Below are positions 1-64,000 of a DNA stretch of 64,000 bases, in pieces. The notes beneath the pieces were generated by a model. That model did not search any database, was not told the DNA's origin, and saw nothing but the letters and a program-made list of their open reading frames with translations. Source of the stretch: Podarcis liolepis (taxonomy: Eukaryota); the NCBI GenBank assembly GCA_965112155.1, contig OZ218105.1; one strand, given 5' to 3'. Numbering within the stretch: position 1 is the first letter of the stretch; every line of letters begins with the position of its first letter. Made by a program: the position numbers and the translations under genes.

Positions 1-262
1 AGAAACACATCCCACAAATAAGAGTTTTCCGGCTTGGGATGTTTGGACATTGTCAAGCACTCTTCTTCTGACACCACAAACACATATATTTTCTGGGATT
101 CAAAATTCTACCTCTACCAAACAGTGGAAATCTCATTGGGGTAGAAACACACACCCCTTCCAAAGAATTACTGTGTTGCTGTTGTTTTCCGACACTGAGT
201 GAAGGTTCCATGTTGTAAGGAGCATAATGCAATCAATCTTACATAATATAGCTTGCATTTTT
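1..262. repeat. Diverged direct repeat of 5244-5506
   Basis: AGAAACACATCCCACAAATAAGAGTTTTCCGGCTTGGGA... recurs at 5244 with scattered substitutions. Confidence 0.85.
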
Positions 263-996
263 AATTTGCTTTAATTTGTATTAATCTATTCTGTTGTGAT
301 TTTAACTTCCTGTGTGCTTTGAATTATGGTTGTCATTTTTAAAATATAATTTTTATTCATTTTAATAATATAAAAGTTTAATAATGTAGAACATTTATAT
401 CAATCTAAAAAATACAAAAATACAGATTTCCATTGTTAAAACTGGACAAATCTCCCTCAGTTATAAATTATAACTGTCCCCCCAAAAAAATTAAGAAAGG
501 GAGACTTTTGCAGATCCCATACCGGTCACGGCTCTTACATGGCTTTAGGGTAAGATGAAAATTCCTCAGCTCTCAAGTCGCTTAACCCCCATCTGAGTTC
601 CTAGCAGCTGACTGCTTCTTGGTCTCTTGACAACAGAAAACAGCTTTTTCAAAGCACCAGGGATTAATCTCTTATTCACTCTTTCCCCCAAAATGAATAT
701 GGGAGCCAAGACTTATGTCTGGCTATCATCAATCACCATGTAATTATCTCTGCTGGCAGACTGTCAACAAAAGATGTTCAATCTGCTATTTCCTTCCGCA
801 TAACACATAAAAAACTCTCCACAAACTTCCTAATATTTAGTTGGATAGTAAGGAAAATTTTTGCCAATAAATAGAAAATTTTCAAACTTCTTGAAGCATA
901 TACTATGTAGGATGTTTTTGTGTTTGTTCTCGCATATACTGTATCTTTTTAAAGAGAGAACATTAAAATAGCTACATATTCAAATTTAGTCATGCT

Positions 997-999
997 GGA

Positions 1000-1055
<56 letters not shown>

Positions 1056-1056
1056 A
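997..1056. repeat. (GAAA)n microsatellite
   Basis: Direct inspection. Confidence 0.95.
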
Positions 1057-1381
1057 AACAATTTAGCACTGTCTCCACTCAAACATGCTATGCTGTGGTC
1101 CTAGATCGTCACCCTAAGTCAGCATGAAGATAGGCATCTAGATAATTCAGACTGAGGCTTCCACAATTTGCAGTTTTCTCCCTCAGCAACTGCTGAAAAA
1201 TCCATCCCATTAGGTTGCTCTGCAGCAGTAGCAGCTCAGTATTACTCCCTCCCTACCTTCCTGGTAACATGGCATGAATTGTCCAGAATGCCAGCTTGAT
1301 AACATCCATTATTTACAAATAAACTCTCAAACAACTGATAACACACCTAATTCCACAAAACGAAAATGCAATATAACTCAC

Positions 1382-3811
1382 CGTGCTGTCATTTTCATTT
1401 TCAGAATTTAAATTACCTCCACTGGCCATCAAAGAAATGTCAGAGTTGCCATTGCAAAGGATGTTCTCTGCTATTTGGACAGTGGGCTGCAGGAATGTCA
1501 GCTCATTCCTCCTGGATTCAGAGGACAGACAGACCTGGTAGGAATATGGCAAAGTTCCGTCCTCATAATTGGGTGGGAATATGGCACCAGCCTTTGAATG
1601 GGGGTCAGGAATAAAGCACTGGAGGAAAGTGGGGTTCCTTGACCTTCGAAGCTTCATCAGAATGGTCAGAATCACCGTCACCAGGAACAGAAAGGACACC
1701 AAGGTCAAGGCCAATACCAAATAAAACTGTAGATCAGACTGATACTCTGAGTCATTTGGTTGGGAGTTCATTTCCGGAAGAGCCTCCTGGAAGTTCTCAG
1801 CAAACACCAGGCTCAAAGTTGTGGTGGCTGAGAGAGGAGGATGCCCATTGTCCTTCACCAGAATGACCAGCCTCTGCTTCACTGCATCTCTCTCAAGTAA
1901 TGCTCGGACTGTTTGCACCTCTCCTGTGTGGGAGCCAATGCTGAAGAGTGAGGGCTCTGTGGCCTGCAGGAGATGGAAGGAGAGCCAGGCATTGTGTCCA
2001 GAATCAGAGTCCACGGCCACCACCTTCGTCACCAGATAACCCGACTCAGCTGACCGAGGCACCATCTCAAAGAAAGGGGAGCCCTCGGTTGATTGTGAGG
2101 GGTACAGGATCTGCGGAGCGTTATCATTTCGATCCAAAACACATACTGTCACTGTGGCACTGCTATTGAGTGGTGGAGAACCTCCATCTTGGGCCTTCAC
2201 TTGAATCTGAAACTCCCTGAATTGCTCATAGTCAAAGGAGCGTTGGGCATAGATGATCCCAGTCTCAGAGTTAATGGAGACATAGGAGGAGAGAGGCAGG
2301 CCATTGATGTTGCTGTTAAGTATGGAGTAAGTGATTCTGGCATTGCGATCCAGATCTGGGTCAGACGCCTTGATGTGGAAAATTGAAGCTCCAGATGGGT
2401 TGTTCTCTGGAACGTAGGCAGTGTAGGAAGATTTGTCAAAGGCTGGTGGGTTATCATTGATATCTGAGATCTGTATTGATATGGATTTGTGTGTGGAGAG
2501 TGGAGGTGTGCCTTTGTCTGTGGCTGTGATTGTAATATTATACTCTGGAGTCCTTTCTCTGTCAAGGGCACCATCTATGAGGAGCTTGAAGTAACTACTC
2601 GAAGATGAGACTATCAGGAAAGGTACAAGTTCCTTCAGGTGACAGGTGACTTCTCCATTCTCCCCAGAATCCCTGTCCTGAACTTTAATGAGAGCAATCA
2701 CAGCTCCAGATGTGACATCTTCAGGAACTGGGCTGGACACGGATGTAAGGATCACATCTGGAGCATTGTCATTCTCATCAAGAACCTCAATCTCCACATT
2801 GCAATGTGCTGCCAATCCTCCGCCATCACTTGCCTGAATTTTCATCACATATTTTTGTCTGTCCTCAAAATCAACACTTTCTATAAGTGCAATTGTTCCA
2901 TCTCTGGGATCCAGATGAAACTTCTGTTTGGCTGTTTTTGGGATGTCACTGAAAGTATAAGTGATCTCAGCATTTGACCCTTCATCACTGTCAGATGCTT
3001 TGACTTGAAGCACAGAGGTTCCTTTGGGTGCACTCTCCTTCAGGCTCATTTTATAGATTGCCTGGGTGAAAAGAGGGGCATTGTCATTAATATCAATAAC
3101 TGCAACCAATATTTTGGCTGTGCCGGTTTTTGGAGGTTCTCCACCATCCATGGCTGTAAGGACCATGTGGTGCGTGTGTTCCTTTTCCCTGTCCAGTTGT
3201 TTCAGCAATATTAATTCTGCATATTTACCACCATCATTGCTGTTTTGAATTTCTAGTTTGAAATATGGAGTTGAGCTCAACTGATAATTCTGGAGGGAGT
3301 TCATTCCGATATCATCATCTTCAGCATTTCCAAGAGCAAATCGAGTTCCTGGCAGAGTAGATTCACTAAATTTAAGCTCAATATTTTCATTCTGGAAATG
3401 TGGGGCATTATCATTAATGTCCTGGATAAAAATATTTACGTGGAAAATATTCAAAGGATTGTGTGCCACAATTTCTAATTCGAGGACACAAGTGGATGAT
3501 TCCCCACAGATCTCTTCCCGGTCTATCCTCTCATTCACATACAGGTTGCCATTTTGTTCATTCAAATCAAAGAATTGCTTTTCTGAAGAAATACCAAGCT
3601 TGCGCTTTGACAGCTCTCTGACATCCAACCCCAGATCTTTAGCAAGGTTCCCCACAAAGGAGCCCTGCTCTGCTTCCTCTGGAACTGAATACTGAACCTG
3701 CTCAGACAACACCTGGCAGCAGAACACAGACCAGAATATGAACAGAAACAGTACTTGCCTCTTGGTGATCTTCTTTTTTCTCTCTGCCTGCTTTATTTTC
3801 ATCACATCCAT
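1382..3811 (-). CDS. PCDHGB: Protocadherin gamma-B-like variable exon (gene 1; 810 codons, spliced to constant exons outside the window)
   Basis: ORF with signal peptide, six EC repeats (DRE, DxNDNAP motifs), gamma-B signatures [22 protein letters not shown] and GTLPYSY, and a TM helix. Ends ACG|GTGAGT (donor 1376-1381) in phase 0. Symbol is family-level only. Confidence 0.93.
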
Positions 3812-4018
3812 TGTTGTTTATGATTTCCTCCTTCTTTATTATGTGAGATAATAGAAATACTGTTCTTTTGAGCTGATCTTTGGGAAACTGAGAGCTTTCC
3901 TTTCTTGAGCAGCTTTTAAAATAAAAGCTTTTCCTTTCTGCTCAGCTGAAGTGTTAAGAGAGAAATACTACTCCAAGAGTCTCAGAAATGCTGAACCATG
4001 GCTGCTCCCACGTTGTCC

Positions 4019-4051
4019 AACAGTGACACTCTGAGTCCACATGGGGAACTG
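4019..4051 (-). promoter_or_regulatory. CSE / CTCF site of gene 1 (CACT variant)
   Basis: + strand AACAGTGACACTCTGAGTCCACATGGGGAACTG, about 210 bp upstream of the ATG; the same motif precedes every exon. Confidence 0.8.
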
Positions 4052-6562
4052 TTTTTGCTATTTCTGTAATTCTACATGGAATTTTATCTCTAAAGTAGGG
4101 AATTGCTTGTAATATAAGTTCACATTTAAATTCAATCAGAAACCAATTTCTTCTCCATCACTTGTGTGCACCCTCTTCACTTCCCAGTGCCTCACCATTC
4201 AGCATCATTGATAGTTTCTTTCTTTAAAAAGGGGGGAAAAAACAAGAAAAACCATAGGAATAGTAGAGAGGGGATGCCTGTTGGTGAGGAGGGCTTTGTT
4301 TCCAGAGGCTTCTAAAGAAATTGTGGTCTTCTAGATCATTTAAATAGTGTAATTCCTTGTCAGGGTACACAAGGTTTGTCAATGTCTCCTTTACTGGATC
4401 AGGAGGCAGAGGGAACTACACTTTACATCCTCTCTGGCAGGAAATTCCACTTCTGTGCATACTCAGGAACATCATTTCTGGTTCAAGGTTAGGACTTTCC
4501 TACCTCTGCCCATTGACAGTTACTACCAGCACCCCACACAAAGGTGATTTTTTTTTTCTTGAAAAAGGGAAGAAATGGCAGGGAGGTTTAGCTAACGGTA
4601 CTGATGAACCCCATTTATACTTGAAATTAATTCAAAGAAAACTGGGTCCTCGCTGAATTAAAGTGATTAAAAAAGATGGGAGAGCTTATATTTAAAATCT
4701 TCTCATAGGACCTGGACTAAAGCTAGCTGCACTCTTTATAAAAGAGATAACATGTAATACATTAGTATGTTATTTGCTATCTGTCTTTCACCCAGTTTAA
4801 ACATAGCATTAATACCTCTATACTTTTGCATTATTCTGTTTAAAAGGTTTCTGTAAAGGAATAAAATACTGAAAGACCAAACTAACTAATGTGCATGTGA
4901 TCAATGTGATCAAAATATTTTACCACTTTTATTTACAATAATGTAAAGCAACTATTTCTAGCACCATTTCCCCCGCAATGTTCCCAAGTAATAAATGATT
5001 TCCAGTTTCTCTCATACAATTTTGTGTGAATCAAAGCATCCCCACCTCCGCTCCAGTGTAGTTTTCATTCTGCAATGAATGGACTTCCAGGACATTGTCA
5101 CAAATGGTCACCCCTACAATATCTCCAAAGTTCAGCCCCTACCACTTACAGCTGTGTCAATAACTTGGCACAAGCCATATAATGTTGTTTGGGGACATCT
5201 CTCTAAACAAGGACAGTTTTCTTGTGAGTTTCTTAATGGGGTCAGAAACACATCCTACAAATAAGTGTTTTCCGGCTTGGGATTTTTGGATATTGTCAAG
5301 CACTCTTCTTCTGACACCACAGACACATATATTTTCTGCGATTCAAAATTCTACCCTCACCTTATATTAGAAATCTCATTGGGGTAGAACCCCCCCCCCC
5401 AAAAAAAAAAGTTAGTGTGTTGCTGTTGTTTTCTGACACAGGGTGAAGGTTCCAAGTTATAAGGAGCATAATGCAACCATCTTATATACAATTGCTTGCA
5501 TTTTTTCTTTTTTATTCCCAGAGTCCCCTCCTCAATTAAGTCTCCTGATCTTATCATTCTAAAATATACAAACATCAATAATATCTCAGTCAATAAAAGG
5601 CTAAGTAAAACCATAACTGCTTTTGGAAAATGACATAACAAGCCTTTTGAGAATGGGAATATCAATATCAGCTTTCTGGAGGAAGTGTAGTGCAAAGGGG
5701 TTACTTACTATCAGAGAAGTCCCTATGAAGTACCATTGACATGCAAACAAGTGCACCAAAGTTACTTGCTGACTAGATGTTTGACTATCCTATCTGTCCA
5801 TGCAGACCACAGTAGGTATTTGTAGTGTACAAGCTGCTTGAAAGAAAAAGAAAAATGAATCAGTTTGCTTCCAGGTTAAGAGCTTGTCTGCCTGAATGAC
5901 TGGAGTGGACACTGACTTGTCATAGGCCTCTAGTTTCTAGTGCTCACGGAGCTAGTAAACCTATGTCTTGCCAGTACCGAGATAGGTGGCTGCTCACATT
6001 TATTGATATACTAGCTGTCTATCCATCCATCCATCCCAAAGTTTGGAAATATCATGCAGAAATGAGATAAAAACAAAATACAATAGTCAAAGCTAAAACA
6101 ATTAAGAATGCACCAAATCCATCCGTAAATTAAACAGGAACCCACATACTGAAGTCTTGCTCAATACTGGTCGGGAAATACACTTCCACATAAAAACTAG
6201 GTGGGAGGAATTAAATTAGGCTAATAACTGTCTCCCAGGCATGATTGTTTGCAATATGTAGGGAACTATGTTTTCTTATAGAGGAGCATTCTGTTTTATG
6301 AGCCCCCACCAGCAGTCCGAAGTAGCACGAATGAGGCAAAGATTGGTCACTTAATGCATGAAGATAAAGATTTGATGAAAGAAGTTCCTTCACAGAAGGA
6401 TCACATACCCAGTGATGACTAAAAGAAGGAAGAGCTGAACGGAATAAAAAGAAGACTGACATAGTTCTGAATATAATGAGAAACCTGAGGCAAATGGGAA
6501 ATATATTCTGATATTAATAAAACAAAACAAAAAATCATGTTAATCTAAAATTGTTTGCTCAC

Positions 6563-8965
6563 CTGCACTACGATTAAGCCTTCATTGTTCAAGTTTAAAT
6601 CTTCACCAGGTAGGATTGGATCCTTTGTCTCACAAGCTTCTTTATTGTTCAGAGTATTGGAATAATTTGCCTTTCTAGAGTCTGTAGTGAGAGAAACCTC
6701 CTGGCAGTAGGAGTGCAGAAATGCTCGGACTCCATCGATCCCCACAAACTGTGAGATAGGAGCGCCACTGAAATTCACACTCCCCGTCTCAAGCAGCTGA
6801 GAATTTCTCCACTTGTGCAACTTGATGGCCAGTAACACAAGGAGGAAAGTGAAGAACAAGCAGGAGACAAAAGCCACTGCAAGGACCAGGTAGAAGGTGA
6901 GGTCAGACGGAGGATCTACAGGAGCTGAGATGCTGCTCAGGTCTGAGAGGATTGCAGGGATGGCATCAGCCAGCACCACAGTCAGAGTGGCTGAAGCAGA
7001 GAGAGGTGGCTGCCCATTGTCCTTGACTAAAACCACCAGGCTTTGCTTGAGGGCATCTTTCTCCAGAAAGAAGCGGGCCGTCCTGATCTCTCCCGTGTGG
7101 AGCCCCAGAGTGAAGAGCCCTGGCTCGGTGGCCTTGATCAGCTGGTAGGAGAGCCAGGCATTCTGGCCAGAGTCCGCATCCACGGCCACCACCTTAGTGA
7201 CCAGGTAGCCTGGCTCAGAGGAGCGAGGGGCCAACTCTATCCCTGTGGAGCCGTCAGTGGGAGGGGAGGGGTACAGGATTTGGGGAGCATTGTCATTCTG
7301 GTCCAGGATGAAGAGAGTCACTGAGACGCTGGAGCTGAGCGGTGGAGAGCCTCCGTCCTGGGCCTTTACATGGAACCGAATGTCTCGAAACTCTTCATAA
7401 TCAAAGGAGGTCAGAGCATATATAATCCCCGTCTCAGAGTTAATGGAGAGGTAGGAGGAGAGGCGGGAGTCACTTCCTTGGTCATCAGTGATGGAATATG
7501 TTAGTCTGGCATTTTCTTCCCAGTCTGGATCACTTGCTTTCAGGGAAAAGACTGAGGCTCCTCTTGGATTATTTTCTAGAAGATAAGAGGTGTAGGCTGA
7601 CTGTAAAAAGAGTGGGGGGTTGTCATTTGTGTCTAACAGCTGCAGTGAAATAATTGCAGAGGTTGATAATGTCGGAGTCCCATTATCAGTTGCTGTAATA
7701 GTGATGTCATAGGTCGCCACTTGTTCCCTGTCAAGGGCTCTGTCTGTCACTAAAGTGTAAAAGTTGTCCATTGTTTTCTTTAGTTGGAAAGGAAGGCTAT
7801 TGGGAATTGAGCACATAACCTCCCCATTGACTCCTGAATCTCTGTCTTGGACATTTAAAATGGCAATGACAGTTCCAGTTGGTGTGTTCTCAGACACAGA
7901 GTTGAGTACAAAGGTTATTGCTATTTCAGGTGCGTTATCATTTAAGTCTTTTACAAAGATAACAACCTTTGATCTGTTACTTAGACCACCACCATCAATG
8001 GCTTGCACCTCAAATTCATATAAAGATGATATTTCAAAATCAAGGCTTCCTGCAAGGGTAATGTCTCCTGTTGTTGAATTCAGTAGAAACATTTTAGAAT
8101 TTTTCTCTGTGTTTTTTTCAAAGGAGTATTTTACCTCTCCATTGGTTCCTTCATCTATATCGGTAGCTCTCACTGTGCACACTATCGACCCTTTAGGAAT
8201 ATTTTCATTCATGCTTCCTTCAAAGATCTGTTGCGTGAAAATCGGTGCATTGTCATTTGCATCTAGAACAATCACATGAATTTGAGCAGTACCAGATCTC
8301 ACTGGATCACCCCCATCAGTAGCTGTGAAGATTAAATCATAATCTGGCTGCTCTTCCCTGTCCAGAAGTTTCTCCAGCACCAGCTCAGCATGTCTTGCCC
8401 CATTTTCTCCTGTCTGCACATGCAGAGAAAAATGGCGACTGCCTGCAAGTTGATAATCTTGTATAGAATTTATCCCTAGATCTGGATCCTGAGCTTTGGG
8501 TAGAAGAAACCTGTCTCTGAGTGTTGATGTCTCACTGATTTTCATTTTCCATTCCTTTGGTAGAAACCAGGGTGCATTGTCATTTATATCTGTAATTTCC
8601 ACTTCAATACCATAAAGTTTTAATTTACTTTCAATAAAAACCTGCAACTTCAATATGCATTTGTCTGCCTCTCCACAGATTTCCTCTCTATCTATTCTCT
8701 CAGAAATCTGTAAATGGCCATTGTTGACATTCAAAGCAAAATACTGAACCATACCTACACTGGAAACAATGCGGAGTCCATGGTCTGAAAGCTGCTTCCC
8801 ATCCATTCCCAGGTCCTTTGCAACATTCCCCACAAAAGAGCCTTTCTGCATCTCCTCAGGAATGGAATAGCGGATCTGCCCAGAAATTAGCTTCCAGATT
8901 GTCACCATGACAAGGCACTGAAGGATTCCTTTTCTGCAACTCCCAAGTCTGTGGGTTTCTTCCAT
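6563..8965 (-). CDS. PCDHGA: Protocadherin gamma-A-like variable exon (gene 2; 801 codons)
   Basis: Six EC repeats, TM, gamma-A cytoplasmic motif [21 protein letters not shown]; donor CAG|GTGAGC at 6557-6562, phase 0. Confidence 0.93.
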
Positions 8966-9191
8966 GATTTTGTACCAGGAGAAAAAATGCTGGTTCTGTT
9001 CAAAAGCTCTAATGATTGGTTTCTGGTGTTCCCTTTGGTCTGCTCCTAGATCCAGTTCAAAATAGCCAAATTGTGTTTAAGCAAAACTTACTTCAGTTTT
9101 GCTTTCTGTACTGTCATGTTCAGCCTCGCCTCAGTTATTGTGTGCTGCACTGTAATAGCTAAGGTTGTTTTACTTTTTTTCCTTATTGGTG

Positions 9192-9224
9192 AACAGCGAC
9201 ACCATGAGGCTCAATACAAAACTG
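9192..9224 (-). promoter_or_regulatory. CSE / CTCF site of gene 2 (CGCT core), with adjacent CCAAT
   Basis: + strand AACAGCGACACCATGAGGCTCAATACAAAACTG, preceded by ATTGG. Confidence 0.85.
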
Positions 9225-9463
9225 CAGAAGCCTTATTTTGGAATCCTAAATATACATTTTCTTCCATAACTCCTTCTATTCTTTAGGGTATTATCAGGAA
9301 ATTTCAGTTGACTGATCTTTTTGTTCAATACATTAATAGATATATAATTCATATAAACCAGTTTTGTCCTTTAAAAAAAGTCACAACAGGTATTTTTTTC
9401 TCAGGTGTTCTCATGTTTACTCCCAGTCTTAGTTGTACCTGAATATTGAATATTATAAGGATA

Positions 9464-9686
9464 CAGTGGTACCTCTAGTTACGAACTTAATTCGTTCCAG
9501 AGGTCCGTTTTTAACCTGAAACTGTTCTTAACTAGAGGCCTGCTTTCGCTAATGGGGCCTCTTGCTGCCGGCACATGATTTCCGTTCTCATCCTGGGGCC
9601 ACGTTCTCAACTCGAGGTAACTCTTAGTGAAATTTGTAACCTGAAGCATTTGTAACCTGAGGCGTTTGTAACTCGAGGTACCACTG
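9464..9686. mobile_element. Tc1/mariner-pogo (Tigger-like) MITE
   Basis: TIR CAGTGGTACCTC...GAGGTACCACTG, with TA on both sides. Confidence 0.85.
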
Positions 9687-10807
9687 TATAACCAAGGATC
9701 TGGCAGGTGATTATACTATGATATGTGCAATTCAGTCCTGCTCATCTATGTATGCTGATCTATCATGTGCAGCTTTCTTCCCTCCCTCTCCCATTTCCTT
9801 CTCAGAGTTAATTCTTTATTTGACCTTCACATGCAGTTACATTTGTGGGATTTTTTTCCTATGATGTGACTTTCTTGGGGGCTGCCTATGAATGACAGAA
9901 CCATATTTGCATATTGTGTGTGCAAAGTTCACGATCTTCCCTGTCCACGTGGTTTTGTCTGTCACAGGCAGCTCTTAGATGCAGGGGATTGCATCATGGA
10001 AAGTCATCTTCCACGGGGCTGTGCTTGAAAAATAACCATGCATCCTCTTTCCTCTCCATCTTTCCCTCCTTCAGTAATCCCATGTGTCCAGCTTCTCTTT
10101 CTTCAGTTCCCATTTGATAGTTCCTCAGGCTCTTAGGCTGACTAACTTTGAGATGAGAAGTTTCCATTAAATCCAGTAAGTAGAACTACAGAGCCAATAA
10201 TCAGAACAAGATTAATGGAACTAAAATGTCTAATAACTAAGACTTGCACCCTGCCCATCATGGGGATAGCTATTCATTCTAGTACCATAATAATCTGAAA
10301 CTGGTGTTTTGAAACAAGAGATGTATTGAGGGAATCAAGAAGGCACTTTTGTTTTCACAGCATTACATTCTGAGGTAGCAGATTTGAATCTTTTAAGTCT
10401 CCATTGTGGGGAAAACAATTTCAATAATCTATCCCAGATACTTCCAGTTTGCTGCTGTATTCCATTATCCTCTTATGACTTTATCAATGACAGCTCTCCT
10501 TTTGGAGGCTTGCTTGTTCTCTGAAGTCAACTCAATTTGACTTTGGCCATCAACTCAGTCACTTCTTTGATTTATAGCTAACCAACAATATTCTCAAATG
10601 AACATACCTCACATCATGGCCACTGGGAGGTGTGACTACAACTACCTGAAATCCCACCCGTGATTCCATAAGCACCCATATCTAGAAATGTGGTAACCTT
10701 ACTGTGTAGTTGGAGGCTGCAGGTATTCAGATGGCCTCTCATGAGGTATGCTTTTAAGTAGGCACCATGTAGAAGGTAAGATAATAAACACCAGTGTCTC
10801 TTCTTCT

Positions 10808-11223
10808 AACGATGCCTTATGAGGAACGGCTAAGGGAGCTGGGCATGTTTAGCCTGGAGAAGAGGAGGTTAAGGGGTGATATGATAGCCATGTTCAAATA
10901 TATAAAAGGATGTCACATAGAGGAGGGAGAAAGGTTGTTTTCTGCTACTCCAGAGAAGCGGACACGGAGCAATGGATCCAAACTACAAGAAAGAAGATTC
11001 CACCTAAAGATTAGGAAGAACTTCCTGACAGTAAGAGCTGTTCGACAGTGGAATTTGCTGCCAAGGAGTGTGGTGGAGTCTCCTACTTTGGAGGTCTTTA
11101 AGCAGAGGCTTGACAACCATATGTCAGGAGTGCTCTGATGGTGTTTCCTGCTTGGCAGGGGGTTGGACTCGATGGCCCTTGTGGTCTCTTCCAACTCTAT
11201 GATTCTATGATTCTATGATTCTA
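10808..11223 (+). mobile_element. Young 5'-truncated CR1 LINE 3' end
   Basis: Uninterrupted ORF2 C-terminus ([24 protein letters not shown]...[17 protein letters not shown]) and an (ATTCTATG)n tail. Confidence 0.93.
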
Positions 11224-11549
11224 CTTCCTGCTGAAGTGGGGACCTGAAACATCAGAAACAGAAGCCTAGCTGGATGCCGTTTGAGTTGTGGTGAAAGCTG
11301 GCGAAGCACAAGAAAACCGAGTGACTCAGAAGTCTTCTAAATAGCATGCCTCTTGCTTGGGAGCTGCTTTCCTCCAAACAGTCTCTATGCAGCTGGGGAG
11401 TAATGAGTGAGCTGATCACGCAGGTCCTACCCACATAAACTGAACACACTCCTCTTGCATAAACTCAACCTACATGGCTTCTCACTTAGATCCCAACTGC
11501 ATAGGGTCTACTCATAGAAAGCAGCTCCCTCATGCCTAATAATAGCTAA

Positions 11550-12165
11550 TAATACTTGGATCATGACTGGATGCAGAAAGGGGACGTTTTTGACAAAACA
11601 ATTTTCAATAGAGATAAATTTAAATCTCTGCATTAGTTAGGAAGAACCAGGTGCACAAATCTAGGATGGGTGATACCTGGCTTGACAGCTGTACATGTGA
11701 AAAGATTCTAGGGTTTTAGCAGATAACAAGGTAAACATGAGCCAGTAGTGCGACACAACAGCTAAAAAGGCTAATGCAGTTCTAGTTCACATCAACATAA
11801 ATACTGCGTCCAGTTTGTGAAAAGTAATGGTATATTTATATCCTGCTTTGGTCAGACAACCTCACCCAGAGTACTGTGCCCATTTCCATGCACCACAATT
11901 TAAGAAGAATATTGGCAAACTGGAATGTGTCCAAAATGGGGAAACAAAAAAAGAATTCAAATTGCAAGAAAAAGTATTTAGACGATTAGGAAGAACCTTT
12001 TGCAGGCATGAGCTGCTTGAAAGTGGATCAGACTGCATCCATAAGTCGTGTACTCTTCTTCATTAGAAGTTCTAAACAGAGACTATCAGCAATGGTGAAT
12101 TTCCTGCATTGGCAGGTGGTTGGACTAGATGATTACTGAGGTAACTTTCAACTCTACAATTCTAA
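11550..12165 (+). mobile_element. Older degenerate CR1 LINE fragment
   Basis: LYPALVRQPHPEYCAHFHAPQFKKNIGKLECVQ resembles CR1 ORF2; CR1-like 3' UTR ending caactctacaattcta. Confidence 0.8.
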
Positions 12166-13965
12166 TATATGGTGAGAACACATGTGTCTCCACTATGATA
12201 AAATGCAAGAATTTCACCTGCTAGAATCGTCCATCATTCCGTGATCCTTGTGCCTAGCCCTGCTTTGCGTATTATACAGGAAGGAATAAATGTCACTCAT
12301 ACCTCTGTTTCCCATTGTTTCGAACATGTAATGCTCCCCTCAATCCATCCTAGAATTTGGAGTGGTAATATTGCAGCAGCAGTAAATAAATCGCCTTCTT
12401 TTTCTATCATTTGTCCCCAAATATGTAAAGAAGAATTTGGCAGAGTTCTTTTGGAAGAATAAATCTGGACTCCGTACGCTATGGTAATTTACCTCAGACT
12501 TTGCAGATAAAATAATAGTCACTTCAACAATCCTGCCATGGAGTCAGTGTGGATTTTTTAAAAAAATGTCTATATTTGAGATATAGTCAAGAATATTCAG
12601 CTTCAAGGCAGGATTAATGCCTATTGGAATAAAAAGGCCTGCAGCAGGCAGTGAAATGCCATCAGGAAGGAGACCCAGAGGACTTTCCAGGGCAGGGAGT
12701 TTCACATCCCTTCCATGAATACCTGCCAAATATATCTCTGATAGTGGACCCCTGTGGCAGGGAGGCACATGGCAGCATGTCCACCAGAAGTATTGTAGTT
12801 GCCCCATCTAGGCAAAAATATAAATTCAGGTGGTCAGGGAACCAGTACAGCTTCACATCATTTTATAAAGCCTCAGTCCCAAGGCCTGCTCATTTCTCCT
12901 CAGCAAGGAAGCGGGGGAGGTGGTTCTGCCAGGCTGAGGGCCTGCTCTTCAGCTTTCCTCACTCTCTAGCTGCTGCCACCTCAGAAGCCTGACAGTTTGC
13001 CTGTTTTACAATTACACCATTGGACCAGTGGTCACTTTTTTTAATTCTGAAAGAGTGCTGTGGGTGCAAGTCACAAAATGGCTGCCATGGGTGCATGGCA
13101 TAATACAAAATGGCTGCTGTGGGGAGCACGGCATACCACAAAATTAGAGTGAGCACAGTCATGGTGAAACTTTTCCCGTAATTGTATTTCCATACTAGGA
13201 AAGGCTCAACCTCTTGAATTTCTGTCTGCCATACATCTGTTAAAGGCACAAGAACCCTGTTTTTCCCCAATGCCAACCCTAAACCAAAGCCTCGCCTGCC
13301 ATCCTGTATCCATTAAGCACGTCTGAGTAGGTATATATACCATTATACTGTAAGTTAACTATACAGTGAATTCTTAATGATTGGCAGGTCTTTAGCCTCT
13401 TTGCAAAGTGTTCACATTTGCCTTTGGGTGAGTTTTTAACATCCATCCACATTTACTGTGTAGTAATATCTAGAGAAAATAACTTCTAGGGATTACTTCA
13501 TCTCAGACAAACCCACCACAGGAACGACGCATCCCAGTTTCTAGGAACAAACAGCTCATATTCATGGCATTTAAGAACTTTTTAAAAATCATATAATCAG
13601 GACTGTGCGCTCCAGCATTGCATATATACTGGATTTTTATTTATTTTTTAGCAAGGTTTAATATGAGGACTAGTAAGGGACTGAAGGTGCTTGCTTAATT
13701 GTGAGGGCAGTAGAAAAAGTATTCAGGAAAGAGAATATTTTCCTCAGAAGAATGGGGGAGGAGCACTGCCAGCACTTCTAAAACATAAAGGCTGCCACAG
13801 GAGATCAAAAAGAGTGAATAAGCATTCTCTAGAAGAGGCTCCACAGCAGAGATTATGGTTTATCTGTCAGAAGAGAATTAATTACCATATTTAGTGACAG
13901 GAAAGTTCTGGTATATTTTCTCCAGGAATAGTTTTGTATGTAGCAAAAAGCCAAGCAGTGCTTGG

Positions 13966-14146
13966 CAAGGCCAGCCCAGTACATTTTGGCACCTGAGACA
14001 GACCCTAGAATGGCACCCCCTCCTCACCAAGGAAGGTGGGGTGAGTGAAGATCGACGTCAGGAACTGACATCAGGATCTGCCGCCCTGGTGGACTCTGCC
14101 ACCTAAGGTGGTCACCACACCTTCCCTCGTGGGTGGGCTGGCCCTG
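13966..14146. mobile_element. hAT-type MITE
   Basis: TIR CAAGGCCAGCCC...GGGCTGGCCCTG; 8-bp TSD GTGCTTGG/GTGCTTGA. Confidence 0.75.
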
Positions 14147-14170
14147 GTGCTTGACCTTTCGAAGCCATTA

Positions 14171-14495
14171 CAGTGGTGCCCCACAAGACGAATGCCTCGC
14201 AAGATGGAAAACTCGCTAGACGAAAGAGTTCCGTTTTGGAGGTGCTTCGCAAAACGAATCTCCTATGGGCTTGCTTCGCAAGATGACAATGTCTTGCGAG
14301 TTCCTGCTGGGTTTTTTTCCTCCCCCCCCCCTTTTCTAAGCTGCTAAGCCGCTTATCAGCTGATCCGATCAGCAGATAAGCCGCTAAAAGGCGCTAATCC
14401 GCTAATCCGTCAATGGGCTTGCTTCGCAAGATGAAAAAACCGCTAGACGAAGAGAATCACAGAACGGATTCTTTTCGTCTTGCGAGGCACCACTG
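14171..14495. mobile_element. Tc1/mariner-pogo (Tigger-like) MITE, second family
   Basis: TIR CAGTGGTGCCCCACAAGACGAA...TTCGTCTTGCGAGGCACCACTG; TA TSD; CpG-rich with an internal palindrome. Confidence 0.85.
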
Positions 14496-15289
14496 TACAA
14501 GAAACAGCTCTGTCTCTGCCTAGTCTTATGTGAGAGTCTTCCCTATCCACACACCTCCCTGTCTTTGATCTTATCCTTTTAGAGGTTTGGAAAGTGGTAG
14601 AGGTCCATCATATGGAAGATTCGCTTTAATCCTTGCATATGGGAGTGTTTTCTTCTGCCAGTTTACATCTTTGATTTTCCTTCTGCCCTACCCATCCCGA
14701 CAGAGAACATGAGAATCCACATGACATTTACTAATGGAAAAGACAGAAGATTCAGCCTAAAACTAATTGCAGAAATGCACTAAATAATCTATCTTAATTC
14801 ATATTCAGTTAGCATGTTATATTCATTTTTCTTGATTCAGCAGATGCTAGAATATCAGTCAAACAAATGCATAAGTATAACTCATGATTATTCTAACTAT
14901 GCACACGTTATTCCAAAATATCCTACAACTATATGGTACATTTCGGCCAAAGAAAAGCATTTCTGAGACCCAGTGATTTCTGGAGAAGGAACTTAAGTAT
15001 GTGCTTATCTCTCCCATGGATGGTGCCCATAATATTGATGTTCGTTAAAATGCTGCATAGCATCAATTATATTTTTACATACCATAATACAGTATATACT
15101 TGGCAATGAGGATCAGAGAGTCATTTTACTGCTGGGCAATATAACAGCAAAGATAAGAAATGTAATTGAGTAAAATAATTTGTCTGTGTTATAGCATGAA
15201 ACACAAATACTGAAAAAACAACTGGTGTTACTAATAAATATCAAATAAAATGCTATGTATAATAATACCCTCCAGTATTGTTTGCTCAC

Positions 15290-17692
15290 CTGGACTATGA
15301 TTAAGCCTTCATTGTTCAAGTTTAAATCTTCACCAGGTAGGATAGGATCCTTTGCTTCACAAGCCTCTTTATTGTTCAGAGTATTGGAATAATTTGCCTT
15401 CCTAGAGTCTGTAGTGAGAGAAACCTCCTGGCAGTAGGAGTGCAGAAATGCTCGGACTCCGTCAATCCCCACAAACTGTGAGATAGGAGCGCCACTGAAA
15501 TTCACACTCCCCGTCTCAAGCAGCTGAGAATTTCTCCACTTGTGCAACTTGATGGCCAGTAACACAAGGAGGAAAGTGAAGAACAAGCAAGAGACAAAAG
15601 CCACTGCAAGGACCAGGTAGAAGGTGAGGTCAGACGGAGGATCTACAGGAGCTGAGATGCTGCTCAGGTCTGAGAGGATTGCAGGGATGGTGTCAGCCAG
15701 CACCACAGTCAGAGTGGCTGAAGCAGAGAGAGGTGGCTGCCCATTGTCCTTGACTAAAACCACCAGGCTTTGCTTGAGGGCATCTTTCTCCAGAAAGAAG
15801 CGGGCCGTCCTGATCTCTCCTGTGTGGAGCCCCAGAGTGAAGAGCCCTGGCTCGGTGGCCTTGATCAGCTGGTAGGAGAGCCAGGCATTCTGGCCAGAGT
15901 CCGCATCCACGGCCACCACCTTAGTGACCAGGTAGCCTGGCTCAGAGGAGCGAGGGGCCAGCTCTATCCCTGTGGAGCCATCAGTGGGAGGGGAGGGGTA
16001 CAGGATTTGGGGAGCATTGTCATTCTGGTCCAGGATGAAGAGAGTCACCGAGACGTTGGAACTGAGTGATGGAGAGCCTCCGTCCTGGGCCTTTACACGG
16101 AACCGAATGTCTCGAAACTCTTCATAATCAAAGGAGGTCACAGCATATATAACCCCCGTCTCAGAGTTAATGGAGAGGTAGGAGGAGAGGCGGGAGTCAC
16201 TTCTTTGGTCATCAGTGATGGAATATGTTATTCTGGCATTTTCTTCCCAGTCAAGATCATTTGCTCTTAAGGAAGAGACCATCGCTCCTCTTTGGTTATT
16301 CTCAACAAAATAGAAAGTATAGTCTGTTTTTTCAAAGAGGGGTGGGTTGTCATTTGTGTCTAAAACATGAAGTGTGATAACTGTGACGGCAGAAAGAGGG
16401 GGCACTCCATGGTCAGTAACAGTGACAGTAATATTGAAGACTGACACCTGTTCTCTGTCAAGGGCACCATCAGTCACCAAACTGTAAAAGTTATCCATGG
16501 ACTTCTTTAGCTGGAAAGGGAGGTTGCTAGGGATTGAACATGTGATTTCCCCATTGATTCCTGAATCTCTGTCTTGGACATTTAAAATGGCAATTACCGT
16601 TTGGGATGGTGAACTTTCAAGTATGGTGTTGGTGGCAAAGGTAATTGATAATTCGGGGGCATTGTCATTCAGATCTGTAACAGATATCACAACTTTTGAT
16701 TTGTCACTCAGGCCTCCTCCATCTTTGACTTGTATTTCAAATGCATATAAAGATGATTCCTCATAATCAAGATTCCCAATAAGGATGATTTCACCAGTTG
16801 TGGAATTTAACAGAAACATTTGGGAGTCTCGCTTTGTGATTTTTTGGAAAGAGTATTTAATGTCTCCATTGATTCCTTCATCCATATCAGTGGCTCTCGC
16901 TGTCAAAACTGTGGACCACTTGGGGATATTCTCACTGACACTCACTTCATAGAGAGGTTGGCTGAAAACTGGTGCATTGTCATTTGCATCCAGGACAGTG
17001 ATGTGGATTTGTAATGTGCCAGATCTGATGGGATCACCTCCATCAGTAGCTATGAGGAGCAGATCATAAGCTGATTGTTCCTCTCTGTCCAGTGACTTTT
17101 CCAATACAAGTTCAGCAAGTCTGGCACCATTTTCTTCTGTTTGCACATGCAAAGCAAAATGGCTACTGCCTGTGAGTTGGTAGCTCTGCACTGAATTTAT
17201 CCCCCAATCTGGATCTTGAGCTTCGGGAAGAGAGATCTGGAATCCAGGTATAGATGCCTCACTGATTTCCAGCTCCTGTTCCCATAGAGGGAAGTGGGGA
17301 GCATTATCATTTATATCCGTAATTTCCACTTCAATTCCATAAAGCTTCAGTTTGCTTTCAACAAGAACCTGAAACTTCAACAAACATTTCTCTGCCTCTC
17401 TGCAGATTTCCTCTCTATCTATTCTCTCAGATATCTGCAAATGGCCATTGTTGGCATTCAAAGAAAAGTACTGAATCATACCTACAGGGGAAACAATGCG
17501 GAGTCCATGGTCTGGGAGCTGCTTGCCATCCATTCCCAGGTCCTTTGCAATATTCCCCACGGAAGAGCCTTTGTGCATCTCTTCTGGAATGGAGTAGTGG
17601 ATCTGCCCAGAAACTGCCTTCCAAGAAAACATCATGAAAAGGCACTGGAAGATTCCCTTTCTGCAATTCCACAGCCTCTGAATTCCTTTCAT
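15290..17692 (-). CDS. PCDHGA: Protocadherin gamma-A-like variable exon (gene 3; 801 codons, starts MKGIQRL)
   Basis: ATG at 17690-17692 aligns with paralog starts (the ORF track starts earlier at a TTG); donor CAG|GTGAGC at 15284-15289, phase 0. Confidence 0.92.
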
Positions 17693-17891
17693 CCTTGCAG
17701 CAGGATAAAGACTAAAGACCCTTAGATTCTGGTTCAAAAGATACTGTATCTAACTCTTCTCTAAGGAAAATGCACTTCCATTTCTTCTTTGCACCGACAA
17801 GCAGCTTGTTCCTTCAGATATTTTGTGTTTGTGTTTAACGGAAAGGCAACTTCAATTGGTCAGGATTTCACATTTCTGCTCCGTTCTGGTC

Positions 17892-17924
17892 AACAGTGAC
17901 ACCCAGAGGATCAAGCCCAAACTG
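17892..17924 (-). promoter_or_regulatory. CSE / CTCF site of gene 3 (CACT variant)
   Basis: + strand AACAGTGACACCCAGAGGATCAAGCCCAAACTG, 200 bp upstream of the ATG. Confidence 0.8.
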
Positions 17925-19586
17925 CAAAAACTTCACTTTTGAAAATTAAATAAACACCATTTCACTGTACTATTATATTATAATATTATAAATATTATAA
18001 ATGAAGATATGGCTAGGATAACTATGTATATTTTTCTATATTCTTTATTTTTTTCCTTCAAATTTACCCACTATAGATAAAGAAGAGTGACAACTTTTGC
18101 TGTTGTAAACAAACTGAAATGGAGCAGGAAAGACAAGTGTGTTTAGGGTTCCTGCCCTACCCCATTACTGGAAATTCTGGAATGAATTGAATTCTGAAAT
18201 ATTGAACTTTCTCAGCAATGTTCTTTGCTGGATATTCAAAAGATTCATTTTGGATGCAGAAAAAAGAATAGTAAGGCTCTGGTACTTCTTATTTTCTTTG
18301 TGTCAGTGTAATGTTTGTAGTTGTAAAGTGAGGGAACTGATATGCTGACACACAGTTCTTTCCTGCTGTTTTCATGGGGAAACAGAGGCATCCATGTGCA
18401 GAAAGGCTGACAGAGTTGCGGCATTAGCCAATGACACTCATTGTTGTGTGATACCAAATACACTGGTGTGCATGAAATTCAGCACAACTTGCTGGTATAT
18501 CAGTCAAAAACCACAGTTCCTTAGCACAGCAGGTACCACAGTGAAAAGAACAGGACAGAAATGCTGCCATTAAACGCAGGAAAAATAACTAGTGCAATAT
18601 TCCCCACAAATTTGAATGCAGCCTCTCCCCCTACCCCAGTATCATAACATTGATCTACTTTTCTGGGTTATTGTAAGAGTTGCGCAGCACTATATGTGAA
18701 GCGCCTTGAACATTCTTAACACTAGGTATTACTGCACAGAGCAAAGAAGTAAAATGGCCACATTCTCTGTAATTTATTGCCACTGCTTATCTGGAAAGGG
18801 CTGGGCTTCAGTCACGGCAAGGTTAGGGCCATGTAGGTGCACCAGCAGGAATGCCAGATTGGTTGCTGACAGATGCATACAGACCCAGCCACACCGCTGC
18901 CTCATCCACAGCTCCAGCTTATCACAAACACCACTACTGTGGATGGATAACATTCAATGGCAGCTTAGAAGCACACATGTGCAAACTGGATGTCAAACTC
19001 AGAAGAGAGCTTTATTAAAAACTAGCATGTGAGGGCTTGTTAAACAGCAGAGGTAGGTGGTTTTCGGCCATCTTCGTTAGAGAGCTTGATGTTGTGCTTG
19101 ATGTTGTACAAGATTAAACTGCTAAAACTGAATTTGGCCATTAGCAGGAGGGACAAGACACTGAATTATCCACTGGATAATGCCAACAAATGTTCTTTTA
19201 ACATTAGTCTTCATCTTTCCTAATGGACTATACACTGGTGGTGAATATGACCCAGCTTTAAAGTACAGCAATTACAGGATGTGCAGATGTATGTCCTGGC
19301 CAGATTGACTCTCCATAAGAAAACATTCCATGCCAAAGAGTTAAAAGGGCATCTGCCATTGGTAGCTGTGACTCAATAGTCATTTGTCCCCTATATTTCT
19401 ACAGTATGGAAGCATGACTAGAGATGGTATAAGTAGAAATACTAACCACATGCTCCACATCCACACATCCTTACATACAAAGTGTTCACTACAACTGTTA
19501 CAATTTGTCATAATCTCTAATGCAAATGCCAAGGAAAGGAATGCCAGTACTTTGGGATTGCATCCACACTGGACATCAGTAATATA

Positions 19587-19828
19587 CAGTGGTACCTCAG
19601 GTTAAGTACTTAATTCATTCTGGAGGTCCCTTCTTAACCTGAAACTGTTCTTAACCTGAATCACCACTTTAGCTAATGGGGCCTCCCGCTGCTGCTGAGC
19701 CACCGGAGCCCAATTTCTGTTCTTTTCCTGAAGCAAATTTCTTAACCTGAAGCACTATTTCTGGGTTAGCGGAGTGTGTAACCTGAAGCGTATGTAACCG
19801 GAAGTGTATGTAACCCAAGGTACCACTG
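19587..19828. mobile_element. Tigger-like MITE, same family as 9464-9686
   Basis: TIR CAGTGGTACC...GGTACCACTG; TA TSD; absent from unit B. Confidence 0.85.
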
Positions 19829-20894
19829 TATAAGACCTGTACAGGACCTGGCCAGGGCAGGAGCCCGGGGGGGGGCAGGGGATAGTTTCGGGTTCATGAT
19901 ACGGTCATGTTTGGTTTAGGGTATTTGTCAATTCAGGGACCATTTCCAGTATATACATATCTTGGAAGCCGGGGGATATGTGCATATTATTTAATTTTTT
20001 ATTTAAAATAATTCTAGAGTCCCCCCCCCACTACCCCCCCCACAAAGAGTGGTATACAGCATCTCTAGAAATCATGCCAAGAGAAACTCCCTTTTGATGT
20101 CACTCTTCTACACAGGTTTTACATGAGCATTTTTCATTCTACAAACAGCATGCAGTCACAGGACCTAAGAAATGCTTGTACAACTGATAGCTTCCATCAA
20201 AGCTCCACCACTTAATATGTTGTGCTATTCTCATCAGACCCAAATCCCAAGCTGTGTCTGTGACAGGAACACAGTATCCAAATGCTATGTAAGATTATTT
20301 GTATATATGAGAACCAAATCAAGTTATTCTAAAACGTTTGGTGATTAATTAATCCTTTACTCTTATTAAATAATCCAACCCATAAAAAGCTCCACAAACA
20401 CTTCCTAAAATTCAGTTGAAAAACTTTACCAATTACTAAGAAATTTACCAACTTATTTAAAGAATATTCTATGAAAGACTTTTTGGTATTTCTTCTTGTA
20501 AATTTCTTAAAGGACAGAATGTGAAAATAGCTACATATTCAATTGCATTTGTACTGCAAAGATAAGAAGAAGAAGAAAACATCATTCTCTCCACTCAGCC
20601 ATGCTGCACCACTCTGTGATCTTAGCACGACACCGAGTTACCATGCAGATGTGTACCTGGACAATTCTGACAGAGCCTCCGCCATCCTGCTGTGCTGCCC
20701 CTCAATAGCTGCTGGAAAGTCCAATTAGCTTGCTCTACAGCAGTAGCAGCTCAATACTACTCCCTACCTACTTCCCTGATGACATGGTCTGAATTCTCTG
20801 GGATGCCAGTTTGAAAACATCCACTGTTTACAATTAAACTCTCAAACAAGTGATAACACCAAATTCCCTATAAGGAACATGCAATATAACTCAC

Positions 20895-23324
20895 CGTGCT
20901 GTCATTTTCCTTTTCAGAAATTAAACTGCCTCCACTGACCATCAAAGAAATGTCAGAGTTGCCATTGCAAAGGATGTTCTCTGCTATTTGGACAGTGGGC
21001 TGCAGGAATGTCAGCTCATTCCTCCTGGATTCAGAGGACAGACAGACCTGGTAGGAATAAGGCAAAGTTCCGTCCTCATAATTGGGTGGGAATATGGCAC
21101 CAGCCTTTGAGTGGGGGTCAGGAATAAAGCACTGAAGGAAAGTGGGGTTCCTTGACCTTCGAAGCTTCATCAGAATGGTCAGTATCACCGTCACCAGGAA
21201 CAAAAAGGACACCAAGGTCAAGGCCAATACTAAATAAAACTGTAGATCAGACTGATACTCTGAGTCATTTGGTTGGGAGTTCATTTCTGGAAGAGCCTCC
21301 TGGAAGTTCTCAGCAAACACCAGGCTCAAAGTTGTGGTGGCTGAGAGAGGAGGATGCCCATTGTCCTTCACCAGGATGACCAGCCTCTGCTTCACTGCAT
21401 CTCTCTCAAGTAAAGCTCGGACTGTTTGCACCTCTCCTGTGTGGGAGCCAATGCTGAAGAGTGAGGGCTCTGTGGCCTGCAGGAGATGGAAGGAGAGCCA
21501 GGCATTGTGTCCAGAATCAGAGTCCACGGCCACCACCTTCGTCACCAGATAACCCGACTCAGCTGACCGAGGCACCATCTCAAAGAAAGGTGAGCCCTCT
21601 GTTGATTGTGAGGGGTACAGGATCTGCGGAGCGTTATCATTTCGATCCAAAACACATACTGTCACTGTGGCACTGCTATTGAGTGGTGGAGAACCTCCAT
21701 CTTGGGCCTTCACTTGAATCTGAAACTCCCTGAATTGCTCATAGTCAAAGGAGCGTTGGGCATAGATGATCCCAGTCTCAGAGTTAATGGAGACATAGGA
21801 GGAGAGAGGCAGGTCCTTGATGTTGCTGTGAAGGATGGAGTAAGTGATTCTGGCATTGCGATCCAGATCTGGGTCGGAGGCCTTGATGTGGAAAATTGAA
21901 GCTCCAGATGGATTGTTCTCTGGAACATAGGCAGTGTAGGAAGATTTGTCAAAGGCTGGTGGGTTATCATTGATATCTGAGATCTGTATTGATATGGTTT
22001 TGTGTGTGGAGAGTGGAGGTGTGCCTTTGTCTGTGGCTGTGATTGTAATATTATACTCGGGAGTCCTTTCTCTGTCAAGAGCACCATCTATGAGGAGCTT
22101 GAAGTAATTATCCGAGGATGAGACTATCAGGAAAGGTACAAGTTCCTTCAGGTGACAGGTGACTTCTCCGTTATCCCCAGAGTCCCTGTCCTGAACTTTA
22201 ATGAGAGCAATCACAGCTCCAGAAGTGACATCTTCAGGAACTGGGCTGGACACGGATGTAAGGATCACATCTGGAGCATTGTCATTCTCATCAAGAACCT
22301 CAATCTCCACATTGCAATGTGCCGCCAAGCCTCCTCCATCACTTGCCTTAATTATCATCAAATATTTTTGTCTGTCCTCAAAATCAACACTTTCTATAAG
22401 TGTAATTGTTCCATCTCTGGGATCCAGATGAAACCTCTGCTCAGCTGTTTCTGCGATGTCACTGAAAGTATAAGTGATCTCAGCATTGGACCCTTCATCA
22501 CTGTCAGATGCTTTGACTTGAAGCACAGAGGTTCCTTTGGGTGCACTCTCCTTCAGGCTCACTTTATAGATTGTCTGGGTGAAAACAGGGGCATTGTCAT
22601 TAGCATCAAGAACTGTTACCAATATTTTGGCTGTCCCGGTTTTTGGAGGTTCTCCACCATCCATGGCTGTAAGGACCATGTGGTGCACATGTTCTTTTTC
22701 CCTGTCCAGTTGTTTCTGCAATACTAATTCTGCATATTTGCCACCATTATTGCTGTTTTGAATTTCCAACTTGAAATATGGAATTGAGCTCAATTGATAA
22801 TTCTGCAGGGAATTTGTTCCAATGTCTTTATCTTCAGCATTTCCAAGAGCAAATCGAGTTCCTGGCAGAGTAGACTCACTCAATTTAAGCTCAACATTTT
22901 CATTCCGGAAATATGGGGCATTGTCATTAATGTCCTGGATAAAAATATTTACGTGGAAGATATTCAAAGGATTGTGTGCCACAACTTCTAATTTGAGGAC
23001 ACAAGTGGATGATTCCCCACAAATCTCTTCCCGGTCTATCCTCTCATTCACATACAGGTTGCCATTTTGTTCATTCAGATCAAAGAATTGCTTTTCTGAA
23101 GAAATACCAAGCTTGCGCTTTGACAGCTCTCTGACATCCAACCCCAGATCTTTAGCAAGGTTCCCCACAAAGGAGCCCTGCTCTGCTTCCTCTGGAACTG
23201 AATACTGAACCTTCTCAGACCCCACCTGGCAGAAGAACACAGACCAGAATATGAACAGAAACAGTACTTGCCTCCTGGTGATCTTCCTTGTTCTCTCTGC
23301 CTGCTTTACTTCCATCACATCCAT
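20895..23324 (-). CDS. PCDHGB: Protocadherin gamma-B-like variable exon (gene 4; 810 codons)
   Basis: Same architecture as gene 1; donor ACG|GTGAGT at 20889-20894. Confidence 0.93.
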
Positions 23325-23563
23325 TGCCTTTCCTGATTTCTTCCTGCTTTCAGTACAGTTTTCAAGACTCCCAGTACAATTATTTGAGATAATAGAAATA
23401 TTCTTCTTTTCAGCTGATTCTTGGGAAACTGAGAGCTTTCCTTTCTTGAGCAGCTTTTAAAATAAAAGCTTTTCCTTTCTGCTCAGCTGAAGTGTTAAGA
23501 GAGAGAGAGAGATTGCTCCAAGAGTCTCGGAAATGCTGAGCCATGGCTGCTCCCACGTTGTCC

Positions 23564-23596
23564 AACAGTGACACTCTGAGTCCACATGGGGAACTG
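23564..23596 (-). promoter_or_regulatory. CSE / CTCF site of gene 4 (CACT variant)
   Basis: Identical to the gene 1 CSE. Confidence 0.8.
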
Positions 23597-23900
23597 TATT
23601 TGCTTATTTTCATGTTTATAATTCTATATTGCTATTTCCCCCTAATATCTATGGAGAATTGTGAATGACTAAAAATTCTTTCACTGGTTGTCCAAATGTA
23701 CTTTAGTATCGCTTGATTAGAAGTCACATAAGCTTAATTCAGATTTGTTTTTCATTGCATACAAACTGTTATTTTAATATTTTATTGCTTTTCCTGGTAG
23801 ATGATAATGACACTTTAGGGTGTTTTTGATGGAGCATAAACACAAGCAGTTGCCAGCAGAAGAAAACCATGCAATAATTCAGAAAGCCTACATCCCTGCC

Positions 23901-24113
23901 TAGGGCTGCCATACGTTCGGATTTCCCTGGACGTTACTGGGATTTCAAAGGCGGAATTGACATCTTGGGGGAATTTCCAAAAGTTGGCGCTTTGTCCTCG
24001 TTCTTAGGCAAGTCAATCACAAAATCACGGTTTTAGGGGTGTTTTTGTCTAGAAAAAGCTCAACAACTTTCACGTTTTCCTAAAAACAATTGTGGGATGC
24101 CCTGGCAACCCTA
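23901..24113. mobile_element. hAT-type MITE
   Basis: TIR TAGGGCTGCCA...TGGCAACCCTA; perfect 8-bp TSD TCCCTGCC. Confidence 0.85.
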
Positions 24114-24861
24114 TCCCTGCCAGAATTCTGGTGATTTGGCCTTTATTTAATTATGAACTTGTTTTAATTTTTAAAATTTGTTCTGTCTTTAAGATTTTGG
24201 TGCATTGTGTGCTTTATTTCTGTTCTATTGGCCATAATAAAATGCTGAAAAAGAAATTTAAATTCACTTTAGCACAGGATAACTCTTTCATTCTTTAGTC
24301 TTATGCATATTCATTTGACATTTTTCTCATATGTTTGTAATCTTCCCTGTGGCATCTGGCTGGCCACTGCTGCACTAGAGGAAGTTTTGGGTGATACATC
24401 TTTCCTTACGATTCTGTGTGATGATTCCTAATTCCTTAGGTGGTGAATTATTCAATATTCTCCCTTTGACTTTTTTGGATGCTTTTCAATGGTATTTCCC
24501 AAGAAGACCCATATGATCCTTTTGAATAATTGGTTTTTCGTTTCTGTTTTCATAGTATTGGTACTTAATTCTATTCAACCTTTGATAGTAAGATTTTATT
24601 ACAGTTTTTACATTACAATCCTATACCAACTTACCTGGGTATAAATTCCATTGAAGTCAATGAGACTTATATCTGAAGATAAAAGATTTGTTAGATGTAT
24701 TGAGTTTTTTTATTGCTTTGGCATATGTGGAAGTTTACTGTAATTAATCAGGAATGTTTATGACATGAAGAAAAAGCTTCTACATAAGTGCACTCAAAGT
24801 GTGCACTACTCTGCCAGAATTTCAGTTTGTCAGACTGTAAACTGAAATGTAATAATTAATC

Positions 24862-24894
<33 letters not shown>

Positions 24895-24904
24895 ACAGTA
24901 GTAG
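24862..24904. repeat. (TAG)n microsatellite
   Basis: Direct inspection. Confidence 0.9.
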
Positions 24905-25307
24905 TTTTGAACTGAGAACTTTCTTTCTGCCACTATTGTATCAGTGCAGAGCCATTCAGCGGAGAGGATTTGAGTGATAAGAAACTTTCTTTTGGGGGTC
25001 TAAGATATATCCAGAACTGCTTATATCCACTCTTGACTTGAATGCAATCATAGATTCGGAATGATTTTCTATCATTCTATCGGTCTTATTGTTGATATTA
25101 ATTTGATAGGTTAAATTCTTATTACCTGAAATGTGGAGTTATCAGTGAATAGTAACACCATTGTCCAGAATAGAAAGATTAGCCAAATGCATAGACTAAA
25201 ACACAATGCATACGCATAGCAAAATGAATCTATATTTGACTAATCCAGCAAGGATTATTTGACCAGTCCAGCAAGGTAGATTAGAGGATGGATGCCTCCT
25301 TCTGGCA

Positions 25308-25429
25308 CAGGCATCCCCAAACTCGGCCCTCCAGATGTTTTGGGACTACAACTCCCATCATCCCTAGCTAGCAGGACCAGTGGTCAGGGATGATGGGAAT
25401 TGTAGTCCCAAAAACATTTGGAGGGCCTG
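25308..25429. mobile_element. Palindromic hAT-type MITE
   Basis: Long internal inverted repeat (ggccctccagatgttttgggactacaactcccatcatccct); 8-bp TSD TTCTGGCA/TTCTAGCA. Confidence 0.8.
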
Positions 25430-26149
25430 TTCTAGCACATGGCTCCTGGTATGGGATTGGGAACTGTAATGCAGGCAGGATAGGGCAGCTATTTCAGCAT
25501 GCAATTCCCATCAGCACTCAAAGGGCATATAGCAACACTTCCCTTTCCTTCCAGGCTTAGAGGTACTTTATGCTACTGTGAGCAATTATTACTTGCACAT
25601 AACTAGGCACAAGTTGCACCTATTTAAGAATAGTGGTTGGCAAAGAGAACCAGAAGATCATGTTACCACAGGAAAATGTATTTCTTTGTTCAAAATAGGT
25701 TCATCTCAGCTTTTAGTCCAGGGACTTCCAAATGAAATGAATGAATGAATGAATGAATGAATGAAAACAATTAATCAACCAACAGGGAGGTGGAAGAAAT
25801 AATTGACAGTGTAATTGAACACAGAGGTATTCACAGCCTGTCACTTAATGAGGGGGGCAATCAGACTTCCCAAGGGGGAGGCATTCCACAACAGAACAGA
25901 ACAGGGGGCCAGAGGTAATCCGCCAGGGGCCGTATGCAGATGCTGGGCAAGACAAAAGCCAGTGGTGGACAGGGCTGAAGCCAAATGTGGGCACAGTCGG
26001 GGGGGGAGGGGTCAAGACAAAAAAATAGACCACCCCTTTCCCCCCTCTTTCTGCTACCTTCTTTCCCCCTCTTTTCCCCTCCTTGCCACTCACCAAAGTG
26101 AGAAGACCACCCACTGTGCCTTCTGGCTTGTGTCCCAGGCAATCAGACC

Positions 26150-26328
26150 TTCAGTTGCCATGTTTCAAACAGTGAAAATCCGGACAGAAAAGTTGTTGGG
26201 CAAGATCGCAACTGCCAACATGGGCTGCCATACGCCCGGATTTTCCCCAACATTTTTCTGATTTCTGCCCAGATGATGCTGTCAAATTTTGGATATGTCT
26301 TGGAAATTCTGGATATATGGCAACCCGA
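26150..26328. mobile_element. hAT-type MITE related to 23901-24113
   Basis: GTTGCCA...TGGCAACCC ends and shared internal motifs; no clear TSD. Confidence 0.6.
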
Positions 26329-26663
26329 CAGAACACAGAGCAAGGCCTATGATGAGAAATAAATACAGTGGGCAGGCTGGTTTGTGTAGGTAGTTTGTCA
26401 AATATCCTGCACAGAGCCAAACCACAATAAATTTCAAATATAAAATCCTTACTGTCACGTAAGCCCCAGTGGTTTAAGAAAAGACAGATTGAAACCAATA
26501 AAGATTTCCCCAACTAGTAAAATAAGATACTAGCTATAAGTGGAATAAAATAATTACCAACATGTCTAATTGCTTTGAAAAGGGTCAAGAAAAGAGATGA
26601 ATGGAAAATTTATCTGTCAAGATTTGTAACTACATTTACAATTAGAAGAAAAAGTTAGCACAC

Positions 26664-27028
26664 CTGGCCTCTGATTTCATTTCCATTGTTCCAATCTAAA
26701 TCCCCAGTAGCAAAAATAGGATCCTTTACCTCCTAGGCTTGATCATTGGTTGCGGTATGGAAATAATTTGCCCTGGAAGTGTTAAACTGGTTTTTTCATA
26801 AAGTCAGTGGTAAGAGAAAGATCATCACAATAAGAGTAAATAAATGCTTGGATTCCATCAATAGCCACAAACTGTGAGACAGGAGCACCACTGAAATTCA
26901 CACTCCTTGACTCAAACAGCTGCAGTTTTCTCCATCTGTGCAACCTGATGACCACTAACACGAGGAAAGTGATGAACAAGCAGGAAACAAAAGCCACTGC
27001 AGTCACCAGGTAGATGAGATATGGCTGA
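26664..27028 (-). pseudogene. Relic 3' end (TM plus variable cytoplasmic segment) of a gamma-A variable exon, copy A
   Basis: [57 protein letters not shown], followed by a frameshift and stop; degenerate donor CAG|GTGTGC; no EC domains upstream. Confidence 0.88.
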
Positions 27029-28006
27029 TTCCCCACCCCGTCTCCGGTAGTGGTGTTTCTCTTTGGCAGGATCAGGAAGGTATAGGCAGTTTGGGGGACT
27101 GCACTGACAGATGGGATGGGCTGCAGTGGGATGGGATGGAAAAGGATTGGATTTCTCCATGGCTTCAGTGTGGAGTGGCCTCCATTCCCCTGCTGAGGAA
27201 CTGCTCTGAATTTCCCTCCTTGCCCAAGCACCTCATTCTTTCATGGTGTCTGTTTTAATGCTCCATTCCCTGAGCTTCTCTCGTGATTCGTGTTCCAAGC
27301 GTGTCAGCCCCCCACACCAAGCATTGATGCCCCACCCGCTGAAAACCTTTCTTGTTGCATGTTTGGGGTTAGAGTCCTCGCTTTTTTGTATTATATATAT
27401 TTTAAAAAATCCCCTGACATTTAAAATAAACTCCCTTTGTGGGTTTTTTTTTTGTTTTTTTGTTAACACAAAATGTAATGAAGCTGTGTCCATCTATCCT
27501 TTCTCCCTGTTCCCTCCCTCACCCCACATCTTTCCTTCTCCCATGCACCCTTTCTGGATCTGTGTCTCAACAGCAAAAGATTTTAGTAAAAACATTAAAG
27601 GAAAAAAATCCACAAAAAATAAAAAAGAGCCTCCAAGCCCAGATGAATATGCAGATGTGGAAGGTGCATGCAGCCCACTGGTTATCCACCTCTGTGCTAC
27701 AGCCATGGAGAGAGAGCCCTGCTACCAAAAGTTCTGGTAAACCAAACCGTTCTAGAGACCTTGTTAATCATTATTAAACAATGGCACTAGCAGCCTTCAG
27801 GAATGCATCCTTAGCTTTAGCTAAACATGCAAAGGAGGGGCCTCGGGAAGAGATGTGCAATCTACACCATGCTGTGGTTCTTCTTAGTCTCCCATTCCTG
27901 GATGGCGATTGCCTGACCCAGGAAACCTTTTGTACTCAGGAAAGTTTCCTATGCATTTTAGAATACTGGGAGATCAAATAGGAAGTACTGGAACTTATGT
28001 GCTCAC

Positions 28007-30430
28007 CTGATGGATTGCTGCCTCCTCCGTACCTGTGTCAGAATCACCTATGAGTAACACAGGGCCTGGCTTATCCGGAGCCTGTTGTGGTGTCAGAGTA
28101 TTGGTACAGCTTCCAATTGGAAAAAGAATCTGACTTTTCCGAGAGCCTGAAGTCAGTGAAACCTCATGGCAATAAGACTGAAGAAATGCCCGGACTCCAT
28201 CAATCCCCACAAACTGTGAAACTGGTGCACCATCAAAATGCACACTTCCATTATCACATAGCTGAGAATTTTTCCAACTGCGAAGTTTGAGTGCCAGTAA
28301 CACAAGGAGGAAGGCGAGGAACAAGCAGGAGACAAAAGCCACTGCAGTCACCAAGTAGAAGGTGAGATCTGACTGTGGGTCTTCAGATACTGGGACGCTG
28401 CTCAGATCAGTCAGCATGTCAGGGATGCTGTCAGCCAAGACCACAGTGACAGTGACTGACGCCGACATTGGAGGCTGCCCATTGTCCTTGACCAAAACAA
28501 CCAGGCTTTGCTTGAGGGCATCTTTCTCCAGAAAGAAGCGGGCCGTCCTGATCTCTCCCGTGTGGAGCCCCAGAGTGAAGAGCCCTGGCTCGGTGGCCTT
28601 GATCAGCTGGTAGGAGAGCCAGGCATTCTGGCCAGAGTCCGCATCCACGGCCACCACCTTAGTGACCAGGTAGCCTGGCTCAGAGGAGCGAGGGGCCAGC
28701 TCTATCCCTGTGGAACCATCAGTGGGAGCGGAGGGGTACAGGATTTGGGGAGCATTGTCATTCTGGTCCAGGATGAAGAGAGTCACTGAGACATTGGAGC
28801 TGAGTGGTGGAGAACCTCCATCCTGAGCCTTTACACTGAACCGAATGTCTCGAAAGTCTTCATAATCAAAGGAGGTCAGAGCATATATAACCCCTGTCTA
28901 AGAGTTAATGGAGAGGTAGGAGGAGAGGCGGGAGTCACTTCTTTGGTCATCAGTGATGGAATATGTTATTCTGGCATTTTCTTCCCAGTCAAGATCATTT
29001 GCTCTTATAGAAGAGACCATGGCTCCTCTTTGGTTATTCTCAACAAAATAGAAAGTATAGTCTGTTTTTTCAAAGAGGGGTGGGTTGTCATTTGTATCTA
29101 TAACATGAAGTGTGATGACTGTGACTGCAGAAAGAGGGGGGACTCCATGGTCAGTAACAGTGACAGTAATATTGAAGACTGACACCTGTTCCCTGTCAAG
29201 AGCACCATCAGTCACCAAACTGTAAAAGTTATCCATGGACTTCTTTAGCTGAAAAGGGAGACTGCTAGGGATTGAACATGTGATTTCCCCATTGATTCCT
29301 GAATCTCGGTCTTGGACATTTAAAATGGCAATTACCGTTTGGGATGGTGAACTTTCAAGTATGGTGTTGGTGGCAAAGTTAACTGATAATTCAGGTGCAT
29401 TGTCATTCAGATCCATCACAGATAACACAACTTTTGATCTGTCACTCAGGCCTCCTCCATCTTTGGCTTGTATCTCAAATGCATATAAAGATGATTCCTC
29501 ATAATCAAGATTCCCAATAAGGATGATTTCACCTGTTGTGGAATTTAACAGAAACATTTGGGAGTCCTTCTTTGTGATTTTTTGGAAAAAGTATTTAACG
29601 TCTCCATTGATTCCTTCATCCATATCAGTTGCTCTCACTGTCAAAAGTGTGGACCACTTGGGAATATTCTCATTCACACTCACTTCATAGAGAGGTTGGC
29701 TGAAAACTGGTGCATTGTCATTTGCATCAATAACAACAATGTGGATTTGTAATGTGCCAGACCTGATAGGATCACCTCCATCAGTAGCTATGAGGAGCAG
29801 ATCGTAAGCTGATTGTTCCTCTCTGTCCAGTGACTTTTCCAACACAAGTTCAACAAGTCTGGCACCATTCTCTTCTGTTTGCACATGCAAAGCAAAATGG
29901 CTACTGCCTGTGACTTGATAGCTCTGCACTGAATTTATCCCCAAATCTGGATCTTGAGCTTCAGGAAGAGGAACCTGGAATCCAGGTGTAGATGCCTCAC
30001 TGATTTCCAGCTCCTGTTCCCATAGAGGGAAGTGGGGAGCATTATCATTTATATCTGTAATTTCCACTTCAATTCCATAAAGCTTCAGTTTGCTTTCAAC
30101 AAGAACCTGAAACTTCAACAAACATTTCTCTGCCTCTCTGCAGATTTCCTCTCTATCTATTCTCTCAGATATCTGCAAATGGCCATTGTTGGCATTCAAA
30201 GAAAAGTACTGAATCATACCTACAGGGTAAACAATGCGCAGTCCATGGTTTGGGAGCTGCTTGCCATCCATTCCCAGGTCCTTTGCAATATTCCCCACGG
30301 AAGAGCCTTTGTGCATCTCTTCTGGAATGGAGTAGTGGATCTGCCCAGAAACTGCCTTCCAAGAAAACATCATGAAAAGGCACTGGAAGATTCCATTTCT
30401 GCAGTTCCATAGCCTCTGAGTTCCTTCCAT
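28007..30430 (-). pseudogene. PCDHGA: Full-length chimeric gamma-A variable exon with a premature stop (gene 6; E511*)
   Basis: ORFs 28898-30430 and 27995-28786 are in the same frame, separated by TAG at 28898-28900 where paralogs have a Glu codon (SINSETG). CSE and donor CAG|GTGAGC (28001-28006) are intact. Confidence 0.88.
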
Positions 30431-30621
30431 CCTTGCAGCAGGTTAAAGGCCCTTAGATTCTGGTTCAAATGATGCTGTATGCAATTTTTTTTAAGAAAAA
30501 TGCACTTCCATTGCTTCTTTACACTGACAAGCAGCTTGTTCGTTCAGATATTTTGTGTTTGCGTTTAACGGAAAGGCAACTTCAATTGGGCAGGATTTCA
30601 CATTTCTGCTCCGTTCTGGTC

Positions 30622-30654
30622 AACAGTGACACCCAGAGGATCAAGCCCAAACTG
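30622..30654 (-). promoter_or_regulatory. CSE / CTCF site of pseudogene 6 (CACT variant)
   Basis: Identical to the gene 3 CSE. Confidence 0.8.
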
Positions 30655-32508
30655 CAAAAACTTCACTTTTGAAAATTAAATAAACACCATTTCACTGTAC
30701 GGTACTATTATATTATAATATTATAAATATTATAAATGAAGATATAGCTAGGATAACTATGTATATTTTTCTATATTCTTTATTTTTTTCCTTCAAATTT
30801 ACCCACTATAGATAAAGAAGAGTGACAACTTTTTTGTTGTTGTAAACAAACTGAAATGGAGCAGGAAAGACAAGTGTGTTTAGGGTTCCTGCCCTACCCC
30901 ATTACTGGAAATTCTGGAATGAATTGAATTCTGAAATATTGAACTTTCTCAGCAATGTTGTTTGCTGGATATTAAAAAGATTCATTTTGGATGCAGAAAA
31001 AAGAATAGTAAGGCTCCGGTACTTCTTATTTTCTTTGTGTCAGTGTAATGTTTGTAGTTGTAAAGTGAGGAAACTGATATGCTGACACACAGTTCTTTCC
31101 TGCTGTTTTCATGGGGAAACAGAAGCATCCATGTGCAGAAAGGCTGACAGAGTTGCGGCATTAGCCAATGACATTCATTGTTGTGTGATACCAAATACAC
31201 TGGTGTGCATGAAATTCAGCACAACTTGGTGGTATATCAGTCAAAAACCACAGTTCCTTAGCACAGCAGGTACCACAGTGAAAAGAACAGGACAGAAATG
31301 CTGCCATTAAACGCAGGAAAAATAACTAATGCAATATCCCCCACAAATTTGAATGCAGCCTCTCCCCCTACCCCAATATCATAACATTGATCTACTTTTC
31401 TGGTTTATTGTAAGAGTTACACAGCACTATATGTGAAGCGCCTTGAACATTCTTAACACTAGGTATTACTGCACAGAGCAAAGAAGTAAAATGGCCACAT
31501 TCTCTGTAATTTATTGCCACTGCTTATCTGGAAAGGGCTGGGCTTCAGTCACGGCAAGGTTAGGGCCATGTAGGTGCACCAGCAGGAATGCCAGATTGGT
31601 TGCTGACAGATGCATACAGACCCAGCCACACCGCTGCCTCATCCACAGCTCCAGCTTATCACAAACACCACTACTGTGGATGGATAACATTCAATGGCAG
31701 CTCAGAAGCACACATGTGAAAACTGGATGTCAAACTCAGAAGAGAGCTTTATTAAAAACTAGCATGTGAGGGCTTGTTAAAGAGCAGAGGTAGGTGGTTT
31801 TCGGCCATCTTCGTTGGAGAGCTTGATGTTGTGCTTCTTGTTCTACAAGATTAAACTGCTAAAACTGAATTTGGCCATTAACAGGAGGGACAAGACACTG
31901 AATTATCCACTAGATAATGCCAACAAATGTTCTTTAACATTAGTCTTCATCTTTCCTAATGGAATATACACTGGTGGTGAACATGACCCAGCTTTAAAGC
32001 ACAGCAATTACAGGATGTGCAGATGTATGTCCTGGCCAGATTGACTCTCCATAAGAAAACATTCCATGCCAAAGAGTTAAAAGGGCATCTACCATTGGTA
32101 GCTGTCACTCAATAGTCATTTGTCACCCATATTTCTACAGTACGGAAGCATGACTAGAGATGGTATAAGTAGAAATACTAACCACACGCTCCACATACAC
32201 ACATCCTTACATACAAAGTGTTCACTACAACTGTTACAACTTGTCATAATTTCTAACAATATAATGCAAATGCCAAGGAAAGGAATGCCAGTACTTTGGG
32301 ATTGCATACAGGACCTGGCCAGGGCTGGGGCTGGGGGGGCAGGGGATAGTTTCGGGTTCATGATACGGTCATGTTTGGTTTAGGGTATTTGTCAATCCAG
32401 GGACTATTTCCAGTACCGGTATATACATATCTTGGAAGTGGGGGGATATGTGCATATTATTTAATTATTAATTAATTTAAAATAAATCTATAGTCCCCAC
32501 CACCACTA

Positions 32509-32541
<33 letters not shown>

Positions 32542-33378
32542 GAGTGGTATGCAACATCTCTAGAAATGCCAAGAGAAACTCCCTTTTGATGTCACTCTTC
32601 TACACAGGTTGTACATGAGCATTTTTCATTCTACAAACAGCATGCAGTCACAGGACCTAAGAAATGCTTGTACAACTGATAGCTTCCATCAGAGCTCCAC
32701 CACTTAATATGTTGTGCTATTCTCATCAGACCCAAATCCCAAGCTGTGTCTGTGACAGGAACACAATATCCAAATGCTGTGAAAGATTATTTGTATATAT
32801 GAGAACCAAATCATGTTATTCTAAAATGTTTAGTGATTAATTAATCCTTTCATTAAATAATCCAATCCATAAAAAGCTCCGCAAACACTTCCTAAAATTC
32901 AGTTGAAAAACTTTACCAATTACTAAGAAATTTACCAACTTATTTAAAGAATATTCTATGAAAGACTTTTTGGTATTTCTTCTTGTAAATTTCTTAAAGG
33001 ACAGAATGTGAAAATAGCTACATATTCAATTGCTTTTGTACTGCAAAGATAAGAAGAAGAAGAAAACATTCTCTCCACTCAGCCATGCTGCACAACACTG
33101 TAATCTTAGCATGACACCGAGTTACCATGCAGATGTGTACCTGGACAATTCTGACAGAGCCTCCGCCATCCTGCTATGCTGCCCCTCAATAGCTGCTGGA
33201 AAGTCCAATTAGCTTGCTCTACAGCAGTAGCAGCTCAATACTACTCCCTACCTACTTCCCTGATGACATGGTCTGAATTCTCAGGGATGCCAGTTTGATA
33301 ACATCCACTGTTTACAATTAAACTCTCAAACAAGTGATAACACCAAATTCCCTATAAGGAACATGCAATATAACTCAC

Positions 33379-35808
33379 CGTGCTGTCATTTTCCTTTTCA
33401 GAAATTAAATTGCCTCCACTAACCATCAAAGAAATGTCAGAGTTGCCATTGCAAAGGATGTTCTCTGCTATTTGGACAGTGGGCTGCAGGAAAGTCAACT
33501 CATTTCTCCTGGATTCAGAGGACAGACAGACCTGGTAGGAATAAGGCAAAGTTCCATCCTCATAATTGGGTGGGAATATGGCACCAGCCTTTGAATGGGG
33601 GTCAGGAATAAAGCACTGAAGGAAAGTGGGGTTTCTTGACCTTCGAAGCTTCATCAGAATGGTCAGAATCACCGTCACCAGGAACAGAAAGGACACCAAG
33701 GTCAAGGCCAATACCAAATAAAACTGTAGATCAGACTGATACTCTGAGTCATTTGGTTGGGAGTTTATTTCTGGAAGAGCCTCCTGGAAGTTCTCAGCAA
33801 ACACCAAGCTCAAAGTTGTGGTGGCTGAGAGAGGAGGATTCCCATTGTCCTTCACCAGGATGACCAGCCTCTGCTTCACTGCATCTCTCTCAAGTAATGC
33901 TCGGACTGTTTGCACCTCTCCTGTGTGGGAGCCAATGCTGAAGAGTGAGGGCTCTGTGGCCTGCAGGAGATGGAAGGAGAGCCAGGCATTGTGTCCAGAA
34001 TCAGAGTCCACGGCCACCACCTTCGTCACCAGATAACCCGACTCAGCTGACCGAGGCACCATCTCAAAGAAAGGGGAGCCCTCGGTTGATTGTGAGGGGT
34101 ACAGGATCTGCGGAGCATTATCATTTCGATCCAAAACACATACTGTCACTGTGGCACTGCTATTGAGTGGTGGAGAACCTCCATCTTGGGCCTTCACTTG
34201 AATCTGAAACTCCCTGAATTGCTCATAGTCAAAGGAGCGTTGGGCATAGATGATCCCAGTCTCAGAGTTAATGGAGACATAGGAGGAGAGAGGCAGGTCC
34301 TTGATGTTGCTGTGAAGGACGGAGTAAGTGATTCTGGCATTGCGATCCAGATCTGGGTCAGAGGCCTTGATGTGGAAAATTGAAGCTCCAGATGGGTTGT
34401 TCTCTGGAACGTAGGCAGTGTAGGAAGATTTTTCAAAGGCTGGTGGGTTATCATTGATATCTGAGATCTGTATTGATATGGTTTTGTGTGTGGAGAGTGG
34501 AGGTGTGCCTTTGTCTGTGGCTGTGATTGTAATATTATACTCTGGAGTCCTTTCTCTGTCAAGGGCACCATCTATCAGGAGCTTGAAGTAATTACTCGAA
34601 GATGATACTATCAGGAAAGGTACAAGTTCCTTCAGGTGACAGGTAACTTCTCCATTATCCCCAGAATCCCTGTCCTGAACTTTAATGAGAGCAATCACAG
34701 CTCCAGATGTGACATCTTCCGGTACTGGGCTGGACACGGATGTAAGGATCACATCTGGAGCATTGTCATTCTCATCAAGAACCTCAACCTCCACATTGCA
34801 ATGTGCCGCCAATCCTCCGCCATCACTTGCCTGAATTTTCATCACATATTTTTGTCTGTCCTCAAAATCAACACTTTCTATAAGTGCAATTGTTCCATCT
34901 CTGGGATCCAGATGAAACTTCTGTTCAGCTGTTTTTGGGATGTCACTGAAAGTGTAAGTGATCTCAGCATTGGACCCTTCATCACTGTCAGATGCTTTGA
35001 CTTGAAGCACAGAGGTTCCTTTGCGTGCACTCTCCTTCAGGCTCACTTTATAGTTTGCCTGGGTGAAAACAGGAGCATTGTCATTAATATCAATAACTGC
35101 AACCAATATGTTGGCTGTTCCGGTTTTTGGAGGTTCTCCACCATCCATGGCTGTAAGGACCATGTGGTGCATCTGTTCTTTTTCCCTGTCCAGTTGTTTC
35201 TGCAATATTAATTCTGCATATTTTCCGCCATCATTGCTGTTTTGAATTTCTAGTTTGAAATATGGAGTTGAGCTTAACTGATAATTCTGGAGGGAGTTTA
35301 TTCCAATATCATCATCTTCAGCGTTTCCAAGAGCAAATCGAGTTCCCGGCAGAGTAGATTCACTAAATTTAAGCTCAATATTTTCATTCCGGAAATGTGG
35401 GGCATTATCATTAATGTCCTGGATAAAAATATTTACGTGGAAAATATTCAAAGGATTGTGTGCCACAATTTCTAATTCGAGGACACAAGTGGATGATTCC
35501 CCACAGATCTCTTCCCGGTCTATCCTCTCATTCACATACAGGTTGCCATTTTGTTCATTCAAATCAAAGAATTGCTTTTCTGAAGAAATACCAAGCTTGC
35601 GCTTTGACAGCTCTCTGACATCCAACCCCAGATCTTTAGCAAGGTTCCCCACAAAGGAGCCCTGCTCTGCTTCCTCTGGAACTGAATACTGAACCTTCTC
35701 AGACACTACCTGGCAGCAGAACACAGACCAGAATATGAACAGAAACAGTACTTGCCTCTTGGTGATCTTCCTTTTTCTCTCTGCCTGCTTTATTTCCATC
35801 ACATCCAT
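33379..35808 (-). CDS. PCDHGB: Protocadherin gamma-B-like variable exon (gene 7; 810 codons)
   Basis: Same architecture as genes 1 and 4; donor ACG|GTGAGT at 33373-33378. Confidence 0.93.
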
Positions 35809-36045
35809 TGCCTTTCCTGATTTCTTCCTGCTTTCAGTACAGTTTTCAAGACTCCCAGTACACTTATTTGAGATAATAGAAATATTCTTCTTTTCAGCTG
35901 ATCCTTGGGAAACTGAGAGCTTTCCTTTCTTGAGCAGCTTTTAAAATAAAACCTTTTCCTTTCTGCTCAGCTGAAGTGTTAAGAGAGAGAGAGATTGCTC
36001 CAAGAGTCTCGGAAATGCTGAGCCATGGCTGCTCCCATGTTGTCC

Positions 36046-36078
36046 AACAGTGACACTCTGAGTCCACATGGGGAACTG
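36046..36078 (-). promoter_or_regulatory. CSE / CTCF site of gene 7 (CACT variant)
   Basis: Identical to the gene 1 and gene 4 CSEs. Confidence 0.8.
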
Positions 36079-36383
36079 TATTTGCTTATATTCATGTTTA
36101 TAATTCTATATTGCTATTTTCCCCTGATATCAATGGAGAATTGTGAAGGACTAAAAATTCTTTCACTGGTTGTCCAAATGTACTTTAGTATCGCTTGATT
36201 AGAAGTCACATAAGCTTCATTCAGATTTGTTTTTCATTGCATACAAACTGTTATTTTAATATTTTTATTGCTTTTGCTGGTAGATGATAATGACACTTTA
36301 GGGTATTTTTGATGTAGCATAAACACAAGCAGTTGCCAGCAGAAGAAAACCATGCAATAATTCAGAAAGCCTACATCCCTGCC

Positions 36384-36596
36384 TAGGGCTGCCATACGTT
36401 TGGATTTCCCTGGACGTTACTGGGATTTCAAAGGCGGAATTGACATCTTGGGGGAATTTCCAAGAGTTGGTGCTTTGTCCTCGTTCTTAGGCAAGTCAAT
36501 CACAAAATCACGGTTTTAGGGGTGTTTTTGTCTAGAAAAAGCTCAACAACTTTCAGGTTTTCCTAAAAACAATTGTGGGATGCCCTGGCAACCCTA
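36384..36596. mobile_element. hAT-type MITE, duplicated copy of 23901-24113
   Basis: Same TIRs and same TCCCTGCC TSD, so it inserted before the duplication. Confidence 0.85.
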
Positions 36597-37305
36597 TCCC
36601 TGCCAGAATTCTGGTGATTTGGCCTTTATTTAATTATGAACTTGTTTTAATTTTTTAAATTTGTTCTGTCTTTAAGATTCTGGTGCATTGTGTGCTTTAT
36701 TTCTGTTCTATTGGCCATAATAAAATGCTGAAAAAGACATTTAAATTCACTTTAGCACAGGATAACTCTTTCATTCTTTAGGCATGCATATTCATTTGAC
36801 ATTTTTCTCATATGTTTGGTATCTTCCCTGTGGCATCTGGCTGGCCACTGCTGCATCCAACATGGGCTGCCATACGCCCGGATTTCCCCCAACATTTTTC
36901 TGATTTCTGCCCAGATGATGCTGACAAATTTTGGATATGTCTAGGAAATTCTGGATATATGGCAACCTGACAGAACACAGAGCAAGGCCTATGATGAGAA
37001 ATAAATACAGTGGGCAGGCTGGTTTGTGTAGGTAGTTTGTCAAATATCCTGCACAGAGCCAAACCACAATAAATTTCAAATATAAAATCCTTACTGTCAC
37101 GTAAGCCCCAGTGGTTTAAGAAAAGACAGATTGAAACCAATAAAGATTTCCCCAACTAGTAAAATAAGATACTAGCTATAAGTGGAATGAAATAATTACC
37201 AACATGTCTAATTGCTTTGAAAAGGGTCAATAGAAGAGATAAATGGAAAATTTATCTGTCAAGATTTGTAACTACATTTACAATTAGAAGAAAAAGTTAG
37301 CACTC

Positions 37306-37670
37306 CTGGTCTCTGATTTCATTTCCACTGTTCCAATCTAAATCCCCAGTAGCAAAAATAGGATCCTTTACCTCCTAGGCCTGATCATTGGTTGCGGTAT
37401 GGAAATAATTTGCCCTGGAAGTGTTAAACTGTTTTTTTCATAAAGTCAGTGGTAAGAGAAAGATCATCACAATAAGAGTAAATAAATGCTTGGATTCCAT
37501 CAATAGCCACAAACTGTGGGACAGGAGCACTACTGAAATTCACACTCCTTGACTCAAACAGCTGCAGTTTTCTCCATCTGTGCAACCTGATGACCACTAA
37601 CACGAGGAAAGTGATGAACAAGCAGGAAACAAAAGCCACTGCAGTCACCAGGTAGATGAGATATGGCTGA
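37306..37670 (-). pseudogene. Relic 3' end of a gamma-A variable exon, copy B (duplicate of 26664-27028)
   Basis: Near-identical to copy A; the donor GT is destroyed here (CAG|GAGTGC). Confidence 0.88.
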
Positions 37671-38669
37671 TTCCCCACCCCACCCCGTCTCCGGTAATGG
37701 TGTTTCTCTTTGGCAGGATCAGGAAGGTATAGGCAGTTTGGGGGACTGCACTGACAGATGGGATGGGCTGCAGTGGGATGGGATGGAAAAGGATTGGATT
37801 TCTCCATGGCTTCAGTGTGGAGTGCCCTCCATTCCCCTGCTGAGGAACTGCTCTGAATTTCCCTCCTTGCCCAAGGACCTCATTCTTTCATGGTGTCTGT
37901 TTTAATGCTCCATTCCCTGAGCTTCTCTCGTGATTCGTGTTCCAAGCGTGTCAGCCCCCCACACCAAGCATTGATGCCCCACCCGCTGAAAACCTTTCTT
38001 GTTGCATGCAACCCCCACAGTTTGGGGTTAGAGTCCTCGCTTTTTTGTATTATATATATTAAAAAAAAATCCCCTGACATTTAAAATAAACTCCCTTTGT
38101 GGTTTTTTTTTTGTTTTTGTTTTTTGTTAACACAAAATGTAATGAAGCTGTGTCCATCTATCCTTCCTCCCTGTTCCCTCCCTCACCCCACATCTTTCCT
38201 TCTCCCATGCACCCTTTCTGGATCTGTGTTTCAACAGCAAAAGATTTTAGTAAAAACATTGAAGGAAAAAAATCCACAAAAAATAAAAAGAGCCTCCAAG
38301 CCCAGATGAATATGCAGATGTGGAGGGTGCATGCAGCCCACTGGTTATCCACCTCTGTGCTACAGCCATGGAGAGAGAGCCCTGCTACCAAAAGCTCTGG
38401 TAAACCAAACCGTTCTAGAGACCTTGTTCATCATTATTAAACAATGGCACTAGCAGCCTTCAGGAATGCATCCTTAGCTTTAGCTAAACATGCAAAGGAG
38501 GGGCCTCGGGAAGAGATGTGCAATCTACACCATGCTGTGGTTCTTCTTAGTCTCCCATTCCTGGATGGTGATTGCCTGAGCCAGGAAACCTTTTGTACTC
38601 AGAAAAGTTTCCTATGCATTTTAGAATACTGGGAGATCAAATAGGAAGTACTGAAACTTATGTGCTCAC

Positions 38670-41096
38670 CTGAGGGATTGCTGCCTCCTCCGTACCCGTG
38701 TTAGAATCACCTATGAGTAACACAGGGCCTGGCTTATCAGGAGCCTGTTGTGGTGTCAGAGTATTGGTACAGCTTCCGATTGGAAAAAGAATCTGACTTT
38801 TCCGAGAGCCTGAAGTCAGTGAAACCTCATGGCAATAAGACTGGAGAAATGCCCGGACTCCGTCAATCCCCACAAACTGTGAAACTGGTGCACCACTGAA
38901 ATTCAAACTTGCATTATCACACAGCTGAGAATTTTTCCACCTGCGAAGTTTGAGTGCCAATAACACAAGGAGGAAGGCGAGGAACAAGCAGGAGACAAAA
39001 GCCACTGCAGTCACCAAGTAGAAGGTGAGATCTGACTGTGGGTCTTCAGATACTGGGACGCTGCTCAGATCAGTCAGCATGTCAGGGATGCTGTCAGCCA
39101 AGACCACAGTGACAGTGACTGACGCCGACATTGGAGGCTGCCCATTGTCCTTGACTAAAACCACCAGGCTTTGCTTGAGGGCATCTTTCTCCAGAAAGAA
39201 GCGGGCCGTCCTGATCTCTCCCGTGTGGAGCCCCAGAGTGAAGAGCCCTGGCTCGGTGGCCTTGATCAGCTGGTAGGAGAGCCAGGCATTCTGGCCAGAG
39301 TCTGCATCCACGGCCACCACCTTAGTGACCAGGTAGCCTGGCTCAGAGGAGCGTGGGGCCAACTCTATCCCTGTGGAACCGTCGGTGGGAGGGGAAGGGT
39401 ATAGGATTTGGGGAGCATTGTCATTCTGGTCCAGGATGAAGAGAGTCACTGAGACGTTGGAGCTGAGTGGTGGAGAACCTCCGTCTTGAGCCTTAACCAG
39501 GAACTTAATCTCCCTGATCTCTTCATAGTCAAAAGAACACAGAGCATAGATGACCCCTGTCTCTGAGTTAATGGAGAGGTATGAGGAGAGAGGGGAGCCA
39601 GTCACTTGACTTTCTATGATGGAATAAGTTATTCTGGAGTTCTCTTCCCAGTCTGGATCATTTGCATTTAGAGAAAAGATGGATGCTCCTCTCTGATTAT
39701 TTTCCATGAAAAATGACTTGTAATCTGCTCTTGCAAAGTGAGGTGGGTTATCATTTGTGTCTAAAATGTGCAGAGCTATGATGGTGGCTGTAGAAAGAGA
39801 AGGCATTCCATGATCAGTTACTGTGATGGTGATGTTGTAGTTTGCCACTTGTTCTCTGTCAAGGGGGCCATCTGTCACCAAACTATAAAAGTTGTCTATG
39901 GATTGTTTTAGCTGAAACGGGAGGTTTCTGGGAATTGTGCATGTGACCTCACTATTTATTCCAGAATCGTGATCTTCTACATTTATAATAGCAATAACTG
40001 TTCCGGTTGATGAGTTCTCCTGAATGGAGTTGGTCAGAAAGGTCACAGTTAATTCTGGCGCATTGTCATTCAGATCTGTGACCATGATCACAACCTTTGA
40101 CCTGTCACTTAGACCACCCCCATCCATGGCTTGCACCTCAAATTCATAGAAGGATGATGTCTCAAAGTCCAAGTTCCCCATGAGGGTTATTATGCCAGTT
40201 GTTGAATTTAAAAGAAACATTTGTGAATCCTTTTTTGTGGTTTTTTTGAAGGAATATTTCACCTCTCCGTTGATTCCTTCATCCAGATCAGTGGCCTTGA
40301 CTGCACAGATTATGGACCCTTTGGGAATGTTCTCCTCAATGCTGATTTCATAGACTGGTTGGCTAAAAATTGGTGCGTTGTCATTTGCATCTAAAACAAT
40401 GACTTGAATTTGGGCAGTGCCAGTCCTGACAGGATCACCCCCATCCATAGCCATAAGAATTAGATCATAAACTGGCTGTTCCTCTCTGTCCAAAGATTTT
40501 TCCAGCACCAGCTCAGCATGTTTGGGGCCATTTTCTCCTGTTTGAACATCCAGAGAAAAATGCACGCTGCCTGTGAGTTGGTAATTCTGAACAGAATTTA
40601 TCCCCAGATCTGGATCAGTAGCCTCAGGCAGAGGAAACCGAGACCCTTTTATAGATATTTCATTAATTTTCACCTCCAGTTGTCCTGGAGGAAAGTGGGG
40701 AGCATTATCGTTTATATCAGTAACTTCCACTTCAACTCCATAAAGTTTTCTTTTACTCTCAACAATAACCTGAAAATTTAATTTGCACTTCTCTGCCCAT
40801 GCACAAATTTCTTCTCTGTCAATTCTCTCAGTGGTTTGTAAATGACCACTGTTGTAGTTCAAAGTAAAATACTGAATCATACCTGTTCTGGTAAGAATCC
40901 GGAGCTCGCGGTTTGAAAGATTATTTCCATCCATTCCTAGATCCTTTGCAATATTTCCCACAAAAGAGCCTTTCTGCATCTCCTCTGGAATGGAATAATG
41001 AAGTTGTGCAGAAACTGTCTTCAAAATGAACATCAATATGAGGCATTGCAACAAGATTGTCTCTTTACAGCTCCATTGCTTCTGATTTTCTCCCAT
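38670..41096 (-). CDS. PCDHGA: Protocadherin gamma-A-like variable exon (gene 8; 809 codons from MGENQKQW; in-frame upstream ATG at 41189)
   Basis: Six EC repeats, TM, gamma-A cytoplasmic motif; donor CAG|GTGAGC at 38664-38669. Confidence 0.92.
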
Positions 41097-41293
41097 TTTC
41101 TTGCAACAGGATAAATGCCACTTATTCTGGCTCAGACGTTTTTGAGTATGAAATAAATGCTGTTGTTTTTTATTTAAAGTTGCTCCCATTACACTCCCTG
41201 CAATGTGTGTGCAAGTATGGTCATGCAGATATGTTCTGTTTATACAGTAGAGAATTTATGGAACTCCCAGTGTGTTCTGTAGCCAAATTGGTG

Positions 41294-41326
41294 AACAGCG
41301 ACACCCAGAGGCTCAACTGAAAACTA
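41294..41326 (-). promoter_or_regulatory. CSE / CTCF site of gene 8 (CGCT core), with adjacent CCAAT
   Basis: + strand AACAGCGACACCCAGAGGCTCAACTGAAAACTA. Confidence 0.85.
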
Positions 41327-42269
41327 TAGATCGTTTAAACATAATCTTACTTTCATATTAGACAATCTGAGTCAGGGATGTGATGGACTGAAAGTTCCAC
41401 ATCCTGTTTAATAGACCCAAGTGATATGGCGAGGCAATCTCATTATCTTCATCTGGAGTACTTTAAAAAGTTGATGCTTTTTTCTTGTGCTTGTAATGTG
41501 CATTAATATATGGGGTGTTAATTGCATTAGGAGGATTGCATTCATTATCTATTAATATAGTCATGTAAGTAGGGTTTATTGCATGTTTTATAAAGCACCC
41601 CAGGCGTATCTGCAGTTAGGGTAGCAAGGTGCTCATTCAGAGAGGCTGCTTTAAATGTTTCAACAGTGCATGTGCTTATTCATAAGATAACTGCACTGTG
41701 TAGAGGGCCGTGGCCTCAGGCAACCAGCAGCCCCGTTCTATGCTCTGGTGAGTGAATTTTAAGGTGGAAAGGATGGCGGGTGAGACGATTGGGGCTGGGG
41801 TGTTGCCTTTTTGGGGTGATGAGGGCTTGCTGCTGCTGTTGCTGTTGGTTTTTTGTATCTTTATTTTAGATCTTGTGATTTATGTAGAAACTGTTCAGTT
41901 TGGTTGTGTTTCATGTTTTATTATCAGTTCCATGTTTTATTTATTGTTCATGACTACTTTTGTTATGTTGTAGTTATGTATTTTTTATATCGTAAGCTAC
42001 CTTGAGCATGGTCTGAACTGTGGAAAGGAGGCATACAAATAAAATAACGTATGTGTGTGTTGGTAGAGGAAGACAACAGAAGGCACAGCGTTTTCAGTCT
42101 CCCTCAGTATCTCAAGAGCATTTCAGAGGTTTGAGCACTTCATGGTAAATTATTTAAATATATTGGATACAAAGTCCTGAACAACTCAGGACCTTGTTTT
42201 CTGAAAGAACTCCTGTCCCTATATACACCTGGTGGATCACAGAGATCTATTCAAAAAAGAATAAGCAAA

Positions 42270-42800
42270 ATTATCAAGGAGTACAAGCAACCCCTTCTAT
42301 GAAGAAAACTTGCAGCTCTTGGGGATTTGTAGTTTAAAGAATAGGTGGTTAAGAGGGGACATGACAGAAGTTTATATAATTATGCAAAACACTAGAATGC
42401 AGGGACATTCAGTGAAGCTGAACATTGGGAGATTCAGAACAGATAAAAGGAACTACCAGTAAGTCTTCAAGCAGCGCATAGTTAAATGAAGGAACACAAG
42501 CCCACAGGAAGCAGTGATGACAAATCGGATGGCTTTAAAAGAGGATTAGACAAATTCATGGAGGAAAGGGCTATTGAAGGCTATTGCCCATAATGGTTAT
42601 GCTCTGCCTCCACAGCTAGAGGCAGTAATGCTTTTGAATACCAGTTGCTGGAATCCACGGGATGCGAGGGTGCTTTTGAGCTCAGGTCCTATTTGTAGGT
42701 TTCCCACAGGTATCTGGTTGACCACTCAGCCAGGATGCTGAACTGCATGGGCTATTGGCTTCATCCAGCAGGTTCTTCTTATGTAATCATATTATGTTCT
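42270..42800 (+). mobile_element. Degenerate CR1 LINE 3' fragment (different subfamily)
   Basis: ttaagaggggacatgacagaagtttata...gaggattagacaaattcatggagg, with a TTCTTATG-like tail. Confidence 0.7.
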
Positions 42801-44639
42801 TATAAAGTAACAATGTTTTGCTGCTGATTCAGGGCTTGGAAAGGATGTCATGGACCACAATGGAACATAGACTGAGTCAAGAGTCTATGTGTTGGTTATC
42901 TTTTCACTTAACAATTCCTAGATTACTTACCTAGTCTTTTCTTGTTTTCTAACCATAGGATCTGGAAAGAATGGTTCTCAAAATTTGCCCCTCTGATATC
43001 ACTTATGATGCTTTTAATCTACCATCCATTATTTTTTTTAATGAAGATAGAATAACAATATATGGACAGTGGGAACAGGTGTGGCTTTTTTGGCTCAAAG
43101 ATTTTTATACAGGTCAGCAACCCCTTACACAACACCTGAGTGTCAACAGAAAACTGACACTAAAATGATCCAAATACATGCGTCACATACTTTGACTCCC
43201 ACACTATGTCCACTGAAATCAGGAAATCAGATGATACGTTATGGGAAAAAGTGATGAGCAACTATCAGCTCTTCAAGGCAGGAGGAGGAAGCAAACACTG
43301 AACTCAGTCTTGACACTCATTCCTACCTGAATGGCACATTCCAATACTTGAGATTTGCTTGAAATTGAGAATGGCAATTTCTAAAAGGAGAGATTGTCAT
43401 TCTACACCCACTTTCACCTTTTCTCGGGTGGCCGTCCTTGGCTTGGAGCCACATAGCAATTCATGTCTTTCTGCTCACGTCACTTCACAGCACCCACCCA
43501 CTCAATGGTGTTCTGAGGAAGGGCTGGTTGTGCTGTCACATCCTGCAAGTGCAGCACCACATGGTGCAATTAAGTAGGTGGAGAGATAACTTTTAATCTT
43601 GTTGGGAATCATCACCATCAGGAGCAGAAGCAGAAGTAGCTCATTGTGTATATGGGCTTTAATAAAGGGAAGATTAGTGTTTGTTATTTTTTTTTATTCC
43701 TACCATTTGTTCATTCAAAAATCTCCAAGCTGATTTTCTTCCCCTATCTCTCCATGAATGAGAATACAACCAGGGAGGCTTGTTTTCAGCAAACAGCAGG
43801 AAGAGAAAGAGGCAGCAGTCCTTTGCACTTCCAGTTACAACCTCCGAGTCTGCTTTTTGAGTTAAGAGAAAAAGCTCACCTGAAGATTGTTGTTGTGTAT
43901 TATCTCCTGTACAATAACTAGGCTGACTCTTACTGAAGTCTTGTTTCCCCAAAATACTATAGTGTTTTATCTAATATGATATTTTACAGCCAAGATTATG
44001 GTGTCCTTTGGTATTAGTTGATATTACATATTTTCTAGTATTTTGGGGGGGTTTCTCTGTACCAATATTCATAGAATCATAGAGCTGGAAGGGACCATGG
44101 CCCTGAGATTAAGAGTCTCAAGCTCTTCTAAGATATGTTGACAATCATTGTCACTGAAAATGTTATGTTTTACAGCATTTCCCCATGTTTAGCCAATTAG
44201 CCAAAGCTAGAAGTTGTGATGCATGCTATCTATAATATTTTAGTATTCTTGATACTGCTTGCCCACCTTTGGCCTGAATCTGTTTCATTGTATTACTTTT
44301 AATTCCTGCTTCTCCTCCCCACCCCAAAATTAATTAAATTTGTATATTATTTAAGTATTGAATTAGAACTGTTAGGGGAGAAGGGAAAGAGAATGCTGGT
44401 TACACATTCCTTTAATAATGCAACTTTACCAAATCAACATGGAGTTAATTAGGACCAGGTTTCTGAATTCTTATTTTGTGTTATTAATTTTGTGTGTATG
44501 TAAGGGTTGGTAACTGAAATTAGAAGAACTATTTTAAAATATATATAATTAATTCTCCTTTGTTTCCAGGGGGTAGGATTTAGTTATCATTTCATTTTCT
44601 TTACTAGATGTGTAGTCTGACCCATAATTTTGGAACTTC

Positions 44640-44950
44640 GTCTCCACCCCCATCGTTCAGCCCAAACACTGAGGTCGCGCGCCAAGGGCCTTCTGGTGGT
44701 TCCCTCATTGCGAGAAGTGAGGTTACAGGGAACCAGGCAGAGGGTCTTCTTGGTAGAGGCACGCTCCCAGCAGATGTCAAGGCAATGATCTTACTTTAAA
44801 AAGACATCTGAAGGCAGCCCTGTTTAGGGAAGTTTTTAATGTTGTATTGTGTTTTTAATATTCAGTTGGGAGCTACCCAGAGTGGCTGGGGAAACCCAGC
44901 CAGATGGGCAGGGTATAAATAAATTAATAATAATAATAATAATAATAATT
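44640..44950 (+). mobile_element. L2 LINE 3' end with (AAT)n tail
   Basis: aggcagagggtcttct...aagacatctgaaggcagccctgtttagggaag...cccagagtggctggggaaacccagccagatggg; same family as 50881-51174. Confidence 0.75.
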
Positions 44951-45655
44951 TCTAGATTTGTTTCACTATACCTTTATTTGCCTGAAGGATAGTATTAGTT
45001 TAGACAATGAGATAACAATGCCATTAGTCTATAATAGTATTTATGCTCCATATTCCCAAATCTAGTACCAAATGTCCCAAGATTTAGCCTTAGTGTTAGA
45101 CACAGAATATGGATAGGATTAAAGATAAATGTGCCCCCGCCTCCCTTGCTCTCTTAGATACAGGCGGATGGCTAGGGCAGCTCAGAAGGGCCCTTGCACA
45201 AATGCACACTCATGCAATTGTAGAAGGCTGGCGGGACAGCTTAAAGCCCACTGCTGCTACACAGCAGACGGATTGAAGACAAGGAAGTACGAATTAGTCC
45301 TGTATTCAAGTCCTAACCTTGACCAATCATGGCTAAGAGCGGCTAGGAGCTGGGTGGAGTCACAGATCTTAAAAAAGTGTAGACTCGCACACACTGGGCA
45401 GCTTCCATTTTGACTTGAAATGTTAGTTTGGGGCTTCTCAGAAATATGTAAAGGCATGAAGTGGGGCGCCCACCTGAGAGGTGCCAGAACTGCACTCCAG
45501 CGCACTCCAGCTGAAAAAAAGCACTGGATATCATTAACAATTAATGAAAGTAAAAACTACACATTTTATGTTCCCTGTTACAACAATTTTTGGATATAGA
45601 ACTATTGCTGATTTGTTTTACTAATGTTATTTCATATATGTGTGTGTTCTTTCTC

Positions 45656-45948
45656 NNNNNNNNNNNNNNNNNNNNNNNNNNNNNNNNNNNNNNNNNNNNN
45701 NNNNNNNNNNNNNNNNNNNNNNNNNNNNNNNNNNNNNNNNNNNNNNNNNNNNNNNNNNNNNNNNNNNNNNNNNNNNNNNNNNNNNNNNNNNNNNNNNNNN
45801 NNNNNNNNNNNNNNNNNNNNNNNNNNNNNNNNNNNNNNNNNNNNNNNNNNNNNNNNNNNNNNNNNNNNNNNNNNNNNNNNNNNNNNNNNNNNNNNNNNNN
45901 NNNNNNNNNNNNNNNNNNNNNNNNNNNNNNNNNNNNNNNNNNNNNNNN
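45656..45948. other. Assembly gap (293 N)
   Basis: Run of n. Confidence 0.99.
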
Positions 45949-46401
45949 TTCAAATAAAAAACAAAAACAAGATAAATATAGCATTTACGTTGACCAGCAC
46001 CATGTTGCCAAAGAACTGAAGCCTGAATGTAGCTCCTGTATTTGATGAAAAGGGGAGCATCAATTTATAATCCCACATAAAATTGTTGAGAAAAAGGGAG
46101 CGTTGCATCTACAGGCATTCAGAAGGTCAAAAACGGAACGTTTTCAAAAGGCAAAGTTCATTGTGCACATGGTAGAAACGCACTACAGAATATGCAAGAT
46201 GACTTCACCTGCCATCAGCACTACAAGACATACCACCAAGACATACAGTAAGAAAGACAACCTATCTGTTCTAGAGATCGTTATACATTGTTAAACAATG
46301 GCAGTAGCAGCATTCAGAAAATCTTTATACTCAGGAAAGTTTCCTATGCATTTTAGAATACTGGGAGATCAAATAGGAAGTACTGAAACTTATGTGCTCA
46401 C

Positions 46402-48825
46402 CTGATGGATTGCTGCCTCCTCCGTACCTGTGTTAGAATCACCTATGAGTAACACAGGGCCTGGCTTATCAGGAGCCTGTTGTGGTGTCAGAGTATTGGT
46501 ACAGCTTCCAATTGGAAAAAGAATCTGACTTTTCCGAGAGCCTGAAGTTAGTGACACCTCATGGCAATAAGACTGAAGAAATGCCCGAACTCCGTCAATC
46601 CCCACAAACTGTGAAACTGGTGCACCACTGAAATTCAAACTTGCATTATCACACAGCTGAGAATTTTTCCACCTGCGAAGTTTGAGTGCCAGTAACACAA
46701 GGAGGAAGGCGAGAAACAAGCAGGAGACAAAAGCCACTGCAGTCACCAAGTAGAAGGTGAGATCTGACTGTGGGTCTTCAGATACTGGGACGCTGCTCAG
46801 ATCAGTCAGCATGTCAGGGATGCTGTCTGCCAAGACCACAGTGACAGTGACTGACGCCGACATTGGAGGCTGCCCATTGTCCTTGACTAAAACCACCAGG
46901 CTTTGCTTGAGGGCATCTTTCTCCAGAAAGAAGCGGGCCGTCCTGATCTCTCCTGTGTGGAGCCCCAGAGTGAAGAGCCCTGGCTCGGTGGCCTTGATCA
47001 GCTGGTAGGAGAGCCAGGCATTCTGGCCAGAGTCCGCATCCACGGCCACCACCTTAGTGACCAGGTAGCCTGGCTCAGAGGAGCGAGGGGCCAGCTCTAT
47101 CCCCGTGGAGCCGTCAGTGGGAGGGGAGGGGTATAGGATTTGGGGAGCATTGTCATTCTGGTCCAGGATGAAGAGCGTCACTGAGACGTTGGAGCTGAGT
47201 GGTGGAGAACCTCCATCCTGAGCCTTGACCAGGAACTTCAGCTCCCTGATCTCTTCATAGTCAAAAGAACTCAGAGCATAGATGACCCCTGTCTCAGAGT
47301 TAATGGAGAGGTAGGAGGTAATAAGGAATTTGTCCATGTTCCCTTCAATTATGGAATAACTTATTCTGGCATTTTCCTCCCAGTCTGGATCGTTTGCTTT
47401 TAAGGAAAATACTTGAGCTCCTCTTGGATTGTTCTCTGTAAAATAAGCCAAGTAAGATGGTTCTGCAAAAACAGGAGGGTTGTCATTTGTGTCTTGGATT
47501 TGAAGTAGGATAAAAGTTGACACAGAAAGTGGTGGAATTCCATGGTCAGTAGCTGTGATAGTGATGTTGTAGTCTGCTTTGTTCTCTCTGTCAAGGTTGC
47601 TGTGTGTCACCAAACTATAAAAGTTATCAAAAGACTGTTTTAGTTGGAAAGGGAGCTTGCTGGGAATTGAACATGTGACCTCCCCATTGACCCCTGAATC
47701 TTCATCTTGTACATTTAGAAGGGCAATAACTGTTCCTGTTGGTGAATTCTCAGAAATGGTATTGATGAAAAAGGTTATTGATAGTTCAGGTGCATTGTCA
47801 TTAACATCCGTAACAATTATCACAACTTTTGACCAGTCACTCAGCCCTCCTCCATCCTCAGCCTTCACCTCAAAGTCATAGGAGGATGATTCCTCATAAT
47901 CAAGGTTTCCCATTAAGGTAATTGTACCAGTCGTTGAGTTTAAAATAAACATTTTGGAATCCTTCTTTGTGATTTTTTTGAATGAATATTTTATCTCTCC
48001 GTTTTGTCCTTCATCCAGATCAGTAGCACTAACTGTAGCAATGCTGGACCCGTTCAGAATGTTCTCCTTGATGCTCATTTCATAGATTGGTTTGCTGAAA
48101 ACAGGTGCATTGTCATTTGCATCTAAAACAATGACTTGGATGTTAGCAGTGCTGGACCTGACTGGATCGCCTCCATCAGTAGCTGTGAGGATCAGATTGA
48201 AAACAGATTGCTCTTCCCGGTCCAGATTTTCCCCCAACACCAGCACAGCAGATTTGGCACCATTTTCTTCAACTTGCACCTCCAGAGAAAAATGGCTGCT
48301 GCCTGTGAGTTGGTAGGTCTGTATAGAATTTATCCCTAGGTCTGGATCCTGAGCTTCAGGCAGAGGGAACCGGGATCCGACAGTAGATATCTCACTGATT
48401 TTCAGTTCCTGTTTCCCCGATGAGAACTGGGGAGCATTATCGTTTATATCAATAATTTCCACTTCAACCCCATAGATCTCTATTTTGCTCTCAACTATAA
48501 CATCAAAACTTAAAACACACCTTTCTGCCCTTCCACAGACTTCCTCTCTGTCTATTCTCTGAGAGGTTTGTAAATGGCCACTGTTGTAATTCAAAGCAAA
48601 ATACTGACTCGTACCTGACCTGGTAACAATCCGTAGTCCGTGGTCTGAAAGATGATTTCCATCCACTCCTAGATCCTTTGCAATATTCCCCACAAAAGAG
48701 CCTTTCTGCATCTCCTCAGGAATGGAATAATGAATCTTCCCAGAAACTATCTTCCAAGCAAGCACAATTATGAGGCATTGCAAGACCCTTTCTTTGCAGA
48801 TCCACAGCCTCTGATTTTCTTCCAT
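46402..48825 (-). CDS. PCDHGA: Protocadherin gamma-A-like variable exon (gene 9; 808 codons)
   Basis: Six EC repeats, TM; donor CAG|GTGAGC at 46396-46401. Confidence 0.93.
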
Positions 48826-49026
48826 TATCTTGCAACACTATCAATTCTAGGACTCAGGAGCTTCTGGGTTTTAAATTAGTGGTTTTTTAAAAATAAAAAA
48901 TAGAAGTCTCTGTTAACAGTGCCTACAATATCTGTGCAAGTTTGATGCATCAGATATTTTGTGCCTGTGTTTAAGAATACTGCGGCTGGGTTAGCTGAAT
49001 ATCTGTCTTCCTGTGCCAGATTAGTG

Positions 49027-49059
49027 AACAGCGACACTCAGAGGCTCAACTGAAAACTG
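49027..49059 (-). promoter_or_regulatory. CSE / CTCF site of gene 9 (CGCT core)
   Basis: + strand AACAGCGACACTCAGAGGCTCAACTGAAAACTG. Confidence 0.85.
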
Positions 49060-50261
49060 GAGATTATTTTCCCTACATTGGTAGTCCCGTATTTGCCATC
49101 ATAAAAGAAATATTTTGCTTTAAGAAGGGGCATAACACGAGTATAAATTTTTAAAAGTAAAAAATTGCCCTAAAGAAACAACATCAAACATTTAGACTTC
49201 AGATAAATTTGTACTGGTGGTTGTTGTTGGCTATTACAATTTTTTTAAAAAAATAGACTGGTGTTTTATGCATTTATTGACAACTCTGTATAAAATAGTG
49301 CGTATAAGAGATTATTCACTTATTTTAATAAAATAGGACTAAATTCCATGCATGAACACCAATGTTAATTCATTGGCTTCAATCTTCAAAAGTCAGGCAT
49401 CAGAGCCTTGAGAGCTATTTATTCTGATGCTCCACATTAGAATATCCTTCTATCATAGTTCACTAGATGGAATTACTATCTATTAAAGCATATAGAATTT
49501 TTGTCACTGATCTGATGTTTCCATCAGATTTGCCCAGTCTGTAGCCTAGCTACAAAGAAATAAAGGTTACTTTAAAATGTGTAGAATTAGATGTGGGTCT
49601 TTTCTTCCTTACCCTATGTAAATATAGTTAGTTATGCTTAAACCCTTTCAGTGTAGAAATAGTTATGTCCATGGTGGAAGGAAGAAGTTTGTGTTCCAAG
49701 CTATACAAATAAATCTATACTTATTTGTCTTGTGAATCGTCCTTTAAGACTTCTGGACGGAGGATATACACATGCCCTGTAAGAGAGCTGAAGCTAGGAG
49801 CAGCCGCCATCATGGGCAGTTATCCCTTTGTAAGAAAGGGAGATCACTTACCTCAGCCAGTGAGGATGAAGTTTGGCCATCTCTGTAAGGCCCTGAGCCC
49901 TTAACTGCAGGTCAGGACTGAGGTTTGATTTAAAAATTCAAAACAAACTACACAGTTCCCAAAGGTGTAATTCCCTGACTGCTTTGCTTCTTTTACTTTA
50001 TAAAGGACTTGTTCCTTTCATTTCCCTGAGTTGTTGGTGTTGACAGCCTTTTGGGAAGGCGGCTGTGGAGCTGAAGCCAGTGGACAGAGGCAGTCTTCCT
50101 CCCATTGTGGCCAGTAGCCAGGCCAAGGCTCTGATGGCAACCAAGGAAGGAGTGGCACTATTTTTTCATTTTGTGTCATTTATGTAAATTGTGCTGTTTA
50201 TGTAAAAACCTAGCACACGTCATTTTTATCATTTGATGTTTCTCTGTATTTGCTGTGATTG

Positions 50262-50630
50262 TGAGACCATACCCTCCAATATTTCTCTGATGAAAAAAGG
50301 GACGTCCAGCGTTATTTTCCTAGAAAAAGAGGTTCTGGAACTCACCATGAATGCCTCCCTTGTTCTCTTGCAATGGCAATGGTGCCCACCTGAGAGATGC
50401 TGGAACTGAGTTCTGGTGAGTTCTGGCTGAAAAAATGCCCCTTGGCCATCCCATTCCATGTCCCTCCAACATTTCTCCGATGAAAATATGGACATACCCA
50501 CCAACATTTCTTTGATGAAAATAGGAATATCCTAAGGAAAAGTGGGACATTGCAGGATCAAATCAGAAACCAGGATGGCTTCTGTAAATCTGGAGCTGTT
50601 CTTGGAAAATAGGGGTACTTGGAGGGTCTG
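50262..50630. mobile_element. Non-autonomous DNA-transposon-like element with internal subrepeats and a probable nested insert
   Basis: Repeated ccctccaacatttctccgatgaaaata units; terminal ttggagggtctg is the inverse of the start. Confidence 0.5.
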
Positions 50631-50880
50631 TGAGTCCTTCCAGAGACCCTGAATACCGGTAAATTTCTTTGGCACAGAAAAGCACAGTGGAATTTCATAA
50701 ATGAGTTGCATTTGCTTTCAATAATAATCTCTTAACATTTTGTTCTAAAATATTTATGGTAAATGTTCAGTTAAGACACATGTTTATTTTCCATTTTAAA
50801 GGAAACCTTTTCGAGAATATGACCATAGATAGTCTAAAGATTTAGAAGACTAAATGTGGTAGACAATACCACACTGAATG

Positions 50881-51120
50881 AAGGCAGAGGGCCTTCTCGG
50901 TAGTGGTGCCCACCCTGTGGAACGCCCTCCCACCAGATGTCAAAGAGAACAACAACTACCAGACTTTTAGAAGACATCTGAAGGCAGCCCTGTTTAGGGA
51001 AGCTTTTAATGTTTGATGCATTACAGCATTTTAATATTTTGTTGGAAGCAGCCCAGAGTGGCTGGGGAAGCCCAGCCAGATGGGTGGGGAAGCCCAGCCA
51101 GATGGGTGGGGTATAAATAA

Positions 51121-51174
<54 letters not shown>
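50881..51174 (+). mobile_element. L2 LINE 3' end with (ATT)n tail
   Basis: Homologous to 44640-44950; contains a 22-bp tandem duplication gggaagcccagccagatgggtg. Confidence 0.78.
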
Positions 51175-51176
<2 letters not shown>

Positions 51177-53459
51177 GCCTGAATTCATGTAATGCAGTTT
51201 CCTTTGCCATCAAAGCTCGCTTCAAGCAATAATAGTAAATAGTAAGTACATTATTGAGACAGTAGTACAAGGATGCAAGGCTGGCACCACCACACATACC
51301 CCTCTGTGGCTGGTTCCATGGCCTTCCAACTTGTGGTAGATGACTGAAGCCTTTTGTGCATCTAGAGGCCCCAATCTATGGGAAGTGGAAGCAGCTGAGC
51401 AGATGTTCTCTGCCAGTGAGGGACCACCACATTCTTCACCAGAGCACACAAGGCCTCTGGAAGGGCTTCTTAATGTCACATAACTGAAGCATTACATAGG
51501 AACATTGTGTCCCATTGCTGCCACTGCTTGGAGAACCAGCTAAACTGGCTGCATATGCACACCCACCCACAGAATCCAAGGAACTGTAGGTTGTTAAGGA
51601 TGCTGGGAATTTTAGCTCTGAGAGGGGTAAAATATGGTTCCCAGGATTCTTTGGGGAAAGCCATGTACTTTAAGTGTGTGCTGTGTACACAGCCTAAAAG
51701 AGAGGGAGAATTTGCTGCTGTTGCTTTCCCTAGTAAGCTCCTTACCCCATTTCTCAACATTTGTCCTCCTTAGCACCACAATGTCCCGATTTCCATTGTA
51801 AAAAGTTAATTTTGAAAGCTCATTCAGCTCAGCTCTATATTTCAACATGTACAGGATCCTATCTGAATTTCAACCTAGCCTTTTCATGTGGGTAACTTAA
51901 TATGACCTGATGAAGGGAGTGTTTGAACCTTCATTGCTGTTTAGTGTTGGAGCCTGGACCACTGGAGAATCCTTCAGTGAATGCTTTCTTAGATTCATCT
52001 GTCACACAACAATGTGGAAATCATTAGACCAAAAAATACCAACAAAGGAGCTTCTGTGTGCACGTATATAACATTGAGGCTAACATAGATTAAGATCATG
52101 AAATTAATTACTGCTATGCGATCTAAATACAGAAGCTTGGCATGTACCAGTTTTGATTCACCTTATGAAATCCATAGAACCATGACCACTAAAAAGGAGG
52201 AACAGATTAAAGCAAAATTGATTTTTTAGAATGATAGTAACTGTAGTTCTAATCTCAGGACCATAATCCAGAGAAAGATTAAATCAATCAAGTTTATGTC
52301 TGTTTTACACACTTACTGATTTTAATACCATGCACTTTTTCTGGATTGCATCTGCAGTGTGCCAACCTCACTGCTGCAGTGCCCCCTCATGGTAAAGGAC
52401 AGTGACTCACCTGCCAGGAGGCCAGGCTGCCCACCATGCTGTGTCCACTGCTGCCTGAAGCTATGCATGAATGATTTGAACTCTCCTCATAAGGATGCAT
52501 TTTCATCACTGAAAATCGTTATTGTCCTTCTCCACACTTCTTTTCAGTCATGCTATAACTTTTCATGGTGGAAGTAATCCAAACTGCATGATATTGGTGG
52601 CTACATCATGATAACAACATTATCTTCTTGCATTGCAATGAGCCAACCGTTTCAAGGAACTCCAAAATAACTTTTATTGAGTTTCAGTAGCAAAAGTTGT
52701 ACATTCCTAAACAAAACCTCATGTGAAGGCTGTTCTATCACTTGCACGCCCTCTTATCTGCTGAAAAGATAACTGTGGGCAAGCGTTGTGCTGTAGGATC
52801 ACTGAGTGGTTTGGCTACAAACCTGAGTAGCTTCACAGAATAGAGACAAATGTCTGTTCTTGCAGACCATCCATCACTGGCAACCGTATTATAAAAGGTT
52901 AAAAAGAAATACTAGGTCACAAAGCTGTGCTGATGTACGTGCCTGTCTATTGCCTTAAATATAGTTCAGATTGTATGCAGCTGACCAGACCTTAGTACTG
53001 CTCCTTTCCCCTCTCCAGCAACCTCCTGCATTGTGGCAGGCAAGTGGAAAAGCCAAGGATCATTGCCAGCCTCCTAAACACTTCTGTGATAGAAAAAAGA
53101 ATATTGGCCTTCCTGTGACTGTTTCTAACCTGGTCAGAAGGTGGATTTCAATATGTTATGCACAATAAAGGTCTTTAGGAATAGTACACAAGTTTCCTTT
53201 CAAAACAAAATCTGATCCAGCTTTCCGTTATCCTTAGAAAAATTGTTTAAAATATGACATAGATCAAAATCCATTATTTATTAGAATCAATAAAGTAAGT
53301 GCTTCATCATTTAATGAAACACCATCTCTCTTTACATCTTTATTACAGAAAGCATAAACAGATTTTTCCAGGATTTGTTATTTTAGAAATTCATTTAAAT
53401 TTCATAAAATAGAACCTATTGAATAATGAGGGCCAAAGTATTGAAATTTATTTACTCAC

Positions 53460-55889
53460 CTGATGGATTGCTGCCTCCTCCGTACCTGTGTTAGAATCAC
53501 CTATGAGTAACACAGGGCCTGGCTTATCAGGAGCCTGTTGTGGTGTCAGAGTATTGGTACAGCTTCCGATTGGGAAAAGAATCTGACTTTTCCGAGAGCC
53601 TGAAGTCAGTGACACCTCATGGCAATAAGACTGAAGAAATGCCCGGACTCCGTCAATCCCCACAAACTGTGAAACTGGTGCACCACTGAAATTCAAACTT
53701 GCATTATCAGAGAGTTGAGAATTTTTCCACCTGCGAAGTTTGAGTGCCAGTAACACAAGGAGGAAGGCGAGGAACAAGCAGGAGACAAAAGCCACTGCAG
53801 TCACCAAGTAGAAGGTGAGATCTGACTGTGGGTCTTCAGATACTGGGACGCTGCTCAGATCAGTCAGCATGTCAGGGATGCTGTCAGCCAAGACCACAGT
53901 GACAGTGACTGACGCCGACATTGGAGGCTGCCCATTGTCCTTGACTAAAACCACCAGGCTTTGCTTGAGGGCATCTTTCTCCAGAAAGAAGCGGGCCGTC
54001 CTGATCTCTCCCGTGTGGAGCCCCAGAGTGAAGAGCCCTGGCTCGGTGGCCTTGATCAGCTGGTAGGAGAGCCAGGCATTCTGGCCAGAGTCCGCATCCA
54101 CGGCCACCACCTTAGTGACTAAGTAGCCTGGCTCAGAGGAGCGAGGGGCCAGCTCTATCCCCGTGGAGCCATCAGTGGGAGGGGAGGGGTACAGGATTTG
54201 GGGAGCATTGTCATTCTGGTCCAGGATGACGAGAGTCACTGAGACGTTGGAGCCGAGTGGTGGAGAGCCTCCGTCCTGAGCCCTTACATGGAACTTAATC
54301 TCCCGAAACTCTTCATAATCAAAGGTTTTCAAGGCATAGCCAACCCCTGTTTCCGAATTAATGGAAAGGTAGGAGGAGAGTGAGGAATCAAACATTTGAC
54401 TTTCAATGATGGAATAGGTTGTTTTTGAATTTTCCCCCCAGTCTGGATCCTCTGTTTTCAAAGAAAATATAGAGTCCCCTCTCTGGTTGTTCTCTACAAG
54501 GTAAAAAGTGTATTCTGGTTGCATAAAGTATGGAGCATTGTCATTCTTGTCTAAAACCTGAAGGAGGATTAAGGTGGTTGATGAAAGAGGTGGCATCCCG
54601 TGATCTGAGGCTGTGATGGTGATGTTGTAGGCTGCTACTTGCTCCCTGTCCAGTGGTCTAGCAATGACCATAGTGTAATAGTTAGCATTTGCTTTTGTCA
54701 ATTGGAAAGGGATATTACTTGGAATAGAGCATATGACTTTCCCATTCTCTCCAGAATCATCATCGTGCACGTTTATCAAGGCAATGGCAGTTCCAGCTTG
54801 AGAATCCTCAGGAACTGAATTGGCAAGTGACCTGACAGCTATTTCAGGTGCGTTGTCATTAACATCACTTACAAAAATCACAGCTTTTGATATATTAAAT
54901 AGTCCTCCCCCATCAATGGCCTGAATCTCTATTTCATACAGTGTAGATTCTTCATAATCCAGCTTCCCCACAAGAATAATTTCACCTGTCTCTGAGTTTA
55001 TGTGGAAGTTCTGAGAAGCTTTGTCAGATATTTTTCTGAAGGAGTATGTTATTTCTCTGTTGATTCCTTCATCCAGGTCAGTGGCTTTTACTGTGACTAC
55101 TGTATAGCCTATGGGCACATTTTCTGCAATGGTCACTTTGTATACAGGTTGGCTAAAAATGGGTGCATTGTCATTTGCATCAAGGACAATAATATGGATT
55201 TGGGTTGTGCCAGATTTGGGTGGATCCCCCCCATCAAAGGCGGTGAGAATAAGGTCATGCACATTTTGTTCTTCTCGGTCCAGTGATGTTTCCAGTACAA
55301 TCTCTGCATATATTGCACTATCCAATCCAGTTTGCACATCCAGAGAAAAGTGTTTGTTTGCACTGAGTTTATAATTCTGGACAGAATTCATCCCTAAATC
55401 TGGATCCTGGGCATCTTCCAGACGGAATCGTGTCCCACCTTCAGTCATCTCACTGATTTTTATCTGGAGTTGAGCTGTTTTGAAGCTTGGAGCATTGTCG
55501 TTGACATCAATTATTTCTACTTCAATTGTATAAATCTTCATTGCATCTTCTATAATAACTTCACAATTAAAGAGACATCTTTGTATCTGGGGACAGGTCT
55601 GCTCTCTGTCCAGTCTTTCCTTAATGTATAAATGGCCATTCTTATTGTTTAAAGCAAAATATTCCATCTTACCTCTGCAAACAAAGCTGACTCCATAATG
55701 TGAAAAATCCTTTATATCCAGTCTAAGATCCTTTGCAATATTCCCCACAAAGGAACCTTTTGGCATTTCCTCAGGAACTGAATAATGAATCTGTTCAGCA
55801 GCAGTCTCACATGCGATGCAAAAAAATATGATGGAAATGAAAGCTGTGTCTTTGTAGAACCTAAGACAGAAATGTGTTGCAATAGCCAT
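53460..55889 (-). CDS. PCDHGA: Protocadherin gamma-A-like variable exon (gene 10; 810 codons)
   Basis: Six EC repeats, TM; donor CAG|GTGAGT at 53454-53459. Confidence 0.93.
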
Positions 55890-56096
55890 TTCCAGACGTT
55901 ATCTTCTTACTTTCAGTCCCTTAAACCTGGATGGTCCAATATCTTAGCAAAAATAAAATAAAATAAAATAGCAAATCCAATGGATCTAGATCTTCCTAGA
56001 TCTTCTTTGTTTCTGTTCCCTTGCATTCTCTTTCTAGGTGGAGCAGCAGCACTGAGATGGCAGCATCTCTCAGTGCATTTCTCTGCCTGGTTAGGG

Positions 56097-56129
56097 AGCA
56101 GCGACACCCAGAGTCTCAACCAAAAACTG
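56097..56129 (-). promoter_or_regulatory. CSE / CTCF site of gene 10 (CGCT core)
   Basis: + strand AGCAGCGACACCCAGAGTCTCAACCAAAAACTG. Confidence 0.85.
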
Positions 56130-57763
56130 CACCAGCATGTTACAATAATTCCTCAGATGGGGTGTATGCCTTTTGTACTTTCATTCTGATATAGGAATAT
56201 CTATCATTCCAAGCAAATGATCCTCCTGGGAGAAGCTCCAAAGTAAAACAACTCAGAGGATCTTGCTTTACTTACAATAACAATGCGGAAATTGTCCAGC
56301 ATGTTCCTATTGCAATGGATTTAGGTACATGCTCATATATGCTAGTGATGTTGGTTGAGATTTACAAATTATAATTGCCTTCTTCTCTCCTCCCACCCCA
56401 TAGCAAGCAATGGACACAGGGCAGTCAGGTGCATGACCCAAACATTTCAGTTATTGATTCAAAAAAAAATGTGGATTACACTGCAGCAAACTGTAGCTTT
56501 TTATATAGGTATGCTGTGTCCTATGTATTTTGCATGGTGCTTTATATTATGACAGGGTTATTTTATGGATGATTCCTACCTACCCAAACATCTCACATAC
56601 ACTTTTAATGATCAGTGTGCTAATGAATTTCCTAAATATAATGAAGTCCCACTCGTATAGCTGTTATTCAGGTAACAGGATTACAGTTCCACACAGTCAT
56701 TCTGGGAGCGCAGCAACCTTATGTGTATTCCATATGTTCTAAAAAAATATTCAGCGTCAACATTTCTGTTATATGTAACACCGAGACATACATTAAAGGT
56801 GACATTAAAAAAACAACTGAATGAAATCTGGTACTGTATTGCATAGCTTATTGCATATGTTGTTGTTATTTGCTGGTGTATTGAATCTGAGTTTGTTTTA
56901 GCATTGTGTAAAATGGTTGGAAATGGCTATTGAGTGTGGTGATCCCAGTGTGAACAAGGGAAAAAATGCCCTATAGCCTCTCCATAGCGCTTCCACTTCT
57001 TTGCTCCCCTGCAGTGTGGCTTAGGATCAGCATTAATCTTTTAAACTTACCTCGTATGGAAGACTTGTCTTTCTTGATAGTTTTCATTGGCCTTTTCTTT
57101 ACTTCTTTTGAGTTGTGCTATATTCTTTTTAAGCATGATCAGGAGCAGCACAATTTTCTCGAAGCATGGTTGGACCTTTATAACAGCTTTTGCATTATGT
57201 TCTTGCTCTGTTCTGATTTCTGATTGACAACTGCAGTGCACTTACCTGACCATTTCAAGTGGCAATTCATAATGATTCCAAAAGGTCTTTATTGATAACT
57301 GGTAACTAATACAATGCCAGCACCCCTCACACAACACATTTTTTATTTGTACCTGTGATATAGTTCTATATTCCAATATAGCTCAAAGGTGCCATCTAGA
57401 GTGCCTGGAATTTCACACCACCACAGTGAACCCTAAATAGACTGCAATTCCCTGTTTCAGTTTTGAATATACATACTTAAGTTGGTTCATTTCTCTCACT
57501 GGCCAGAACTAGCTGATTTTCTCTCTCTCTCTCTCTCTCGCTCACTTTTTAATTGTTTTTATTAAAGGTTATTAAAGATTATCTTGGGCTACAAAAGTGC
57601 GTACATTGTCTTTATTTTCAGATCATAGAGTCCTTTCTGCAGATCAGTTATATTCTGATATGCAAGTTCAGGGTTGTTAAGAAGGTGGAATAAGCTTATA
57701 AGTAAATTTCTGATTTGCCTCAGAAACCACAGAACTGATCTCATGTTTTGACTAAGCAACAAT

Positions 57764-58499
57764 TCATCTCCACCAAAAATCCTTCGCAATATTTCCCACA
57801 AAGGAACCGTTTGCCATTTCTTTGGGAACTGAATAATGAATCTGTTCAGTTGCAGTCTCACATACGATCAGGGGCGCCAACTTATAAAAAATATTGGGGG
57901 GGCCCATACCGGGGTCCTGGGGGAGGGAGAACGCGAGAAGCAGCGCGAGCCTCTGAGAGAACGCGAGACCCCGCGCAGCTGCTGCTCCTGCCTCAAGGCA
58001 GCGGGTTGGCCGGGTAGGCGTCGGTTCCTTGCTTGAGCAGGACCCCTGTGCCTGCCCGCCTCCCTCCAGGTAGACCGGGTAGGAACCTGGCCCTTTGTAT
58101 AGAAGCGACAGGCGGGCGGGCGGGCGGCAGGCAGGCAGGCAGGCAGCATGGCCGTCCCCTGCCTCCCTGCCTGCCTGCCTGCCTGCCTGCCTGCTTCCAG
58201 GTAGACCGGGTAAGAACCTGTACCTTCGTATAGAAGCGCCAGGCGGCCGCAGGCAGGCAGGAAGGCAGCAGGCCAGGGTGCGTGGACGTCCCATGCCTGC
58301 CTGCCTGCCTGCCTTCTCCCAGGTAGACCGGGTAAGAACCTGGACCTTGGTATAGAAGGCAGGCAGGCAGGCAGGCGGCTGCTGCTGCTGCTGTTCGGTC
58401 GGCGGCTCCTTTGCTTTGCTTGCTGCCGCCCAGGCCCCGGGAGCCACAGAGCCAGTGCCGCCTGAGGAGGAATATCCAGCCCATTCAGAGACGCTGCTG

Positions 58500-58546
<47 letters not shown>

Positions 58547-58953
58547 GTTGTTCCGTTCGGATTCCCCCTCCCACCCGGCGGCTCCTCTGGCGCATCCTGG
58601 CAGCAGCGGCGGCGGCGGCAGCAGCTCCTCCTGCAAAACACTTTCCCCTCTCCCTCGGTGTGTTTGTATTTGCGTGTGCGTGTGCGCGGCGAGCGAGTGC
58701 ACCTCCTGCCTCTCTCTCCCTCTCTCTCTCCCCCTCCGTGCCATCTCCTCGGGACTCTCCAGTCCTGTCGCTGCGGCCGCAGCGCTGGCCCGCCAGACTT
58801 TACACGAAGGTTCGCGCACTAATAATTTTCTTAAATTATTGGGGGGGCTCCGCCCCCCCAATCGATTTTTTGAGGGGGCTCGGGCCCCCTCAGGCCCCAT
58901 GGAGTCGGCGCCTATGCATACGATGCAAAAATTATACATGATGAAAATGAAAA
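57764..58953 (-). pseudogene. Relic 5' fragment (signal peptide/start of EC1) of a gene-10-like exon, split by a hAT insertion
   Basis: Removing 57869-58924 gives [40 protein letters not shown], matching gene 10 [39 protein letters not shown]; only about 140 bp of Pcdh sequence survives. Confidence 0.85.
57869..58916. mobile_element. Young GC/CpG-rich non-autonomous hAT element (1048 bp)
   Basis: TIR CAGGGGCGCCAAC / GTCGGCGCCTATG; perfect 8-bp TSD CATACGAT (57861-57868, 58917-58924); three subrepeats of about 125 bp and (GCAG)n/(CCTG)n/(CT)n tracts. Confidence 0.9.
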
Positions 58954-59150
58954 CGGCATTTCCATGTGCTCTGGCACTCGTCACGGTGTCCTGTTGCACC
59001 AGAAGTAGTTTAGACATGCTGGCCACATGATCTGGAAAGCTGTCAGAGGGCAAATACCGGCTGCTTTGGCCTGAAGCAAGATGAGCACTGCACCCCATAG
59101 TCGCCTTTGACTGGACTTAACCATCCAGGGGTCTTTTACCTTTACCTTTC
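58954..59150 (+). mobile_element. Sauria-SINE-like 3' fragment
   Basis: atgctggccacatgatctggaaagctgtc...gactggacttaaccatccaggggtc followed by an (ACCTTT)n tail; recognised from memory of the family. Confidence 0.75.
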
Positions 59151-59399
59151 TTTTCCACTTTAACCAACCTCCTCTCCACCCATTTTTCAATACTGGACAC
59201 AGTGAAATGGCAATTACCACACCCTAACATTATGACACACAGCTTGTGAAACTGAACACTATTGCAAACATATGTGTTGGTAACAATACACACTGGTCTT
59301 TTCATTACTGATCACAGTCCTATTAGGAGATGTTTTCCAATCCAAGTTACTTAAAAGTTGTGTCTTCTGGAACAGGAGAGTCTTTCCTTCTGTTTGTAA

Positions 59400-60140
59400 A
59401 GCCACACCTCATCACTGATCCCAGGCGGAGTTACAACAAAATATAGACAAGCAGGTCAAATACCATAAAACACAATTCAAAACATTCAGAACATACACAG
59501 TAACTCTAAAAAATGGACCCTTACGTTGCAGGTGATACCCTAACAGCTACTGGCCACAGTACCAACCCCTCTCCAAAAGCCTGAACAAAGAGGTTTGTGG
59601 CACAGAAAGCGCAATAAGATAAGGGCTAAAAGTGATGTTCTCAAATAGAGAAGGTTCTTTCCTGCATCCTCTTCGCTCTCCCCCCCACTTCCTTAGATAG
59701 GGAAACAATGAGAATGCACACACAGAGAGAGAGCAAACTGGACAGTTTCTTACCGAAGCAGATATTCCTTCCTTGAATTGGGGTCAGAAATGTACAGACA
59801 CTCAGCATCAGTTCTTCAGGACCAGTCCTGTTTGGGCAAGACTGGCTGTACCATTCAGCAATCTGGGAGGTGCATTCTGTGCTTAGCTGTATCTTCTGAG
59901 CCATCTACAGGGATAGCTCCATGTAGAGTTCATTACTGTATAGTAATCCGTTCAGGGGATTACCTGAGCCTGGGTCACAGCAGCAGAACAACTGTAGCTG
60001 AAGAACCTGCCAAAGCAGGTAATAGGCATTCTTCGCCAGATATGTCACTTCAGACTCCAGTGACAATGTAGAATTCAACAACGGCCCCAGACTACAATGT
60101 GGTTCCTTTAAATACAATTGTTACCTCTTCCAAAACAGGC
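59400..60140 (-). mobile_element. Degenerate L2 LINE fragment
   Basis: SLGPLLNSTLSLESEVTYLAKNAYYLL...LLYSNELYMELSL resembles the L2 ORF2 post-RT region (LGVxLDxxLS...LDYCNALY). Confidence 0.65.
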
Positions 60141-60689
60141 TATCAACCTAGTCCTCAGATCTGGAAACTGCCAACCTACCATGCCTGCATCTTTTCAGAA
60201 TTTAGCTTCAACTTAATGGCCCATATCCAGCTCAATACTACCTGCAGATAGTGATTCAGGACCTGATGATATGCAAAAAAATGGACCTGAGTGTCATCTA
60301 AGTGTCATTGACACTGCCCTCCAAATCCCTTGATGACACCCCGAGAGGCTTCTTTCAACCATCTTATAGAAATTCCGCAAATAAGATTACTTTGATGCAA
60401 TACATGATCTGGCTTTGCTATTCCTGTCAATAGCAAATTTTACACTCAGAGGAATCATTAAAACACTACCTAGATAAAATGCAATATTTATTTAAATTAA
60501 TGAAGTAGTTGCTTCATCTGTTAAAAAAAGGAAATGACACTAAAATTTATTTCAAAGAATTAAATTAAGCTTTGTAATTTAAAAAAATAATTAAATTACA
60601 TAAAATGAAACCTATTGAATAAGGACAAATAAAAGAACTGACTTTCTGAACTTTAAAATAAACAGAAGTACTGAAATTCATGTACTCAC

Positions 60690-63104
60690 TTGACAGGTTG
60701 CTGCCTGCTCCTGAACAGCGTTAGAATCACCTATGAGTAATATAGGATCTGGCTTATCCGGAGCCTGTTGTGGTGTCAGAGTATTGGTACAGCTTCCAAT
60801 TGGAAAAAAAATCTGACTTTTCCGAGAGCCTGAAGTCAGTGAAACCTCATGGCAATAAGATTGAAGAAATGCCCGGACTCCATCAATTCCCACAAACTGG
60901 GAGATGGGAGCACCATCAAAATGCACACTTCCATTGTCACACAACTGAGAATTTTTCCACCTGCGAAGTTTGAGTGCCAGTAACACAAGGAGGAAGGCAA
61001 GGAACAAGCAAGAGACAAAAGCCACTGCAGTCACCAAGTAGAAGGTGAGATCTGACTGTGGGTCTTCAGATACTGGGACGCTGCTCAGATCAGTCAGCAT
61101 GTCAGGGATGCTGTCAGCCAAGACCACAGTGACAGTGACTGAAGCCGACATTGGAGGCTGCCCATTGTCCTTGACTAAAACCACCAGGCTTTGCTTGAGA
61201 GCATCTTTCTCCAGAAAGAATCGGGCTGTCCTGATCTCTCCCGTGTGGAGCCCCAGAGTGAAGAGCCCTGGCTCGGTGGCCTTGATCAGCTGGTAGGAGA
61301 GCCAGGCATTCTGGCCAGAGTCTGCATCCACGGCCACCACCTTAGTGACCAGGTAGCCTGGCTCAGAGGAGCGAGGGGCCAGCTCTATCCCTGTGGAGCC
61401 ATCAGTGGGAGGGGAGGGGTACAGGATTTGGGGAGCATTGTCATTCTGGTCCAAAATGAAGAGAGTCACTGAGACGTTGGAGCTGAGTGGTGGAGAACCT
61501 CCATCTTGAGCCTTGACCAGGAAATTAAACTCTTTAATCTCTTCATAATCAAAAGAGATCAAGGCATAAACAACCCCCGTTTCAGAGTTAATAGAAAGGT
61601 AGGATGAAAGAGTAGAATCGCCAACACTTTGATCAATGATTGAAAAAGTGACTGTAGCATTTTCCATGCAGTCAGGATCACTTGCTTTCATGTAGTAAAC
61701 GGATGCTCCTCTGATGTTATTCTCAGTTACATAAGAAGTATATTGTATGTTATTGAAGATTGGGGCATTGTCATTTACATCTGAAATTTCTACAAAGAAC
61801 ACCGTAGTGGTTGATAATGGAGGGTTCCCTTTGTCTGTAGCCATGATAGTTATACTATAATTTGATGTTTCTTCTCTGTCAAGAACTCTGTCAGTCATCA
61901 AATGGTAATAGTTATCAAAGGATTTCTCTAAGTGAAAAGGAAGAGTTTTAGGAACTGAGCACAAGATTTCTCCATTCTCACCCATATCTTTGTCTTGTAT
62001 GTTTAGTAGAGCAACCACAGTTCCTGGAGAGCTTCCTTCACTGATTGAACTGAAGAAGGTAGTAATAGTTATCTTGGGAACATTGTCATTAACGTCAATA
62101 AGGATGATCAAGACTTTAGCCCTGTCAGAGAGACCTCCATTGTCCTTTGCTTGAACTTCCATTTCATGTAATGCATCTTCTTCATAGTCCAACTTCCCTG
62201 TTGTTGATATCTCCCCATTTCTAGAATTTATTTGAAAGAGTTTTGATGTTTTCTCCTTTATTTTTAGGAATGAATAAATCACCTCAGAATTTGTTTCTTC
62301 ATCGGCATCTGTAGCATTTACAGTAAGCAGCAGGGAGCCTATGGAAACACTTTCCAAAACGCTCACTTTATAGAGAGGTTGGTTGAAAATGGGTGCATTA
62401 TCATTTGCATCAAGAACCGTTACATAGATCTGCAGAGTGCCAGACCTCACAGGGTGCCCACCATCAGTGGCCGTTAGGATGAGTGAGTAAAATGCTTCCG
62501 CTTCTCTGTCCAAAGATTTCTCTAGCACCAGTTCAGGAAATTTGTCCTTATCAGATCTGCTCTGTAGTTTCAGGGAGAAATACCTGCTGCTGCTCAGATG
62601 GTAGTTCTGAAGGGAATAATCTCCAATGTCAGAATCCTGAGCTTCTTGCAAGGCAATATGAGTCCCTACAATGGCCGTTTCACTTATTTTAAGATCTAAG
62701 CGTTCCTGGGTGAAAGTTGGAGCATTGTCATTTATATCTGTGATTTCAATTTCTACGGTGAACAGTTTCATTTTATCCTCAACAAGGACTTCAAGACTTA
62801 AAACACACTTCTCTTCCCACCCGCATATTTCTTCTCTGTCTATCCTTTCGGAGACATATAACTGGCCATTCTTAGAATTCAAAGTAAAATATTGAAGCAT
62901 ACCTTCAGAGATGATGCGAACTCTGTTGTCTGACAACTTCTTGGAACCCAGTCCCAGGTCCTCTGCTATATTCCCAATGAAAGAGCCTTTGGGGACTTCC
63001 TCAGGAACCGAGTAGTGGAGCTGCCCATAATTTGTCTGCCAGATGGCAATAAAAGCAAACCAGAAGGAGCCACTGTCTTGTCGTAGTCTCAGCGCAGCTG
63101 CCAT
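60690..63104 (-). CDS. PCDHGA: Protocadherin gamma-A-like variable exon (gene 11; 805 codons)
   Basis: Six EC repeats, TM; donor CAA|GTGAGT at 60684-60689. Confidence 0.93.
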
Positions 63105-63298
63105 TTCAAAGAATTACCTTTGGAGCATCTACCTATTTCTCTTTCTCGTGGCAAAGGATCTTGTAGCAAAGAACCAGAAAATCCTTTTGTTAATCTATAC
63201 TGTTTCACTGAGAGGACGTGTGCCAATTTAGCTGCCTTTCTAGCAATGTGCAAGAACTTACCCTGCATCTTTCATTTCAGTTTGCTTTCTCATTGGTA

Positions 63299-63331
63299 AA
63301 CAGCGGCGCCCAGAGTCTCAACCAAAAACTG
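63299..63331 (-). promoter_or_regulatory. CSE / CTCF site of gene 11 (CGCCGCT core, two CpGs), with adjacent CCAAT
   Basis: + strand AACAGCGGCGCCCAGAGTCTCAACCAAAAACTG. Confidence 0.85.
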
Positions 63332-63697
63332 CAATGGCTAAAGTCATACAAAAGGCAAAGACAGTCTAGTTGACACGATTACGCAGTTTACTTCCTGCAT
63401 GTGTGGATAACTATCTATAAACAAAGCATAAACAAACCAACTATAGAACAAAGCATATTAAAAAGTATAAACCAGAAAAGTCTTTAATAAACCTGTAACT
63501 TCTATTCTATGAGAAATAGTTGGTTTTTAGAAAATACCTATTTCACAGAATTCTTTGTTTTCAAAATTAGTAAGTAAATGTATCCTTTGTCTTTATTTGG
63601 AGAAATAATATTACCAACACATATTCAATGTTGCATTTAATGAGATTTTCTTTGCTTTGTTTCTTTGCTTCGCTCCAGTAAAGGATCACTGTAGCTA

Positions 63698-63782
63698 ACA
63701 GTGCAATCCTACACAAACTTACCTGGGAATAAATCACATTGGAAATTTACTCGTGAATAACCATATATAGGATTGTACTGTA
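63698..63782. mobile_element. Short palindromic mariner-type MITE
   Basis: acagtgcaatccta...taggattgtactgt inverted ends; a related fragment lies near 24613-24680. Confidence 0.5.
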
Positions 63783-64000
63783 AATTAAAGTAACATTCCA
63801 AATATCACCATTTCATTGTGTATAACTTATAACATTATTTCAGTAAAACCAGGCACCCTTCCTGATCATTTCATTCCTGGCCTATTCACTACTTTAGTTT
63901 AGACATTTTAGAAGCCCCATATATTTATATATTTTTTCATTTCTTACCACAAATAACTTCTAGAAATTAGAAATATATCTGATTTTATTGCCATCTTGTC

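Follow-up and report, generated by a model that had tools for sequence, protein, structure and literature searches.

A tandem duplication with a chimeric protocadherin gamma-A exon in Podarcis liolepis, a likely product of unequal crossover

Part of a protocadherin cluster of Podarcis liolepis lies in a 64,000-nucleotide stretch of contig OZ218105.1 (the window). Between positions 15290 and 41096 it contains three gamma-A exons, of which the middle one, gene 6, resembles one neighbour in its 5' part and the other in its 3' part. How did such an exon come to lie between its apparent parents, at the joint of a tandem duplication? A preliminary description of this DNA attributed both the duplication and the chimera to an unequal crossover through a homogenised stretch of the exons. 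Here we examine the structure of the region, the position of the exchange, the history of the copies since and the other routes by which gene 6 could have arisen. The gene-3 and gene-8 types of sequence are denoted Y and X, respectively.

Layout of the duplicated region

A self dot-plot of the window, proposed as a check in the preliminary description, and sliding identity revealed two units in direct tandem repeat with one joint, inside the gene 6 exon. All exons are on the minus strand, and each unit consists of the 3' half of a gamma-A exon, a relic, a gamma-B exon and the 5' half of a gamma-A exon. The features are as follows:

16091–28829, minus strand: tandem unit I, 12,738 bp (10,622 bp once its two unit-specific segments are left out) (three-way alignment coordinate map)
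28829–39492, minus strand: tandem unit II, 10,663 bp (three-way alignment coordinate map)
38670–41096, minus strand: gene 8, intact gamma-A variable exon, 5'X-3'X, the upstream parent (ORF, translation, donor, Pfam, PDB match)
37400–37654, minus strand: relic of unit II, 85-aa TM/cytoplasmic fragment of a dead protocadherin exon (tblastn)
33379–35808, minus strand: gamma-B exon gB7, unit II (ORF, donor, Pfam, PDB match)
26758–27012: relic I of unit I, 85-aa TM/cytoplasmic fragment, within the flank downstream of gene 6 (tblastn)
20895–23324, minus strand: gamma-B exon gB4, unit I (ORF, donor)
15290–17692, minus strand: gene 3, intact gamma-A variable exon, 5'Y-3'Y, the downstream parent (translation, donor)

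Self-BLAST of the window aligned 15399–19563 with 28137–32307 (94.5%), 19840–24374 with 32307–36855 (95.7%) and 26215–30467 with 36857–41134 (88.5% overall); the non-coding DNA of the two units is 97–98% identical. Within unit II, sequence following gene 8 passes directly into that preceding gB7 (36857/36855), so that the A and B parts make up one continuous duplicated unit. In the direction of transcription the order is gene 8, relic, gB7, gene 6, relic, gB4, gene 3. This is the order given in the preliminary description, and self-BLAST, sliding identity and the relics located by tblastn show it to be real.

Judged by their sequence, genes 3, 6 and 8 can be classed as clustered protocadherin gamma-A variable exons. 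Gene 8 reads through 809 codons from a Met start aligned with those of the other genes, has Cadherin_2, Cadherin (5 stretches) and Cadherin_C_2 matches in Pfam and finds its best PDB match in gamma A9; gene 3 has 801 codons. The donor CAG/GTGAGC ends all three exons (at 15290, 28007 and 38670 for genes 3, 6 and 8, respectively), and RefSeq models of relatives splice such exons to the constant region, giving isoforms of 935–943 aa. A conserved box, detected by local alignment only and a candidate for the promoter element known as the CGCT box, lies ~190–240 nt upstream of each gamma-A ATG; in the same local alignment it reads CACT in genes 3 and 6 and CGCT in the other gamma-A genes. The exons gB1, gB4 and gB7 are, on the same basis, clustered protocadherin gamma-B variable exons and resemble gamma-B proteins more closely than gamma-A ones: in the PDB, gamma B4 scores highest (779 bits), followed by gamma B2 (603), versus 566 for gamma A9, and their protein identity to the gamma-A exons of the window is 47–49%. 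gB7 has 810 codons and a phase-0 donor (ACG/GTGAGT), and differs from gB4 at 95 of 2457 bases and 38 amino acids. The unit II relic has 55% identity to gene 8 residues 724–803 (tblastn), and the two relic copies are 98% identical to each other.

The chimeric exon and its exchange interval

The features that bear on the joint are:

28007–30430, minus strand: gene 6, chimeric gamma-A exon at the duplication joint (translation, donor, sliding identity, identities by domain)
26215–28006, minus strand: intron flank downstream of gene 6, homologous within the window only to the gene 8 flank 36857–38669 (dot-plot, alignment)
28473–28930 (gene 6 coordinates), minus strand: homogenised EC5-end/EC6 block (segment identity matrices, variable-site table)
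28559–28835, minus strand: exchange interval, where the sequence of gene 6 passes from Y to X type (maximum chi-square)

Gene 6 has 808 codons, no frameshift, an intact donor and one in-frame stop; Pfam recognizes Cadherin_2 and Cadherin in its first 510 aa. Three-way sliding identity gives 0.93–1.00 between gene 6 and gene 3 from 32294 down to ~28700, versus only 0.7–0.79 to gene 8 over the exon part of that range. Around 28800–28600 genes 3, 6 and 8 are all alike (0.95–0.99), and from 28600 down to 26300 gene 6 is 0.94–0.99 identical to gene 8 and 0.2–0.8 to gene 3. By domain, gene 6 is 95–98% identical to gene 3 in its promoter and EC1–EC5, as the preliminary description had claimed, and 95–99% identical to gene 8 from its EC6 end through TM and tail to 1.8 kb into the downstream intron. 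The gene 8-type TM and tail had also been recognized correctly, but the shared intron is 1.8 kb long instead of about 1 kb, and the tail ([15 protein letters not shown]) occurs in genes 6, 8, 9, 10 and 12 alike. Because genes 9, 10 and 12 also carry this tail, it is the intron that singles out gene 8 as the parent; the sole match of 26215–27918 in the window (self-BLAST) is the gene 8 flank.

The position of the switch was located by maximum chi-square, once with all 531 informative sites between gene 3 and gene 8 and once with 200 strict group sites (g2=g3 versus g8=g9). The full set places it between 28640 and 28559 (Y:X counts of 366:36 on its 5' side and 3:126 on its 3' side) and the strict set between 28835 and 28826 (70:5, then 3:122); neither maximum was reached in any of 2000 permutations. 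The earlier placement of the switch at 28800–28850 thus holds as the 5' edge of an exchange interval of ~280 bp (28835–28559), not as the whole of it. This interval lies inside the homogenised block, the tract of highest identity, in agreement with the claim that the exchange fell there. The block is 90–97% identical among all seven gamma-A exons, versus 60–78% in EC1–EC4, and within it genes 3 and 8 differ at 15 of 358 positions, several of them lineage-private. Colinearity and reading frame are kept across the joint, where no base has been inserted or deleted, and the intact parents, genes 8 and 3, stand on either side of gene 6.

Tandem duplications can also arise by replication-based, homology-independent template switching, and both ends would then have fallen in exons by chance. 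Nothing specific in the region points to such an event. It fits the junction poorly: both ends lie at equivalent, homologous sites in two paralogous exons, no microinsertion or deletion accompanies the in-frame joint, and that joint lies inside the tract of highest identity. We consider this origin highly improbable.

Gene 6 might also be an artefact of assembly, a false join through the repeated EC6 block, either of two haplotypes or of complete gene-3-like and gene-8-like genes with the intervening DNA dropped. Within the joint there is a 216-bp markerless stretch (28715–28499) where gene 6 is identical to several paralogues; since no marker private to gene 6 occurs in it, a short-read assembler could misjoin there, and the window does contain a run of N (45656–45948). 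However, there is no N within 16–40 kb, so none at the joint or between the units. The strict switch from Y to X (28835/28826) is bracketed within 45 bp by the gene-6-private bases 28837, 28820 and 28793 and therefore fits in a single short read. The units differ by 2–3% and by indels of 1.84 kb and 276 bp, with 38 amino acids between gB4 and gB7, all of which is far above usual lizard heterozygosity; the remaining 97–98% identical parts of the units were all resolved. A misassembly is thus improbable.

One crossover and the later history of the copies

Three further features record changes in the units:

28898–28900, minus strand: premature stop, gene 6 codon 511 of 808, GAG to TAG (site lists, translation, polarised changes)
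24375–26214, no strand assigned: 1.84-kb segment present in unit I only (boundary sequences)
19564–19839, no strand assigned: insertion specific to unit I, a 276-bp repeat element that has inverted ends

We infer that a single non-allelic homologous (unequal) crossover between the gene 3 and gene 8 exons is the likely source of both the tandem duplication and the chimeric gene 6. The ancestral order in the direction of transcription would have been gene 8, relic, gamma-B, gene 3. Pairing would have taken place between the gene 3 exon on one chromatid and the gene 8 exon on the other, and one crossover would have been resolved in the EC5-end/EC6 block, the sole stretch of near-identity between both exons. 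The product would be an anti-Lepore-type tandem duplication of ~10.7 kb, in which gene 6 took its promoter and EC1–EC5 from gene 3 and the remainder, namely EC6 end, TM, variable cytoplasmic tail, splice donor and the intron that follows, from gene 8. The sequence agrees with an anti-Lepore product in its direct tandem repeat, its homologous, indel-free joint in the tract of highest identity and its combination of the 5' part of the downstream parent with the 3' part of the upstream one. Non-coding divergence in the two halves of the unit is of the same order, though slightly different: 2.8% (108/3875) in the flank shared with the unit of gene 3 and 1.85% (33/1782 aligned bases) in that shared with gene 8 (Fisher p = 0.035; individual flank segments 1.85–3.6%).

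Afterwards the copies would have diverged by 2–3%, the 276-bp repeat would have entered unit I, and the 1.84-kb indel would have arisen between the units. The repeat is absent at 32306/32307 in unit II and has a second copy, 74% identical, at 9461–9691. Where unit II lacks the 1.84-kb segment, one T is all that separates the flanks (36855/36857); no target-site duplication was found in the boundary sequences, and the segment resembles neither the gene 3 nor the gene 2 downstream DNA. The exons would meanwhile have kept exchanging sequence with other paralogues by gene conversion. Their silent sites are 2.6–3.9 times more diverged than the flanks, and exon-limited conversion is directly visible in the gamma-B trio, where it reaches EC1–EC4 of near-identical copies.

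The nonsense mutation of gene 6 probably came later still. The stop, ~65 bp to the 5' side of the exchange interval, is found in gene 6 alone; at its position all 10 gene-3-like proteins of other lacertids have E. Derived changes number 28 N:23 S in the gene 6 lineage versus 14 N:29 S in the parental lineages (Fisher p = 0.038), and pairwise dN/dS is still 0.24 and 0.14, as would be expected if selection had acted for a time before a recent loss. Because of the private in-frame stop and the raised N/S ratio, gene 6 as assembled here is probably a young pseudogene. Among annotated proteins of relatives, gene-8-like ectodomains have X tails, and in five other lacertids none combines a Y ectodomain with an X tail. 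What had been called a chimeric protocadherin is a chimeric exon interrupted, in this assembly, by a premature stop, a loss of function that we infer from these changes. For the unequal-crossover reading of the preliminary description speak the structure, the location in the block, the in-frame joint, the flanking parents and the similar divergence of the flanks. "Caught in the act" is, however, too strong for copies that are 2–3% apart and have since acquired a 1.84-kb indel, a 276-bp repeat insertion and exon conversion.

A history in several steps would lead to the same present structure. An older duplication would have produced two Y-tailed gene-3-like exons. In one of them the gene 8 version would later have taken the place of the 3' end and the DNA downstream, through a double crossover or long conversion with anchors in the EC6 block and in the homologous stretch preceding gamma-B; alternatively, a second gene-8-like exon would have existed, and a Lepore-type deletion between it and a gene-3-like exon would have taken out the intervening DNA. 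The five other lacertids each have 2–3 gene-3-like genes, Y-tailed throughout and with near-adjacent accession numbers in P. muralis and L. agilis, which leaves room for an older duplication remodelled later. Of the 34 amino-acid differences between genes 3 and 6, 19 are states also present in gene-3-like copies of other lacertid genera; given this shared variation and the raised silent divergence, the exon history is not a simple recent split. The lower divergence of the gene-8-type flank points the same way, as does another grouping of the flanks (2.0% versus 3.0%, p = 0.017; a post hoc split). On the other hand, two or more events are needed where one suffices, and the flank difference is within the spread of the flank segments (2.2–3.6%). 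If 24375–26214 were the original Y-type flank, it should resemble the downstream flanks of gene 3 or gene 2, which it does not, and the excess exon divergence is accounted for by the exon-limited conversion seen in the gamma-B trio. We therefore regard a multi-step history as unlikely.

The preliminary description also saw in the block a built-in recombination cassette; this goes beyond its basis, which is the single event described above. It is a speculative and rather doubtful extension that the block, instead of being a mere by-product of concerted evolution, is the preferred crossover site of the gamma-A array, giving recurrent exon gain and loss and ectodomain swaps onto X or Y tails, with exon-limited conversion reaching the specificity-determining EC1–EC4 of young duplicates. 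If so, block and conversion together would be a self-renewing engine of receptor diversity, traceable across lacertid genomes.

Comparison with known systems

The anti-Lepore and Lepore delta-beta globin fusions of haemoglobin are products of unequal crossover between tandem paralogues. The lizard locus resembles the anti-Lepore arrangement in that an in-frame fusion links the 5' part of the downstream gene with the 3' part of the upstream one, the product lies between both intact parents and the intergenic unit is duplicated. Unlike the whole genes of anti-Lepore, however, the lizard partners are alternative first exons of one multi-promoter cluster, so that the chimera gives an ectodomain a different TM and juxtamembrane tail and leaves the constant exons shared. 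Chimeric beta-globin genes may be compared (PMC4041002).

In human PCDHA, deletion polymorphisms of 16.8 kb and 13.6 kb leave partially deleted variable exons (PMC8653519). Both these and the lizard case change copy number in a clustered protocadherin array with ends within variable exons, but the human cases are alpha-cluster deletions, whereas here the duplication-side product is found in a gamma cluster, with its junction mapped to ~280 bp. In the protocadherin cluster of Anolis, genes have undergone lineage-specific duplication and degeneration, with gene conversion in EC5/EC6 (Jiang et al. 2009, PMC2764143). Low dS in ECD5/ECD6 of the gamma-a subgroup, frequent tandem gene gain and pseudogenes with single-nucleotide lesions are features that the cluster has in common with the present one. 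The processes in Anolis were inferred from trees and dS, without a mapped crossover joint or chimeric exon, and, unlike there, conversion in the present window also occurs in EC1–EC4 of near-identical gamma-B copies. The engineered mouse Pcdh-alpha duplication (PMC4151104) differs in being artificial, 218 kb long and without a chimeric exon; it is likewise a tandem duplication in a Pcdh cluster, and its duplicated exons are used. Pcdh clusters are a place where tandem duplications by unequal crossover concentrate, and such crossover is the accepted source of these duplications (Kaneko et al. 2014, PMC4151104). The mechanism proposed here is in this respect a textbook one, and the accepted way for protocadherin clusters to grow.

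Variable exons and tandem units

All 11 long open reading frames in the window lie on the minus strand, and 10 of them are protocadherin variable exons, which carry Cadherin_2, Cadherin and Cadherin_C_2 domains (Pfam) and are each closed by a phase-0 donor. Their closest proteins are from Podarcis, Lacerta and Zootoca, with an identity ceiling of 96–97%; the closest solved structures are gamma A9 for gene 8 (g8) and gamma B4 for the gamma-B exon gB7. The remaining open reading frame (57764–59098, minus strand, 444 aa) is not a cadherin gene: it consists of GC-rich low-complexity repeat (a 122-bp repeat in two copies, CCTG and TC runs) that continues into the first ~50 codons of a dead, truncated protocadherin exon (57776–57934).

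Variable exons, relics and tandem units
1382–3811, minus strand: gB1, gamma-B-like variable exon
6563–8965, minus strand: g2, gamma-A-like variable exon
15290–17692, minus strand: g3, gamma-A-like variable exon
16091–28829: tandem unit I, 12,738 bp
20895–23324, minus strand: gB4, gamma-B-like variable exon
26758–27012, minus strand: relic of unit I, 85-aa TM/cytoplasmic remnant of a dead exon
28007–30430, minus strand: g6, gamma-A-like variable exon
28829–39492: tandem unit II, 10,663 bp
33379–35808, minus strand: gB7, gamma-B-like variable exon
37400–37654, minus strand: relic of unit II, 85-aa TM/cytoplasmic remnant of a dead exon
38670–41096, minus strand: g8, gamma-A-like variable exon
46402–48825, minus strand: g9, gamma-A-like variable exon
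53460–55889, minus strand: g10, gamma-A-like variable exon
60690–63104, minus strand: g12, gamma-A-like variable exon

Self-BLAST aligned 15399–19563 with 28137–32307 (94.5% identity), 19840–24374 with 32307–36855 (95.7%) and 26215–30467 with 36857–41134 (88.5% overall). The order given in the preliminary description (g8, relic, gB7, g6, relic, gB4, g3) was recovered from these matches, from a three-way alignment of g3, g6 and g8 and from the matches between the relics, which are 98% identical. In each relic a Y-like tail (Y and X being the two 3' types of the gamma-A exons) is followed by GGAG/GTAAAG, a candidate donor.

Unit I is longer than unit II because of a 276-bp repeat (19564–19839) and a 1.84-kb segment (24375–26214). 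The flanks of the latter abut in unit II with a single T between them. It was considered as a relic of Y-type downstream flank, which was ruled out since it resembles neither g3 nor g2 downstream DNA, and as a transposon insertion, which is not supported as it has neither target-site duplication nor coding capacity. The 276-bp repeat, which unit II lacks at the corresponding position, has inverted ends (ACAGTGGTACC ... GGTACCACTGT) and a further, 74% identical copy in the window at 9461–9691, and probably represents a small non-autonomous transposon.

The switch point in g6 and its origin

In the three-way alignment, g6 follows g3 from 32294 down to ~28700 (0.93–1.00 identity) and g8 from 28600 down to 26300 (0.94–0.99), the three being mutually 0.95–0.99 alike at ~28800–28600. 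At 531 sites separating g3 from g8, the best break is 28640|28559, with g6 agreeing with g3 at 366 of the 402 sites lying 5' of it and with g8 at 126 of the 129 lying 3' of it. Stricter sites, where g2 and g3 agree against g8 and g9, place it at 28835|28826 (70:5 before, 3:122 after). Neither statistic was equalled in 2000 permutations, and from the two breaks together we place the exchange inside 28835–28559. This interval falls within the homogenised block (~28930–28473; codons 501–652, from the end of EC5 through most of EC6), where all seven gamma-A exons are 90–97% identical, as against only 60–78% in EC1–EC4. Of the 358 positions between 28830 and 28473, 15 differ between g3 and g8, and some of these differences, several in number, are private to a single lineage. 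The g6 exon is free of indels and colinear with both parents.

On the 3' side of the block, two groups of exons can be told apart, Y (g2 and g3, 97.8% alike) and X (g6, g8, g9, g10 and g12, 92–98% alike). The tail of g6 had been described as of g8 type; it is indeed an X tail, but one that is not specific to g8, and the coding 3' part of g6 is equidistant from g8, g9 and g10 (96.6–96.8%). The parent is identified as g8 because the 1.8-kb intron flank of g6 (26215–28006) matches the g8 flank (36857–38669) alone, the two differing at 33 of 1782 bases. The 3' coding parts of g8 (38670–39500), g9 (46402–47230) and g10 (53460–54290) are mutually 98.2% identical, compared with 96.6–96.8% to g6; it seems that homogenisation of X-tail exons went on without g6. 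A second mismatch of ectodomain and tail lineages may be present in g2 (6563–8965), whose Y tail is 97.8% identical to that of g3. Its EC1–EC4 share just 76% identity with g3, and at the protein level no annotated lacertid protein matches them at more than 79%; the closest ones bear X tails.

Flanked by both intact parents, g6 resembles the downstream gene in its 5' part and the upstream gene in its 3' part, which we take to be an anti-Lepore configuration. If a g3-like exon underwent a single unequal crossover with a g8-like one through the homogenised block, both the chimera and the tandem duplication would result, and we regard this as the best explanation and a likely one. In unit II, g8 downstream DNA runs straight into gB7 upstream DNA, so that the g8-shared and g3-shared parts form one continuous unit. 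In non-coding DNA the units have diverged by 2.8% (108/3875) over the g3-type part and by 1.85% (33/1782) over the g8-type part, a marginal gap (P = 0.035) that does not exceed the range covered by individual segments (1.85–3.6%). The joint is in frame, at the same homologous position and inside the tract of highest identity, which favours homologous recombination over template switching.

Gene-3-like proteins form a single 90% cluster with one to three members per species in P. raffonei, P. muralis, P. lilfordi, L. agilis and Z. vivipara; at least two were found in four of these five lacertids, and all bear Y-type tails. These several Y-tailed proteins leave room for a multi-step history, in which an older duplication was later remodelled, although we consider this unlikely. 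No Y ectodomain with an X tail was found among the annotated proteins of the five species, where g8-like ectodomains bear X tails; since a pseudogene would escape protein annotation, the absence of the chimera from relatives is weak evidence. Zootoca isoform X12 (942 aa) was examined as a second chimera and rejected, its tail being of Y type, in a variant form where 7 aa are inserted.

For protein searches g6 was split at its in-frame stop and the two pieces were searched separately. The post-stop piece (28007–28897), which crosses the joint, had nothing closer than 84% in the protein collection; proteins from ENA/JGI contigs at 61–65% were set aside, as these could be mammalian or human contaminants. 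Twenty sequencing runs carry 0.21–0.59 of the sampled 31-letter words, shares that cannot tell g6 from its parents only, because parents 97–98% identical to it already supply about half. The single N run in the window (45656–45948) lies outside the duplicated region, and an assembly misjoin is judged slightly less probable still than a multi-step history.

Later divergence and the fate of g6

The duplication had been presented as caught in the act. The crossover itself remains the favoured account, but the units are 2–3% apart, far from fresh, and the product is probably a pseudogene. Whereas 5.7 kb of flank differs by 2.5%, divergence at four-fold degenerate sites reaches 9.6% in g3/g6, 7.2% in gB4/gB7 and 6.5% in g6/g8 (P from 8e-7 to 6e-3), and silent divergence of the duplicated exons is 2.6–3.9 times that of the duplicated flanks. 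Decay of CpG was ruled out as the source, the non-CpG divergence of the exons being higher too. By their flanks gB4 pairs with gB7, whereas exon sites, mostly in EC1–EC4, unite gB1 with gB7 (63, versus 32 and 28 for the remaining pairings). This points to exon-confined gene conversion extending into the EC1–EC4 specificity domains; faster change in gB4 is an alternative reading of the same counts. Of the 34 amino acid differences between g3 and g6, 19 involve states that also occur in gene-3-like copies from other lacertid genera. We read this as ongoing conversion by third-party paralogues, some located beyond the window; exon-specific hypermutation could be proposed instead.

Codon 511 of g6 is TAG, where g3, g8 and every other gamma-A exon have GAG or GAA and all 10 gene-3-like proteins of the five other lacertids have E. 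The exon has no other disabling lesion and retains an intact donor. The first 420 bases 5' of the ATG are alignable between g6 and g3, with ~20 scattered differences. Polarised changes are 28 non-synonymous to 23 synonymous in the g6 lineage versus 14:29 in the parental lineages (P = 0.038), and pairwise dN/dS is 0.24 for g3–g6 and 0.14 for g6–g8. The simplest reading is that g6 was constrained for a while and recently lost, and it is probably dead; the TAG might alternatively reflect a sequencing error or belong to an allele that is still segregating.

In local alignment, a conserved promoter box appears ~190–240 nt 5' of every gamma-A ATG (~17880–17930 for g3), with CACT in g3 versus CGCT in the others. 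As g6 matches g3 across the box, both would lack the CpG of the CGCT core.

Comparison with known protocadherin clusters

Clustered protocadherins provide neurons with their surface identity, and their repertoire varies among vertebrate lineages. Unequal crossover, gene conversion and degeneration are the processes named for this variation, chiefly inferred from trees. The present locus appears to bring all three together at base resolution within 23 kb: a mapped crossover interval in a homogenised block, a hybrid exon in which an ectodomain is combined with a different TM and juxtamembrane tail, subsequent exon-confined conversion, and the early decay of a new copy. It offers a concrete site for testing the homogenised block as a recurrent breakpoint across lacertid genomes and populations.

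The accepted view of protocadherin cluster evolution is unchanged, the locus being probably a clean additional case of a mechanism already known, with a pseudogene as its likely product. Cluster growth is accepted to come from tandem duplication by unequal crossover (PMC4151104), and deletions in human PCDHA leave partially deleted variable exons (PMC8653519). In Anolis, the dS of gamma-a exons is low in ECD5/ECD6; 14 pseudogenes lie in the cluster, and single-nucleotide indels occur in half of these (PMC2764143). EC2–EC3 are usually described as conversion-free (PMC4978886), to which the gamma-B trio would be a mild exception, among very close copies.
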